Shown one piece after another: positions 1 through 64,000 of a DNA stretch of 64,000 nt. A model generated the notes under the pieces. That model saw only the letters and a program-made list of their open reading frames with translations, was not told where the DNA came from and made no database searches. Position 1 is the first letter of the stretch; each line of letters starts with the position of its first letter. The stretch lies in assembly GCA_013239625.1 (NCBI GenBank), contig MU057348.1, positions 10,083,825 through 10,147,824 on the forward strand, written 5' to 3'. The stretch comes from Lama guanicoe. Taxonomy: Eukaryota. A program made the translations under genes and the position numbers.

Positions 1-780
1 CCCACCCCCCGCCCCCCGTCCTTCCTCTGGGGCGCTCCCGGGCCGCGGGACCCGAGCCGGCCGGAGCGCTGCCCCCCGCCCCTCGCCGGCTGCCGGGCGC
101 TCGCGGCGACGCGCCCNNNNNNNNNNNNNNNNNNNNNNNNNNNNNNNNNNNNNNNNNNNNNNNNNNNNNNNNNNNNNNNNNNNNNNNNNNNNNNNNNNNN
201 NNNNNNNNNNNNNNNNNNNNNNNNNNNNNNNNNNNNNNNNNNNNNNNNNNNNNNNNNNNNNNNNNNNNNNNNNNNNNNNNNNNNNNNNNNNNNNNNNNNN
301 NNNNNNNNNNNNNNNNNNNNNNNNNNNNNNNNNNNNNNNNNNNNNNNNNNNNNNNNNNNNNNNNNNNNNNNNNNNNNNNNNNNNNNNNNNNNNNNNNNNN
401 NNNNNNNNNNNNNNNNNNNNNNNNNCCCCGCCGCCCGCGCCCCGCGCGCCCCCGCCGGAAGCCGCCCGCGCGTCCCTGCGTTGCCCTCAAGCCCGGCCGC
501 GCGCGTCCGGCGCTCGCCGCGGGGCCTCCCCGGGGAGTCGGAGAAGGGCGGGCGCGCGCAGGGCCCGAGCGCCGAGGGTGGTGCTTCTGCGGAGAGTCCT
601 GTCGCCGGGCCAATCTCGGAAGGTCATGGAAGAGTCGGGGAGAGAAGCGGCCCAGCCGGTGCAAATACTCACGGAAGGCTGGCCTAGCGCGCGGCGGCCT
701 TGCGCGACGGAGAGCCGCTCCTAAAACGCTTTCGATGCGGATTGCAAACACTGCATAGAGGAGAGGGCAACGTGGAGCCG
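1..780. promoter_or_regulatory. CpG island / promoter of an unidentified gene (117-425 is N)
   Basis: Very GC- and CpG-rich. GC boxes (ccccgcc) near 8, 74, 428 and 450; ETS-like ccggaag ~455-461; CCAAT 610-614. Composition falls to ordinary AT-rich sequence after ~1 kb. Confidence 0.85.
667..675 (-). other. Candidate 5' splice donor (TCC|GTGAGT) of a minus-strand, probably non-coding first exon
   Basis: Plus-strand actcac at 667-672 reads GTGAGT on the minus strand, at the edge of the CpG island. Exonic side is non-consensus; no transcript evidence. Confidence 0.35.
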
Positions 781-1960
781 TGTTTAAGCTTCCTCTGTAA
801 ATACAGAGGAAAACCAACCTTTGCGGTTGGATGGGGGATAAGGGGGGGCGACTGCTTAGATTTTGAGTTACCTAAAATGCCCCCAGGGCTGAGGCGCTGC
901 CACTCAGGCCTCCCTCCTCCCCGGTGCAGGGCTCCCTCAGCCCGAGAAGGCCCGAGGGGGCATTCTGAGAATATCCTGGAGCCATCTAATCTTGCCTTAT
1001 TTGTACGGAGAAAAAACGGATCCCTTAATGGGGTGAGATTTTTCCTCCTAGCATTGTTCCCATTTCCGCAGTTTCACTCGGCCTCGATTTTCTTCCAGAG
1101 TAATGCACCAAAAGAAATTAGCTGGAGAGCGTTTGATGGCGCAGAATCATGGTTTGAAGATGTTTATGCTCTATGCCGGACGCGTTTGATGATGTTCTCC
1201 TCGGCACAATTAATTTTGCAAAGTTCAGAAATGTGCCAGATGGAGCCCCTGGCACGCAGAGTCACAGAGCTCTGCAGACACACCTTCAGTAGGAAGCCAG
1301 CTTGTTTGTTTCATTTGTGATTTATCTGATGCACCAGCACCAAGGCCATCGTGTTTTTTTAGAGACCTTTGGATGAAATTCCAAAGCAATTTCTAAACCG
1401 GCAAAACGAAGCTCATTTTCTGAAATAATACTTTCCTGCTGATAATGTAACTAAAATGGAGACAGAACACCAGCAAATGCATTGATTGAAAAGTAGGCTC
1501 CCTAGATGAATTTGCGTTTCACAGCAAGACAAGGTCCTCACTGGTGTTCTAATGGTCAATTTCATCCGTGTGCATCTCTTGAAAGTCAAGACTGAATCCT
1601 TCCTATTCCCTAAGACCACGTTTGCAAAACATGCTTCTATTGTGTGTACCAGAAGCTCTGTTTAGTATGTACAACATTGATTTTTGTGTTATCCCGGTTC
1701 TTGAGTCCTTGCTGGTTTGGGAAATTTATCATATTTTAAATGTTTTTAATGGAGGAGGGGGCTCAACAAAGGCAAGAGTGCCTAGGTTCCAAGAAAATCA
1801 TGATGCAACCCCTACCTTGGGTTGAAAAATTCCTTCCTTGGGGGGAAAAAAAACTGTAGTTTTAAGCACATTGCATAGAATTCTAACTTCTGTGACTTTG
1901 TTTTATATTTAATTTAAATCTACACAACACACCTGTAAAATAGGTATTGATATGACACCT

Positions 1961-2283
1961 AGGGGTTGATCCAGATTTTATGAGGCCTGAAATTTCTGCA
2001 ATTTGGGTGGTCCTCCCAAAGAAAAAAGAAAAACAAAACAATACAGCACACCCAAGCTGCTCCGGCACCACCCAACATGAGGGAAAGTAACAAAGGGAAA
2101 ATCCAAGAGGAAAGGGACCTCAGTCTCAGCTGATTGTGTTTAAAATATCTTACTTTTGCCAATTGTGCAAAAACACGACCACGTGAATGTATTGCTAGGG
2201 TTCCTGCCAGGGCCTTGGATGGGGGTCTGGAAAGATGCCTTGAAGCTTATGCTTTAATTAGCTTGTCAGAAAACTTGCCTCCG
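1961..2283 (+). mobile_element. MER96B-like hAT-Tip100 DNA transposon fossil
   Basis: Starts aggggttgatccagattttatgaggcctgaa and ends agggccttggatggggg...gaagcttatgctttaattagctt...gcctccg, matching recalled MER96 termini. Confidence 0.65.
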
Positions 2284-3814
2284 CTGTATACCCCCATTTC
2301 ATAGGTCGGGAAACTTAGGAACTTGCCACAGCTTCTAAGGAGCACCTCAGTGTCCGCACCGTACCAAGGTCTGTTTTGAAGACTGGTGGTATATGCACTT
2401 TTTATGAGAAATCATGGATTTTATATTTCTGTAACAAAGTAAGGGCTTTAAAACTACATTAGCAATATTCAGATTATGACCAGAAACTTGATTTGCAACC
2501 CTTGAGATGGTCCTGCTATCTGGGCTGACAGTGGTAAAATTTCCTTAACTAAAGTATGAAAGGTGAAATAACCACTGGATTCTTAAAGAAATTTCAACCA
2601 AATTTCAAGTGCCACAGATTGACACCATTTTTATTTCCCTTGTCATAGACTAGTTTATGTTGTAAATACTATGTTATATAATATTTACCTTTTTTTGCCA
2701 AAAAAACCCCACAGTGTTACAAAATAAGTATCAGAACATGAATTTTTTTTGTTTGATGTTTACCTTGTATAATATGAAGAGCCTGACACATAGCAGTTCT
2801 CATTCAATGTCAAATAAATAAAGAATGAAATGGAAGTGATTAAATAATTAGAAGAAGGTAGGTTATATAATAAGCTAAAATTGAATGGGAATGAACCAGC
2901 AAAACCTTGAACTTAAACTACTTGCTGGATAAGTGGAATTGACTTCCTGGTTAATTATTTTATGCCCAAGATTTGTGCTCATCTTTCTGGGTATTGGCTA
3001 TTTTCCCTGCTNNNNNNNNNNNNNNNNNNNNNNNNNNNNNNNNNNNNNNNNNNNNNNNNNNNNNNNNNNNNNNNNNNNNNNNNNNNNNNNNNNNNNNNNN
3101 NNNNNNNNNNNNNNNNNNNNNNNNNNNNNNNNNNNNNNNNNNNNNNNNNNNNNNTGCTTAAATATTAAAAAAAAATCTTTAAGTGAAACAAAAATCATAA
3201 TCACACCTGTAATGGAAGTTTTGGAAATGAAAGGCTTTGGCCTTTGAAAAGATCAATCACTTACAAAAGCAGCAAATGTGAGATGACGGGGTTTTGTTAT
3301 TAAATTAGTCACATCTTGGCCCTTAAGTAGGCTTCCTGGGATGTGTGATTTAACATGTGTAGTGTTTATCAGTCAGTGGGACAAGATATGGCTTTGTTCC
3401 TGGAAGAAATTTTGGAACCAAATAAAAATCTACAAATTAATTGTATCCAGTGAATAGTTGAAGTGAGTGAAACTGTTCTTCACTTTAAGCCTGACTTACA
3501 AATGTGGATTTAAATTGGTTTATTTTAGAGCACAGTTTTGGACAAGATACAAAACTTTAATTAGATCTCTGTAACAAGAAGATATATGAGAGTAATCACC
3601 TAGTTTTCTCTAGATGTTATGTTCTTTACCCAAAGTGGTTTGGAATGTTATCTGAGGGGCATGAAAACTGCTTAAACACCATGAAAGATATCATCTGCCC
3701 CGGGATTCTGTTTAAAATATTCTCTTAGTTAGAAAGATTTCAAGAGTGTCATATAAACTATTTTGATAAACTATTGTATCCCCAGCATGGCCCCAACAGG
3801 ATTGTATTTTGCTT

Positions 3815-4140
3815 GTCTTTTGCTTATTTATACTGTGCCTTCTTCCAAAGAGGCTTGAGGTGGTTTACAATGAAAGACAAATATTAAAAAAAAAAAAAGT
3901 AAAACAAAACAAAACAAAACAAAACACTTCTGGCTGAGACAAACAATACCATTCAAGCATAAAACTTAGTTCCAGGCTGCCTCATAGCCAAGTGAAATAG
4001 GGGAAATGAGGGTTTTTATGACTCTCATTATCCAGTGAGTCAAGGAATCATAGAGTAGAGTTTATTTAGGAGAAAGTCTTTCCTGGCTCAAGCCTGGAGA
4101 GGAATTTGTCGTAAGGGTCCTTATATGATGGATATTCAAA
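3815..4140 (-). mobile_element. L4 (RTE-X) ancient LINE fragment containing an A/(AAAAC)n tract at 3887-3925
   Basis: ttccaaagaggcttgaggtggtttacaa and gctgcctcatagccaagtgaaatagggaaa resemble the L4 3' region. Confidence 0.5.
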
Positions 4141-4245
4141 AGTCTAAATAAGAAGTATACAACAGGCAGAACTAATGTATTTTTTCTGGTGCATAGCTTT
4201 GAAATCACTATTGTTGAAAGTAAGTAGTAAGTGCCTATAGTTACT

Positions 4246-4384
4246 TTTTTAAAAAAATTTTTTTATGTGGGGAAGTAATTAGGTTTATTCACTTATTTAT
4301 TTATTTAAATGGCAGTACTGGGGATCGAACCCAGGACCTCATGCATGCTAGACAAACACCTACCACTGAGCTATACCCTCCCCT
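4246..4384 (-). mobile_element. Camelid tRNA-derived SINE (Vic-1 type)
   Basis: Minus strand reads ggggagggtatagctcagtgg (A box)...gggttcgatccccagtac (B box)...aataaacctaattacttcccc plus an A-rich tail. TSD tagttact at 4238-4245 and 4388-4395. Confidence 0.88.
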
Positions 4385-6589
4385 CTCTAGTTACTATTTT
4401 TGAAGGCAAATCAAGGACGTAACATCAAATCTTGGTATTCTCAGCTTCTTTCTTTATAAAAAGGACTTATTCAAAGTGCCTAACAGAGGGTGGCAGGGAG
4501 GACAAATGAGTTAATTTCTATAAAACCTCTTTCTGCTCCAAGTGTTGAATATGCTATAGTTTTCCCCAAAGTGTGTACATACAGTTTTTCCTCCCCTCCT
4601 ATAATCTCTTTATTGTAACCCCTCTTAAATCCCTTTTGGTGCATGTGCCTGACACAAAGTAAGCAATAAATATTAGCTATAAATATTATCATTATTACCA
4701 TTTCTACCACCGCTTCTGTCAAAGCATGCAGATGAGCCCGTGTAGGGGCTACATGTGGTGGTGAGGTGGCTGTGAAATCTTGTTACCCTTAGTAGGTAAA
4801 GCTTAGAGGACGGTGAGGAGTAAATGAATATCCCTTTTGTTGTTTGCTTATCATCTCCTGTCCTACGTGACTTCACTCAATTGTCTGATTTGAGGAGCAC
4901 TGGGTAAGGATCCCTTCCCACAACAGGCTAACATCTATTTAACTCCCTGTGTCCTAAGACCTGTTACCTCAAGAATCTTTTTAAATTTCTTATACTTCTG
5001 AGAGGCTCAATGCCTCAAGCAGTTAAGGCCAAATCCCAGAGGCAGAGCCTAGGGGTGGGGACAGCGGAGAGAGCCACTGAAGACAGGAGAGGACACCACT
5101 AGCAAACCCTCTTTCCGGAATAAACTGCCTGCCCCCTCTGCTCTGCCTCCTTCTCCATCCCTCCCACTTGGTCCTAATGAACTGCTATCTGAGTGAATCT
5201 TCATTTCAAATCTTTGTCTTCCTCTCACGCGGTCATCTTTTTGTTTCTCTTCCTGCTTCTCCCATCTTCTCTTTTCTGCATCTGCCTGCACTCAAACCTC
5301 ACATCTTATCTCATGGTCCTCCATCTGTTCACATTTTATCTCTTCCTTTTGACTTACCAAGCCTGCTCCTCTGTCTCTGCTTTTCTCTTTCTTCCCCTGT
5401 ATTCTTTATCTGGTGTCTAGAGTCATTTAGGGGCAAAGCAAGACATTAAAATTGATGCTACGTTATTCCTTGTAGTCCATCAAAGACCCAGAATCCTGCG
5501 CTCATATTCTCAGTTGAGCTAATGGATCCCACAAAAGAGCAATTTACTCCATTCTCAGTGGTGATATTAAGCCCATTATTTAATTTGTTCCTACAGCTAC
5601 TGCACTCTGTGTGTTGCCAGAGGCATCTTGTACAGATAGTGAAAGAAGCCAAAAGATTAAGGAATTGAGTTGAGGTCAAGCCAAGGTAGTGGAGTGGTTC
5701 GAAATCAAACCCAAATTCCTTAAATCCTCAAATATATTATTCTAACTAATGCACTTAATCCACAGACTTCCATACTCTGTGTAAGACCAAAAAATCTAAA
5801 ACCGAAAGAGAATAAGTTTTTGTTTCCAGTCTCTCTGACTGTGGAGAATTTTCAGTGGTTACACATTTGCCAATAGAGTTAATTCAAGGTCTCTTAACAC
5901 ATCAGGTAGCTGAAAAATAACCAGTCAGTTAAATAATTAATTTTAATAACAGCAATGTCCCTGGGGTTTCCTTTGGGTACCTAATCTGGTACACCGTCTG
6001 GGTCTCATATCGGAAAACAAAAGTGGCCATCGCTATGGTAGCTGTGGTCGACAGGGACATTTCTTTTGATGCGGTCCCTGCTGGAACTTAAGGTAACTGA
6101 GGACACCACTCTCAAAGGAAAAGCCTGCAGCTCGGAGATTCATTTCTGTGACATGCCCAAGAAATCTGGCCGTTTTGTTTAATCACAGAATCTTATGCTC
6201 AAAGAGCTGACAGAAACCTTGCCACTACCTAAATTACCATCCAGTTCAAACTCGAGTACTCATAGAATCTCATTCTATCCACCTAAGCAGGCTGGACTAC
6301 ACCAATTCATCTAAGTTCGCCAGACTTTTTTTTAACTCTGGGAAAGAGAAACAGGGGTACATGTGACCCTCAGGTTGGGAGATGAATATTAATTGGTTAT
6401 TAACATGAGTTGTCTCAGTGCTGGGTACTTTCTTTATCTTATAGGTACTAGTCCCACTTAACAGATGGAAGAGACCAAAGCTCAAGGAAGTAAAACAATA
6501 AATATTTCAATATACCAGGTTAATTCCAAAGTCATTCTAATGATTTAGAAGACACTGACTAAAAGTAAGGTTCAGAACACTTACTTGCT

Positions 6590-6785
6590 AGTTACCAGCA
6601 ATGAACATTTTTTGAGCCCTAACAGCATGCCAGGTACTGTGCACCAATCCCTCCATCCCTGTGAGTTGCAGGGAAGGTAGTCATCCCCATTTATAAAGGA
6701 GGCCACATGGATATTGACAACAGTGTCATTCAAACCACTACAGTCAGGCTCCAACACCCACACTCCTAATTACTGGACTTCGCAT
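6590..6785 (-). mobile_element. MIR SINE
   Basis: gccaggtactgtgc...tcatccccatttataaaggaggccac, the reverse MIR core. Confidence 0.65.
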
Positions 6786-7754
6786 TCCACTATCCGTGCC
6801 AGCGTGGTAGCTAACCATTTTGCCCTTTCAGTTTCAGGAGTTTCACTGAGATCTCGCCTACAACTCGTTGCTGCTGGAGATAAGGCTCTGACAAAGCTGG
6901 GTTTTGACCCAGCGCTATACAAAGTCCACCTCAATCTGGAGTCATGCTCTGAATGTTCTCCAAACTCTCCGTAGTCGAATTTGTCCATCTCTCTGCCTCT
7001 GTTGGCATGAATCTAACTCTTTACCTCATACATCCCTGTTTCAGATGTTTTTACTCATTGAGATAAATGATGTGCTGTATCTTCTGGGTACTGAGTTCTG
7101 CCATATCGAACAGTACTGTGTCTCACAGGGCCTGGCCCATCCCACTCTCCCTAGGCTTCCCCCGCTCTGCATTGAGATCCGTGATCAGATTTTCATATTA
7201 TCAGTTACCTCTGTGGGGTTACTGTTTCCTTGAAAGTGAGTCTTTGTATTCAAACCCCCAACATCGGAGAGCATCCCCAGATACTTCCAATGGATTTAGA
7301 GAGGTTATTGTTTTGCTAATGCCTTACAACAATATCTTAATTTTACACACAGCAGTTTTGCTAGGAGTTTCTTTAAATTACACTAGAATTTTATTCAGTT
7401 ATTGAACCTTGGATTTTCAAGACATTTGTCCATCTTTAGAAAAAAAATTCAGTTAAAGAACAAAGAATGTCAATATTTCACAAATACAGTTTTCAGTATA
7501 AAGACATCAGTGAAGACTGATCAATGAGGATTCCTGTACATGGTAGAAATGCAACTGTAAGTTTGCAATGCAGGGCAAAAAGGGAAGGGGGAGAGAGTAT
7601 GAAAAAACATGAGAACTTTCAGATGGCTGTGGAGATTTGTGGTCAGAGCTGTGGAAGCAGGATCAATCCTAAATAAAGGGATGCGTGGTGGGCAGGTTTA
7701 TGAGGAAGCATAAGATGGGAAAAAAATGTACATCTGTCATCATTTTTAGATGTT

Positions 7755-7870
7755 TTCATTTGATAGTCAACAAATGTTCATTGATCGTTTACTACATACA
7801 AATGCTAAGGACACGACAGTGAGGAAAACAAACGGAGCCCTTATTTTCATGAAGTTTGCCTTCTAAGATG
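7755..7870 (-). mobile_element. L2 3' end
   Basis: tcaacaaatgttcattgatcgtttact...gcccttattttcatgaagttt, reverse of the L2 terminus. Confidence 0.6.
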
Positions 7871-8439
7871 CTTCCAACACATAGTCAGAATGTACTTTAT
7901 TAGCCTGACTTACCAAAAAACAAAACAAAACAAAAACTGCTCTGAAATTAATTTCCTACTAGTTAACTATAGTTTCCCAATGCTTTCTGTTTTTCATTTT
8001 TTGTTCCTATCACATCACTAGATTAACTTTTATACCAAAATGCTTAAAAACTTAACATTTGATTTCTCAAAGGCCCAAGGTTAATTACTGCTCGGAAAAG
8101 TATTCAAAATTAACATATAATATCCAACCTAAAAGATACAGGAAATTTGTTGTTCCTGTGATTTTAAACCTTTTTTTTAGTGGCTAAAAATCAAAATCAA
8201 ATATGCAAACATCTCAGTTGAATTAAAATCAACACTTTTTTCATTTTAGGTATTTTCTAATTGCTATTTAAGAGAGAAAGAAACTTTAAAAACTCATTTT
8301 TTTCCCAAGACACTAACACAGCAATAGATACGTATTAATATTATTGCTATTCTTAGTTCCCTTGTCTTGTATCTCTATATTCTGGTTCACTAGTTTCCAA
8401 AGCCTTTAGGAAGTTAATCAGGGTTTTTTGAAAAAAAAA

Positions 8440-8550
8440 AGAGGCTCTCTAATCAAAGAAGTTTGGGTGACAATGGGTTAAATAGACCCAAACAACTTTT
8501 TAGATCGTAGGCCATGTAGAGCTGTTACGTTCATTGTGGATCTCCAATTA
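8440..8550. mobile_element. MER103C-like hAT-Charlie fragment (related copies at ~13230-13420, ~21870-22070, ~38190-38320)
   Basis: The signature tcaaa..agtttggg..atg..gggttaaa...cattgtggatctcc recurs in all four places. Confidence 0.5.
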
Positions 8551-8734
8551 TAATATGATGTGATGTGATAATATGATATAACATTATATACAGTATACAA
8601 GAGAGTGCCCAATATTCATTCCTGTCTTTCAGTAACAATATCTTCCTTTAGGGAGCCACCTCTCCTCCATTCTCAGTCCTTCGGTTCTGGGGGGGTCCAT
8701 CCCCCATTCCCTAGCTTTAGAAATGGCCATAAGA

Positions 8735-8915
8735 CCAGTGATGTGCTGGCAGGTATTTAACAACTAATTCTTCAAAGAAAAATAGCCTCTATTTATAGCG
8801 TTTGCCAGATTCTGAGGTGTAAATACTCCCACCATGGCCAATTTCAAGCTGCCAAGGTGACATCCCTGAATGTGGAGTTGGAAAGTGACACACACAGTGT
8901 AGGAGCCTCTAGCAT
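8735..8915. mobile_element. MER63A (hAT-Blackjack), inside an MLT1-type LTR remnant spanning ~8600-9800
   Basis: ccagtgatgtgctggcaggtatttaacaac...ggtgtaaatactcccaccatggccaatttcaagct matches the recalled MER63 consensus. Confidence 0.8.
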
Positions 8916-9024
8916 GAAATCAGATACGTCCCAGACTGAGTGAATCAGACCACTTACCCTTCCGGGTGCATGACTCAAGCCAGGCCAGCTCCTTAGATCC
9001 AATTCCTTGAATTTTGGGGGATTT

Positions 9025-9390
9025 TCTGAATAGCTTTGAGATGTAGTTTACAAACCAATAAATATCCTTATTTAAAGTGTACAATTCAGTGGTCTGTAGT
9101 ATATTCACAGCAATATGCACTTATCCTCACAAATAATTTTAGAACATTTTCATTATCCACACCTCCCCCTCCCCCACAGGAAAATTCTGTAACCCTTAGC
9201 AGTCACTCTATTTCCTCTCACATCCTTCACCCCAGCCCTTGGCAACCATGACTTTTTCTACAGGTTTGCCTATTCTGGAAATTTCATATAAATGGAATCG
9301 TACAATATATGATCTTCTGTGATTGGCTTCTTTAACTGAGCACAATTTTTTCATGGTTCTTCTATGTTGTAGGAGCATGTATCCATTTTT
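9025..9390 (-). mobile_element. L1MB-type 3' end
   Basis: tttaaagtgtacaattcagtgg...tttgcctattctggaaatttcatataaatggaatc. Confidence 0.85.
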
Positions 9391-10229
9391 TAAATGATGC
9401 TATTGGCATTTGTTTAGCTACTAAAATTATTTACAGTATTCCTTTAATTAATAAATTTTATTTTTTAAAGGCAGCTTTCGGCTCACAGCAAAAGTGAGCA
9501 GAAAGTAAAGAATTCTCCACTGTTTAAAAAAGGTTGCCTGTGGAAGAGGCACTGTCTTCAGCTGGGTTTGCTGTTAGAAGGAACTGGAAAGAATTCTGGT
9601 GACCTACTTGCCATGTGGTCCATTTCAAAGGAGGCTGGCTGAGTATGCAGTCACCTCAGAGAGAGAAGGGCAGAGCTGAGAGACAAAGAGATACCAAGCT
9701 CTGGTATCACTTTCTGAATCCCTGGATATGGACCTGCCTGAGTCTCTGGACTTTGCAGTTACATGAGCCAATAAATCCCCTTCCCCATCTTGTCTCTCTC
9801 TGTGTCTCTCTCTTGTCCTTTCTTTCTTAGCTTATTTATTTTTCTTTTATTACACCTGTTTGAATTAGGCTCTGTTCCATTGAAAGAATATGACCATGCT
9901 ATTCTTTTTTTTTTTCTCAAAGAGTCTCTCATGAGACTCATATTCCCCAGAGCAACTTGGGAACTGCTGTTCTAGCTCATTGTCTGCCATACACTTTACA
10001 GGGCACTGGACCCGCTGAGGCGCATCTTTGTCTTCATCTTTACCTGGAAACCTGAATTGGTAACTGTCTTCTAAACTTCTGATGCGACTGTTCTGAGGAC
10101 TGTTCACACCCAACTTATTCAAAATGAAACTCGTATTTTCTACCAAAAGTATGCTCCTCCCATGTCCCTAATTTCCGTTAACTTTTGCACCAATTATGTT
10201 TCTGACCAGGGAATATAACAGGGAAGAAC

Positions 10230-10720
10230 ACAAAATTCTTGTCCTCATGGAGCTCTCATGCTGGAGAAAAACACACCAACAAACAGGTAAATAATACAAT
10301 GTAAATGTCAACGGGAAAGAAGTGCTCTGGAAAAAAATAAAGTGGGTTTGTTAAGGGATAGGAAATGACAGAGGGTGCTATTCTAAGTGGGGTAATTGGG
10401 GAGGCCTCCCTGAGAAGGAGTTTTTGAGCAAAGAGGTGTAAATGAAATGAGAGATGGAGCCTTGGGAATACGTGGGGGACCAACAGGTGTGTGGCTGAAT
10501 GTTCCAGAATTGCAAGGAGGCCAGGGTGGCTGGAACATGGGGAGCACGAAGAGGTTGGAGAGGTATCTGGGGGCCAGATTAGATGGAGCATTGTAGGTAT
10601 GATAAGGACTTTTTATCTTCTTCTGTACGCTATCCTTCTGGCTTATGTGTGAAGATCAGATTTTAGCGGTCAAGAAGAGAAACAGGGAGGTCATTGAGGG
10701 GCCTTTCACAGTCGTCCAGG
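10230..10720 (-). mobile_element. L2 LINE fragment
   Basis: tcctcatggagctc...gaggcctccctgagaagg...gcaaggaggccagggtggctggaac. Confidence 0.8.
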
Positions 10721-10861
10721 GGGACACCTTGCTAGGTGGACCATCATCCTTCCTGCCACCTTGGCTGGGCATCTTCTTTGACTTGCCTTCTCTTTCACTC
10801 ACGACATGCCTGCACAGATGCCCAACTGCGGGTTTTGTTTTATAAAGCACCAAACAGCCAC

Positions 10862-11255
10862 TGGAAGCAGGTTGAGTTTCCCAGGACGCAGACTTGGAAG
10901 ACAGAGATTAGCGTGGAGGGGGTTTATTAGGGAGTGCTTTTGGGATAACAGCCTGTCAGAGAGAAAGGAAGGAGGAAAGACTGGGCAGAGAAGGAAGTTC
11001 AACTGCAATGCGAGGAGTCCTGAAGCTGGGATGACCCTTCAGAGCTGTCCCGAGCTAGAGTGAGAAGTAGGGGCGTTTATACCCCCACAATAATTAGTCA
11101 CTGGATGCCAAACATCCCAGGAAGAGGGCATGACCTTGGGTAAAGGAGCTTAACAGCTGAGGGCTCTCTGCTGGCAGCCTTCCCAGTGACTTGGATAGTA
11201 AGACCTTTATTCCTGAAGGGGAGTCTGGGCACCATATCACACATCCATCCCACCA
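10862..11255 (-). mobile_element. ERVL solo LTR (LTR16-type)
   Basis: Minus strand: cccagactcccccttcagg...gggggtataaac (TATA)...gacagctctgaagggtcatcccagcttcagg...ccctaataaacc (polyA signal)...ctgggaaactcaacctgc. Confidence 0.8.
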
Positions 11256-11774
11256 TCCCTTTTTACATTTGTCACTGCAGCTGATTTAATTTCTCATTCC
11301 ACCATGCTATCTCCAGAACTGTACTCCAAGTAAAAGCCAAATTGCTCCGTATTACCCACAGAATTACATGTAGTCTCCCTAGTACAGAGTTCAGTACCTT
11401 CTAAAAGCCGAACATCATCTCCTTACTGCATGCCTTACAGTCTGTGCAGACAAGCCTATTTGGGACACCCTAAAATCCAAGCTGTTGCTGGAACCAGAGA
11501 TGCTCTGCTCTCACTTTATCTATCAAAACCCTACGCTTCAGGACTAGTTCAAATTCTACCTTTCTCCTTCCCCAGAACTTCTATTCTAGAACTCATTCCA
11601 TTCTGCCTGGCGTGAGTTGTTGATTTCTTAGCTGGGTAAGTGTAGCAATGAAGTCTTCATCATTTCACCACCACCTGCCTCAGGCCCCAGCAGCATTTAA
11701 CATCGAGGGCTCCCCATAAATGTGGGGTGACTTGTGCATTGCAGTTTTCATCAATGGCTGGACAATATCCTGAG

Positions 11775-12030
11775 ATGGCTATAGAGCAGAGTGGTTAAGC
11801 AGGGCTTCTGGATCCCTACTCCTGGGTTCAAAATTTGGCTCATCACATCCTAGGCCCATAATCCTGAGAAAATTTAACCTTTTATGCCTCAGTTTACCCA
11901 TCTGTAAAATCCTCATTTTCATAATCATAACATCGACTTCATGGGGTTGTTGGCAGGATTAAGTGAACTGATAAAAACAAAGCATGTAGGACAATGGCTG
12001 CCACTTAATAAGCACGTGTAAGTGTTGGCT
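11775..12030 (+). mobile_element. MIR SINE, near full length
   Basis: agagtggttaagc...ctgggttcaaa...gcctcagtttacccatctgtaaaat...aggattaagtga. Confidence 0.85.
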
Positions 12031-14324
12031 CATAGTAGTGCCTAGAGATCATTAGGAGACCAGCCCGTGTCTCCAGCCCCCTTGCTGACCCATGTTCACC
12101 CGTCCTCACCAAGACTGCCACAGAGGAGACCGCTGCCCTCTCTCACCGTCATATACTCAGTAAAGGGGCCGTCACACAGCACTTCTGCAGGGAAATCTGT
12201 TAACAGAGCTCTGGTTTTCCTCTTACGAACATTCCTTTAATGAGTGAAGATATTCTTGCAAAATGCTTTGGAATTCTGTGCTTTCCTGGGGCCCTTTCAA
12301 ACTGGACTCAGACCTGGTTTTATAATGAAGATTATTCCCTTTTCCAATGTTGCAAGAAAAAAAAAAAAACCACAAAGTATCACATTTACAAGCGAATAGA
12401 TTCACAGACACTTTTGAACTGAAAGGAACTTTAGAGATCACCTAGTGCAGGAGACAAGAAAACAAGGGGATTATGTGACTTTAATTCGTTCAAACTTATC
12501 CAAGTTATTAAAGGACAAAGTTACTCAATAACATTATCTAGTTTTTGCCCAAAGATCCTGTTCTTTTCAGTATGTACAATTCAAACGAAAGTAGATCTAA
12601 CTTGTTAAATCTCCGTAGAACAGAAAAAGAAATCTTGTTTATTTCTCAGACTCATTGTTTTATTGAAAATTTTCTCCTTGATTTGGTACAATACCTAGTG
12701 GTTTTATAAATAGCTTTTCTTGTGAGAACAAACAGTGACCATTATTATCCCTTCAGCTATGTATTCATTCATTTACTCAAAAGATATTTGTGGAGTCTCT
12801 TTTATGTACTGAGCAGTGAACTGAAAATTGGAAACTTTAAAAATGAATAAGCCCTAGTGTTCTGTAACTGGCCCACATCTGTGGAATCTGTGTGTCTGCT
12901 GGGTCGTTGAAATTCAAGCAACTTCAGAACATGGGTTCAGGCTAGGAATTGATCTTCATCAGTCAACGATTAAATCTGAGTTACAAAGTCAGTGATCAGA
13001 TTCAGAGCAAAGCTGCCCTATATACAACCAATTATCATTAAGTAGGAATGGTTCTGTAAAAACAAACCCTATATACAGTTCTCCCCCTCCTGTCTCTCTT
13101 TCTTTCACTGATTGAGCTCCACAGAAGCCAGGACCAAAAGGGATGGCCTTAGAAATTGTGTAGCACAGCATCATGTTGTTATAACACAATATCCATACAG
13201 ATGCTATCATGTTTCTCTGAGATGCTAATAAGAGGTGAAAAAAAAATTCCAAGGTCAAGCCAATTTGGAAAATTCTGGGTGCAACAACACTAAAGAGGTT
13301 TCCTGTAACTGCACTTCCTCTGCTGAACCTCTAACATGCTGCTATGCATCATGGATCTACGAGGGGGTTAAAGCATTTGACCCAAGTCAAACTAACTCGC
13401 CCGTGGAGCCCTTTGTCAGCAGTGCATTGTCCATGAATATTTCCAAGTCCAAGGTCAATTTAGTAAGTTTTAATAATCCACTATCCATTAGATATTGCTT
13501 TTTTTAATTAAAAAAATCCTTTTTATAGTTTAAGCCTATCTATCTTTTTATATCAGATACTATTTCATATTATAGTTCAATACTATTTTTATACTGAGAA
13601 AAATGACTCAGAATCATCTATGTATGAATTTTGTCTGTACTTGAAAATCATTATTAAAGCACCCCTCAGCACGCGTGCTACCAGATGCTGATCCGGAACC
13701 CATGACACATCTCTCATCCATCCCAGAACGCTCTCCATGTGGGTCTGGAAGATGTTCGGAAATCTTTCTCAACGCCACGGTTCAGGCAGCAGTTTCCACT
13801 CCATGAAATCTGACCTGCTAGATTGAAGTGATCTTGTCTTCATTGTTAGCAATAGCCACGCTTACAATGTACCTACTACGTCCCAGGCATTTTGCAAGAC
13901 CTTGTACTTAGACTCTCTCATATTATCTCCATTTTAACTGCTGTCACACTCGCCAACATCTCTCACCCAGACTATTTCAATCACCTCCTAACCAATCATA
14001 CTGCTTCCCTCTGCACTAAGAGGACAATCTGAAACATTTCCATGGTCTACAAGACCTACAGGATTTGGACCTGCCTACCTCCCCAGTTTCTACTTCTATC
14101 AGTCTCCATCCACAGCTGGACTGGCAGGCTTGGAAGCTCAGCTTTCTTAGTCTACTACCAGGGGATGAAGCCCTAGGGAATGGAGTCATACTGATCAGCT
14201 CACAAGAGATGAATGCGTGAAACACAGTGCTAATTTATTAACTTACAGTGAGAAGTGGAGCAATCAACCAACGAGATGTTTGTGTTGGCTTGTTTGCGAC
14301 CTTTTTCTGGAGGCTATAAAGAAC

Positions 14325-14580
14325 AGTCATTGAGAGCTTGTGGGCTGGAATCAGACTGCCTGAGTGTGAATCCTGAGCCTATGCTTACCAACTGGCTGAC
14401 CTCAGGCAAGTAGGTTAGTGTGCCTTTCGGTGTCTACTTGCCCATCAGTAAAACAAGGACGATGATAAAACAAACCTCCCTGGGTTGTTGTGGTGAGGAT
14501 TAAATGAGAAGATATACCTGTTACATACTGCTTAGAACAGAATTTGGTGCATAGTAACACAATGAATATTAGCTACTGTT
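14325..14580 (+). mobile_element. MIR SINE, near full length
   Basis: ctggaatcagactgcctgagtgtgaatcctg...gggttgttgtggtgaggattaaatgag...gcttagaacag. Confidence 0.85.
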
Positions 14581-14875
14581 CCTAGAGTAGAGATGTACTT
14601 AAACTAAGTTAATATTAGAGCAAAAGGAATTAAATAGTATTAAATAGATTTTTTCCAAGTTGTGTTAACCTCATAAATTACTATTTATGTATTCATCCAT
14701 TTAATAGTTATTGATAGCCAAATAATTTCCAACACTACCAGATTCACTTGTTAGCCCCACATGCTATAAATGTAAATGAATTCATGGATAAATACTGAAA
14801 TACAAATTCACAAGTCAATCTTAAGTTTTTGTGCTTATCCGATTCTGTCACTTCTCCTACTCCATTCCCTGGCGA

Positions 14876-15140
14876 GGTTACCAGGGGAAGAAGAGGGTGG
14901 GAAGGGATAAACTGGGAGTTCAAGATTTGCAGATACTAACTACTATATATAAAATAAATAAACAACAAGTTTATACTATATAGCACAGGGAACTATATTC
15001 AATATCTTGTAGTAACCTATAATGAAAAAGACTATAAAAAAGAATATATATGTGTGTGTAAATGAACCACTATGCTGTACACCAGAAACTGACACAACAT
15101 TGTAAACTGAGTATACTTCAATTAAAACAAATTTTTTTAA
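14876..15140 (+). mobile_element. 5'-truncated camelid/cetartiodactyl L1 3'UTR
   Basis: ggttaccagggg...gggataaactgggagtt...tagcacagggaactatattcaatatcttgtagtaacctataatg...gtaaactgagtatacttcaattaaaa. Confidence 0.9.
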
Positions 15141-15536
15141 TCAATTGACATAAATTTCATCACTTAAAGGTCTTGCCTGCTCCTCCATCTCGTCTCTCCC
15201 CCTCCTCCATGTGCCTTTTGTCTACACACTCAATGTCTCTTTTCCTCAAGTGTCCCCTATAGAGTTCCCTTGAGCTGTTTCATGTGCTTGGAATTTCTCA
15301 TTCCCAACTCTTGTCCTGGCTCATATCTGCTTGGCCTCAGCAAAGCCTTCCTGACCCCCAGACTAAGTTAGATCTCTTCATTCTGCTTACCTTAATTTTA
15401 GTTAACTGACCAAAGTTCACTGCTTTCCTTTCCAGTAAAATCGTTGAGGACAAGGACCCTTCATTTTGGTCACTGCTGAATCCCCAGTACCCTGCACACA
15501 GGTAGGTATTCAATCAATAGGTATTGAATGAATGAA
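15141..15536 (+). mobile_element. L2 3' fragment; its first 155 bp are the donor of the duplicate at 16654-16808
   Basis: gctgtttcatgtgcttggaat...aagccttcctgacccc...ggtattgaatgaatgaat. Confidence 0.75.
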
Positions 15537-15914
15537 TTTAATCTTCTCAACAACCTATATTTCCTGCAATGGAAAAGTCAAAGCTTCAAACTGCCAAGTG
15601 AAGCCCTCAAGTCACACAGTCATATTCGGTAGAGCAAGGTTCAAACTCTGGTCTCTCTGACTCCTACCCAAGCCCCTTCCTACCCTGCACAGCTGCCACT
15701 TGATTTCTGCAAGCTACATGCCTATCTACACACATCGTTCTCCGTAGCTACAACAACACTCTACTTCGCATCCTCACTGTCGCAGTGAGCTCTGTGCTTT
15801 CTCTTTCATTCTTGAACCAATCCAAACCTTCCCTATCATATTTATATGACTTGTCTACTGCTCTCGCTATAATGTGCTAATTTCATCTTACTAATAAGAT
15901 TTCTTTTCTCTCCT

Positions 15915-16430
15915 ACTACCCTGCAATTCCACTTCACTCCACAACAGAAATGCATACATGTGCTCACCAAAAGGCATGCGCTGGGCTCTTCATAGCAACA
16001 CGACTTGTAATAACCCCAAACTGGAAACAATCCAAATGTCCATCCAAGTAGAATACACCAACTCTTTTATATTCACACGATGGAAGATTATATAACAATG
16101 AGAATGAATGGTCTATGACTTTACATGACAATATGGATGAATCTCACAAACGTCATGTTTAGGGAAAGGAGTCGCGTGCACACTATGTGACTCTATTTAT
16201 AAAAGGTTAAAAATTGGCAAACTAATTTATGGTATTAAAAGTCAGAATAGTGGCTACTTAAGGAAGAGTAGTTATTGGAGGAGATGGTGACGGTTTTCGG
16301 GGCACTGCTAATGTTCTGTTTCTTGGTATCTGGGTGCTAGTTAGGTGTCGGAGTTTTGCTGGTGAAAATATACCAATATGTGCATTGATGGCATGAACAC
16401 TGTTTTTGATGTATATTATCCTTCAATAAT
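15915..16430 (+). mobile_element. L1ME-type 3' end
   Basis: aaccccaaactggaaacaatccaaatgtccat...atggatgaatctcacaaac...gtcagaatagtggctac...tatattatccttcaataa. Confidence 0.85.
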
Positions 16431-16514
16431 AGATTTTATGAAACAACTTCATACTTGCTTGTTTCTGATTACTTCAATCCACAGAGACCAGTTTGAAATC
16501 TAATGCTACATACA

Positions 16515-16829
16515 GTCTGGTGTGGGGCCACTATTGGCCCAGATGGGCGCTTCCTATGCATAAAAAGCCCATTTTGAATTGTTTGAAGTCTCAACTGGAA
16601 CAAACAGCCCCCCAGTGGTGACAATCAAAAACGTCTCCATTTATTGGCAAATGTCAATTGATGTAAATTTCATCACTTAAAGGTCCTGCCTGCCCCTCCT
16701 TCTCGTCTCTCCCCCTCCTCCATGTGCCTTCTGTCTACACACTCACTGTCTCTTTTCCTCAAGTGCCCCCTATAGAGTTCCCTCGGTCTGTTTCATATGC
16801 CTGGAATTGACCCCAATTGAAAACCACTG
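16515..16829 (-). mobile_element. MER20 (hAT-Charlie) interrupted by a 155 bp locally templated insertion
   Basis: ccccagtggtgacaatcaaaaacgtctcca..attggcaaatgtc [insert] gaccccaattgaaaaccactg equals the reverse MER20 5' end split in two. Confidence 0.8.
16654..16808 (+). repeat. Direct duplicate of 15141-15295
   Basis: Hand alignment gives 13 mismatches in 155 bp (~92%), no indels, offset 1513 bp. Confidence 0.97.
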
Positions 16830-16834
16830 GCCTA

Positions 16835-17322
16835 AAAGGGCTTATTTAGATGACTTCACACCTTCATCGCTTGTCTGCTTCTTCTCTCCTCTCTGATTCT
16901 GCCCCTCACTTGTGCAGATCCAGCCATCGAGCCTCCTTGCTGTTCTCTGAATACACCAGACACCCTCTCACCTCACTCGGCACCTATCATGTTCTTCCCC
17001 CAGGTATCTGTGTGGCCCACTCCCTGACTTCCTTCAAGGATCGTCCCAAAGGCCACCTTCTCAGTGAGGCTTTCCCTGACCTTCTTATTTAAAATTTGAA
17101 TCCTCCAGACTCCCTGTGTCTCTCCCTTTCTTTGTTTTTCTCTCGAGCACTTATTACCCACCAATCTAGTTTAAAACAAGCTTATTTATTTGATATCTGT
17201 CTCCCTTATGAAGATATAAGCTTCAAAGGGGCAAGACTTTTTTCTTTTTCCCATTCCTGGAACAGTGCCTGGCACAGACTAGATGCTCAATTAAAACTTG
17301 AGGAATAAATGAATGAATAAAA
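16835..17322 (+). mobile_element. L2a-type 3' end
   Basis: gcctccttgctgttctctgaatacacc...caccttctcagtgaggctttccctgacc...aacagtgcctggcacag...aataaatgaatgaat. Confidence 0.88.
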
Positions 17323-20059
17323 TCTATAGCCCAGTTCAGTGTCTGACATGCATATAGCATCCTAGTCACTGTGCTGCTTCTGTCTTCCTGTTCTTGTAAC
17401 CTCCATCCCCTAAGATTATGGTCTGCCCCTCAACTCCAGAGGGCACCGTGACTTTGGTTGACCAGCACTCTTGATCTGGACAGCCTCATTCCTTCCCACT
17501 ATTTCTGGTTGTGCTTAGCCCACCTGCCCGGATGTCCACCTGCTCATTCTTTACCTCCACCTTCTTAGGATAGATTAATTGTCTGGATCGCCACCTTCCT
17601 GCCCCTAGATTCTCCCGATGCTGTGACCCCTGCTACCTTGCCTTCCCCGCACTGGGCCTACACACTGTCCTCAACCTTCTTCTCCCACCAGCGATGCCCC
17701 CACCCACCACCTTTCCAGAAGTGGAGCTGGTCTGCTCTCCAGTTCTAACATGACCTTCCGAAGTCCCCAACTCCACAACTTCCTTCTGTCCAAATCTTGG
17801 AAAAGTCGAGCGATTACATCTCCCTTTTCCCTGTTCATTTACCATGAGACCTGAAATTGTGGCAGGCCTATCTTTCCATGAAAGGCTTGCCTGAGTTTTC
17901 TTGCTTCCACTTGACTGTAACGTGAGCCAGCTCTTGGAGCCATAGAAACCCAACACCGTTCAACAAGCAAACAACTGTAAATGCCAAGAGTCAAGATGCC
18001 TCAAGTGAAGGAGAACTTGAAGTCAAGGTTGGTCCTCATTTCTGTTGCATTAACGTGACATTAGACAGTTTCTTTGGCAGACACCACCATAATGTCAGCA
18101 GGGACTTATCTGGATACAGTAGTTAGTTGCCTGTGATAAGAAAGAATCAAGTAACCAAATGCATAATATTTCTGCCTCAGGTTTGCTTGTTTGCCTGTAG
18201 AGGAGAGGCATTTGGGAGCAAAATCCATATACATCCAAATCACATACCTATTAGAACTGGCAAAGCAACACTCATAAAACTTTTTAAACCTAGAAATAGA
18301 TCTGTGGACACAAGACCAAAGTGCTCACATAAACAAAACAATTGATTGAACCAGAATGCATTTGCCTGTGAGAAAACTGAAGGTCATTTATCAAATTATC
18401 CAAGGAATCCATGATTTGAGCTGACTCTGATGACCTAATCAGATATTGGAGGTTATAAGCATTTCATGAATAGCTCAAGGAATTCAAGGACACTAGTTGA
18501 AAAGATGATTATGATTTGGTTTCTGGACATCTGGCCATGCTATCCAGCCAACCCACCCTCCTCCCTCCTCTCTCTTCCCATTCTGACTTCTAACAGTTTT
18601 CCTACAAGCTACCAAAGGAAGGAGCTGACAGAGATAAGCGCTCCATGCCCTTGAACTTTTCAATGCCTGACTGCTATGCGGGGGTGTGGCGGGGGTATTT
18701 ATCACGCTCACAATGGCCGGTACACTGCAAGGGCAGGACAAGAATCTGGTTTCCTGGCTGGTTCTATGTTTTCTACAATGGTCAGAAAATGATAAATACA
18801 CTTGTTACTGTATCAGCTGTGCAGAGGAGGAAATGTGACGTGAGAAAGGGCAGAGACTGCTCAATCTGCACCATCACACAAGTTACATATGCATTATAAG
18901 CATTGGAGCTATTTCTCTGCAGTCAGACGTTGAAATCTTGAATGCCAAAGTTGCCAACATCTAGATAGAGTTTAACAGTCTTCCTAAATAAACCTTATTA
19001 ACTGTGCTCCCTTTATGCTTTGAGCCTTAACAAATAAAAATTGCTGTTCTGTTTTGATTTTAAAAAAGGAAGCCATATATATTTTTTAAAGTCTCATGTT
19101 TGGAATTTCCCAGATCTCTGGTAAAATGCCCAAATAGCTCAATCTTGGGAGACTTCCCAGTTGTCTCAGAAAGGACTCGACAGTGCTTCAATGAACGGTG
19201 GCATAATGCAAAACGTGTCGATCCTGTGTTGAGTCACTGAAGAGTGACATTTATTGAACACTCCTTGTATACCAGGCATCATGCTAACACAGTATACAAA
19301 CAAAAATACAAGAAGGGGAGCTTAATTATACCAGGGGGGCAAGTAGAGGATGTTTTCTTTAGGTAAAAGGAATCGGGTAACGAGAAACAACAAACAACTC
19401 TACTTATAAACTTCCTTACTTTAGCACTGTCCCAGGATAGTAAATAAGTGAAAATACAAGCTATAAATAGAAAGATACAGCAAAATCCAAAACCTGCTTT
19501 TGTCAAGAGACTTGACGTGGAGCATCTTGGTTGAAACTCACAAGTGAGTCAGTGAAAGTCATAGTAAAGACTGAACTGCTTTTCTCTGTGATATTTTGAG
19601 AACTCTGCAGCAAATGGCTCTGATTTCAGTCTTTAGTAACAGACTTAAAAGGACAAGAGGTTGCCAGCATTTTTCTCTATACACTTTATGCATCTATAGG
19701 AAATCTGGCTTCCATGCAAACTAAACAATTGTGAATTTAAAGCAAGATTCATAGGTATGTAGGTTCAACATATCTAGTGGAAAAATATTATTAACAGGCA
19801 ACCTTGAGGTAGAAAACACAGGTTCCTAGGATGGCAATTAGACCTAACTGCAGCCTGTAACACTGGGTTCCTCTTTGATATTCTCCTAAGAAGGAATAGG
19901 CACGGTTTGCTTAATTCAAACACTTTGGAATAAAATTGCTTGCTTTATTCATCTTAGAAAAAAATCCCCTTTGGGAGAAAGGAAAATCCAGTTCCCTTCC
20001 CCATCAGATTACTGACCCAGAGTAGAAGTGTCATCGGATCTACAGGAGACAGATTGAAT

Positions 20060-20818
20060 TTCCCCTGCCCGGTCCTCACTGCCCTCTTCCTGCTGGGAAT
20101 AGCGGGAACCTTTTCCCTTTTGGAGAACCTTTGTGATTCAGTAGCTGTAACCCATTCCTGTCTCCAGAGATGAGCACATGGCCCAGTGCTGGCCAAATAA
20201 GGTATCTCTGGCCACAATGATTGGGTCAAAGATTGGCCTTGACCAAGCCAGACCAATGAGACCCAGTTTGCGGCTACTAAATTGGTGGCCACCATCTTGC
20301 TTCTAATGAGAGAGCCTGTCTGAGAGGGAAGCTATCGTGGAAGAAAGAAGAGCAGAGAGATAGAAAAAAACCAGATACATGAAGTCATATTTTTAGCCTC
20401 CAAGTGAAGCCCTGATCCCAGACGACTAACATTCTTTACTCTGTCTGCCTCCTTATTCCTTACCTCCAGTCATTCCCTGCCCAGCTTCCAGGACTTCCAC
20501 CTGATCACACCTCACAAAACTTCTTCGGTGCAAATCACCTGTCTAGACCTCCACTTCACCTGTCTCTAGACTCTCCAGGTAGCTTCTTTCTCGTGGGCCT
20601 TCCTCCCATGAGAACCTGCACACCACCCACATCTGCAACACTCCCCACTCGCATCATCTTCCCAAAGGCAGATCTGGTCTTTATCTCTAACATGTCCAAT
20701 CTGCTCAAACTTCATTCTTTCAAAATCATGGACATTTTAGTTTTGTAACTAATAAATTTGTTTTGCTTAAGGTGGTTTGAATTAAGCTTCTGTCACTTGC
20801 AACTGAAAGCCTTTGATT
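20060..20818 (+). mobile_element. MLT1 (J/K-type) MaLR LTR, interrupted at ~20410-20730 by unclassified sequence
   Basis: tctggccacaatgattgggtcaa...ggtggccaccatcttg...taataaatttgttttgcttaag...ctgtcacttgcaactgaaag. Confidence 0.7.
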
Positions 20819-21134
20819 TTCATTTATAACAGAACTTAATTTTCTTAGAGCAGCTTGATTTTTTTGGAAGAGCCAAGGGTCATCTAGAGGCAGGCTTTTT
20901 GAATATTACATATTCAAACACTTTTCGAACATTCAAACATAGCTACCATTTTGTGCATTAAATATTTTGCAGTAAAATACAATGAACTATAATGAATATA
21001 AGCTAAAATGTGATGAAACTAATTATACAAGCATCTAGTAATTCAGAAGAGGAGTCTCCATGGTGCCTCTTTGAATTGAAATGGTATTTATTTATCATAT
21101 AACTGGTAATTAAATGGGTGGCTTTAGAGCAACA

Positions 21135-21320
21135 CACTCAAGGGTGGTGGACAGACCACCCACACTGGTAATATCTTGGGGGGTTGGTTTAAAATTCAGA
21201 TTCCTTGCACCCATTCTAGGCCCACTGAATCAGAATCTCTGGGGACTGGTTCTGACAATGTTCATTTCGGATAGAATTCCAGGTAATTTTCTAGGCATAC
21301 AAGAGATTGAGCATCATTTA
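21135..21320. mobile_element. MER5-type hAT MITE
   Basis: cagattccttgcacccattctaggcccactgaatcagaatctctgggg...ccaggtaattttct. Confidence 0.75.
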
Positions 21321-21477
21321 AGTCCTGTTTCATATACATACTTTTAGTAAACCTTCAAGTGTTACTGTCTGAACCTAAAGAATAATTCTAAGAAGATCTC
21401 ATCATTTGTAAGATTGAATGAGCACACCTGTAAAAGGAGTAAGGCTCAGGTAGTTTATAAATGCTTAGAGGTAGGAT

Positions 21478-21851
21478 GTAATCAGCTCAGGGTAAGTTAG
21501 CTGTAGTAACAAATGACCTGAAATATTAATGGCTTAAGACTTCAAAGGTTTATTCCTTATGCATTTACATATCCATCACAGGACATGCCAGAACTCAGGG
21601 CTACTGGAACAATCTTTCTCTGGGACATAACTGGTCTGGTAGCAGAAGGTGAAAAGAATAGGAGGACTGCAGGCTGGTCTCAAAGTGTCCACTCAGAAGT
21701 GACCCATGTTATTTGCAACCATATTAAACTAACCAAAGCAGGTCACATAACCACTCCTGTGTTCAGTGGAGTTGGGAAGGATAATCCTAGAGAAAAAGGA
21801 TACTAAAGGGAGGAGAAGCAAACATTTTGAACAGAAATATAACCTACCACA
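21478..21851 (-). mobile_element. MLT1-type MaLR LTR
   Basis: Starts tgtaatcagctcagggtaagttagctgtagtaacaaatgacc and ends ataacctaccaca. Confidence 0.8.
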
Positions 21852-22589
21852 TAAGACAACTGATGAAGTAGACCATGTGTTCTCGAAAAAAAAAAGAGGG
21901 AATCTTTGGTCAGATCAGTTTGTGGACTGCTGCATCCTCTAGCAACCTCGGGAGCTACACAATGTAAACCAGCGTATTAAAAGCCTCAGAAGTCCTGCAA
22001 TGGAAAAAAATTAAGATGATTTACCCCATGTCTCCATGCTTTGTTTCCATGGAACCCTTTTCAAACACCATCTCATCACACCTCAGCAATGTGAGGAGGG
22101 TTGGACAAAGATGTCATTTGTGTTGTAGACAGAGTAACATTTTCTCCTTTCTCTACTACAAAGCAAGCATGTGGGATATTCCTGGCAGAATATTGCACAA
22201 TAAATTTTGTGCAGCTTCAAGCTATTCACGTTTAAAAAAAATTCTGGTATTCTACTAAGTCATCAGAAAAAAACCTGGGGAATTCTATGCAAATATCGTT
22301 CATGTTATTCTAAGGAGTTTCAGGCTGTTGAAATTTAATACTGTTACTGGAGAGCACTTAAGAAGTGAATCTAATAAGCTGGTTCTTCCAGGTATGAGGG
22401 TGTTCCAGAAAAGATTTTCCTTTGTCAGTAAAATCATCTTAATGAACCATCAGTTAGTCACACCTTTGGTAGCCTTCTGGGAAGACACTAAATCAAATTG
22501 CTGAGGTATTCAGTTTTACCTCGTAAGTATTGCAAATTCATCCCCTGTCGTCTCCTCCAGCACCTACTTCAGGATCTCATCACTCCTTA

Positions 22590-22910
22590 CCTGTGCTCTT
22601 GTTTCCCTCTGCCCAGAATGCCCTCCTCCAATCAAGAATGTCTTGACTGATGAAAAGTGCCTTTTCATCAGGCATCACCTTCCTCTGAACTCTTTCCAAT
22701 GTCCTCTCTTCACCATCCTCCAACTGGGATCAATCCTTTCCCTGTCTATCTTTTTATCATCATGTTTTATCACATCGCATTGTAATTATTTATGTGTCTG
22801 TTTCCTCTTAATGGAATAAGAGTCTTTTGACAACAGGTATTGTACTGTCTAATTCTTCTCTTAGAGCAGAGTGCATAATAAGGTGCTCAACTAATGTTTG
22901 TTATGTGAAG
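22590..22910 (+). mobile_element. L2 fragment
   Basis: gtttccctctgcccagaatgccct...gcattgtaattatttatgtgtctg...aggtgctcaactaatgtttg. Confidence 0.7.
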
Positions 22911-24135
22911 CTGCTGTTGAACTGAAGGCAAAAATTATGACAACACAAATTGTGTCAAGTGATACAGTACAGATGAAAACATTTTTTCAATCTGGTGTTT
23001 TAATATATGATAATATTTTCATAATTCATGAAGAATGTAGTGTTTTATGTTTTGAGTTAATGTGATTTTTAATTTTTATATATAAGCTTTATGCAAAACT
23101 TTTCAAAAATGAACCAATTCTCATGAGCATTTATTAGCATACTAAGAAAAAAAGTCTTTAAACATACTCTTCCTAGGCTATTGTATGGCTAAAGAAAATT
23201 TAGAAGACGTATGTCTCTTTATTATCCTAGCCACCGAAAACAAAAATGAATTTTTTACTGAGACAGAAAAACTAAGGAAAGAGAATTTAAGTGATATGTG
23301 CCTTAGAAAAACAGTACAACATGCACGTTGGACCAGATCTTCTAATAGAAAAGAAGCCAAGTGCAAATTATATTCATCTAATTAGTTCAAGAATAAAATT
23401 TTCAGTTTTGGTAACTCTAACACATGTTATGTAAGAGATCAAGAGTATAAGAGGGAGAGAGAGAGGGCGAAGGAGGTTGTAATTAAAGTAAATCTTCCCA
23501 GAACCTTGGATTGCACCAGGAACGTGGCCAGAATAAGCAAGGCTACTGACTTCTGCCAGGGTCACGTTTAGAGGTTACTTTATCATAGCTCTTGCTTGAA
23601 AAACATAATTTGAGCAAAGAAGGGATCCCAATGTTCAGTGACCTCCATGTGCTTCCCATTAGGGTCGGAAGAAGAAATGCTGTGGTGTCTTCTGCAAATG
23701 GAATGGAATGGGAATTTCAGATTGCTTTCTGCTTGGCAAGAGATGCCAGCCTGGATATCAGGAAGGCTTAGCTATTTCTAGAGAACAGGGACACAGAGTC
23801 ATACACACTCAGCTAGGAACCACTGTGAATGCTTACTTAGTGGCTTGTCTTCTCGGTAGGAAAGCATCTAGCTCAGTTCAGAATGGCTATCTACCTTAAT
23901 CTAAATGATGTCATGATTTTCAAGGTGAAAATTAAGAGCAAAATATTATTAGTGAGCTCCCTTGCTGGCTGAGCTCAGATTTGGAAGTCCCCTGAAATGG
24001 CCTGTCATATTTTCACTTCTTCACTACTGCCTACCAAGAAAGCATGACTGAACACATAGGTCAGTCAACCCCCTTCCCCACCTCCTATCAGCAACTAGGA
24101 GCAATGATGAAGACCGAGCCAAGTGCAGCATCACT

Positions 24136-24554
24136 GTTAGTTGCTTATCCAATACCCACTTCCCTCTTTGTCCTCACTAAACACTTGTCCAGCTAAATAT
24201 TCTCTTTCCCAGCCAATTAAACACAAGTAGAAGTTTGCCTGGGAATTCTGAGAAAGCCTTTGATTTCCTGTTAAAAGGAAACAGAGGTAACACTCTTTTC
24301 CTGCTTTCAGGGCACATGTGATGTTTGAACTACAGCAAACATCTTGGAACACCTTGGAACATGAGGCTTTAAGGAGGCAGAGCAGAAAGATAGAATGACC
24401 TGGGTCCATCATGGCATCATGAGCTACAAACAATGCCAGTAATCACCTAACTCTGGATTTCTATAACATGTGAAAAAGAGTCCCCTATTTGTTGACGCTA
24501 GTATTGTTTTGGTTTTCTGTTACTTGCAGCCATACACATTCCTAACTGATATAT
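24136..24554 (+). mobile_element. MLT1 (I/J-type) MaLR LTR
   Basis: tgttagttgcttatccaatacccac...ttttctgttacttgcagccatacacattcctaactgatata. Confidence 0.85.
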
Positions 24555-25514
24555 CAAGTCTATTAACAGAAGCTCCACTGGGGATGCTCAGAGAAAAGCC
24601 AGTCTCAGCAGGCTACCAGTAGTGAACGGATAATAGTTTAGGAGAGGTTGAAGCTAGTCAGATGTTTCTTCCCCTTTCCAAATGTCCCTTCATTTCCCCC
24701 CCTCACCTTCACATAAAATTTTAGACCAATCACAGAAGATGGAATTAAAGTTCCCATTTTAAAGCATCAGTCTTGATACATGACATGTCAACATTATCAC
24801 TTCCTTTCTCTGACTCATGAAGTTTCTTTCAATACTAAGATTTATTAGTGTCTATCCTGCTCATGTTGGATTTCAGCAAAGTCTGTAACTTAAGAATCCT
24901 GGTCAGTTGAAAATAAAAGAAGTCTCACACTTGTTTATATTTCTCAATAAAAGAAGATTCAGCTTTATCATATCAAATTTTATATAATCTGGCCTCCATT
25001 ATGAAAATCCTATCTTTAAATTCCAGCTGGAGGTACAGTATTCACCCTTTATTACTCAAGTATAAGACCCAGGTATAAGACTTCCATGTGGATTTCATAA
25101 TTACCTTTGGCAAATTGTGTTTTTATGTGATACTCACTGCAGTCACTTTCCAAGTGCTAACATGTAGGTTTCTATAGGCATAGATCATATTTCTGTTTTA
25201 AAAAAAAACTCTCCAAACTGGTAACATCTGGTTGATGGACTGGGTTATGGATGTTTGCACCTGGAGCATAGCCAGACCCAAGGCCCATGCAAACATACAA
25301 TTACACCATATCCATCACATCAAAGACATTTTCTGTCCTGGCTCCAATTTTGGTTTGGCACATTGTTTCATCTCGTTCTGCTCTAAAACTCTCCAACAGA
25401 AGAATGGGTACCAAAGGGCAGCTTGCTTATCTTCCTTTAACTTTCCTATTTGGAGAAGTGCCCACCAAAGTATTTAGAAATGAAGCAAATCCATCACTTA
25501 AACATTTCTATTAA

Positions 25515-26310
25515 TGATAATAGCCACCATTGGCCGGGGTATTTACCAGGTGCCGAGAGTTGTGCGAAACCCTATACATACATCTTCTCCTTCAGCCCTC
25601 ACATGTCTGTGAGGAGATCTCTGTCTCTTGATACTAAGTCCTTCACGCATCCAGTGTATGTCCTGAGCAGACACTGGGCTGGTCACCAGGACTGCAGAGT
25701 CTCTCCACGCATGCAGGTGTCTCATGGAGTCTGCTGGGAGGAAGAGATGTCATAGTGCAGTGAGAGTAAAGAAAGAGGGAAACTAAGAAGCATATAACAG
25801 GAGCGCTAACCTAGAGGGGGTCAGAATGTAAAATCTCACTGGGAAAATGATGTTTAAGCCCAGACACCAGGGTTATTCAGTTAATGGGGGAGGGGGTACT
25901 CGTGCTGGGGGTGAATATCATCCCAGGCAGATGAGACAAGATGTTGCCAGATAGCACAGGGGCAAGAAAGTGCCAGCTAGTACTTCTGAGGGACTGAAAA
26001 AAGGGCACTATTGCTGGAGCTAAGAGAACTGGGGATAGAAGGGTGAGGGGGACCGCAGCTTGTGTGCCATATTTGGGACTTTATCCTAAAGACAAGGTGA
26101 AGCCATGCGGAGGAGCCATTCAGAGTGGTAACCGCAGTTGCTACTGTTTTGTGTGTGGGTTTGGGGTGGGGAGGCAGGGGTGTAGACAGGGAGAAGAATG
26201 ATCAGGTTTGAATGCAGATTCAGAGCAATTAGCACCTGTGCCCAAAGTCACTCCAAAGCTGGAATTTGAACCCAGCGTGCTTGATCTCCATCCTTTGCTC
26301 TTAACCAGTC
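25515..26310 (-). mobile_element. MIR (25515-25615 and 26215-26310) split by an L2 fragment (~25640-26210)
   Basis: MIR halves taatagccaccatt...ccaggtgcc and gcccaaagtcac...gctggaatttgaacccag flank L2-like sequence. Confidence 0.55.
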
Positions 26311-27756
26311 ATTCTCTGCCATCTTCTCGCTTTACCAGCTTCATTCCAGTCAGGGCACCTGATCTCTATCACATCGTCCAAAAGACCGTTCAAAAACACG
26401 TGTCTAGTGCTTACTATGTACACAAGGTGTAGGGATTCAAAGGCCCTGCCTTCATTCCTTCTCCGTGGTGACGTGGTTTTGGAATCTGTATTCTGACCCA
26501 TCTATTTATTCATGTTCCAAAGCCCACTTTGTTTTAGACCAATAGCAACATCCTGTCAAAGGGAAAGTTAACTGCAACTGGGGGCAGTGAAGGAAACCAT
26601 TCTCCTGCAAGCAAAATCCCCACCATCCGATTTAATTCTGACAACAGCCTTGGGCAGTGGTGCACAACTGCAGATGAGTAGACTGGGGTTCGGAAGGTTA
26701 AGCCATTGGCCCAAGGTCATACAGGTAGAAAGTTCCAGAACTGGGAGACCAACGTCTGTCCTCTGGGAACCAAATTCTCAGGGCCGCTCAGCCAAGCAGT
26801 TTCCCTCTGATCAGGAGGTTGCTCCAGGCAAGAGGGAAAGGGAGACAGAGGGAAGAGGAAGAGTTTGAGAGACATGATTTTAACACAAAGAATGTTGTAT
26901 ACGGCATGATTCTGGGCTGTCCAATCATTTCTCATGGCTTTAGATATTTTTAACCAAACTTATTGTTATAAATCCACACAAAAGTCATTACTAGATAGAA
27001 AGGAAAAGAATTTTCAATTCCAACTAAATCCCAAAACCCATCTTTTCTTTCCAATTCTTTTTTCTTTAGGTTAAAAGTTGTACTAGTTAGGGTTGTTAGG
27101 AGGACAAACGATTTTGCTCAAAGAAGTAAGGAATAAAGTATTTACAAAATCCAGAGGCAATATTTGCTGAGGTCTTTGAGTGCCTTTTAAAAAAGGCTTT
27201 AGATCCCTGTGGATTAATTAAGCACCTCCCAGATCTTGTCCTTTCAATGCTCAGAAAAAGAATGGCTCCTAATAGGATAAAAGGTGTATTAAGACCTAAG
27301 CGTGGGAGTTTGCCTGAACATTTTTCTTCAGAACTAGGTTTGCTCTAGCAAGGTTTACCATGAGCTCTGAGCCTCTCACTTCATTTTCCAGATAATCTAC
27401 CCAGCCATCTATAAACTATTTATCTATAGGTTAGCAATGTTTTTGTATATTCTGCCCATCAGAATTAAATGGATGTGATTATGCATATATTTCATAGTAT
27501 TTATTGTATATTTACATCGAGGAGATGTGTGATACTGTTCTCGTTTCCCACAATTATGTTCTTTGGGATCCTGCCTTCTTTAGGTGTCATGCTGACCCCT
27601 CCCTGCTTTTCTTTTTCACACGTTAACTATTGATCTTGCTCGATCATGTTTAAACAAGAAATAGTAATGTGTGGTGTTACACTTCAAAGACCTGTGAATA
27701 CTAACGTGAATGCTCTTTAATTGCAAAAAAAAAAAAAGAAGAAGAGTGGATCAAAG

Positions 27757-27811
27757 TGATTTTGCTCATTAAAAATAATTTGATTTTGCTCATTAAAAAT
27801 AATTTGATTTT
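27757..27811. repeat. Perfect 24 bp tandem duplication (2.3 copies)
   Basis: tgattttgctcattaaaaataatt x2 followed by tgatttt. Confidence 0.95.
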
Positions 27812-28055
27812 AACAACAGTCAGTTCTCAAATGAAATTAAATCCCAAATTATATGGGCAAAAACTTGTTCCTGAAATGTCATCAAATTCAAATCTAGTGT
27901 CATTAAATCCAGAAAACTAGGGGAGAGGGTAAGGATAAGATTTGATAACCTTATTCCATTAAAGAATACTATATAGAAAATACTAGAATGGAATTATAGC
28001 ATTATTCAAATTTTATTTACAAATTAGAGGCCAGAAGGCAAAGAAGAAAAGAAAG

Positions 28056-28056
28056 T

Positions 28057-28089
<33 letters not shown>
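28056..28089. repeat. (TG)n microsatellite
   Basis: Direct observation. Confidence 0.95.
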
Positions 28090-28090
<1 letters not shown>

Positions 28091-28964
28091 CCTTCACCAC
28101 CCCTCCTTTATCCTCAGATAGGAAATAGCCACACCATCTAAAAAGGGAGTCCCTAGGGGAAGGAAAAAGCCCTTAGCTAAATCTCCCAGCTCAGTTTGAA
28201 AACTCAGAATGACTAGAGTTGGAAGGGCAAGGGTGACAAAATTTGTTCTTTTCACAATTTAGAAACTCTCTTCTCCTAATTGGAACTAGGTCCTTTGCAT
28301 ATTTATCTCAATTAATTTTCATAAGCCTGAGAGGTAGATCTCATATTGATTATTCCCATCTAACTGATCTTATTCTGAGACACAATTAATCAAGTAACTT
28401 ACCAGAAGTAATTCAGTAAAGTCAGGATCTAGAATTAGCCTCAAGTCTTTTTTTTTTTTTCTTATTTTCCCTTCCTGTCCTGAATATAGAAATATAGGCT
28501 TCTATCATTTACTTTCTGGCAATAGATTATTTCCACAAGAGAATACACTGCTGAAAAACATCCTTTAACCATTATGGGTAGAGACAGATTTTATAGGGGA
28601 GATTCATTTGCAAGCTGGGGATTTTCTGGGACGAGTGGTCAAATAGAGACGAGAGGAGGGTACCAGGGGGTGAGAGGGGTGATGTAACACAGGGAGGTGG
28701 GAAAACGTTTTGTAACTTTTCCTTGAACCCTAAAGACCCATGTACAATTGTGAACATCATTTCGGTGTTTCCTTTGACATGCTGTCTCCACCCTGTCCCT
28801 GGCATAGCGTACAAAGGGAAAGTAGCTGTCCTGTTACAGCATATGGAACTGAGGACCCCTATATAACTGATACTTCAAAGGGCAAATCCTCTTTCAATGA
28901 CAATAGTAAATTAGAAGAAGAAATGTCACTAATGAAGTGCCTATTACACACCCCCTATAATCAT

Positions 28965-29360
28965 CATCATTAAAAATCAACATGTATTGAGGCCTCAAGT
29001 ACCAGGCACTGTTCTAAGATCTTTGCATATCCTATCTCACTTAATTCTCACAATTATTCAGTCAAGTAGTTACCATTCTTATCCTTTACAGAAGAGGAAA
29101 TGGAGGCACAGGCAGAAAAGCTACTTGTCCAAGAACACAGGCTCTGAACCCAGGAATTTGACTCCAGTGATGCCAAATGATTTATATGTTTCATTCCAAA
29201 GATTTTTGTTGACTCTCTCATACATGCCAGGCTCTGAGCAAAAGCTGCCACCATCCTTGCCCCCTTGGCACTTACAGTCTAGATGAGAGAGACAGAAGGC
29301 CAGTGATGATATAAACAAATGTATAATTGCAATGGTGCCAAGGACTCTGAAGGAAGGCCT
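28965..29360 (-). mobile_element. MIR (28965-29170) followed by an L2 3' fragment (29180-29360)
   Basis: accaggcactgttctaag...tttacagaagaggaaatggaggcacag; then catgccaggctctgagc...cttacagtctag. Confidence 0.75.
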
Positions 29361-30795
29361 TACAGCTCTATGCCCCTGTTTCCTTTAGTCATCGCAACAC
29401 TATTCTTACTCCTCACCACTGAAGCAAGGTTTAGAGGGGAAAGAAAAAATATTTAAGCACTTGGCTGAGGATAATCTACTCAGACCCTCCCAAGTTATGA
29501 ATCAATTATTTCACTCTGGGGCATGTCTCATTTTAGCTGCTATTAGCAAACCATCTAGCTTGGAAGCCTAAGTGGTAATTACGTGCACATTACGAGTTCC
29601 AGAACAGGACTCTGACTTTAGCACAACTCACCCCTACTTTTATATGCAGAGATTTCCTACAGCTTATGTAACCAGGACCGGGCACTTACCCGACCACTGG
29701 CCTGGGCACGCAGGCGGGAGACACTCAGCCAAGGGAGCCCGGGCTATACTTGAACTTCTCATCTGTTTTGCGGAATGTAGAATTTGGAATTAAAGGCTGT
29801 GTTTATTTCTGTTCAAAGCCCTGCAAATAAAAGGTTTGTGCAGATGTTTTAAGGACATCATATAGACTATTCACAAACTTCTGTGGTCAGTTTAGCCGCT
29901 ATAGTCAGGACCGGTGACTCACTCGGAACTGGGTTTTGTTGGTTCTTCAAATATTGTTTCAGTCTTGTCCTCAGCAAAGTGAATGTGTTCATCACAAACA
30001 TTGCCCGTTGAGGAAACGGGTGGTGGGGTGTGAGGCTGTGTGAAATATTCTGGGTGAACCAGTTTATTTAAAACTTCCTAGTCATTCCTGTGCTACTTTT
30101 GACCCAAGGAGCATTTTAATCTGGGAGACACCTTGAACTGGGGCCTCTGGTCAAAACCCTTCATTCTGTGAAGGAAAAAGCTGAGTGCCTGATATGACCA
30201 ATGACGTGGGCCAGCTGGCGGCACGGATGTGCTTAGAAGTCCAGCCTCCTGGGAGCCACAACCCCTAGCTCCTTACTCATTCCATGCTGACTCCTGGCTT
30301 GAAACTCTTGATTTCCTTTGATGTTATTGTTTCTTCTCTTTCCCCTCTTTCATACCTTAAACGTTGTGTCACGATCATCTAAAACACATGCATTAACCCA
30401 CTCACAATGGCTTGTCGTTAACTGCCAACTTAAGCGTTGGTTATGTAACGCTGCTCTGTTTTCTAGGAGTATAGTTTTGAACAGAAAATATTTAACAGAG
30501 GGAAACATAAAAACACACAGGCAAGGAACATGAAAGAGCCTCATAAAATAAATAAATTTTATAAGACATCTTAACGTTCTGTGGAAAAAAAGAATATATT
30601 CGATGGTGATAAATGTGACAGATGTGGGAGCTGTGTAGTTCAGCCACGGGATCAGGCAGAATTCAGTTTCTTTTCTAATTAGTTAGGGAAGATTCAAGGA
30701 GAAGGAGGTGGATTTCAAGTATGAAAGTAGGGGAAAGTTTATGAATGCTATGGGAGTGGGAGATCTGGCCCCCGTTTAAGGCAAAAACTTAAATC

Positions 30796-31003
30796 TGAGC
30801 TGTCCAATACAGTAGCTTTTGGCCACATGGGGCTATTTAAGATGAAATTATGAAAATGAAATGGGATTTTAAAATTCAGTTCCTCTGTTGCACTAGCCAC
30901 ATTTCCAGTGCTCAGTAGCCACGTGAAAGTGGTGGCTGCTGTACTGGGTGGTGCAGATGTGGAAAATTTTCATCATTGCAGAAAGGCCTCTTGGACAACA
31001 CTG
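30796..31003. mobile_element. MER3 (hAT-Charlie), full length
   Basis: ctgagctgtccaatacagtagc...aaattcagttcctctgttgcactagccacatttccagtgctcagtagccac...ttggacaacactg, with both terminal repeats. Confidence 0.88.
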
Positions 31004-31244
31004 ACATCGAAGATACAGCAGAGAAGGGAAGGGACGGATGAATGGAGAAAGGGAACCATAAAGTCGTGTTTACCAAGGAAAGGTTGTACTGGATGAGGAG
31101 AAATAAGGGGGATGGGGTACACTGGAGTGAATCAGACAAAGGAACTAAATTAGTTTTGAATTACATTTCAACTTAGACTCAAGGCATTGGTTAAACGTAA
31201 GAAATGGTGCATCTCTGGACAAAGCATCCCTGTAGCTTAAACTG

Positions 31245-31682
31245 GTGGATATTCCTTTATACAAAGAAAAGCATACCTTCCACAAAACTATGGAAGAGTA
31301 AAAAGATCAGTGGTTTCCAGGACCTGAGGAGGGCAAACCAGGGAGGGCAGTGTAGAGGAGTGAAACACAGGGGGTTTTTACAGCAGTGAAGCTTTTCTGA
31401 TACAAAAATGGTGAATACATGCATTATATATTTGCCAAAACCTGTAGGATGTACAACACAGAGCGAACCCTTATGTAAACTAGGGGCTTTAGTTCCTAAT
31501 AATGGATCAATATTGGTTCATCAGTTGTAACAAACGTACTACAACTAATGCAAGATGTTGGTAACAGAGGAAATTGGAGGTGGGGTGGGGTGGGAGGGAG
31601 TAGGTAAGGATATCTAGGAACTTTCTGTTCAGTTTTTCTGTAACCTTGGAACTGCTCTAAGAAGTAAAATCTATGAATTAAC
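31245..31682 (+). mobile_element. L1MC-type 3' end
   Basis: gtaaaaagatcagtggtttccagg...aatattggttcatcagttgtaacaaacgtac...ttttctgtaaccttggaactgctctaa. Confidence 0.88.
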
Positions 31683-32919
31683 AATTTCTCATAAAATATT
31701 TTCAAGCACTCTAAATGTCTTCATTTTCATGTAAACACTAAGATGACAATAAAACACAATCTAGTCTCAGCTGATAATCTAATTAAGTAATTAATTATGT
31801 AATTATTATATATAATTATATTATATATATTATATACATATATAAATAATGTAAAAAAAAAACCAACAACAGTGTACCTTCCTCCAGGTGTCCACAGCAC
31901 AGTGTCAGGCACTCATCTTGGTGAGGAGAGCACAAGCTGGATTTCAGTCCACACTTACCCTCTTCCTCAGGTGTTTTTGTGCAGTGCACGCACTGCACAA
32001 CTGGACACAGTGGCTCTAGGGTACCCCATCCATTGCTACTGTGGGGCTCCAAATAGTGACTGGGGGCAAAGGAGGACCCTCTCTGTAGGCTGCCAAAGAC
32101 TGACTGGAGGAAGAGTCTGTTGAGAACACATTGCGGTAAACCACATGAGAAGTACTGTCTTTCATTGGTGGAGTGCCAAGGACAGAGCCCTGAGTGACCC
32201 TCAGAACCAGAAGAAAAGTTGAGTGGTAAGAAGTCAAAGGGGACACAAGAAATAAAGCCAGGAAGGCAGGAGCCAAACCACAGCAATACTGTACCTAGAA
32301 GCCTAAATCTGAGACACAGCAGCCATGGCTCCCTCTCTGGGCTGGAACTCGGAGCAGACAGAGATCTTGGTGAGCTCAGCTTTGCACGGTGAATGGCCGG
32401 GTATCTGGTGGGAGACACAGCCCTGGAGAGAAGGTTAGGATTTGAGGGTGATCACCCCAGGAGGCTATATATGTGCCTACGGCATAGCTGGGGGCTGGAG
32501 GGAAAGAGGAGAAGAAAAATGTACCCCAACAATGACTGGAATGCGTCTGCTGTGCAAAACAAAACTCCTGGGAAAACGAGGCTGTCTTGGATTGTGGTTC
32601 AAGGAACTAGTAACTAGTAATGGGATACAAAGTTTTCCTTCTAGGCTAGTGGCGTGAGCCCAACCCAGGTTAGGAGTCAGCAAAGTGCTTCAGACATTAG
32701 CGTGAGAGGAACCGATGGGGCCCGTTGAACCTTCTAGTATGAGAGCAATCCTGAAAATAGCCACCTGCCACCACAGGTAACCCTAGTAGCCGGCTTCATG
32801 GAATGACTGGGAAGGGAAGCTGAATTGTGATACCTGCTCATTTTCAGCCGCGAGCAGAGTCTCTTCAGAACAGGACTGGAGCTCTGTGGAAAATTTCTAC
32901 TGCCCCGCTGTGTATACGT

Positions 32920-33298
32920 CAGGGCTTCTCTAAGCTTGGGCCTTGGACCCTGCATCCAAATCACCCTGGGATACTCATTAACAAGGCGGACTGCCCCGGG
33001 CCTACCCTGGACCAAGTGGATCTGTATCTTTAGGGACGGGGTCTGGGAATCTGCACTCTCATCAGCTCCCTACATGATTCCTAAGTCCACTGCAGTTTGA
33101 GGATGACAGAGGTAGACGGGCGGTCCTCAAACACTAGCGTGCGTTGACATCACCTGAAGGGCATGTTGGCACACGGATGCTGGTCCCACCTCCAGAGCTG
33201 CCAATTCAGCATCTGGGGTGGAGCCAGAGAATCTACATTTCTAACAAGTTCTCAGGCGATCCTGCTGGATTTAGGGCCCACACTTTGAGAACCTCTGC
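32920..33298. mobile_element. Two adjacent MER5-type MITEs in opposite orientation (32920-33109 and 33117-33298)
   Basis: First ends gggaatctgcactct...cagtttgaggatgac; second reads gtcctcaaacactagcgtgc..catcacctgaagggc...tttctaacaagttctcagg...cacactttgagaacctctg. Confidence 0.8.
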
Positions 33299-33675
33299 AG
33301 CACACAGAACCTGTCTTCACCTGGCTAAGAACCTCTCTCCTCTTCCAAGCTAACAAAGTGTAAAATCCCACTTACCATTCATCCGCATAATTGAACTAGC
33401 TCCTACCACCCTGTTATTCAGATGACTAACACCCATGACCTCTTTCTCACCTTGTTAGATAACTTGGAGCTTTAAACTGACAACATGAAAAGGGATCTCA
33501 CCTGGCCAGCACTAATCTTGTCTCTTGTCCTGGTTCCAAATGTTTATATGATCATTAGCCCCATCCTCCTCTCCTGTTTGGCAGTGACCTGCAGGCAACC
33601 ATTCAGCTTTATGTTACCCAGGGCTTCAACAACTAAAATCAGCCCCTTTCTTTCCTTGCCATAAAGAGATACCTG

Positions 33676-33677
33676 GC

Positions 33678-33716
<39 letters not shown>

Positions 33717-33730
33717 ACACACACACACAA
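33676..33730 (+). repeat. Orphan poly(A)35 plus (CA)n, flanked by a 13 bp TSD-like direct repeat
   Basis: aaagagatacctg (33663-33675) and aaagagaaacctg (33731-33743). Confidence 0.7.
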
Positions 33731-34289
33731 AAAGAGAAACCTGAAAATATTATTTTGGGGAGCCAGGATGTCCCCATCATCAGCTAGAGGAAGCCCAGTT
33801 TTTGATAAACACGATTTGGCCTTGCAGGGATCAAAGAGAGCTATTTATTGAAGGAAGGGATGGAAGTATTTGATGGGGTCCTTCTGCAGACTCCCCGTAA
33901 ACAGGATAGGCCCTATCAATGAGAGCTTATACACAGCCAGGCCACAGTCCCCAGGAACAATGGAGCCGCGAGAACAGCTGGGGGCAAGGGAAGAGCCTCG
34001 GACCTGACAAGATTGTTCTGCCAAGAGAATGGCCGTAAACAGGATTAGTCGTAATGAGATTATCAACTCAAGACCTGGAGGTCTGAGCTGGAGAGTCCAG
34101 AGCTGCGTAAAGGAAAGACACAGAAGTAGCTTGTAGGGCAAGGAGATTACAGAGCAAGGGGCAAGGGCTTTCCCTTCCAGGTTCTCTCTGGCCCAGGGAT
34201 GCCGTCTCTCCCGGGCTGAAAAATTTGTCACTCTAATTGCAAATATTGCTTTGTAGGAGCTGAAGAACCAGCAGCGAAAGCACTAAATA

Positions 34290-34840
34290 AATAGTTCTCA
34301 ATTAGGGGGCACTGCCAATGTCTGGAAATATTTTTGGTTGTCACAACCGGGGCTGGGGGCAGGGAGAGCTGCTGCTAGCATCTAAAGGCAGAGGCCAGGG
34401 AAAATGCTCAATGTTATATAAAGCACAGAACAGCCTCCTCCTTCCAAAAAAGCATTATCCAGCCCCAAATGCTTGGGCACCCCTGCACTGGAGGGAATCT
34501 AGATAGGATTCTGATAAATGACAACTGGATACTGAGCTTGGGAAGGTGGGGGAGGCAGGAGGGAGGGCAGAGGGAGGTGAGTTGGGGAGAATGGGCAAAC
34601 ATCTCTTGACCTGGAGTCTAGAGAGAGGTGATCACTTTCCAGGAGGTAAAAATTGGTTCTTGGGGAACAAAGACACATAATCATTTATGTATAAAGCACA
34701 GATAGGTCTATAGAATCTGAACAGATAAACAGCATTTTTGTGATATTAAAGTTTCATGGGAGGCAGAGTGATTGGGGAAAAAAGGTCTTAAAAGGCTCCT
34801 TAGGGAGATGATAATGAAAAACAGGTCGAGAGACACTGGT
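34290..34840 (+). mobile_element. MER20-related hAT-Charlie element (MER20B/Charlie4-like)
   Basis: 5' part tagttctcaa...aatgtctggaaatatttttggttgtcacaac...gcagaggccaggga is MER20-like; 3' end aaggctccttagggagatgataatgaaaaacaggtcgagagacactg is followed by gtctagat (Charlie-type target). Confidence 0.7.
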
Positions 34841-36299
34841 CTAGATTAGAATCTAGATTGACATGCTTTCTAGAGCTACGTCCAGGATTTACATGGTGGA
34901 ATCTTTCAAAGAGACAAATTGATGGCTGTGGCTCTAGGACTTAAGATTGGTTTCTTACTGCCTTCGGAATAAAATATAAATACCAGGTGGAAGGCACACT
35001 TTCAGCCCGGCTCCTACCACACCCCACTCATCACTCTTGGTCTCAGCCACAGTGAATCATTCATATGCTGCTCCCACCTCGCTGGACCCTTTCCTCTCCT
35101 TCCCCCAGCATCCATTGGGTGGCTAACTGTAGCTCCTTCATGAAGGACGAAGGACTGACAGCAGCTCTAACTCCCTCTACCCCGGGCTGCTTATCCCTTC
35201 TGTGTGCTCCCTTAGAGAACAGTCATTTACCCTGATTGCAGCATTGTGTCCACTTTACTGTAATAATTCACTGCATCTTATAGGCAGGCATCAATCCCCA
35301 CCCAATACAATGCCTGGCTCATAGTGGACCCTCAGTACCTATTTGTTAAAACACGAGAGAATTTGCGTGCACTCTCTCAGTTCATCCTCTCAGTCCCGGT
35401 GAGATAGTTATAATCATCCCCGGTCTACAGAGAGGAGCACGGATTTCCTGGATGAGAAATAGCTGTGCCCTTCTGTGTTCCTTTCTGGGTCCTAAACCTC
35501 ACCCAGATTTTGGCCAAGAAATAGAGAGTAAACAGTCTTCCTGAAAAGCTAGGCTTCCAGAGAAACAGCATCGCTTGGAAACCAGTCACAGGAAAAACAG
35601 AGGCAAGGGCAGAAAGTGAGTCAGGGATACAGGTTGTATAAACACAAGGCCTTTCCAGTCTCCTCTGTAGAGAATACACCAGGAGCCACACTGAGGTCTC
35701 CATCTAACACAGTTTGAAAATCATTGCCTTTAAGTCCTAGAGCTAAGATAAGCATTTTTGGTCAAGAGGCCCCCGTATTTGCCTGTAAGTGTTCTGGCAC
35801 TAGGACTAACAGAATCACCCATCCAAGAACAGAACCCATGGGGCAGAGTAGTGACGGGGGAGATGGAAGACCTCGGTGGGCAGAGGTGCGGACCTGGAGA
35901 TTGGAGAGCAGGTCTGGGGCTAAGGCGTGGTTCCGGTCATCTTAGTACACAAAGAGGCTATGTCACAGGTGGTCCTTGAAGCTGTGGGAGCAAGTGCAAG
36001 CACAGAGGGGTGGAGAAACAAAGAAAGCAGAGAGAACAGGGCTGAGTGGGGAAGATGACAAACAGTTCCACCATGTCCTGTATTTTCAGTTAACTTTTTA
36101 TGTGCAACTTACCTTCTCAATTAGATCACGGACTCCTTGTTGTTAGAAGAAGCTTTAGATGCTTAAAAAATGGGGGGAGGGGTCATCTTAGTGCCTTGGG
36201 TAGAGTAGAGGCTTAAGAATTAAATGAATGGATGAATTAAAACTGTTTCCTCTATCATTAAACTTCTGGAAAGTGCTTGCTTTTTGCCTCCACTTCCTT

Positions 36300-38125
36300 T
36301 TCTTTCCACGATTTGGATTCTCCACCCTGTCATGACTGACACGTCTCTTTAGCAAGCTGTCTGTGACTTCTGCATCACCAAATCCACTGGCTTCTCCTTG
36401 AGTCACCTTCTGCAAGCTGCAGCATCCAGCACCTTCATTTACTGTTGCCTCCCATGGTTTCCATACCACCTTTTCTCTTGGCTCTTTGTCAGTCTTCTTG
36501 AATATTACTTCATAGCCTCCGTTGCTGGCTTGGTTCCTCTCTTAGTCCCCTGAAAGCAGAGGCTTACTCAAATTTCTTTTTGTCCCTCTCCTCTCCTTTT
36601 TCAAACTCTCCCTTGACAATGGACATTCATGGTCTCAGTGATGGCTCCGATAAAGAGGACTTCCAAATCTAAGACTCAAGCCCTGTTGTCTTTCCAGATC
36701 ACTTTGGACCTGGTCCTCTGGAACTGAGGGCAGGCTCCCTTTCACAAAGCAGGGAGCAGCCCTGGGTGGATGCTGAGAACCAACATGCGTCTGGTGAAAT
36801 AGACAAGGACAGAGGCAGAGTAGGGGACACAGCAGGAAGGTTGACTTTAGAGGGGCCAGTCAATCAGGATGCAAACTTGAAGGACTGGAGTAAAGATGGG
36901 AAGAGAGAGAGATGCAAAATACAGGCAGATTTGGTGTCAGTTCAAGGTTTCTCTCACAGACCCTGAGTTCTGACCATGGCACAGCTCTTCCATGGGTTAG
37001 TGCACCCTTTAGAGGATCGGGAATAACACATAGGTACTGATTTCCAGACCAGGTTTCCAGGAGGCCTTGCCACATCGCTGAGCCAGGACCTCCTTCCTCC
37101 TTCATGTTCACTTGGCATTTGTTCTCCAGAGTTCTGCACTTGGCTCTCCTCTTTTCATTTCCTATTTTGCTTTGCTGGGTGATCTCATCCACTCCCACAG
37201 CTTGGGATACTATTTTTAGGTTGATACCTCCCAAACATATATCTCCAGCCCAAAAATCCAGACCGGTAATACTACCTATATCTGCCAAAAAAAAAACCTT
37301 AAAATCAACATGTCCAAACAGAAGCCATTGTCATCTGCTCTCTCTGACTCTGTTTCTCTGCCTGTGCCCTCTCTCCTGGTAATGATACAACCAGCCACCC
37401 AGTCATTCAAACCAGAAACTGTAGAGTCCTCTTCGACTCCTCTTCTTTCCTTTATCCCTAAGTCAACTCTGCCTCTTAATCATTTGTTCACTTTTCACAC
37501 TTGTCCTTCTCCACCGCCGATTTCTTGGCTATCCCCCATCATCTCTCAGCTGGCTATTCCAGCAGTCTCTTGACCAGTCACTTGTGTCTAGTTTTACAAC
37601 CTCCCAATCGCCATGCCACTTGGTACTTTTCAAAGCAGGAAGTTGATGATCTTACTCCACGGTCCAATGACTCCTCACTGGTCGCCGCCAGATAAAATTT
37701 AAACACAATGCCTGGCACACAGTCTCTTTCCTGATTTGCCCTCTTCCTTCTAGGTTTATTTACAGGCATTTTCCAAGTAGTACCTCATGCTTCATCTACA
37801 TCTAGGGGCAATCTCCCAAATAGCCCTGCTGACTCCAATGCCAGACCTCTGTGCGTGCGTGTCTGCTGGCTGGCATGCCCTTTTCCTTCCGCGTGGTGAA
37901 TGCCAACTCATCCTTGAACACTTGGTTCTTGTATCAGCTTCTCTTTGAAGCCTTCTCTGACCTTTCCTTGTTTCTCTAAACTCTTGTGCCACCACTTCCC
38001 TGTACACAACTGTAAACCAGCACTTAATGGACTGAATTGTAATTTCTTGTTGACGCTTTTAACTTTCCCACTAAAATCAGAGCTCCTGGGTCGGGGGGTA
38101 CCCTGTCTCACGATTTCTTTCTTCT
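36300..38125 (+). mobile_element. Fragmented L2 (~36300-36700 and ~37090-38125)
   Basis: catcaccaaatccactggc...atatctccagccca...aaaatcaacatgtccaaac...tttgaagccttctctgacc...cagagctcctggg. Confidence 0.75.
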
Positions 38126-38619
38126 CTGAAGCTAGCCCAGGGCTTCTAAAGCTGTCTTCTTCAGAATTCTAGTCCCATGAGTTATTAAAAGGTATTCCTC
38201 ACACAGGCATCTATGGTTAAATACGTTTGGGGAAAGCAGCATGTTGACAATACACATGAGCTCAGGGAAGTCTCTCAGCAGAATCTGTTTGATCTGGTTT
38301 AACTCAGTCCCTCCAAACATCAGGGCAGGGGAAGACCCTTAAGCAGATCCTTATAACATGTGTGCAAGGGATAAAGGTAAAGATGTGCCCTGGGTGACCT
38401 GGAGAACAGAGAAGGGGCCGGCCCAGGCTTGAGCGGCTCTGGAAGCACATCTGGAGGAAGCGACCTCCATCTCTCACAAAAGGATAGTCACCAATTTAAC
38501 CCCTGAGAAGGAGATGCTGTGGTACCCTAATACTTCCAGAGACCGAACCTCAGATTGGAGGTGACCATCAGAAGTGTCTTTTTCTTTTTTTAAAGTGGAT
38601 GTACAGTTTTCTTCATTCA

Positions 38620-38929
38620 TTTTTTACTGAAGCCTAGCCAGTTTATAATGCGGTGTCAACATCTGGTGTACAGCATAATGTTTCAGTCATACATATACAT
38701 ACACATATTCATTATATTCTTTTTCATTATAGGTTACTACAAGATATTGAATACAGTTCCCAGTGCTATACAGTAGAAACTTGTTTATCTATTTTATATA
38801 TAGTAGTTAGTATCTGCAAATCTGGAACTCCCAATTTATCCCTTCCCACCCGTCCCCCAACCCCCAGTAACCGTAAGTGTGAGTCTGTTTCTGTTTTGTA
38901 AATAAGTTCATTTGTGTCTTTTTTTTTTC
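38620..38929 (-). mobile_element. Camelid/cetartiodactyl L1 3'UTR (older subfamily)
   Basis: Same family as 14876-15140 in reverse: ctggtgtacagcataatg...caagatattgaatacagttccc...gttttgtaaataagttcatttgtgtc. Confidence 0.9.
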
Positions 38930-39770
38930 AAAATGAGATCTTACCTCACACCAGTCAGAATGGCCATCATTAACAAGTCCACAGACAATAAATGTTGGAG
39001 ACAGTATGGAGAAAAGAGAACACTCCCACACTGTTGGTGGGAATTGGTGGTGGGGTTTGTTGTAGCCCTTATGGAAAACAGTATGGAGATTCCTCAAAAA
39101 ACTAAAAATAGACTTACCATATGATCCAGCAATCCTGCTGCTGGGCATATATCTGGAGAAAATTATAATTTAAAAAGATACATGCAGGCCAATGTTCACG
39201 GCAGCACTATTTACAACAGCCAAGACATGGAAACAACCTAAATGTCCACTGACAGGTGANNNNNNNNNNNNNNNNNNNNNNNNNNNNNNNNNNNNNNNNN
39301 NNNNNNNNNNNNNNNNNNNNNNNNNNNNNNNNNNNNNNNNNNNNNNNNNNNNNNNNNNNNNNNNNNNNNNNNNNNNNNNNNNNNNNNNNNNNNNNNNNNN
39401 NNNNNNNNNNNNNNNCTCATATGTAGAATCTAAAAAACAAAAACAAACAAACAAACTAAAACAAAGCACAAATGCAGGACAGAAATAGACTCATGGACAG
39501 AGAAGACAGACTTGTGGTTACCAGGGGGGTGGAGGGCGGGAAGGGATAGACTGGGATTTCCAAATTGTAGAATAGATAAACAAGATTACACTGTATAGCA
39601 CAGGGAAATATACACAAAATGTTATGATACCTCACAGAGAAAAAAATGTGACAATGAGTGTGTATATGTCCATGAATGACTGAAAAATTGTGCTGAACAC
39701 TGGAATTTGACACAACACTGTAAAATGATTATGAATCAATAAAAAAAGTAAAAAAAAAAAAAAAAAAAGA
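38930..39770 (+). mobile_element. L1 ORF2 C-terminus, 3'UTR and poly(A) of a different, probably younger subfamily
   Basis: Translates [22 protein letters not shown] and MFTAALFTTAKTWKQPKCP (L1 ORF2 end); aataaa and a long A tail at 39738-39770. Confidence 0.95.
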
Positions 39771-40359
39771 AAAGCAAGTCTTCCAGGACGTCCTTCTCTC
39801 ACGTCATCACTGTTGTCAGACTTAGCTTGGAAATGGCCTTCCCTGGGCTGAATCCCACCCCTAAATTCAACTCACTTCACACTTTTCAGCTGTTATCCTA
39901 CTGCTGTTTTTATGTTCCTGTGTATGTCCTAGTGGCCTTTAATCACGATACTTCAGGCTTTCTGAGGGTAGGTGCTGGTCATTTACGCAGTTCTCCCGTA
40001 GACACTGGAAGTCCCAAACATACAGTGGGCTCCTGGTACGTGTTTATTGAATGCAGTAAACACGAGCATAATTTAATATCTGAGACGTAAAAGTTGCAAA
40101 TGTGATGACACAGCACCTGAGCTTGGGAACTTGGAGACCTTGGGGGGCATTTTCGGCAACTGCTAAGGCCGGGGGAATAGACCCTTTTTATACTGTTTTG
40201 CCTAGAAGAAAATGAATTCACTAGTTCCTATTTAACTCCCAGGCCCATGCAGGGGAGGAGGGGCAGAATAGCATCTCTGACTTGGATATCCAGCACAGTC
40301 TCCCAAAAAGAACAAGCATTTTAAAAGACATGGGCTGTATTTCCAGCTTTGCACAGAGG

Positions 40360-40610
40360 CAGCACCACATAGGGGTTTAGGACCAGGGCTGTGGTCAGTG
40401 CATGGACTGCCGTCCTGGCTTTGCCACTTGCTGTTCTATGACTCTGGGCAAATTACTTGACCTCTCTGGGTATTTTCTCATCTGTAATATGTGGATGACA
40501 ATTCTAGGACCTACCTTCTAGGATTTTTATGAGGACTGAATGAGTTACAATTTATGGTGAATTTAGAAGAGTGCCTAGCTTGTAACAAATGCAATTTAAG
40601 TGTTTGTAAG
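40360..40610 (+). mobile_element. MIR SINE
   Basis: tcctggctttgccacttgct...ctgggcaaattacttgacctctctg...ctcatctgtaa. Confidence 0.85.
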
Positions 40611-42438
40611 ATCAATCAATCAATATCAGTTTCCATGTTGAGGCAGATCCAGGATGAGACAGTGAAGTCTCATTTTGCCAGATAGTGCAAATTATCTGTA
40701 CTTCCAGCACCCACTGTTTTAAAATAGTAATAAAAACTAGTGCTTCTACTCTCTATTCTACAAACAACCTATGAAGTGGGTACTATTTTCATGTTTTAGA
40801 GAGAAAACAGGCTCAGAGGGTACGGTGCTGAATGCTGTAATGCTGAATGTCCGTGTTAGGTGATGGAGCCAGGCTTCACACTCCTGTCTGTCCCACTCCC
40901 AAGCTCAAACCTTTCTCATCAAGTGATAACTTTCTCTCATGGGGGATGTTTGGGTTAGAGGCAACCCATTACTTCCCATGACTTACTAGTCAGGAAGTAA
41001 TTTAGAAACTTCTTTAATTACACAACACAGGTCATATCCCATCTGGATGTTTCGAACTAATTAGTAGTTTTAATAGAAAAGTTCAACTTGCACATGACAC
41101 TTTTTTCCCACACACACTACAATGCAAGGCAAGCTTCTTTCCTCGTTCACCCTCAACATCCCCACCAGTTCCATTCTCCAAAGTCTTAAATATCACTTCA
41201 AAAAAAAGTATTCATTTGTAAGCATCTTCTTTATAATATAAAGAAATGAGACCATACTTCATAGACAGATGTCTTCCTATTTGTAGACCCTTATTCTAGA
41301 GTGAGTGAAACAGAGGATCAGTGAGCTACAGTCGACTCATAACTCATCTTGATCATTGAATGTGAGAACAGGGGCCCCCAGAGAGGAACCTACCTATCCC
41401 TCTCCATTTGATAGATCAGGAAAGCAATGCCTAGAGAGAGTAAGGAACTTTCTGTAGATCCCACAGCAAGCCAGTGGCAGAATCAGGAATGTCAGAAGAC
41501 AGGCAGAGTCAGGTGCATGGGGTTAGGGGCAGTAGTACAGATAACAAGTGTTGCCAACTTGAAACTGACTCGAAGGTGATCATGATGAAAGCAACAAAGT
41601 TTTTCAACCTGCCACTCAGGACATGGGATTGCACATCAGTTCTGCCTCTGTCTCTCAAGAGGATGCTGCTATCAGGAATAACCTATGCATGTATAAACAT
41701 TTTTTAAAAACATACACATGAGATCATACTTTCATGGTGATCCAGGCTTCATTGCTTACATCCCCAATGTACAGATGAGGAAAAGGAGGCACAGGGCATG
41801 ACTCAGCAGCTTACCACAAGAATCTCCTGGACACCTGCCTGGGCTTCTGTCAGATGCATTTGGGTGAATTTCTATTCGGCATTCTTACTGAGGTCTTATT
41901 GTTAAGAACACGTTCTTTGGGTTTCCTGCTTATCTCTAAGCTGGAGAAAATGTGCATGTTCTTTTTGTTCTTTTTTTCTGTTTGCTTTTTCAACCTTCAG
42001 CTTCCATGACGTTAAAAAAAAAAAAAAAGTAAGCTGAGCCAGTCTAGTCTAAAAGCAGCCTGTTTGCAATGTGATATGGGACCTGGACTGCAAACAGCTA
42101 AACCCCGGTGTAGGGTTCTCTAAACACATTTCAACAATTTTTTCCAAGTGCCAATTGGTTTATTTCCACTGAAATACTTCAAGATGATAAAATAACAGTA
42201 CATTTCCTACTCTACTGAATGAGTGATGGTAAAATGGTACTTACATATATCAGAAGGGAAAATAGAAAGCTAATGGATTTTTTTTTTTTACATTGAAGCG
42301 TAGGCATCCTTTAACATTCCTTGTATTTAGCCAAAGGCATTTTAAAGGTTAGAACTGGTTAAGGCAAAAGTCTTATAGTCCATAGTTTTTGTTAAGGTTG
42401 ATATTTGGTAGACCAGATAACTTCTAACCCTGTAACAT

Positions 42439-42721
42439 CACCTTCTGCTTTAAAATTATTGATTCTCCATAAAAATAAAGTCATCTGCTCCCTAAACCTG
42501 GAAAAGCTGGTGAATATGTGAACCAATTCTAGAAAGTGTCTCTGAGTTGTTTTTTGTTTGTTTCAGAGTTTACTGTGTATATGCAAAAAAATATATATAT
42601 TGTATGATCCATTGTTTTGCCAAAAGCCCTTAATTCCCTTTGTCAGTGTAGGCATAATGAGTGATCTTTCTATATGAGAATATCACAGAAAAGCACAGAT
42701 AAAATGATGGTCTCTTCCAAG
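42439..42721 (+). repeat. Unique-sequence donor of the duplicate at ~43513-43777
   Basis: Hand alignment gives about 25 substitutions and a few 1-2 bp indels over ~250 bp (~87-90%); offset ~1056 bp. Confidence 0.95.
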
Positions 42722-43489
42722 CCTAAATGCTAGAATTATGTGATTTAAATTGTGGCATCAGATCTAATCTCATCGGCTTTGGAAATTGCTCCCTCTCATC
42801 CTCTCTAACCTCCTTCTCCTCTTTCATCTGTGGAGGGAGAGTGAGGTAGGTAAATACGACTAATATTATGCGAGTGGAAGGAAATGCAGTATAACTTTTA
42901 AGGTCCTACTTTAATACCTATGACTAATGAAACATTAATTATAGTGCTACATAAATCTTGAGGAGATTTCAAAGCTAAGTCTGCTCTTCTTTTCATTCCA
43001 TTGACTTATCATCCAGGAGTCCCACCCTATCCAGGATAGCTCCTTCTTATTGGCTATCCTCAACAGTCCAATCCAAATATAACTCTTTAGTCCTTCAAAA
43101 GTGGCATTCACGTCCCCTCCCAGTCCTTCTCCATGCTCTCCATGTTTCATTCCATGAACCCCGAAGTTCAACCAACATCTTCCCTCTTCCTGAAGAATCT
43201 GCAAGTTTTCCCACCTCCTGGTTGCCTAACGTTCATTGCTCCCTTAATCCAGGGCCTTAGTATGACCAGCTGAAGTCTCTCCCACCACCCTCTTCTGACC
43301 CACAGTCACACCAGTATGACCACCTTTAAGGTTCTTCTTGCTGCATTGACCAAAATCCCCATCTCCGTCAATGTCTTCACTAACACAGCCATACTTGCCT
43401 TCCTTTGCCAACACTTAATTACAAAAGTCATGCCCTCCCAATCATCACCAAGTTCTTCACCAGAGCTTTCGGCTGCCTTATCTCTAAAA

Positions 43490-43953
43490 TATGTCAACCA
43501 GGGGTGATTTTGCACCCCCTTACTTTAAAAATAAATTCATTTCCTCCCTAAACCCGGAAAAGCTGGTGGATATGTGAACCAACTTTGGGAAGTGTTTCTG
43601 AGTTGTTTTTTGTTTGTTTCAAAGAGTTTACTGTACATATACAAAAATATATATATTATATGATCCATCGTTTTGCCAAAGGCCATAATTCCCTTTGTCA
43701 GGTAAACATAATGAGTGATCTTTCTTTATGAGGATATCATAAAAAAAGCACAGATAAAATGATGGTCTTTTCCCAAGACATTTGACAATGTGTGGAGCTA
43801 TTTTTCTGGTTGTCACAACTTGGGGATGGGAGTGCTATTGGCACTTAGTGGGTAAAGGGATGCTTCTAAACATCCCACAACGCCCAGGACAGCCCCTCAC
43901 AGCAAAGAAGTGTCTAGTCTCAGATGTCAATGAGCCGAGGTCGACAATCCCTG
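43490..43953 (+). mobile_element. MER20 interrupted by a ~260 bp locally templated insertion (~43520-43776)
   Basis: tcaaccaggggtgattttgcacccc [insert] gacatttgacaatgtgtggag...tggttgtcacaact...caggacagcccc...gccgaggtcgacaatccctg gives a complete MER20 once the insert is removed. Confidence 0.9.
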
Positions 43954-46029
43954 CTCTAGGAGAGAGTGGACGCCTTTATTCTCTTTTGGTGCCTTTGGCA
44001 AAAAACCAAAACAAAACAAAGTCTGTCCTCCAGGGACACACCTGGAGCTCGCTGTTCTCTTCCCCACTTCTCAGCTCAGGACTGGAGAGAACAAGTGGGA
44101 CCTTGGAGAACTAGCCTCTCCGCTCCCTACGTGGCCTCTTCTCCCTCCTGAGCAGGGGCTGGGACAGAGGGACTCCATCTGGGCAGAAGAACCCATTCAC
44201 ACCAACGGCTTTCAACCCAGGCTACATAACACATGCGTGTCATTTCAAATATTTTACATATTTAGAATACGGATACTCAGAATTCAAACTGAATTGGTCT
44301 GGGATGGGGTCTGAGTGATATTTTTTAAAACCCCCCAGACAATACCAATGTGCAGCCAGAGCTAATAACCCCCTGGGCTGGGAGCCTGGTCCTCGCGGGG
44401 AGAACAGACCTACCCAAAGAGCTGTGGGAAATGACTCTCCCCAGGCCCTTTAACACTATGGAACAGCAGGAGGGAAGTCTTTCAATTGTGTGGTCAGCCT
44501 TGGTCATCTGGGCAAATGTAGATTATCTGAGCGTCTTTGTTCAGAGTCTTTCTGTAACTCAAGCAGGGGCTTACTCTAATTTTTAACATTTATCAAAATC
44601 AGGAACAGAGGGTAAATCAAAGCTTAAAAGCTATCTTCATAATTAAGCACTATCTGCTAGCTATTTATTTGTCTTGGGGGAAAATACGCCTTTTCCCTCT
44701 TGCAGAAAAATAAAATAATCCTAAATTAAAGCTCTGAGATGGATTACAACTTGCGAAAAACAATGGGATAGTATCATAAATCACAAACCTTGCCTCTATG
44801 AAATATGACCAGTCTCATTCTGTACATTTCCTCCCCATTTCAAAACAATGGAGTCTTTACAAGGCAAATTAATCTGGCATTAACCTTGGGATCATTATTG
44901 TGCTCTCACTGATGAAACCGGTAACATAAAAATACTTCTCAATGCTCAAGAATCTCATTAAATAATCTGTAACTTAAGTCAATTCTATCTAATTTCAGTT
45001 TCTTTTCTTATTCTTCTGTAGCCACACAGTCAGCATTCTAGAGAAGAAGCAACATTGGACCCCAAGCTGAGAAGCCTGGAGTTCATGCTATGGTACCACT
45101 TTAGCAAGTCACTTTCTCTAGACTGTTCCCTCATCAGTAAAGTGATGGTGTCACCAGGTGATATGCCAATCCTTTCCAAGTTTAGGAATTAGGAGAAGGC
45201 ACATGACTAGTTTGGCAACTTTAAATAACCATGTGGTGCCTGGTTTTCTGCCTTGGCATATAGTGTGGGAATGTGTTATATATCAATCAGCAAGCATTTA
45301 CTGAGCACACTCAATACAAAAAATACAGGGCATTGTTATGGAAAAATCAAAGAAATAGATATTATTATACCTCTAAGGTTTTAATATCAATAAGGTTATA
45401 ATTTGGTTGGAGAGATACAGTTACATCAGATAAAAACATTTCAAAATGCCAATTGGTATTTCATTAAATCAGTGATCGTTGATTGGAAACCGATTGTAGA
45501 GTTAGATCCTAACCTAATGAATATCACAGATAACAGAGCTGATACGTTTAGGGAAAGATGCAAACTTTTCTTCCTTTGTTATAAACTGCAGTAACGCACT
45601 GCATTAACACGTCAGTTAGTGGCGTGGTGTTATCTTCGATCTCAAGTATCTTTCAAGTACCTAACTTACTACTGTGGAAATAACATCTGTTCCTCCTATT
45701 TCTGGGTAATTCTGAAAATTCTTTCCCTATCATCTGCTCCTACAGCTGAGATGATCACCTCTTCCGGGTTCCACTGAATGTTCCTAAGTTGAGAGCTGAT
45801 GGTCATCAATAATTTGGTAGCTAATTTAATTAAATATGCAGTAATTGAGTACTTAGTAGGCTATGTGCTTCTCAAGCATTGTGTTAAATGCTGGCAATAC
45901 AGAGAGAACCTATTATTTGTAACTTGCCTATGTAGTTCATAGTCAAGCAGGGAAAAGTACGTGGAATAATTAAACTTGGTACACTGTGATAAATGTACAA
46001 TAAGGTCTGTTCAGTGTTTGGAGGTAGCT

Positions 46030-46790
46030 CATTAATTCATTTATTTAACAAATATGTATTTAGTGTTTATTTCTTCTGGTTACTATCCAAGGGATGTAGC
46101 ATACGTTGGCAGAAAAAACAGACTCGGTCCCTAACCTTATGGAGCTTGAAGCTTAATGGAAGAATGGACAAGCAACAAGTGAATGAACAAAAAACAAAAT
46201 CAGCATGTAATTTCCAAAAATATTCATTTCTATAAAAGAAACAAAGAGTACAGTGATAATGAAAGGGGTGAACCTATACTCTTGAAGTGGTCCTTGAAAT
46301 GTTTTCTCAGACATCTCAGCTGAGACCCAAAGAACAGAAGGGCCTTCATGCGGAGAGCAGAGGTGAGATCCCCGGGGCCAGCAGGCACAGTATGGGCTAA
46401 GGCTCAGAGACAGAAATGCGAGTGGTGAGTCGGGGGAACTAAGTCAGCTGTGTGGTTAAAGAGGAGGGTGATGGGGATGAGGCTGGAGGCAGACCACACA
46501 GGGCTTTATGGCCCACCATATAGAATCTCATGTAAAGCTCAACGAGAAGCCATTGATGGTGCGAATCCATTCAGGTTTTTGCAAATAACTCTGGATGCTG
46601 AATGGACACTGGCCTGGAGTGGGACATTCGTGGGTCTGGGCAGACCACATAGGAAGTTGAGGTGACTGGGCTGGTGGCTGTGGGAATGCAAGAAAAGGAA
46701 AAGAAAAAAGAAGCCTGGATTTGAGGTTTCTTTTGGAGAAAGAAGCAATAGGACTGTGATGGATATGGAGAGAGCCAGGGGAAGAGAAAG
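46030..46790 (-). mobile_element. L2 LINE fragment
   Basis: ttcatttatttaacaaatatgtatttagtg...atggagctt...ctgagacccaaagaa...aagccattga...ataactctggatgc. Confidence 0.8.
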
Positions 46791-47134
46791 TCCATGTGAT
46801 GGTGTCAGGGAGGACACTTCACACACATGCCCGGAGCTTGGGAAGGGCTGGGGACTAAAGCCTCTGGCAATTGCATGGTGCCAAAGGATAGAACAGATTA
46901 AGTCAGTCAGAGAACTAAACAGAGAAGGAGCCCTGTGCTGAGTAATTCCAACTGTCACGGGAGCAGAACAGTGTGCTTGACTCAAGGTCCCTGAATCAGT
47001 TTTACATCCCCAGAGTGGAGAAAGGAACATGGTGGGAATGCATCAGTCAGGGCATGGCCCTGACCGTTTTCTGTTTCCAGAAGCAGAAGAATTAGAAAAT
47101 AAAAAGCTCCTTGATACATAGGACAGGAAGTGGG

Positions 47135-47293
47135 GGAGAGCCCCTGAAAGTCACTAAGGAAGTGCAAGCTTCTGCTCCCGCATGAGCACCCCTTACAAGC
47201 CCTGGATATAATTTTGTATTTGTAATTTGGTAGTTTTTTTCCTGATCGGGCCCCCAAAAAACATAAGCTCAGGCCTCACAAAATCTGCCCCTG
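47135..47293 (-). mobile_element. MER96-like hAT fossil
   Basis: aattttgtatttgtaattt...gggcccccaaaaaacataagctcaggcctcacaaaatctgcccctg, reverse of the terminus seen at 1961. Confidence 0.65.
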
Positions 47294-47370
47294 GTGGGGA
47301 CAATTAATGAACAGAACCTGAAATAAAAAACCCCAATGACTTGATAATTTGGTTCCTGATGGGGGCTTTT

Positions 47371-48175
47371 CTGTCGTTGTTGTTATTGAAGTATAGTTGG
47401 TTTATAAAGTTGTGTTAATTTCTGGTGTACAGCATAGTGATTCAGTTATACATATGTACACATATTCCTTTTCATATTCTTTTTCATTATAGGCTATTAC
47501 AAGATATTGAATATAGTTCCCTGTGCTATACATTAGGACCTTGTTGTTTATCTATTTTATATATAGTAGTGTGTATCTGCAAACCCTGAACTCCTAATTT
47601 ACCCCTCCATTCTCTCCTCTTTCGCTCCCGGGTAACCACAAGTTTGTTTTCTGTGTCTGTAAGTCTGTTTCTGTTTTGTAAATAAGTTCATTTGTGTCAT
47701 TTTTTAGATTCCGCATACAAGTGATAGCATATGGTATTTTTCTTTCTCTTTCTGGCTTACTTCACTTAGTATAGCAATCTCCANNNNNNNNNNNNNNNNN
47801 NNNNNNNNNNNNNNNNNNNNNNNNNNNNNNNNNNNNNNNNNNNNNNNNNNNNNNNNNNNNNNNNNNNNNNNNNNNNNNNNNNNNNNNNNNNNNNNNNNNN
47901 NNNNNNNNNNNNNNNNNNNNNNNNNNNNNNNNNNNNNNNNNNNNNNNNNNNNNNNNNNNNNNNNNNNCTTCTTTATCCAGTCACCTGTCAGTAGACATTT
48001 ATGTCTTGGCTATTGTAAATAGTGCTGCTATGAACATTAGGGTGCAGGTATCTTTTCACATTAGTTTCCTCCAGGTATATGCCTAGAGTGGGATTGCTGG
48101 ACCATATGATGTCTATTTTTAGATTTTTAAGGAATCTCCATACTGTTTTCCATAATAGCTGCACCAAATTACATT
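47371..48175 (-). mobile_element. 5'-truncated camelid/cetartiodactyl L1 with a 15 bp TSD
   Basis: ttattgaagtatagttggtttataaagttgtg... through ORF2-end sequence. TSD ctgatgggggctttt (47356-47370) and ctgatggggcctttt (48176-48190). Confidence 0.95.
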
Positions 48176-48498
48176 CTGATGGGGCCTTTTGATACTACTT
48201 CAGTGCTGAGTCAGCTAGAAGTTATGGGCAGATCCCTTAGGAAAAGCTTTCTTGTTCAGAGCTACTCCCTGACCTGTGTGCATGTGCCTCAACCAGAATC
48301 ATGGTGACAACGCTGTGCAGGAGAAAGGTGAGGCCGAGGTCAAGGTTGGGGAAACAGATTTCAGCCATGGGCAGCACCGTGACTGCCAGAACACCTTGCG
48401 GGCAACTGACGAACATACCAACCCTGCCAATCAAGGGAACATCTGGTTCTGCAAACCCAACAAGTTTGAAAAAGAGGAGGAAGAACAAAAAGGACAGG

Positions 48499-48678
48499 CA
48501 GACTGGATACATAATCTGTAGAACCCAGTGCAAAATGGAAATGTGGGTGGGCTTCCTGTCCAAAAGGTATTAAGAATTTCAAATGAATGGCAGCAGAGCA
48601 TAAAGCCAAGAGCAGGGGCTATTGTAAGCAGGGGCCCTATTTGGCTCCAGAGGTCGTGTGTCCATGAAGTCAGTCCTG
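48499..48678 (-). mobile_element. MER45A (hAT-Tip100), full length
   Basis: cagactggatacataatctgtagaacccagtgcaaaatggaaatgtgg...attaagaatttcaa...cagcagagcataaagccaag...ccatgaagtcagtcctg. Confidence 0.82.
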
Positions 48679-50679
48679 AGAATGGGGGAAAACTTAGAGA
48701 TTTGTACACATTTATTGGGCATGGATCGTATTCCAGACACAGGGCAGGACGTTCACAATTTGTTTTATTTTTGTAACAATGCTATGAGCGAAAGCCCACC
48801 AACATTCCACAGATGAAAAAGAGTCTCCAAAAGGTTACGTTATTTGCACAACCACACACAGGTAGCCTCTTTGTGCGTGCTGAAGGGGAGGGAGAAAAGA
48901 CACCAGAAGTCAATGCCCAAGTATTGGTCAGAACCAGGAACACATGGGCTTCTATTATTCCATTCACTTAACAAAGCCAAGATGTCAAAATGGCTTGATT
49001 ACCATTCTTGTGAAGGACAAGTGAGGCAGCGAACAGGGAACTGAAAACACAATTGTCCTTTACCATTTCCTTGACCTATTTAGCTTTGTACCACTGCAGG
49101 GAGGCTGTCATTCCAACAAAAGCAGACACCTTTGGAAGCTTCTGGACTTTTGGTTTTTGTATTTAGCTATTCTGGTTGGCAGAGGGTTAAATGACTACTG
49201 CTTTATTTGCAAATTATTTATATTAAAAGTGAAATGTCAAGTTCACACAGGGTGAAATAAAGGACTCTTTATAAACATGCAAACAAACGCAAGTGTCCAC
49301 TGCCAAAAATATCCAAACAAACCAAACCGGAGACAAGAAATAGCTCCTCAGCTCAAAGGGTACCGCCCTGCCACATGACCTCTTCAATAGATGAAAGGAA
49401 ATCCTCAAATTCAAGACCAAACTCAATCAAATATTAATTTAACGTTGTCTCTTGGTAGATACCAAGTTAAAGGAGATTTGCTACGTGTCCAGCTAACAGG
49501 AGCACTGTGGACACCTGCATTACAAAATGAGGCAAAAACAATCCAGTGAGGAACTGGGATTTCTAACATTTTGCCAGCAGTCTTCGGTAGCCTGTACACT
49601 CTCCTATCGTCACTCATGCTTGTCTATTTACACACGCTTATAAAGCATCATTAAGATTCCTTTTATAGAAAAGAGTGAAAACATACACTCACGTGGTTAT
49701 ACATGAACTTCAAACATAGGTGTTCTTAGCTTTTACAACATTTTAGCAAGGAGTAACTTTAAAACCTGTGCAGTCCTGAATCCCAGAGATGACACATGTG
49801 TGATTTGTAAAGTACATGTGGATCTGACATGACTATCACCAAGGAGACAGGGCCTCACACCAACACAAGGAGCTGGAGCCGAGCCTGGAATATGCCTGGG
49901 CCAACTCTGTGGCCCTTGAAACTGGTGAAACGGGTTTGGTATTTACTTTGATCTAAATTGTGAAACTCAGGGCTTCCACTGAGAGGAGAGTTTATAGGAT
50001 CGCAGTTCTGGTACCTCTTCTGAGAAGAGAGGAAATGGACATTAGCATCTTCCTAAAAGAAAGTAACAGGGAAGCCTACAAATTCGATCGTTCTACGTAA
50101 GGAAGCAGCCCCCCATCGGTAGATAAACGGCAGGCATAACATGTTTGGTGAACTCACAGGTCTGGTCTTCAACAAGGAGTTTAGGTTATTCTTACAGCCT
50201 GGTCAGTAACTGAGATATGTTTTGGCCTGCTTCGTGAATAAGACACAACTGAAATCTTGTTCCTAATTCCAGAGGTAGGGGAGACTCTGCATCTCTGAAG
50301 CAAATAGCACAACATGTAAACAAAGCCCAGTACTTATTCCAGCAAATCTGGGATCAATTTATTAGCATATTAGCATATACAGCCCCTACCGGAAGGAAAT
50401 CACTGGAAGAACAATATCTATTGATCTTGCAAAAAAGGAAGCTACAATATTCTTCTTGTATCTGTTTAGTAGCATGTCACTACTCATGTTATGCAGGGGC
50501 CCAGTGCTCAGAGCAGGTGGCTTCTGCTGTTGTGATAAAGTGCACAGAGGCCAGAGCCAGGCAGCTGGTTCAAATCTCATCTCCATTAGGCTCTGACTTT
50601 GCTAACCTCTCAGCATCAGTTTCCTCATCTGTAAAATGAGGATATTAATAGCATCCTCTGAAGGCACTGCTATTTCCTA

Positions 50680-51490
50680 CATAGTATCTCTGCTCCCTTT
50701 CTTCCTTAAAACAGAACCATGATTCTGTTCAGTTTTGTGGTATTTCCAATTAGAACACTCATTTTCCAGACCTTGATAAAGTGGGGGTGGCTGTTCTGAT
50801 ACATGAATGAAGGCAGATGTCATCGGGTGGTGCTGCCCTGATGGAGACAGATTCAACCAGTACAGGCTTTGGCTCTTCACATCCCCCTTCTTCCTGCCTG
50901 GAATGTGCACTGGTACCCAGAGATGGAGCCACCACTGAGAACTGAAGTCACATCTGAAAGGTGAATGAACAAGTAGGATTAAGAAGCCTTGCTCCTTGAC
51001 CAGCTGCACATATCCAGGATTGCCTGTCCCCGAGTNNNNNNNNNNNNNNNNNNNNNNNNNNNNNNNNNNNNNNNNNNNNNNNNNNNNNNNNNNNNNNNNN
51101 NNNNNNNNNNNNNNNNNNNNNNNNNNNNNNNNNNNNNNNNNNNNNNNNNNNNNNNNNNNNNNNNNNNNNNNNNNNNNNNNNNNNNNNNNNNNNNNNNNNN
51201 NNNNNNNNNNNNNNNNNNNNNNNNNNNNNNNNNNNNNNNNNNNNNNNNNNNNNNNNNNNNNNNNNNNNNNNNNNNNNNNNNNNNNNNNNNNNNNNNNNNN
51301 NNNNNNNNNNNNNNNNNNNNNNNGGAGTAAGAGGAGGGGAGGGGGNNNNNNNNNNNNNNNNAAGAGGAGGAGGAGGGGAGGAGGATGAAAAAGAGGAGGA
51401 GGAGGGGGGAGGGGAGGTGGATGGGAGAGAAGGAAGCCATCACCTGCTAAGTTAAGTCACATTAGCCAAATGCAACCCTAACTGATATAT
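50680..51490 (+). mobile_element. MLT1-type LTR interrupted by an N run and a GGA-rich tract; MIR at ~50530-50660 just upstream
   Basis: catttttccagaccttg...cttcttcctgcctggaatgtg...aagaagccttgctccttga...agccaaatgcaaccctaactgatat. Confidence 0.7.
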
Positions 51491-53204
51491 TACCTAACAA
51501 GATTGGAGAAGAATTTTTAAGAGTGAAGTTCTCACCATGGAGCCAGGAACAAAGACTTTAGAATAGTGATGTACACTGAACTACCTATGGGAAGATACTA
51601 TTAGCAGGGTAACACTGGGGCCATCCTCAGCTGTAGAGGAATAATTCCCTGCTAAGGTGGGTATCGTACTCCACCTGAATTAGGTGACTTGCCCTTTTGG
51701 CAGCATCATTCCTCCCATGACCTCAGGGAAGCCGGTGGTGTGCTGCTTCCTCAGCAGGTGCAGAGCTCCTGTCATTTATCCTGCCCCTTAACTGCCTCCA
51801 GGAGTAGCGGTACACTCAATGTCATTCCAAGACTGGTGGATCCAGTATGATTTTGAATCTCATTAAAAACTCTTGTCTGTTTTCTTTTAATTGCACCTCA
51901 TAGGGTATGCTAATTAAAACTCTTAGAAGAACCAGATGTGGTACCTGGCACAGGCTCATGGCCCAGGAATTGGTCTAAAAATCTAATTTAATGACTAATG
52001 TTTCCCCTCATAATTTCCACACCTCAAGAGTCAAGAAAGGCAGCTTCCTAGGAAAGGAGAGAGCCTTCTAGCACCAGCAGTACCCAAATTGTGATGGTAG
52101 CACCTCGAAGACCCCACAAATGTAATGTATGTAATGAACATGGGATGGCCTTGTCCTTCCTGGTCTCCCATCAGTTTCGAGGTGACAAAAGAAGCATTTA
52201 CAACTTGAATAAAATTTATTTTGTCATTCATATTAGTTTGGTTCACAGTGATTTTCTCTCTTTCCAGGTGAAAATCTATTTCTCCACATTTGAGTTTGAT
52301 CTCCTTTTCTTTTTTTAACTACCTCATTGAGGCATAATTTTATGAGGTATAAGCTTTACTAAGATGGCACACAGTAAACTGCACGGGTTTCAGGTGTACA
52401 ATTTTGATAAGTTACGACAAATGTAAACACCCATGAAACCATCACTAAAAGTCAAGATAATGGACATATAAGCATCACACTCAAAAGTTTTCTTGTGCCC
52501 CTTTGCAACCCTCCCCTCTTGCTCCTTCTCATTGTCTCCTAACTCCCATCACAAGCACCTACTGATCTACTTTCTGTCACTGTCGATTAGTTTGCATTTT
52601 CTATGGTTTTAAATAAATGGAATCAAGTAGTATGTACTCATCTTTTGATCTGGGTTTCTGCACTCAGCAAAACTATTTAGAAATTCATTCATATTTTGCC
52701 TGTATAAACAATCCATTTTCTTTCATTGCTGAGGAGTATTCCAGTGTATGGATATACCACAGTGTGTTCATCCATTCAACTGCTGATGGGTATTTGAGTT
52801 GTTTCTGACTTTCGCCTACTACAGAAAAGCTGCTAGGAACATTGTGTACAGGTCTTCGTACGGACATAGGCTGTCACTTCTCTTGGATAAATACCTTCGG
52901 CACTGTTCGTNNNNNNNNNNNNNNNNNNNNNNNNNNNNNNNNNNNNNNNNNNNNNNNNNNNNNNNNNNNNNNNNNNNNNNNNNNNNNNNNNNNNNNNNNN
53001 NNNNNNNNNNNNNNNNNNNNNNNNNNNNNNNNNNNNNNNNNNNNNNNNNNNNNNNNNNNNNNNNNNNNNNNNNNNNNNNNNNNNNNNNNNNNNNNNNNNN
53101 NNNNNNNNNNNNNNNNNNNNNNNNNNNNNNNNNNNNNNNNNNNNNNNNNNNNNNNNNNNNNNNNNNNNNNNNNNNNNNNNNNNNNNNNNNNNNNNNNNNN
53201 NNNN

Positions 53205-53700
53205 GAAAGAAGGAGGTCCCGTCATTTATGACAACATGGATGGACCTTGAAGGCAGTATGCTAAGTGAAATAAGTCAGACAGAGAAAGATAAACACTGTA
53301 TGAGATCACTTACACGTGGAATCTGAAAAAGCCGAACTCATGGCTACAGAGAGTAGGCTGGTGGTTACCAGGGGCTGAAAGGTAAGGAAAACAGGGAGAT
53401 ATTGGTCAAAGGTACAAACTTTCAGTTGTAAGATGAATAAGTTCTGGAAATTTAATGAATAACACAGTGATTATAGTTAACAATACTGTATTATATACTT
53501 GAAAAGTTGTGATAAGAGTAAATCTTACATGCTCTCATCACACAAAAAAAAAGAATTAGTAATTATGTGTTCGCTAACGCTATGGTGATAAACATTTTGC
53601 AACGTACAAGTATATTAATCAACATGTTAAGTGTATCAAATCCACACCATAAACTTACACAATTATATGTCCATTGTATCTCAATAAAGTGAAAAACAAT
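53205..53700 (+). mobile_element. L1MA9-like 3' end nested in the older L1 (5' part hidden by N at 52911-53204)
   Basis: acaacatggatggaccttgaaggcagtatgctaagtgaaataagtcagacagagaaag...ggtcaaaggtacaaactttcagtt...tatctcaataaag. Confidence 0.88.
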
Positions 53701-54301
53701 ACAATTTTTAAAAATGGAAGAAGAAGAAACTGCCAGTCTGTTTTCCAAAGCGGTTGTACTACTTTGCATGCCCAGGAGCAATGTATGAGGGTTCCAGTTC
53801 CCTTTTTTCCTTCGTGCAGATTCATATTTTCACCTGGCATCCTTTTCCTTCTGCCTGAAGGACTTCTGTTAACACTTTTTGTGATGAAGCTCTGTCTGCT
53901 GGTGATGTATTCTTTCAACTTTTCTATGTCTGAAAGCCTTTATTTCATCTTTGTTTTAGAAAGACAGTTTTGCTCTTGACAGCTTCAGGATTTTAAGGTA
54001 TTGTTCCACTGACTTCTTGCTTACATTTTTTTCTAAAGAATTTGCTGCCATCCTTTTTTTGTTGGGGGTGTTTTTTGTTTTGGTTTTGGTTTGGTTTTGT
54101 TTTGTTTTGTTTTGTTTTTTACTGACTGCTTTTAGGATGTTCTCAGTGTCTCTGGTTTAGAGTAATTTGATTATAATGTGCCTTACTGTGATTTTCCTCA
54201 TTATTTTTGTGCTGGGAGTTCATTGAGTTTTTGGATCTGTGAGTTTACAAGTTTTCATTAAATCTGGGCATTTTTTGGCCATCATTTCTACAAATTTTTT
54301 C

Positions 54302-54804
54302 TGTATGAGTTATTCATTGCTGTGTAACAAATAACTCCAAAATTTTGCAGCTGAAAACAATACACACTTATTATCTACGCTTTCCGTGGGTCAGGACTCT
54401 AGGGATGGCTTAGTTGGATGCCTCTAGCCGTGAAGCTCTCATGCAGTTGCAGTCAAGGGACTCTGGCAGATGTCAGAAGATCTGATTCCACGTTCACTCA
54501 TATGCTTGTTAGCAGTCTAAGTTCCCTGCCAGGCAGGCCTCTCTCCAAGGCTGCCTCATAATGTGGCATCTGGCTTCTCCAGAGAAAAGACATCTAAGAG
54601 AGTGAGAGAGAGAACTTCCAAGATAGAATCCAGAATCTTCTTGTAATCTAAGTTTGTAATTCATATCCCATCACTTCTGCCATATTTCCTTTGTAAGAAG
54701 TGAGTCAATAAATTGACCCCACACTCAATAGGTAGGGATTAAAGAAGATCAAGAATGTCAGGAGGCAAGGATCACTGGGGGCCATCCTAGAGGCTGCCTA
54801 CTAT
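54302..54804 (-). mobile_element. MLT1F-like solo LTR nested in L1 ORF1
   Basis: tgtatgagttattcattgctgtgtaacaaataactccaaa...ggatcactgggggccatcctagaggctgcctac. Confidence 0.85.
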
Positions 54805-56057
54805 TCCCACTTCTCCTTTGGGAATCCCAATTACACATTTATTAGGCCACTTGAAGTTGTCGCAGCTCAGTGATGTTCTGTTTTGTTTGTTTTTTAATTC
54901 ACTTTTCTCTCTGTACTTCATTTTGGATCACTTCTCTTGCTCTGTCTTCATGTTTACAAATCTCTTCTTCTAAGATGTCCAATCAGCCATTAATGCAATC
55001 CAGTGCATTTTTCATCTTGGACATTGCACTTTTCATCTTTAAAGATTCAATTTGGGTCTTTATTATATCTTCTATATCTCTACCTAACTTTTCAAACATA
55101 GAGAATAGAGTTCTGTTAACAGTTTTCATGTCCTTTGCTGCTAATTCTAACATCTGTGTCAATTCTGGGTCAGTTCTGATTGGCTGCTTTTTCTCCTCAT
55201 GGTTTCCCACTTCTTGGTACTTTTTTATTACGTACTACACATTGTGAATTTTACCTGGTTGGATCCTGGAATTTTTGTATTTCTATAAACATTTTTAGCT
55301 TGTTTGGTGACAGAGTTAAGCTACTTGAAAAGAGTTTGATCCTTTTGGATATGTTTTTAAGATTTGTTAGGTGGTAACAGAGCAGTGTTCAGTGTTCAAT
55401 AATTAAGGCTAATTCCTCCCTAATACTGAGGCAAGACTCATCTGTGCATGTCACTCTGTTTCCCATAAATCGTGATGATGTTCAGTCTAAAATGTAAGAA
55501 TAAGTGTTATTTCTGGCCTTATATGGGAGCTGAACATTGTCCCCTCTTACCCTCCTGGGTGGTTCTTCCTCTGGCCTCCAGTAGTTCCTCACGTGCCTGA
55601 ACTTATCAGCTGAACACTTACTAAAGGGAGCATCCTTGCTGGGGTTTTCTCTCTGTGGGTCTCTCCCTCCTCTCTAGTGATCTGCTCTGAGAGCTGCAGC
55701 TGCCTTGGTCTCCTCCACGTCTCAGCTCTATCACCTCAATGCAGAGTGTTCTCTGGATTTCTCTTCCCTGCACCACGGCCTGTAAATTATCTCAAAGCAG
55801 TGAGCTGGAATGACTACAGGACTCAGTTTTTTATACTGTCTCAGACAGATCACTATCCTTTGTTGTCTGATATCCAGTATCTTGAACACCATTGCTTCAC
55901 ATACTTTTTAGGGTTTTGGTTGTTTCAAGAGAGAGAGTCATTGTGGTCCCTGTTACTCCATCTTGGTGGAAGCAGAAGTCTGGTCTCCAGGCCAAACATG
56001 TCGAGTGGACATCAGCAACCTTGCTGAAGCAGCATGCCAATGTTTAGTCTCTCCTTT

Positions 56058-56483
56058 CTTTCTTTTTTCTTCCTTTCTTCCTTCCTTCCTTCCTTCCTTC
56101 CTTCTTTCCTTCCTCCCTTCCTTCCTTCCTTTCTTTAAAATGTATTTTTATTGAAGTATAGTCAGTTTACAATGTTGTGTCAATCACTGGTGTACAGCAC
56201 AATACTTCAGTCATATAGGAACATACATATATTTGTTTTCATATTCTTTTGCACCATAAGTTACTACAAGATATTGAATATAGTTCCCTGTGCTATACAG
56301 TATGAACTTGTTGTTTATCGGATTCTGTGAGAATCCTCCTGCATCTCCAAAAGGAGAGACGCTCTGCCAGAGCCCAGCAGGAGCCCTGCGTGACCCAGCG
56401 GGTCCATAGGTGCAACTCTTGGTGCACCTGTGGGAGAGAGAGAGCCGTGGGTCTCTCCACTCCGCCATCTTGGCCCAACACCC
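56058..56483 (-). mobile_element. Bipartite mini-L1: 5'UTR start (56483-56319) fused to the distal 3'UTR (56318-~56140) and a (GGAA)n-decayed tail
   Basis: Minus strand: gggtgttgggccaagatggcggag (YY1 motif typical of an L1 5' end)...cacagaatccg|ataaacaacaagttcatactgtatagcacaggg...cttcaataaaaa. TSD tagtctctccttt (56045-56057) and taccctctccttt (56484-56496). Confidence 0.85.
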
Positions 56484-56639
56484 TACCCTCTCCTTTATAG
56501 TGGATAGGGATCAAGGAGAAACCCTGGTGTGTATGGAGACAGGTCAGGGGAGAAGGAAAGGAAGGATAATTTACTTCTTTTCCACGTTTAGAAGCTGCTT
56601 TTCACAACCCCATCCACATATGATTTCTCTAAAACCCAT

Positions 56640-57200
56640 CTCATGCTGTCGTGGGTTTTTGTCATAGGCTGTCCATCCACGGTTTTAAGGCCCGCAGATG
56701 TTCAGATCTTTTGCTGACAACCTGGCACCAAGTTAAGGCCAGTCTCCGGCTACAAGTATCTTAGAAGATAATCTTCCTTGGTTCATGTCTGTGAGGTTAA
56801 ATTAAGAAGCTGATTCATCTCTAGCAGTTAACACTGAACCATTTGGTGCTGTCCTCCAATGGCCAATAATATGTCAGCAGCGTCTCCGTATAAATTCTAT
56901 CTGCTGCCTGTGAAAAGAATACCGATTAGCTTGACTGTACAAGAATCTAATTAGCATTCCCTCTTCTCATCTAATTTTTTAAATGTAATTTCGTTAATGT
57001 GAATTTTAATAGTGATTTATGGTAACGGCATCCCTTTACCTTCTCATGTAACGAAGTAACTTCTTTTTTGAGGTCAAAGTCCCGCCAGAGCTGCCTTGCG
57101 CATAATTCTCATTCTTTTCCATTTCCTGTTACAATATTTTTGTAATATTTTTTAATCTTCCACTTTTAATCATACTTAACTGCACCCCATTCTCAGGCTG
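56640..57200. promoter_or_regulatory. Candidate conserved non-coding enhancer
   Basis: Repeat-free, CpG-retaining, with TAAT clusters, tgatttatgg (PBX-HOX-like) and gaggtcaaagtcc (DR1/HNF4-like). Motif inference only. Confidence 0.4.
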
Positions 57201-57719
57201 CTTAGTGCACTCAGTGTCAGACTTCAGAAAGCACATGTTTCCTGGAAAGGCTGTTCTTCATTAGCCAGGGAGAACAGGAAATGTTCATGTCAATGCTCTG
57301 AGAACCATTGTCTCCTATGGCCAGAGGAAGTGGGTTCACACCAAGTTATGTAACCCAGAGGGTTCAACGAATGCTTTAGCCAGGGCAGGGGGACAGTATC
57401 GGCCGAAAAGCAGCGTGGCCACTTCTGAAGGGGGGAAAAGAGCCTTGATAAGCACATCTGATTAAATATTTTTTCTGCTCTGGAATTTGTTATGAACCTG
57501 ACATTTGTCTTAGTAATACACTGCTTTCCACAATCTGCATAGATAAGCACCAAATAATTACCAGAAAAATAATGCTGCAGTGTGGGAAGTGGCACCATCC
57601 CAATCCGAAGGAGCCAACATGCATTCCCAAGCTTTTACTGGAGAATTGCTACAGCAGGGAGGAGAAACAGATGTGACAGCCTTGAAGCGAGAGAAGCTTC
57701 TTGGAGCTCCAGGAATTTG

Positions 57720-57980
57720 AGGCAGTCAAGATTGTTGTGGTTAAGAGCACGAGTTCTAGGGCATGACTCTCTGGGTTTAAACCTCAGTCCTGCTACTTCC
57801 TTGCTGTGCGAACCTGGGAAATTTACTTAAAATCTCTGTGTCTCAATTTTGCCTTCTGTAAGATGGGGATATAATAGTATCTACCTCATAGAATTGCTGT
57901 CCTGTGACAACTCAATTAAAATAAGTTAATATATGGAAGCAAACCAGTGTCTGACATACTACAGTGTTAGCTGCTATTTT
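57720..57980 (+). mobile_element. MIR SINE
   Basis: gtggttaagagcacgagttctagg...ctgggtttaaacc...ctgtaagatggggatataatagtatctacctcatag. Confidence 0.88.
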
Positions 57981-60800
57981 TCTTTTTCTTATTGAGATAT
58001 ATTTGACGTATCACATTGTGCAAATTTAAAGCAGACAATGTATTGACTTGATACATTCATATATTGTATAGGCATACCTCAGAGATAGTTTTGATTTGGT
58101 TCCAGACCATGGCAATAAAGCAAATATCTCAATAAAGTGGGACACTAGAATTTCTTTGGTTTCTCAGTGCATATAAAAGTTATGTCTATGAAGTATGCTA
58201 TAGCATTATGTCTAAACACAATGTATACACCTTAATTTAAAAATACTTTGTTGCTAAAAATGCTAAAAAAAAATCTCAGCCTTCAACAAGCTATAATCAT
58301 CTTGCTAGTCAAGGGTCTTGCCTTGATGTTGGTGGCTGACTGATTGGGGTGGTTGTTGCTAAAGTTTGTGGCGGCTGTGGCAACTTCTTAAAAGAAGACA
58401 ACAATGAAGTTTGCCACATTGATTGACAAGTCCTTTCACAATTTCTCCACAGCATGCCATGCTGTTTGACAGCATCTTACCCACAGTAGAGCTTCTTTCA
58501 AAACTGGAGTCAATCTTCTCAAACCCCGTTGCTGCTTTACTGACTAAGGTTGCATAATATTCTAAATCCTTTGTTGTCATTTTAACAACCTTCACAGCGT
58601 TTTCACCAGGAGTGGATTCTATTTCAAGAAACCACCTTCTTTGTTCGTCTGTAAGAAGCAGCTNNNNNNNNNNNNNNNNNNNNNNNNNNNNNNNNNNNNN
58701 NNNNNNNNNNNNNNNNNNNNNNNNNNNNNNNNNNNNNNNNNNNNNNNNNNNNNNNNNNNNNNNNNNNNNNNNNNNNNNNNNNNNNNNNNNNNNNNNNNNN
58801 NNNNNNNNNNNNNNNNNNNNNNNNNNNNNNNNNNNNNNNNNNNNNNNNNNNNNNNNNNNNCTTCCCATGAATCATGAGTGTCCTCAGTGGCATCTGGAAT
58901 GGCAACTCCTTTGCAGAAGGTTTTCAGTTGATGTTGCCCAGATCCATCAGAGGAATCACAACCTGTGGCAGCTGTAGCCTTATGAATGGTATTTCTTAAA
59001 TTAAACCCGGAAATCTAAATTACTCCTTGGTCTGTGGGATGCAGAGTGGATGCTGTGTTAGCAGCACGAAAACAGCACAGATCTCGTTGTCCATCTCCAC
59101 CAGAGCTCTCAGTGACCAGGTGCCCTGTCCATGAGCAGTAATATTTTGAGAGGAATCTTCTTCTCTGAGCAGTAAGTCACAACAGTGGGCTTAAAATATT
59201 CAGTAAACCATGTTGTCAACAGATGTGCTGTCATTCAGGCTTTATTGCTCTATCTACAGACCACAGGCAGAACAGATTCAGCATAATTCTTAAGGGCCCT
59301 AGGATTTCTGGAATGGTAGGTAAATGAGCNNNNNNNNNNNNNNNNNNNNNNNNNNNNNNNNNNNNNNNNNNNNNNNNNNNNNNNNNNNNNNNNNNNNNNN
59401 NNNNNNNNNNNNNNNNNNNNNNNNNNNNNNNNNNNNNNNNNNNNNNNNNNNNNNNNNNNNNAAGGCTGTTTTGGCTACATTGAAAATCTGTTGTGTAGCG
59501 TAGTCACCTGCAGTAATGAGCTCAGCTAGATCTTCTGGAAACCNNNNNNNNNNNNNNNNNNNNNNNNNNNNNNNNNNNNNNNNNNNNNNNNNNNNNNNNN
59601 NNNNNNNNNNNNNNNNNNNNNNNNNNNNNNNNNNNNNNNNNNNNNNNNNNNNNNNNNNNNNNNNNNNNNNNNNNNNNNNNNNNNNNNNNNNNNNNNNNNN
59701 NNNNNNNNNNNNNNNNNTGCTTAAGNNNNNNNNNNNNNNNNNNNNNNNNNNNNNNNNNNNNNNNNNNNNNNNNNNNNNNNNNNNNNNNNNNNNNNNNNNN
59801 NNNNNNNNNNNNNNNNNNNNNNNNNNNNNNNNNNNNNNNNNNNNNNNNNNNNNNNNNNNNNNNNNNNNNNNNNNNNNNNNNNNNNNNNNNNNNNNNNNNN
59901 NNNNNNNNNNNNNNNNNNNNNNNNNNNNNNNNNNNNNNNNNNNNNNNNNNNNNNNNNNNNNNNNNNNNNNNNNNNNNNNNNNNNNNNNNNNNNNNNNNNN
60001 NNNNNNNNNNNNNNNNNNNNNNNNNNNNNNNNNNNNNNNNNNNNNNNNNNNNNNNNNNNNNNNNNNNNNNNNNNNNNNNNNNNNNNNNNNNNNNNNNNNN
60101 GGGGAGCAGTCAGAACACACACGACATTTATGGATAAAGTTTGCTGTCTCATATGGGCACAGTTGTGGTGCCTACCAAGAATTGCAATAGTAACATCAAA
60201 GATCACTGATCACAGGCCACCATAATTAATATAATAATAAAGAAAAAGTGTGAAATATTATGAGAATTACTGAAATGTGACATGAAGTAAGCTGGTGCTG
60301 TCTGGAGAATGGCGCTGATAGACTTGCTTGGTGCAGGGTTGCCACAAGCCTTAAATTTGAAAAAAAAAAAAAGCAAAAAACCAGTATCTGTGTGCAATAA
60401 AATGAGCAGAATAAAATGAGCTATGCCTGTAACACAACTGCCACTGTAGCAGCTGTTAAGCACCCCTATTGCATGGCATTAATTATCCTTTCTTTTTTGT
60501 GGTGAGAATTGTCAAGATCTAGTCTGTTAGCAAGTTTTATGACTATTATGTGACACTATTGTCTATATTCACTATCCTTTGCATTGCATTAATCTCTAGG
60601 ACTTATCTGTCTGCCAGTTGCAAGTTTATGCCCTTAAACATCTCTCCTATTTCCTCTTTCCTCACCCCCTAGCTCCTAGTAACCACTATTTTTCTCTCTG
60701 TCTTCACAAGTTTGACATTTTTAGATTTCACATGTAAGTGATCTACAGTATTTGCCTTTCTGTGTCTGACTTATCTCACTTAGCACAATGTCCTCAAGAT
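57980..60800 (-). mobile_element. L1MA9-like 3' end (57980-58066 and 60432-60800) split by Tigger1
   Basis: ttattgagatatatttgacgtatcacattgtg...catatattg continues after the transposon as ...ttcttttttgtggtgagaa...tgacttatctcacttagcacaatgtcctcaag. Confidence 0.82.
58069..60429 (-). mobile_element. Tigger1 (TcMar-pogo) near full-length fossil, ~2.36 kb, with TA target duplication
   Basis: TIRs (t)aggcatacctc and gagctatgcctg, TA on both sides. Degenerate transposase: [23 protein letters not shown]...[14 protein letters not shown] and FPEDLAELITAGDYATQQIFNVAKTA (the NVDET motif has decayed). Confidence 0.95.
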
Positions 60801-60829
60801 CTTCTTGAGAAATTTAACCAGGGCTTAGC

Positions 60830-61305
60830 TCTGTGCTGTTCAATATGGTAGCCACTAGGCACACATAACTATTAAGCACTTCACATGGGCCTAAAGGGAC
60901 AGAATAATTGAATTTTAAATTTTAAAATTTAAATTCATTTTTAATAAATTTTAATTTAAACTGATGCTTGACTCAGTTATTAGAATAATTTTAAGTATGC
61001 TTGGAACAATTTGGTTATGTGAATTTACTCTTTAACGTGTAAACGTTATGAACTCTAAATATAGATCAAGTATTTCTGATAAAAATTTGGTGGTCAGATT
61101 TTGAAGACAAAGTATANNNNNNNNNNNNNNNNNNNNNNNNNNNNNNNNNNNNNNNNNNNNNNNNNNNNNNNNNNNNNNNNNNNNNNNNNNNNNNNNNNNN
61201 NNNNNNNNNNNNNNNNNNNNNNNNNNNNNNNNNNNNNNNNNNNNNNNNNNNNNNNNNNNNNNNNNNNAAATGATGTATGTAGCCCACGTCAGACTGAACA
61301 GGGCT
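60830..61305 (+). mobile_element. Charlie1b/MER33-related hAT element with a transposase C-terminal remnant
   Basis: ctgtgctgttcaatatggtagccactag start. ~60997-61090 translates MLGTIWLCEFTL*RVNVMNSKYRSSISDKNL, resembling the hAT dimerisation domain. Confidence 0.8.
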
Positions 61306-62039
61306 GGGCTGGATTATGAGGGAGGGTATTTGCTCTGCTGAAATGTTTGGGCTTTACCTGAAAGCAGTGGGAAGAAATAGGGTCCAACTGACATATTCCA
61401 TATTTACCTATCAAAAAATGTATGCTGCCAGCTGTGTGGGAAATGAATTTGATGGAAATAAAACCAGAGCTCTGGGGATCAATCAGCTGCAGAAATGTCG
61501 GCAAGAGAAAACCATGGTGTGAACTGTAGATGGCAGTGTGGGTGGAGGATGTGGGTATATTAAACAGGTAGACGCCCTCAGTTAGACTGGGTGAGGGGTG
61601 TCCAAGTTGCCTCTAGGGTATGTGGGCTGGGGAACCAGATAGATTCTCTGGGACAGAGCCTAAAGGATGAGGAATAGAACTTAATTTACTTGTCAGACGA
61701 AATTCCTTTAACAAAACTACCCCTGAATCCATCAGCTCATTTAATCAGATGACACAGCCAAAATATTGCCTTTAGGAACTATTGGCTCTCCTTTTCTTTC
61801 CCAAACCTGCTCCTAAATGAAGAAGCACAAAAATAAGTCCTGTAACTCTCTCTCTCTCTCCCTCTTCTTTAAACAACAACAACAACAAACAAACCAGATA
61901 TATTTCAATATCACCCATTTGCTGAACATAGTTAACAGTCCCCACTTTGTACTCAAAAAGCTGCCAGAAAGCAAAGGAAATATTTTTAAAAAGAGCATGA
62001 AAGAGAAGGCCTTCCCCTAAGGGAAGAAGTGCAGTTCCA

Positions 62040-62270
62040 AGGAAAGAACAGAGGCTTGGGATCCAGATACACCTGCCCTCGGTCCTAGTTCTGCTCCTTG
62101 GTGGTTCTAAGTCCTGAAACACGAAAGACGCGCTATCAGCATCTGTTGAACAGATGAAGTCTACTTTACTCTTCCGAGCCTCAGTTTCCTGATCTGTATA
62201 AACGAGGCAATTGTTTTCACTGTGAAGAGCTGTTTTGCGGAGGAGATCACCTTGCACATAGAGGGTCTGC
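62040..62270 (+). mobile_element. MIR fragments
   Basis: aagaacagaggcttgggatccagatacacctg; gagcctcagtttcctgatctgtataaa. Confidence 0.6.
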
Positions 62271-63924
62271 AAATAATACTCATTAAATGACAGCACTTAT
62301 GATTACATCTTAGAACAAAATTAAAACAGAGGGCACAACTATTTGCGGTACATTTCAGATGCTGCACACGGCCCAGTTTGCATTCAGACTACCATTCTGT
62401 GTATTTCCAGGGCAATGTGGATGTACATGGCTGGCATATACCTTCTAAATATTGGGGTGATCCAAAACCCCAAATTTTGTTATGAGCGTCACCTTTCAGC
62501 CTTCTCCCAGCAAGTCTCCAAGCAGAGCTGCGGGTCCACTAACATGGCTTTTGCTAACTGTCTTCTTTTACTTGTTCTTCTTCCCTACCTCCATGCCCCC
62601 TGGGGAAGAAATCTTAGAAACTCAAAACACTAAAAAGAGGCAGGAGAGATCTGAGCCAGAACAAAGGTGGTGGATTACCTATGCACTGATTAACTAAAGT
62701 TGGCTGTTCCTGAAACGGCACCTGACGCTACTGTGTATTAGCTGAAAAGATCTACATCCTCCTTTCCGTGCTGAGTGTGTGGCAGCAGTCTCCAAGTTTT
62801 GCTTTTTATCACAGCTTAATGCATATTTATGTATGAAGCACAAGAACCAGGCCCACTGATCTTCTCTGTTGTCTAAGAACAATACAACACTTCTTCTCAA
62901 ACATTTTGCAAGGAACTAACACATTCTTACCCACTGGGCTGGAAATGGGACCCCTAAGAAGAATGAGGCAGGCTGCATGGCCAATGAAATGGGCAAGAAA
63001 TGGAAAGCTTGTCCGGACACTGGCACAATAATACTCTCGGAGAAACAAGGTTCTGAACCTTTCACCGATCCAACCAGAGTTTGCAAAGTGACTTCACTGT
63101 ATCCTCCTCTGTCTGATCCCACTGGAAGATATGATCCTGGTCCTTGAGAACTGTATCATTTATTAACACCAACAAAACACATACTTGAAAGAAACAGAAG
63201 TCAACTAAGCACTTAATGGGTGATACTGACTAATAAGTGGAAGAAGAGTTTCCAGAAAGGGGAATCAATGTGAGCTGCTGATGCCGAAAAAGTCTGCGTG
63301 AAGACAGAGGTTAAGCTAAGCTATGGAGGATGAGTAAAATTTCAGTAAAAGAAGGAATGGAGGAAGGATGTTGGAAAGTTCTGACAACATCCTTGTGTTT
63401 GTGGGGGAAGGTGGGATTGGGGAGGAAGATTCAAGCGCAAGGAGGTGCCGATAAGTAAGGTACAGGCTACCCACTCAAAATCTCCACCGCCATACTCTAT
63501 GTCACTCAGTCCTCTCCTCAATTTCCCTCCTCTCTCACGTCATCCTTCACACTTTTCTTCTGTGGGTAACTTTAAATTTCCTCTATTCTCCACCCCCGTT
63601 ACTGACAGACTTGAAATTATTTCTAATGTTTTGCATATGGAAGTCTTTGCTTCCAAACAGAAGCAAAGACCTCTGTGAGTTCCCAGCACAAGGCAGAATG
63701 CATGCTCAGTGAATGCTACCCAGTGGCTGAAATTGAATTTATTTCCCTCCACATTCAGCCCCTGAGAGGACCCAAGAGTTCCATGACTGCTGTCTCGGCA
63801 TTTTGAACAAAAGAGTTGGGGACCAAAGTGTTGCCCCCAAAACTGCAGAAGAGTCCTGGGGGGAGAAAAAAGCTCTGAAATTGTAGGTTCACTTGATCGC
63901 TAGCATTGAAAGTATTCATTTTGT

Positions 63925-63988
63925 CTGTCTCTCTCTGTTTCTCTTTCTTTCTTTCCTTCTCTTTATTTATTTTCTTTGATTTCTTTCA
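63925..63988. repeat. CT-rich low-complexity tract, possibly the tail of an element beyond the window
   Basis: Direct observation. Confidence 0.7.
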
Positions 63989-64000
63989 GAATTTCCCACA

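Follow-up and report, generated by a model that had tools for sequence, protein, structure and literature searches.

Two MER20 elements in a Lama guanicoe contig are split by copies of nearby DNA within the same short segment

We found that a 64-kb window of the Lama guanicoe genome (the window being the whole stretch of DNA that was analysed) contains two MER20-like elements, 27 kb apart and of opposite orientation, each of which is split by a direct copy of sequence lying upstream. This arrangement, which the original prediction had described by eye, was seen by BLAST and by reading of the junctions. On balance, we favour the reading that these are two repair-mediated duplications, both at an intrinsically unstable 24-nt segment of MER20 and both long after the mobility of the element, the evidence base comprising two insertions and one deletion.

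In a self-BLAST of the window, with hits between copies of interspersed repeats set aside, just two local duplicate pairs outside repeat families were recovered across the 64 kb, exactly the number that had been claimed from inspection. The first pair (event 1) joins donor 1 (15141-15295, plus strand) to insert 1 (16654-16808, plus strand), a direct copy of 155 bp with 142 of 155 positions identical (91.6%, K2P 0.090); the donor lies upstream at a spacing of 1,513 bp, and the first two bases of the insert, TC, are common to MER20. The second pair (event 2), also direct and with its donor upstream at a spacing of 1,056 bp, joins 42470-42718 to 43526-43773 by BLAST and was stretched to 42721 and 43777 by hand alignment, giving donor 2 as 42470-42721 and insert 2 as 43526-43777 (both plus strand), with the last base of the insert, G, or possibly its last five, CCAAG, common to MER20. 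Across 252 columns its identity is 87.7% with gaps counted and 90.2% for substitutions only (221 of 245 aligned bases; K2P 0.106), and the earlier estimates of ~92% and ~88% for the two pairs agree with the 91.6% and about 88-90% obtained by BLAST. Donor 2 had been placed at ~42439-42721, of which 42470-42721 stands, whereas a possible 16-nt extension to 42441 is statistically indistinguishable and lies outside the donor as given here. The left edges of both donors are A+T-rich (donor 1 in DNA of 87% A+T and donor 2 in 77%), and that of donor 1 is abutted by an L1 3' end with an A/T-rich tail (14876-15135, plus strand; BLAST), which resembles three other L1 3' ends of the window at 82-85% similarity and which, judged by its divergence, predates duplication 1. 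An N run at 39260-39415 belongs to neither event and is >3.8 kb away from both. Its flanks, 39056-39259 and 39479-39745, are collinear in the self-BLAST with 48168-47981 and 47674-47380 of another L1 copy, keeping order and orientation relative to that single copy (47380-48168), and therefore one L1 appears to continue across the run. Only the exact 27-kb distance between the two MER20s is left uncertain by it.

MER20 is a non-autonomous hAT-Charlie element of 219 bp with the termini CAGTGGTTCTC... and ...CCCTG, and its copies were identified by mutual similarity together with by-eye comparison with the consensus in supplement 1 of Pace et al. 2009. Copy 2 (whole element 43495-43953, plus strand) follows the consensus by eye from nt 11 to the 3' end, and nhmmer and BLAST link copies 1 and 3 to copy 2, copy 1 being poorly matched past nt ~90. 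The 5' piece of copy 2 (43495-43519, plus strand; CAACCAGGGGTGATTTTGCACCCCC) matches consensus nt 11-34 and stops in the C-string at nt 34, and its body, read directly (43778-43953, plus strand), runs from nt 40 (ACATTTGACAATG...) to the 3' terminus, which is kept (...CCCTG); the first ~10 nt of the element are diverged or missing. Copy 1 (whole element ~16493-16829, minus strand) has a diverged body from consensus nt ~39 onward (16493-16653, minus strand, reading GACATTTGCCAAT... on that strand), which matches the body of copy 2 by nhmmer (E=0.003) and copy 3 by BLAST. Its 5' terminal 21 nt (16809-16829, minus strand; CAGTGGTTTTCAATTGGGGTC, read directly) end at consensus nt 21, with 17 of 21-22 positions matching the consensus (Pace supplement 1); the 5' terminus is kept (CAGTGG...) and the 3' terminus is unrecognisable. 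Copy 3 (34283-34480, plus strand), which has BLAST and nhmmer matches to copy 2 (E=3.6e-9) and to copy 1, is uninterrupted and is without about 18-19 nt between its two G-strings, nt 21 being joined to nt 40.

Numbered on the consensus, the insert of event 1 lies between nt 21 and nt 39 and that of event 2 between nt 34 and nt 39-40, and both inserts adjoin (G)ACATTTG, to within the 1-2 nt that microhomology leaves ambiguous. The original prediction of a junction shared at the G of this motif, with loss of adjacent bases, holds for one side (nt 39/40), whereas the other sides differ, at nt 21 and nt 34. The MER20 bases lost are nt 22-38 (17 nt) in event 1 and nt 35-38/39 (4-5 nt) in event 2, a small gap in both cases at 2-8% of MER20. 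Microhomology amounts to 2 nt (TC) in event 1. In event 2 it spans 1-5 nt (G or CCAAG), to which CACC can possibly be added, and TTACTT (43520-43525, plus strand) is there either a 6-nt filler or a diverged beginning of the copied sequence, the alignment being ambiguous. Reading of the junctions revealed no target-site duplication at either insert and no polyA or A/T tract at the ends of either, and the marks of transposition and retroposition are thus absent. In the consensus, the segment carries G5 (nt 16-20), C6 (nt 29-34) and G4 (nt 36-39), with C6AG4 at nt 29-39, and its G-strings are direct repeats that flank it. Copy 2 retains C5 and G4, and its 5' piece is predicted to fold into a short, weak hairpin (-3.9 kcal/mol, DNA parameters). 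Nt 21/22 are a CpG in the ancestral MER20 sequence; copies 1 and 3 retain the C at nt 21, the other CpGs in the MER20 copies of the window have decayed to TG or CA, and one junction of event 1 falls exactly after this C21, as does the edge of the deletion in copy 3.

The two events are a known kind of repair scar, described as RDs by Pace et al. and as single-copy Pack-TIRs by Tan et al. RDs are inserts of at least 50 bp in an old repeat, with a donor <5 kb away on the same chromosome and no polyA, whose junctions carry 2-9 nt of microhomology, filler and losses of 1-15 nt and which are attributed to SDSA (Pace, Sen, Batzer & Feschotte 2009, PMC2671141). Here, MER20 pieces flank on both sides an insert of 155 bp in event 1 and of about 252 bp in event 2, the donors, 1,513 bp and 1,056 bp upstream, lie within 5 kb on the same chromosome, and the junctions combine microhomology, possible filler and deletions of 17 and 4-5 nt with an absence of polyA/T. 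The repair-type capture of proximal DNA that had been proposed is borne out, with direct donors 1.0-1.5 kb off, microhomology, possible filler and deletion, and neither TSD nor polyA. The events resemble RDs in their proximal donor, interrupted old repeat and breakpoint classes (Pace Table 1); they differ in that the event 1 deletion (17 nt) is slightly above the stated range, and in that two cases 27 kb apart share one 5-nt break interval, whereas no site preference within a family was reported for RDs. Single-copy Pack-TIRs arise by transposition-independent gap filling, in which an immobile TIR element takes in nearby DNA, with a cis bias of <5 kb and medians of 2 bp for microhomology and 4.6% of the element for the TE gap, and internal fragile sites, possibly from secondary structures, have been proposed as the cause (Tan et al. 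2021, Nat Commun, PMC8277862). Cis bias, small element gap and microhomology recur here, and MER20 is among the commonest hosts. Tan et al. specify 100-5,000 bp inside one TIR element, each piece with at least 10 bp of the termini, and at least 90% parental identity. Both insert lengths fall within this range, terminus retention is partial in both copies, and the identity is 91.6% in event 1 and, in event 2, 87.7% with gaps and 90.2% for substitutions only. Unlike Pack-TIRs, both events would probably be dropped by the filters of that study, event 2 for a borderline identity, <90% with gaps counted, and event 1 for a repeat within 100 bp of the parent (the L1 3' end at about 15135 abuts donor 1), the 100-bp rule being a pipeline filter and no biological criterion; a further difference is that no specific fragile site was mapped there in any family.

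Abortive gap repair and Pack-MULEs (hAT, P, Mutator) likewise interrupt a transposon via template switching in repair synthesis, but they need an active excising element and usually lose much of its interior, whereas the elements here were long dead and lost 4-17 nt. Polymerase-theta end joining and FoSTeS/MMBIR share the microhomology-primed copying of nearby DNA into a break, with multiple switches possible. Polymerase-theta inserts typically measure from a few nt to some tens of nt and are copied within tens of bases of the break, in contrast to the present tracts of 155-252 nt from 1.0-1.5 kb away.

With respect to age, the substitution divergence between donor and copy is 8.4% in event 1 and 9.8% in event 2 (4-5% per copy), compared with about 18-21% between MER20 copies and their own consensus (Tan et al. 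2021, Supplementary Data 1, PMC8277862), and the claim that the events post-date MER20 activity is upheld. Under the reading we favour, a break or collapsed fork would have arisen in each dead MER20 within the 24-nt segment at consensus nt 16-39, which consists of a G-string, then (C/T)GATTTTG, then C6-A-G4. A free top-strand 3' end, at nt 38/39 in event 1 and at nt 34 in event 2, would have entered duplex DNA of very high A+T content lying 1.5 or 1.06 kb upstream, on the same molecule or its sister. Primed by 2-4 nt of microhomology, it would have been extended over 155 or about 252 nt before re-annealing to the other broken end via 1-4 nt of microhomology, repair costing 17 and 4-5 MER20 bases, respectively; this direction of synthesis, like the cause of the breaks, is what we infer from the junctions. 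Copy 3 would have lost the same segment through slippage between its two G-strings. Both breaks would fall in the same few bases because segment nt 16-39 is intrinsically unstable, and this instability may be explained by its long C/G strings, its slippage-prone flanking direct repeats and its short GC hairpin.

Both inserts could also stem from a single complex replication-based repair episode (break-induced or microhomology-mediated replication) running from left to right, in which the template was lost twice at the G/C-string segment of MER20, each time with a jump of 1.0-1.5 kb back, the recopying of 155-252 nt and a return, and this we consider unlikely. The two pairs are statistically indistinguishable in divergence (8.4% vs 9.8%, Fisher p=0.72), the donors both lie to the left and the copies are both direct despite the opposite MER20 orientations, and two events within 27 kb would be highly unlikely given the published ~2 per 10,000 TIR elements (PMC8277862). 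However, the confidence intervals of the ages are wide (4.5-14%), the same side and orientation have a chance prior of about 0.25-0.5, the self-BLAST reveals no further template-switch scars between the two sites, and a 27-kb tract with only two switches is unlike the usual picture. Such an episode would be a variant of the reading we favour and not its opposite, because the motif would still be needed to explain the sites.

That two ordinary, unrelated repair-mediated duplications struck two MER20s near the same position by chance appears improbable. At RD densities of one per 1-3 Mb, two RDs would be expected in about 0.1-1 of 585 windows taken from this genome, the case was picked for its striking look, and published MER20 captures break at scattered positions: the three hominid captures for which Pace shows alignments have their breaks near nt 76, 130 and 168 (PMC2671141), in copies whose C-string was already eroded. 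Since these three break outside nt 21-40, a dominant family-wide MER20 hotspot is not established. Against coincidence, the chance that, given two events, both hit MER20 (0.9% of the window) is p=9e-5, it falls to 2-3e-6 with the shared position, it is only about 9e-4 even assuming a 20-fold family-wide excess, and the third MER20 is damaged in the same segment as well. With values of about 1e-4 to 1e-6, the suggestion of a shared break interval is supported and chance is a poor explanation, whereas the accompanying statement that a shared breakpoint is not predicted by the capture model was too strong, as Tan et al. 2021 already invoke internal fragile sites. In human, MER20 hosts 11 of the 137 DNA-transposon-hosted RDs, among 1,136 human RDs (Pace 2009, PMC2671141), and 37 of 370 Pack-TIR rows, which by our own count reduce to about 15 unique loci, have MER20 as host (Tan et al. 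data, PMC8277862), a modest excess among hosts of about 2-3 fold with general background values taken for the genome shares.

A cut made by a protein, either an active or domesticated hAT transposase acting on subterminal MER20 or a PRDM9/zinc-finger allele with its motif in MER20 that steered meiotic breaks to the site for a limited time, seems to us quite improbable. The site lies 20-40 nt from the 5' terminus, in the region that hAT transposases bind, and the two events are similar in age. A protein recognition sequence was also raised as a possibility for the TCF3 MER20 by Rodic et al. (PMC4015642). However, hAT transposases cleave at element ends instead of 34-39 nt into the element, and here the terminal 21-34 nt have been kept; the events are far younger than MER20 mobility, PRDM9 meiotic breaks spread over ~100 bp or more about the motif as against one 5-nt interval, neither a transposase gene nor any other trace of such a protein was observed, and the deletion in copy 3 is explained by direct-repeat slippage with no protein. 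Nothing here favours the PRDM9 or hAT-nuclease cause originally put forward over intrinsic DNA instability. Finally, capture during MER20 mobility, by abortive gap repair with filler DNA of the kind known from hAT and P elements (work cited by Tan et al., PMC8277862) followed by later gene conversion, or an assembly artefact, are both very improbable: gaps of 2-8% of the element are not large terminal-biased deletions, a divergence of 8-10% is far under the expectation for about 100 Myr, conversion over 155-250 bp at 1-1.5 kb in two places would be ad hoc, copies diverged by 8-12% are not expected from misassembly, and the stretch of event 1 (15000-17100) is present in 20 runs, 8 studies and 4 organisms, all four near-identical (0.83-0.96 of sampled words).

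Returning to repair at an intrinsically unstable segment, the break segment shared by the two MER20s probably corresponds to the motif beside the 23-bp fragile zone of human E2A/TCF3, a zone that would then be equivalent to MER20 nt ~12-39. This zone of the t(1;19) and t(17;19) leukaemias is said to have been described by Wiemels in 2002 and Tsai in 2008. It lies in intron 16 and collects the breaks of both translocations (Rodic 2013, PMC4015642; Liu et al. 2021, PMC8327686; PMC10499895), and it is single-strand-prone in vitro in native bisulfite, P1 nuclease and melting assays (PMC8327686; PMC10499895). We draw the correspondence because it is the 5' end of a MER20 that holds the break cluster (Rodic 2013, PMC4015642), the zone, with direct repeats on both flanks, is bordered by a C5AG4 motif (Liu et al. 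2021, PMC8327686), and the MER20 consensus carries C6AG4. Among the features of E2A-type zones, C-strings of at least 4-5, flanking direct repeats and internal CpGs are all found in the MER20 segment sequence, and the junctions in the window lie at the presumably corresponding nt 21, 34 and 39-40, the equivalence being pieced together from three papers. In contrast, breakage at E2A is a somatic process confined to the B lineage that requires AID and methyl-CpG, and its outcome is a translocation, made by end joining and carrying non-templated additions, whereas the events in the window are germline, tens of millions of years old and end in templated insertion. At E2A, AID first deaminates methyl-CpG and RAG or Artemis then makes the cut (Liu et al. 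2021, PMC8327686), and this route of pre-B cells is not obviously available in the germline, which counts against the parallel. We tentatively suggest, as a possibility, that the segment is a family-wide germline-fragile motif for as long as its C/G strings are intact, of which the E2A/TCF3 zone would be one somatic instance. If this were true, a fragile motif would be carried by thousands of MER20 copies in every placental genome, it would repeatedly yield germline templated captures of nearby DNA as well as slippage deletions, and the 23-bp leukaemia break zone of E2A/TCF3 would be no peculiarity of that locus.

We found exactly two local duplicate pairs in the window that are not copies of interspersed repeats, using a self-BLAST of the window together with a permissive BLAST for pairs at most 10 kb apart, and in both the downstream member splits a MER20-like element. 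In the first (event 1), donor 1 at 15141-15295 is repeated in direct orientation as insert 1 at 16654-16808 (155 bp, 142 identical, 1,513 bp apart), and in the second (event 2), donor 2 at 42470-42718 is repeated, also directly, as insert 2 at 43526-43773 (252 alignment columns, 87.7% identity, 1,056 bp apart), with hand alignment carrying this pair to 42721 and 43777. The original prediction that both are real, and the only ones of their kind, is thus upheld, and the permissive BLAST, with a 30-bp floor and a 10-kb limit, returned no further short local duplications; the extension of donor 2 to 42439 in the original prediction is indistinguishable from chance. The stretch 15000-17100 is present at 0.83-0.96 of sampled words in 20 runs covering 8 studies and 4 organisms, so event 1 occurs in independent data from close relatives; this read-level comparison covered the event 1 stretch, event 2 being known from the assembly.

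The left edges of the donors are very A+T-rich (87% in donor 1 and 77% in donor 2, in 31-nt windows), and donor 1 begins right behind the tail of an L1 3' end, which predates the duplication since the L1 copies are ~16% apart pairwise. An L1 3' transduction, suggested for event 1 by this adjoining tail, was rejected because the insert carries no L1, polyA or target-site duplication. Plain segmental duplication through homology of the donor flanks was set aside as well, as the homology ends at the junctions and the flanking pieces resemble MER20 far more than the donor flanks, and so was a longer, MER20B-like family member, as the inserts are mutually unrelated and each is 88-92% like local DNA. 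For a small-RNA or retro-pseudogene source, Rfam yielded a single match below threshold, to SNORD38 at the left edge of donor 1 (15136-15168, minus strand; 21.5 bits, gathering score 44, E = 0.48), which we take as chance in A+T-rich DNA, and the scan of event 2, to 43801, gave no match.

Apart from these, the self-BLAST paired L1 3' ends with each other and the two arms of an old inverted repeat (53243-53563 and 60478-60801, ~330 bp, 69% alike), the latter presumably members of a single interspersed repeat family. Three L1 3'-end copies (38621-38925, 47380-47705 and 56145-56319) share an orientation, are 82-85% alike and are nearly equally spaced, at 8,759 and 8,765 bp; no other matching sequence was found in the intervals between them, so the spacing does not come from tandem duplication of the intervals and is probably a coincidence. 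The window also holds 12 N runs of irregular length (16-375), at 117-425, 3012-3154, 39260-39415, 47784-47967, 51036-51323, 51346-51361, 52911-53204, 58664-58860, 59330-59461, 59544-59717, 59726-60100 and 61117-61267. The runs at 39260-39415 and 47784-47967 sit at corresponding parts of two copies of one L1 region, and this pattern resembles deliberate masking of a single type of sequence more than unrelated gaps in the assembly. The run at 39260-39415 lies more than 3.8 kb from both events, and the sequences flanking it, 39056-39259 and 39479-39745, match 48168-47981 and 47674-47380 in another L1 copy with order and orientation kept; given this collinearity one L1 appears to be continuous through the run, and the uncertainty it brings is limited to the exact 27-kb spacing of the events. 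On either side of it, inverted L1 3'-end pieces at 38607-38796 and 39568-39759 are 72% alike, possibly an inverted L1 dimer or a nested insertion.

Next, we examined the host elements, whose MER20 identity rests on mutual similarity, on a third copy in the window and on by-eye comparison with the consensus in supplementary file 1 of Pace et al. 2009, its positions being counted by eye from OCR text (± 1 possible) with nt 1 as the C of CAGTGGTTCTC. In this consensus, G5 occupies nt 16-20, C/T-G nt 21/22, C6 nt 29-34, A nt 35 and G4 nt 36-39, with ACATTTGG beginning at nt 40; nt 12-39 contain G5, the ancestral CpG positions nt 15/16 and 21/22, C6-A-G4 and a second G-string. Copy 1, on the minus strand, retains its 5' terminal 21 nt at 16809-16829 and a body at ~16493-16653 that aligns poorly past consensus nt ~90, and copy 2, on the plus strand, retains a 5' piece at 43495-43519 and a body at 43778-43953 ending in the family terminus ...CCCTG. 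In MER20 orientation, event 1 reads ...GGGGTC (nt 21), insert, GACATTTG (nt 39), with a 2-nt microhomology (GA common to donor and MER20). Event 2 reads ...GCACCCCC (nt 34), then TTACTT, representing either filler or a longer copied stretch whose start has diverged, then the insert and (G)ACATTTG (nt 39/40), with G, possibly CCAAG, common to the donor and the MER20 junction. Neither insert shows a target-site duplication or an A/T tail. The shared breakpoint of the original prediction holds for one side, where the inserts coincide within one base at nt 39/40, but not for the opposite sides, which lie at nt 21 and nt 34; the loss of adjacent MER20 bases that it describes is confirmed in both, as nt 22-38 in event 1 and nt 35-38/39 in event 2. 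The third copy (34283-34480, plus strand), which has no insert, reads ...TTAGGGGGC followed directly by ACTGCCAATG, so that nt 21 is joined to nt 40 by an 18-19-nt deletion between the two G-strings. The same 24-nt segment is thus damaged in all three MER20s of the window. One other C4+N G4+ motif occurs in the window, at 62596-62605, and was rejected as a fourth copy because its sequence is not MER20.

Both events match the descriptions of two known classes. Repair-mediated duplications (RDs) place 50 bp or more of DNA, copied from a donor less than 5 kb away and lacking polyA, into old repeats; their junctions carry microhomology of 2-9 nt, filler and deletions, and they are ascribed to synthesis-dependent strand annealing (Pace et al. 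2009, PMC2671141). Single-copy Pack-TIRs are the equivalent architecture in TIR transposons, attributed to transposition-independent gap filling; they are cis-biased, their microhomology has a median of 2 bp, and the gap takes up a median 4.6% of the host element (Tan et al. 2021, PMC8277862). The filters of Tan et al. would miss both events, as a repeat lies at most 100 bp from donor 1 and the identity of event 2 is below 90%, so their absence from the four alpaca entries of that study is uninformative. Substitution divergence between donor and copy is 8.4% in event 1 (95% CI 4.5-13.9) and 9.8% in event 2 (6.4-14.2), which are indistinguishable (Fisher p = 0.72) and correspond to 4-5% per copy. 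Across mammals, the median divergence of MER20 copies from the consensus is ~18-21% (Tan et al., Supplementary Data 1; PMC8277862), so the captures came long after MER20 mobility and, at usual mammalian neutral rates, would both be tens of millions of years old. These divergences, together with the microhomology and the lack of a target-site duplication or A/T tail, agree with the predicted repair-mediated capture after MER20 activity, and the two loci are ordinary, new members of an already described class of repair scar.

We then considered why two such scars share an interval. A less likely alternative to two separate events is a single complex replication-repair tract that made both inserts, in keeping with their same age, side and polarity although the MER20s are oppositely oriented; the motif would still be required to account for the sites. 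Chance placement of two events is a poor explanation in view of the probabilities and of the rarity of windows with two such duplications (~0.1-1 expected among the 585 noted windows of this genome). The MER20 share of the readable window is 0.94%, giving, for a case picked because it looked striking, p = 9e-5 for both events falling in MER20 given two events, p = 2e-6 when the second is further required to hit a different copy no more than 3 nt away in consensus numbering, and a probability still near 1e-3 under a 20-fold family-wide MER20 excess. Nothing favours the protein-directed cutting that had been suggested, by a hAT transposase, PRDM9 or another zinc-finger protein, as hAT enzymes cut element ends and meiotic breaks are more widely scattered. 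Capture while MER20 was mobile, or an assembly artefact, is contradicted by the divergence figures, the small gaps and, in the case of event 1, the 20 runs.

A sequence-directed hotspot, resting here on two insertions and one deletion, remains plausible and is better grounded than the original prediction had it, through a parallel with the human E2A/TCF3 break cluster seen in leukaemias with t(1;19) or t(17;19), where 46 of 60 breakpoints fall in a 23-bp zone with two CpGs and direct repeats on its flanks (Liu et al. 2021, PMC8327686). In live cells, single-strandedness peaks chiefly at a C5AG4 on the zone edge; P1 attacks the isolated DNA, whose melting point is 2 degrees C below that of a scrambled control, and targeting falls when the C-string and the two G4 strings, which are direct repeats, are disrupted (PMC8327686). 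That study never mentions transposons (PMC8327686); two other papers put the cluster inside a MER20 (PMC4015642) and "at the 5' end of" one (PMC10499895), the second calling the association possibly coincidental. From the published descriptions and the consensus, we infer that the E2A zone is probably the MER20 segment at nt ~12-39. If so, the junctions at nt 21, 34 and 39-40 and the third-copy deletion fall in the homologue of a characterised unstable duplex, and intrinsic instability would be the most economical common cause. In the literature searched, the E2A C5AG4 motif is nowhere linked to the MER20 consensus, nor is a family-wide MER20 fragile site described.

The duplicated product is directly seen here, and the sequence of repair steps is what we infer from it. 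A break or stalled fork would arise within C6-A-G4, after which a 3' end would invade a breathing A+T-rich duplex 1.0-1.5 kb upstream via 2-4 nt of microhomology, copy 155-252 nt and dissociate; the copied strand would then anneal to the other end via 1-4 nt, with 4-17 nt trimmed off. Taking the retained invading end as the site of breakage would put the breaks between nt 38 and 39 and between nt 34 and 35, both inside C6-A-G4. The third-copy deletion would reflect slippage between the direct-repeat G-strings. Folding is not decisive: the predicted GGGGTG...CACCCC hairpin of copy 2 is weak (−3.9 kcal/mol), so we weight the C/G strings and direct-repeat slippage above a cruciform. Copy 2 retains this perfect 6-bp stem at 43500-43519 with letters unlike the consensus stem, which may be chance.

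For the family as a whole, we take MER20 to be ~3-4.5% of DNA-transposon sequence or copies. Set against this approximate share, MER20 is in 2-3-fold excess as a host (p = 0.003-0.05). It hosts 11 of 1,136 human RDs, DNA transposons hosting 137 (PMC2671141), and 37 of 370 Pack-TIR rows, or ~15 unique loci by manual grouping (Tan et al., PMC8277862). The three hominid MER20 RDs with printed alignments break at about nt 76, 130 and 168, none of them at nt 21-40 (PMC2671141), and in these copies the C-string is already eroded to CCC. Since these published cases break elsewhere, a dominant, universal MER20 hotspot is not established. The interest thus lies in the shared break interval rather than in the two loci. 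Tan et al. invoke "internal fragile sites", possibly from secondary structure (PMC8277862). If the interval reflects a property of the MER20 sequence, an inherited transposon motif would explain why the fragility of the E2A zone exceeds that of the DNA around it more than 400-fold, each mammalian genome would offer thousands of natural replicates of the motif varying in string length, CpG state, orientation and transcription, and an internal fragile site such as Tan et al. postulated for Pack-TIRs would have been mapped for the first time.

What the first reader, a model, noticed from the sequence alone, without database searches (positions are those of the whole stretch)
56045..56496. Retrotransposed, apparently spliced ORF-less mini-L1 (5'UTR joined to 3'UTR): candidate undescribed SINE-like family
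Seen: on the minus strand, one insertion with a 13 bp TSD (11/13 identical) begins at an L1-type 5' terminus (ggg...ccaAGATGGCGg, YY1 site), runs 165 nt, then jumps to the last ~180 nt of the L1 3'UTR at ...cacagaatccG|ATAAACAACAAG, followed by a polyA signal and tail. Another L1 copy in this window (minus strand, 38812 to 38781) reads TACTAAC-tactatatataaaatAG|ATAAACAAG at that position: a perfect branch-point heptamer with its A 19 nt upstream of an AG that coincides with the junction. TACTAAC is also at 14934-14940 and the AG at 47552-47553. Established: spliced L1 retrocopies (SpIREs) are known in primates, with 5'UTR-internal and 5'UTR/ORF1 splices, and 5'+3' bipartite non-autonomous elements are known mainly from RTE LINEs (Bov-A). 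Inference: one splice removed both ORFs, so the RNA had to be mobilised in trans. It keeps the start of the internal promoter and the polyA signal, so it could have amplified as a Pol II SINE-like family. I cannot see the donor GT because no intact 5'UTR is in the window; from memory, laurasiatherian L1 5'UTRs have a GGTAGG at about this position.
Basis: partly seen in the sequence, partly recalled or inferred. Interest (0 to 1): 0.88.

Follow-up and report, generated by a model that had tools for sequence, protein, structure and literature searches.

The report
ORF-less mini-L1 retrocopy, probably spliced
A roughly 345-base retrotransposed copy of an L1 element that keeps only the start of the 5'UTR and the end of the 3'UTR; splicing probably removed both genes, but the splice donor could not be checked and no close sister copies were seen.

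Summary
The structure is real. After about 165-169 nt comes a sharp junction, ..AATCCG|ATAAAC. Then follow about 180 nt of L1 3'UTR, AATAAA and an A-tail that has become a (GGAA)n repeat. More than 1,100 genome contigs show that L1 reads ..AAAATAG immediately before ATAAAC, so the junction sits on an AG. It is the first AG after a branch-like site, but the pyrimidine tract is poor.

Over the core of the 5' part, depth in a whole-genome contig set equals that of the unique flank. There are therefore no close sister copies and no young SINE-like family. CpG decay could hide older kin.

The locus is also present in a relative about 2.5% diverged. An RNA-library contig there includes upstream flank, so it is not an own-promoter transcript.

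The scan has flagged at least five other mini-L1s of the same size (328-365 bp) on other DNA of this genome. I could not read them; they suggest a recurrent product.

Verdict: a probable 5'UTR-to-3'UTR SpIRE-like retrocopy.

The parts
56488..56496 (-). It is preceded by ..CTAT, giving a TAT|AAAG L1-endonuclease-like target.
   Evidence: 9-nt exact match; 8/2000 shuffles reach it
56319..56487 (-). 5' part: L1-type 5' terminus (the start is ambiguous between 56487 and 56483). GC 0.61, 6 CpG. The G at 56319 is shared with the L1 3'UTR (1-nt ambiguity).
   Evidence: In one search only 56420-56497 attracts other contigs (about 10-36 copy-equivalents), and their variant letters give GCTCACC. One search finds a weak 39-nt match to the 5' end of the older L1 next door. 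One search gives the composition.
56462..56473 (-). YY1-box-like CCAAGATGGCGG, 16 nt from the element's start
   Evidence: this is the bin with the most relatives (depth 371 against 10.2)
56318..56319 (-). Junction, ..AATCCG|ATAAAC. In L1 copies the sequence before ATAAAC is ..TATATAAAATAG.
   Evidence: In one search, 1141 contigs of X1 (804 in X21, 308 in X15) end at 56319 with loose ends reading ..ACTACTATATATAAAATA.
56137..56318 (-). 3' part: the last ~180 nt of an abundant L1 3'UTR, with AATAAA at 56152..56147
   Evidence: 82-84% identity to three window copies; word depth 0.7-4.5 million
56058..56136 (-). A-rich tail that has become a (GGAA)n/(GAAA)n microsatellite
   Evidence: TRF, period 4/8/12, 56054-56136
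56049..56057 (-).
56211..56468 (-). Incidental 85-codon ORF from the YY1-box ATG across the junction. It has no relatives and is not claimed as a gene.

Best explanation
This is a retrocopy of an L1 RNA from which one splice removed everything between about nt 165 of the 5'UTR and a cryptic acceptor about 180 nt before the poly(A) site. In effect it is a 5'UTR-to-3'UTR SpIRE. The resulting ~345-nt polyadenylated RNA encodes neither ORF1p nor ORF2p, so L1 proteins supplied in trans copied it by target-primed reverse transcription at a TAT|AAAG site. That produced the 9-13 bp duplication. The tail later became a (GGAA)n microsatellite. This copy is an old, fixed, dead-end product, not a recent member of an amplifying family. 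Shown here: the architecture, the insertion hallmarks, the AG in the L1 consensus at the junction, and the absence of close sister copies. Inferred: that the junction was made by the spliceosome, and that mobilisation was in trans.
For: The TSD, the endonuclease-like target, AATAAA and the tail bracket exactly the two L1 ends. Homology to L1 3'UTRs starts precisely at (G)ATAAAC. In two whole-genome contig sets and one RNA-library contig set, over 1,100, 800 and 300 contigs respectively continue upstream as ..ACTACTATATATAAAATA+G. The deleted segment therefore ends in AG. AG makes up only 4.6-7.1% of dinucleotides in these L1 3' regions. No other AG lies between the branch-like TAC(T/A)AAC and this AG, which is about 18-19 nt downstream. 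The 5' end is a complete L1 terminus with a YY1 box, as expected for a full-length RNA and not a truncated cDNA. Spliced L1 retrocopies are an established class: 131 are known in human, and some depend on proteins supplied in trans (PMC5860796). At least five other first-stage notes describe the same architecture at 328-365 bp in this genome. They are unverified. A narrow size range is what a fixed donor-acceptor pair predicts.
Against: The donor is unread. No full-length L1 5'UTR of this genome could be reached, so GT after ..AATCCG rests only on recollection. The acceptor is weak: 7 of 15 bases between branch site and AG are pyrimidines, and the run just before AG is AAAAT. The genome-wide majority at the branch site is TACAAAC, not TACTAAC. 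The shared G gives 1-nt microhomology, which also fits a template jump or end joining. The core of the 5' part (56368-56419) attracted no other contig, not even a full-length L1. Its L1 origin beyond the first ~70-85 nt is therefore not demonstrated. No junction RNA reads were seen. X24 laid only 3 reads, and the X15 contig includes 119 nt of upstream flank.
Confidence: 0.5

Rival explanations
1. The internal deletion was not made by splicing. One route is that the L1 reverse transcriptase jumped from the 3'UTR to the 5'UTR, on the same or another L1 RNA, during TPRT. The other is that a full-length insertion later lost about 6 kb by end joining. On this view the AG is coincidence.
For: There is 1-nt microhomology (G at 56319) at the junction. 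The acceptor context is weak and the consensus branch site is non-canonical. The donor is unverified. No close sister copies were seen. Chance of an AG is about 5-7%, up to about twice that once the ambiguous G is allowed for. That is small but not negligible across the many L1 insertions in a genome.
Against: The breakpoint lies exactly on the first AG after a branch-like site. At least five other notes describe mini-L1s of nearly the same length in this genome. Random jumps or deletions would not give that, if the notes hold. Known template-switch chimeras usually join at the 3' end of the second RNA, not at an internal site (established knowledge of U6/L1 chimeras; for context).
Confidence: 0.25
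2. This is one copy of a self-propagating, Pol II-transcribed, SINE-like mini-L1 family. A founder, made by splicing or deletion, kept enough promoter and the poly(A) signal to be transcribed and was repeatedly mobilised in trans.
For: The element retains the YY1 box, the first ~165 nt of the 5'UTR and AATAAA. A TTTT run at 56352 argues against Pol III, not against Pol II. At least five other same-sized mini-L1 notes exist in 588 scanned windows of this genome. CpG decay in the GC-rich 5' part (6 CpG left, o/e 0.39) could push old sister copies below the 80% mapping threshold.
Against: In the whole-genome contig set X1, depth over 56368-56393 is 10.2, identical to the unique flank. It is 16.9 over 56394-56419. 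The same mapping laid 13,050 pieces at under 90% likeness, so copies 85% alike or closer should have appeared. In human, spliced 5'UTRs lose most promoter activity and SpIREs are dead ends (PMC5860796). The RNA-library contig over the locus starts upstream of the element.
Confidence: 0.2
3. The 5' part is not L1. It is the first exon of a cellular gene with a YY1-type start (AAGATGGCGG), spliced into an intronic L1 acceptor, polyadenylated at the L1 signal, and retrotransposed as a chimeric processed pseudogene.
For: The 5' part is single-copy over its core. The frame is open for 50 codons from the YY1-box ATG to the junction. AAGATGGCGG is also a common motif at cellular transcription and translation starts (established knowledge).
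Against: The 50-residue peptide has no hit at E<=0.001 among 1.84 billion representative proteins and no Pfam match. No parental second copy shows in the contigs. The first ~65 nt have L1-5'-end-like relatives (36 copy-equivalents, variant GCTCACC). They also resemble the 5' end of the older L1 next door (weak).
Confidence: 0.04

Closest known systems
SpIREs (spliced integrated retrotransposed elements) of human L1: SpIRE97/622, 97/790 and 97/976 (Larson et al. 2018, PMC5860796)
   Same: An L1 retrocopy with an interstitial deletion bounded by splice-site-like sequence. It has a complete 5' terminus, a TSD and a poly(A) tail. It was probably a dead end on arrival. The 97/976 class needs ORF1p supplied in trans.
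   Different: Known SpIREs splice within the 5'UTR or into ORF1 and keep ORF2, so they are about 5.5 kb long. Here the acceptor lies in the 3'UTR and both ORFs are gone (~345 nt), so both proteins must come in trans. The host is a non-primate. The donor was not verified.
Short internally deleted LINE derivatives (SIDE type): Bov-A from Bov-B/RTE, RIME and NARTc of trypanosomes, TRE5-A deletion derivatives of Dictyostelium (PMC3159450 appeared; the rest is from established knowledge)
   Same: The 5' end and 3' end of the parent LINE are joined, the element has no coding capacity, and it is mobilised in trans by the parent's machinery.
   Different: Those are demonstrated multi-copy families. 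Here no close sister copy was seen. The parent is a mammalian L1, whose strong cis preference makes such families unexpected.
HAL1 (half-L1) non-autonomous elements
   Same: A non-autonomous element derived from L1.
   Different: HAL1 keeps ORF1. This element has no ORF1 sequence at all.
Chimeric retrocopies made by L1 RT template switching (U6/L1 and related; 10.1101/2025.02.02.635956)
   Same: A bipartite insertion inside one TSD, with a 5'-truncated L1 3' end as the 3' half.
   Different: The 5' half here is the 5' fragment of an L1 RNA joined at an internal site. It is not a complete small RNA joined at its 3' end. The L1 breakpoint sits on an AG.

Membership tests
SpIRE (spliced L1 retrocopy) | The deleted segment ends in AG (splice acceptor) in the unspliced L1 | tested here: met
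   L1 copies read ..AAAATAG|ATAAAC. This holds for 2 of the 3 window copies that carry this stretch, and for a fourth, divergent copy (c39), which also has TAG before ATAAAC. It also holds for the consensus of 1141, 804 and 308 contig loose ends. The acceptor context is weak: a poor pyrimidine tract, and a majority branch site of TACAAAC.
SpIRE (spliced L1 retrocopy) | The deleted segment begins with GT (splice donor) in the unspliced L1 5'UTR | not testable with these tools
   The window holds no full-length 5'UTR of this L1 lineage.
SpIRE (spliced L1 retrocopy) | L1 insertion hallmarks: TSD, endonuclease-type target, poly(A) signal and tail, complete 5' terminus | tested here: met
SpIRE (spliced L1 retrocopy) | The same junction recurs in independent insertions | tested here: inconclusive
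   No other contig was laid over the core of the 5' part. However, at least five unverified first-stage notes describe mini-L1s of 328-365 bp elsewhere in this genome.
SpIRE (spliced L1 retrocopy) | The spliced RNA isoform is detectable | tested here: inconclusive
   The raw RNA reads of X24 gave 3 reads, none at the junction. The X15 contig across the junction also covers 119 nt of upstream flank, so it is read-through RNA or DNA.
SINE-like / SIDE-type non-autonomous family | Many copies that share both ends and the junction, each with its own TSD | tested here: not met
   This was tested for close relatives only. Depth over 56368-56393 equals the single-copy flank in X1 (10.2), and X21 has none. 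Kin older than about 15-20% divergence would be missed.
SINE-like / SIDE-type non-autonomous family | The element's own promoter drives transcription | not tested
   Only the YY1 box and ~165 nt are retained. The one RNA-library contig starts upstream of the element.
HAL1 | Retains L1 ORF1 | tested here: not met
   There is no ORF1 sequence; the element is 5'UTR plus 3'UTR only.
Template-switch chimeric retrocopy | The 5' partner is a complete RNA joined at its 3' end, and the junction is unrelated to splice signals | tested here: not met
   The 5' partner ends at an internal L1 5'UTR position (inferred), and the L1 breakpoint coincides with AG. Rfam finds no small RNA.

The most novel reading that the evidence does not exclude
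In this mammal, a fixed donor in the L1 5'UTR (~nt 165) and a cryptic acceptor in the 3'UTR repeatedly produce a ~340-nt ORF-less L1 RNA. That RNA is mobilised in trans despite L1's cis preference and has left tens to hundreds of copies. Some of those copies may themselves be transcribed from the retained promoter start. This would be a Pol II SINE-like, SIDE-type family derived from a mammalian L1, which has not been described.
Probability: 0.2. Interest if true: 0.75.

Novelty: new variant of a known kind. Interest (0 to 1): 0.5.

Why it matters
L1 proteins strongly prefer the RNA that encoded them. An RNA with neither ORF that still integrated is therefore a natural record of trans-mobilisation. 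If the junction recurs, it would show that L1 carries a donor-acceptor pair able to delete its whole coding region. That would be a potential self-limiting or host-exploited weakness. It would also show the minimal L1 sequence (about 165 nt of 5' end plus about 180 nt of 3' end with the tail) that suffices for retrotransposition in vivo. As a single copy it is an ordinary curiosity of the L1 fossil record.

Tried and rejected
- **Second copy or full-length 5'UTR in the window.** None was found. blastn at word size 9 and 7 gave only a weak 39-nt match to the 5' end of the older L1 next door. A strict local alignment was not above shuffles (27 against a maximum of 26).
- **L1 copies in the window.** All copies of this lineage are 5'-truncated.
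- **Exact-pattern scans.** The near-junction 21-mer and the YY1-box 24-mer gave 0 hits in metagenome contigs and genome contigs. An L1 3'UTR 23-mer gave 0 hits in viral contigs. These collections evidently hold no DNA of this host, so the blanks say nothing.
- **The search for homologous proteins with the junction-spanning ORF.** Residues 1-50 and residues 46-85 both returned no candidates. The second region is encoded by a hugely abundant L1 3' end, so the database does not hold such ORFs. Both blanks are uninformative on copy number.
- **Other searches.** The 50-aa peptide against 1.84 billion representatives gave 0 hits. Pfam and Rfam found nothing.
- **Full-text search for four diagnostic strings.** No paper holds any of them. 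Belancio 2006 and 2008 are not held in the library.
- **Readings rejected.** Pol III SINE: there is no tRNA, 7SL or 5S head, and an internal TTTT is present. HAL1: there is no ORF1. Twin-priming inversion: both halves are co-linear.
- **Dfam and Repbase.** Neither could be consulted.

Full report
**What is there**

Read on the minus strand, the stretch 56496..45 is a single insertion. The 9-nt sequence AAAGGAGAG occurs at 56496..56488 and again at 56057..56049. A shared 9-mer is reached by 8 of 2000 shuffles of the upstream flank. The target reads ..CTAT|AAAGG, close to the L1 endonuclease preference TT|AAAA (established knowledge).

The insert has these parts:
- It begins GGTAGGGTGTTGGGCCAAGATGGCGG. 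The YY1-type box lies at 56473..56462, 16 nt from the start.
- It runs to ..CTCACAGAATCCG at 56319.
- It continues from 56318 as ATAAACAACAAG.. for about 180 nt.
- AATAAA lies at 56152..56147.
- An A-rich tail follows, now a (GGAA)n/(GAAA)n microsatellite (TRF, 56054-56136).

The two halves differ sharply in composition. The 5' part has GC 0.61, 6 CpG and o/e 0.39. The 3' part has GC 0.30 and no CpG.

**The 3' half is L1 3'UTR, and its breakpoint sits on an AG**

blastn of the element against the window finds four other L1 3' ends: 47552-47380(-), 14958-15135(+), 38785-38621(-) and 39579-39745(+). Identities are 82.3, 83.5, 81.5 and 73.8%. Every match starts at element position 178-185, which is the junction. 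Nothing in the window matches the first 177 nt.

The upstream context of those copies is ..GCAGATAC(T/A)(A/C)ACTACTATATATAAAATAG|ATAAAC. Copy c14 has AA in place of AG.

I laid the contigs of a whole-genome run (X1), a second genome (X21) and an RNA library (X15) on 55900-56650 at 80% likeness. Word depth over the 3' half is 0.7-4.5 million. In X1, 1141 contigs stop matching at 56319; the figures are 804 for X21 and 308 for X15. Their loose ends, reverse-complemented, read ..CAGATACAAACTACTATATATAAAATA. The L1 consensus therefore has AG directly before ATAAAC.

The G at 56319 is common to both partners, so the junction has 1 nt of ambiguity.

AG makes up 4.6-7.1% of dinucleotides in these L1 3' regions. 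The coincidence is therefore worth roughly a ten-fold likelihood ratio for splicing.

The AG is the first one downstream of the branch-like heptamer, about 18-19 nt from its A. Against this:
- the heptamer is TACTAAC in only two window copies, and TACAAAC in the genome-wide majority;
- the intervening 15 nt contain only 7 pyrimidines and end in AAAAT.

This is a weak acceptor.

**The 5' half: how much is shown to be L1**

The terminus and the YY1 box are typical of L1. In one search the bins 56420-56497 attract other contigs. Depths in X1 are 106, 371 and 55 against 10.2 for single copy, or up to about 36 copy-equivalents. Their majority letters change GCTCTCT to GCTCACC.

A relaxed blastn aligns element nt 18-56 to the 5' terminus of the older L1 that starts about 70 bp downstream (55966-55928; 69% identity, E 0.5). 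That is weak, but the position is apt.

Beyond about nt 70-85, nothing else in the genome contigs is laid. Depth is 16.9 over 56394-56419 and 10.2 over 56368-56393, the same as the unique flank 56498-56650. It rises to 85 over 56342-56367.

The same mapping laid 13,050 pieces at under 90% likeness, so relatives at 85% or more should have appeared. Two readings fit. Either methylated CpG-rich 5'UTRs of this age have decayed below 80% pairwise identity, or this 5'UTR type is rare. I cannot tell which, and I flag it as unexplained.

I also tested the rival that the 5' half is a cellular first exon. The frame is open for 50 codons from the YY1-box ATG. The peptide has no hit among 1.84 billion representative proteins and no Pfam match. 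Rfam finds no RNA family.

**The donor could not be read**

All L1 copies of this lineage in the window are 5'-truncated. The routes to a full-length 5'UTR all failed:
- Exact-pattern scans of the metagenome, prokaryote-genome and viral collections returned nothing. These collections hold no DNA of this host.
- The protein database does not hold ORFs from such repeats. Even the part encoded by the hyper-abundant L1 3' end finds no candidate, so the blank for the 5' part means nothing.
- No paper holds the diagnostic strings.

That is recollection, not a test.

**Family or one-off**

The depth result excludes a young family of close copies. It also means that no contig other than the locus's own was laid across the whole element. 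Two contigs (X15 record 15 and X21 record 24) align from 56170 to 56351, crossing the junction by 32 nt. They show about 14% mismatch and 6 gaps. They could be a diverged second copy or an L1 3'UTR deletion variant; I could not read them.

At 56320, 2,479 depth units extend one base or more past the junction, about 0.5% of the L1 depth. Random L1 variants can explain that.

On the other hand, the scan's own notebook lists at least five other first-stage findings in this genome with the same architecture and nearly the same length:
- s1-856526: 365 letters, 'probable GT-AG';
- s1-856790: 328 nt;
- s1-859697: 337 bp;
- s1-859720: 344 bp;
- s1-861207: about 350 bp.

It also lists an ORF1-only element with a 'splice-like AG' (s1-861169). 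The element here measures about 345 nt from its 5' end to the poly(A) site. These are unchecked AI notes on DNA I could not read.

If they hold, a narrow size range is what a fixed donor-acceptor pair predicts and what random template jumps or deletions do not. They raised my odds for splicing. They do not distinguish repeated splicing from amplification of a master copy.

**Age and expression**

Fourteen DNA runs under four organism labels, from at least six studies, hold 0.81-0.91 of the sampled words of the locus. One of them may be the source of the assembly.

A 322-nt contig from an RNA library (X15) covers 56295-56615 with 8 differences and one inserted base, about 2.5%. It includes the junction and 119 nt of upstream flank. 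The insertion is therefore shared with a relative about 2.5% diverged and is old. Differences are spread equally over element and flank, so nothing points to constraint.

That contig is not a transcript from the element's own promoter; it is read-through RNA or contaminating DNA. Raw RNA reads of another organism (X24) gave 3 reads and no junction read.

**Comparison with what is known**

Spliced L1 retrocopies (SpIREs) are established in human. There are 116 SpIRE97/622, 4 SpIRE97/790 and 11 SpIRE97/976. All splice within the 5'UTR or into ORF1, and they are generally dead ends. The ORF1-disrupted class depends on ORF1p in trans (PMC5860796; commentary PMC5860798). None of the classes found in that work removes both ORFs.

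In function, the closest analogues are the short internally deleted derivatives of other LINE clades (Bov-A, RIME/NARTc, TRE5-A derivatives). These are true families.

The present element meets the SpIRE criteria that I could test: the AG, the insertion hallmarks and the complete 5' end. The donor criterion remains open. It fails the family criterion for close relatives. I file it as a probable new variant of a known kind and not as a new kind.

**Verdict**

| Explanation | Confidence |
|---|---|
| 5'UTR-to-3'UTR spliced L1 RNA retrotransposed in trans; this copy is a dead end | 0.5 |
| Non-splice deletion or template jump | 0.25 |
| Member of a self-propagating mini-L1 family | 0.2 |
| Cellular exon chimera | 0.04 |

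Interest is 0.5. As a lone copy the element is modest. It becomes clearly worthwhile if the other mini-L1 notes prove to share the junction.

Noticed in passing
window 54900-55975 (-): An older L1 lies about 70 bp downstream of the mini-L1 on the same strand. It has its own 5' terminus (..CACCAAGATGGAGTAACAGGGACC..), a 5'UTR and decayed ORF1 remnants, including an 83-codon open stretch at 54986-55234. The mini-L1's TSD does not include it, so the two insertions are independent.
   Followed up: partly
window 38621-38785 (-) and 39579-39745 (+): Two L1 3' ends face each other about 800 bp apart, with a masked N run (39260-39415) between them. They could be two separate insertions or an inversion-type L1 structure.
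   Followed up: no
window 56404-56433 (-): There is a 30-nt near-palindrome inside the 5' part, CCACAGGTGCA-CCAAGAGT-TGCACCTATGG, with an 11-bp stem carrying one mismatch. Its significance is unknown.
   Followed up: no
window 56446-56471, read-laying table 2: Relative to the single-copy locus contig, L1 5'-end (YY1-box) sequence is somewhat more abundant in the RNA-library contigs (243 against 4.4) than in the genome contigs (371 against 10.2). This hints that L1 5' ends are expressed in that tissue. Contig depth is a poor measure, however.
   Followed up: no
window 56342-56367: A short stretch just 5' of the junction has about 8 copy-equivalents in X1, about 6.5 times the locus contig's depth in X15, and a depth of 15.8 in X21, which lacks the locus. 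The adjacent 56368-56393 has none. Two non-orthologous contigs (X15 record 15, X21 record 24) cross the junction up to 56351. These may be diverged sister copies; I could not read them.
   Followed up: partly
window N runs, e.g. 47784-47967, 39260-39415, 51036-51323, 52911-53204, 58664-60100: Twelve masked N runs total 2,419 bases. Several lie inside L1 bodies.
   Followed up: no
method note: the search for homologous proteins returns no candidate even for the peptide encoded by the very abundant L1 3' end. ORFs from mammalian repeats are therefore not in that database, and its blanks carry no weight for repeat copy number.
   Followed up: yes
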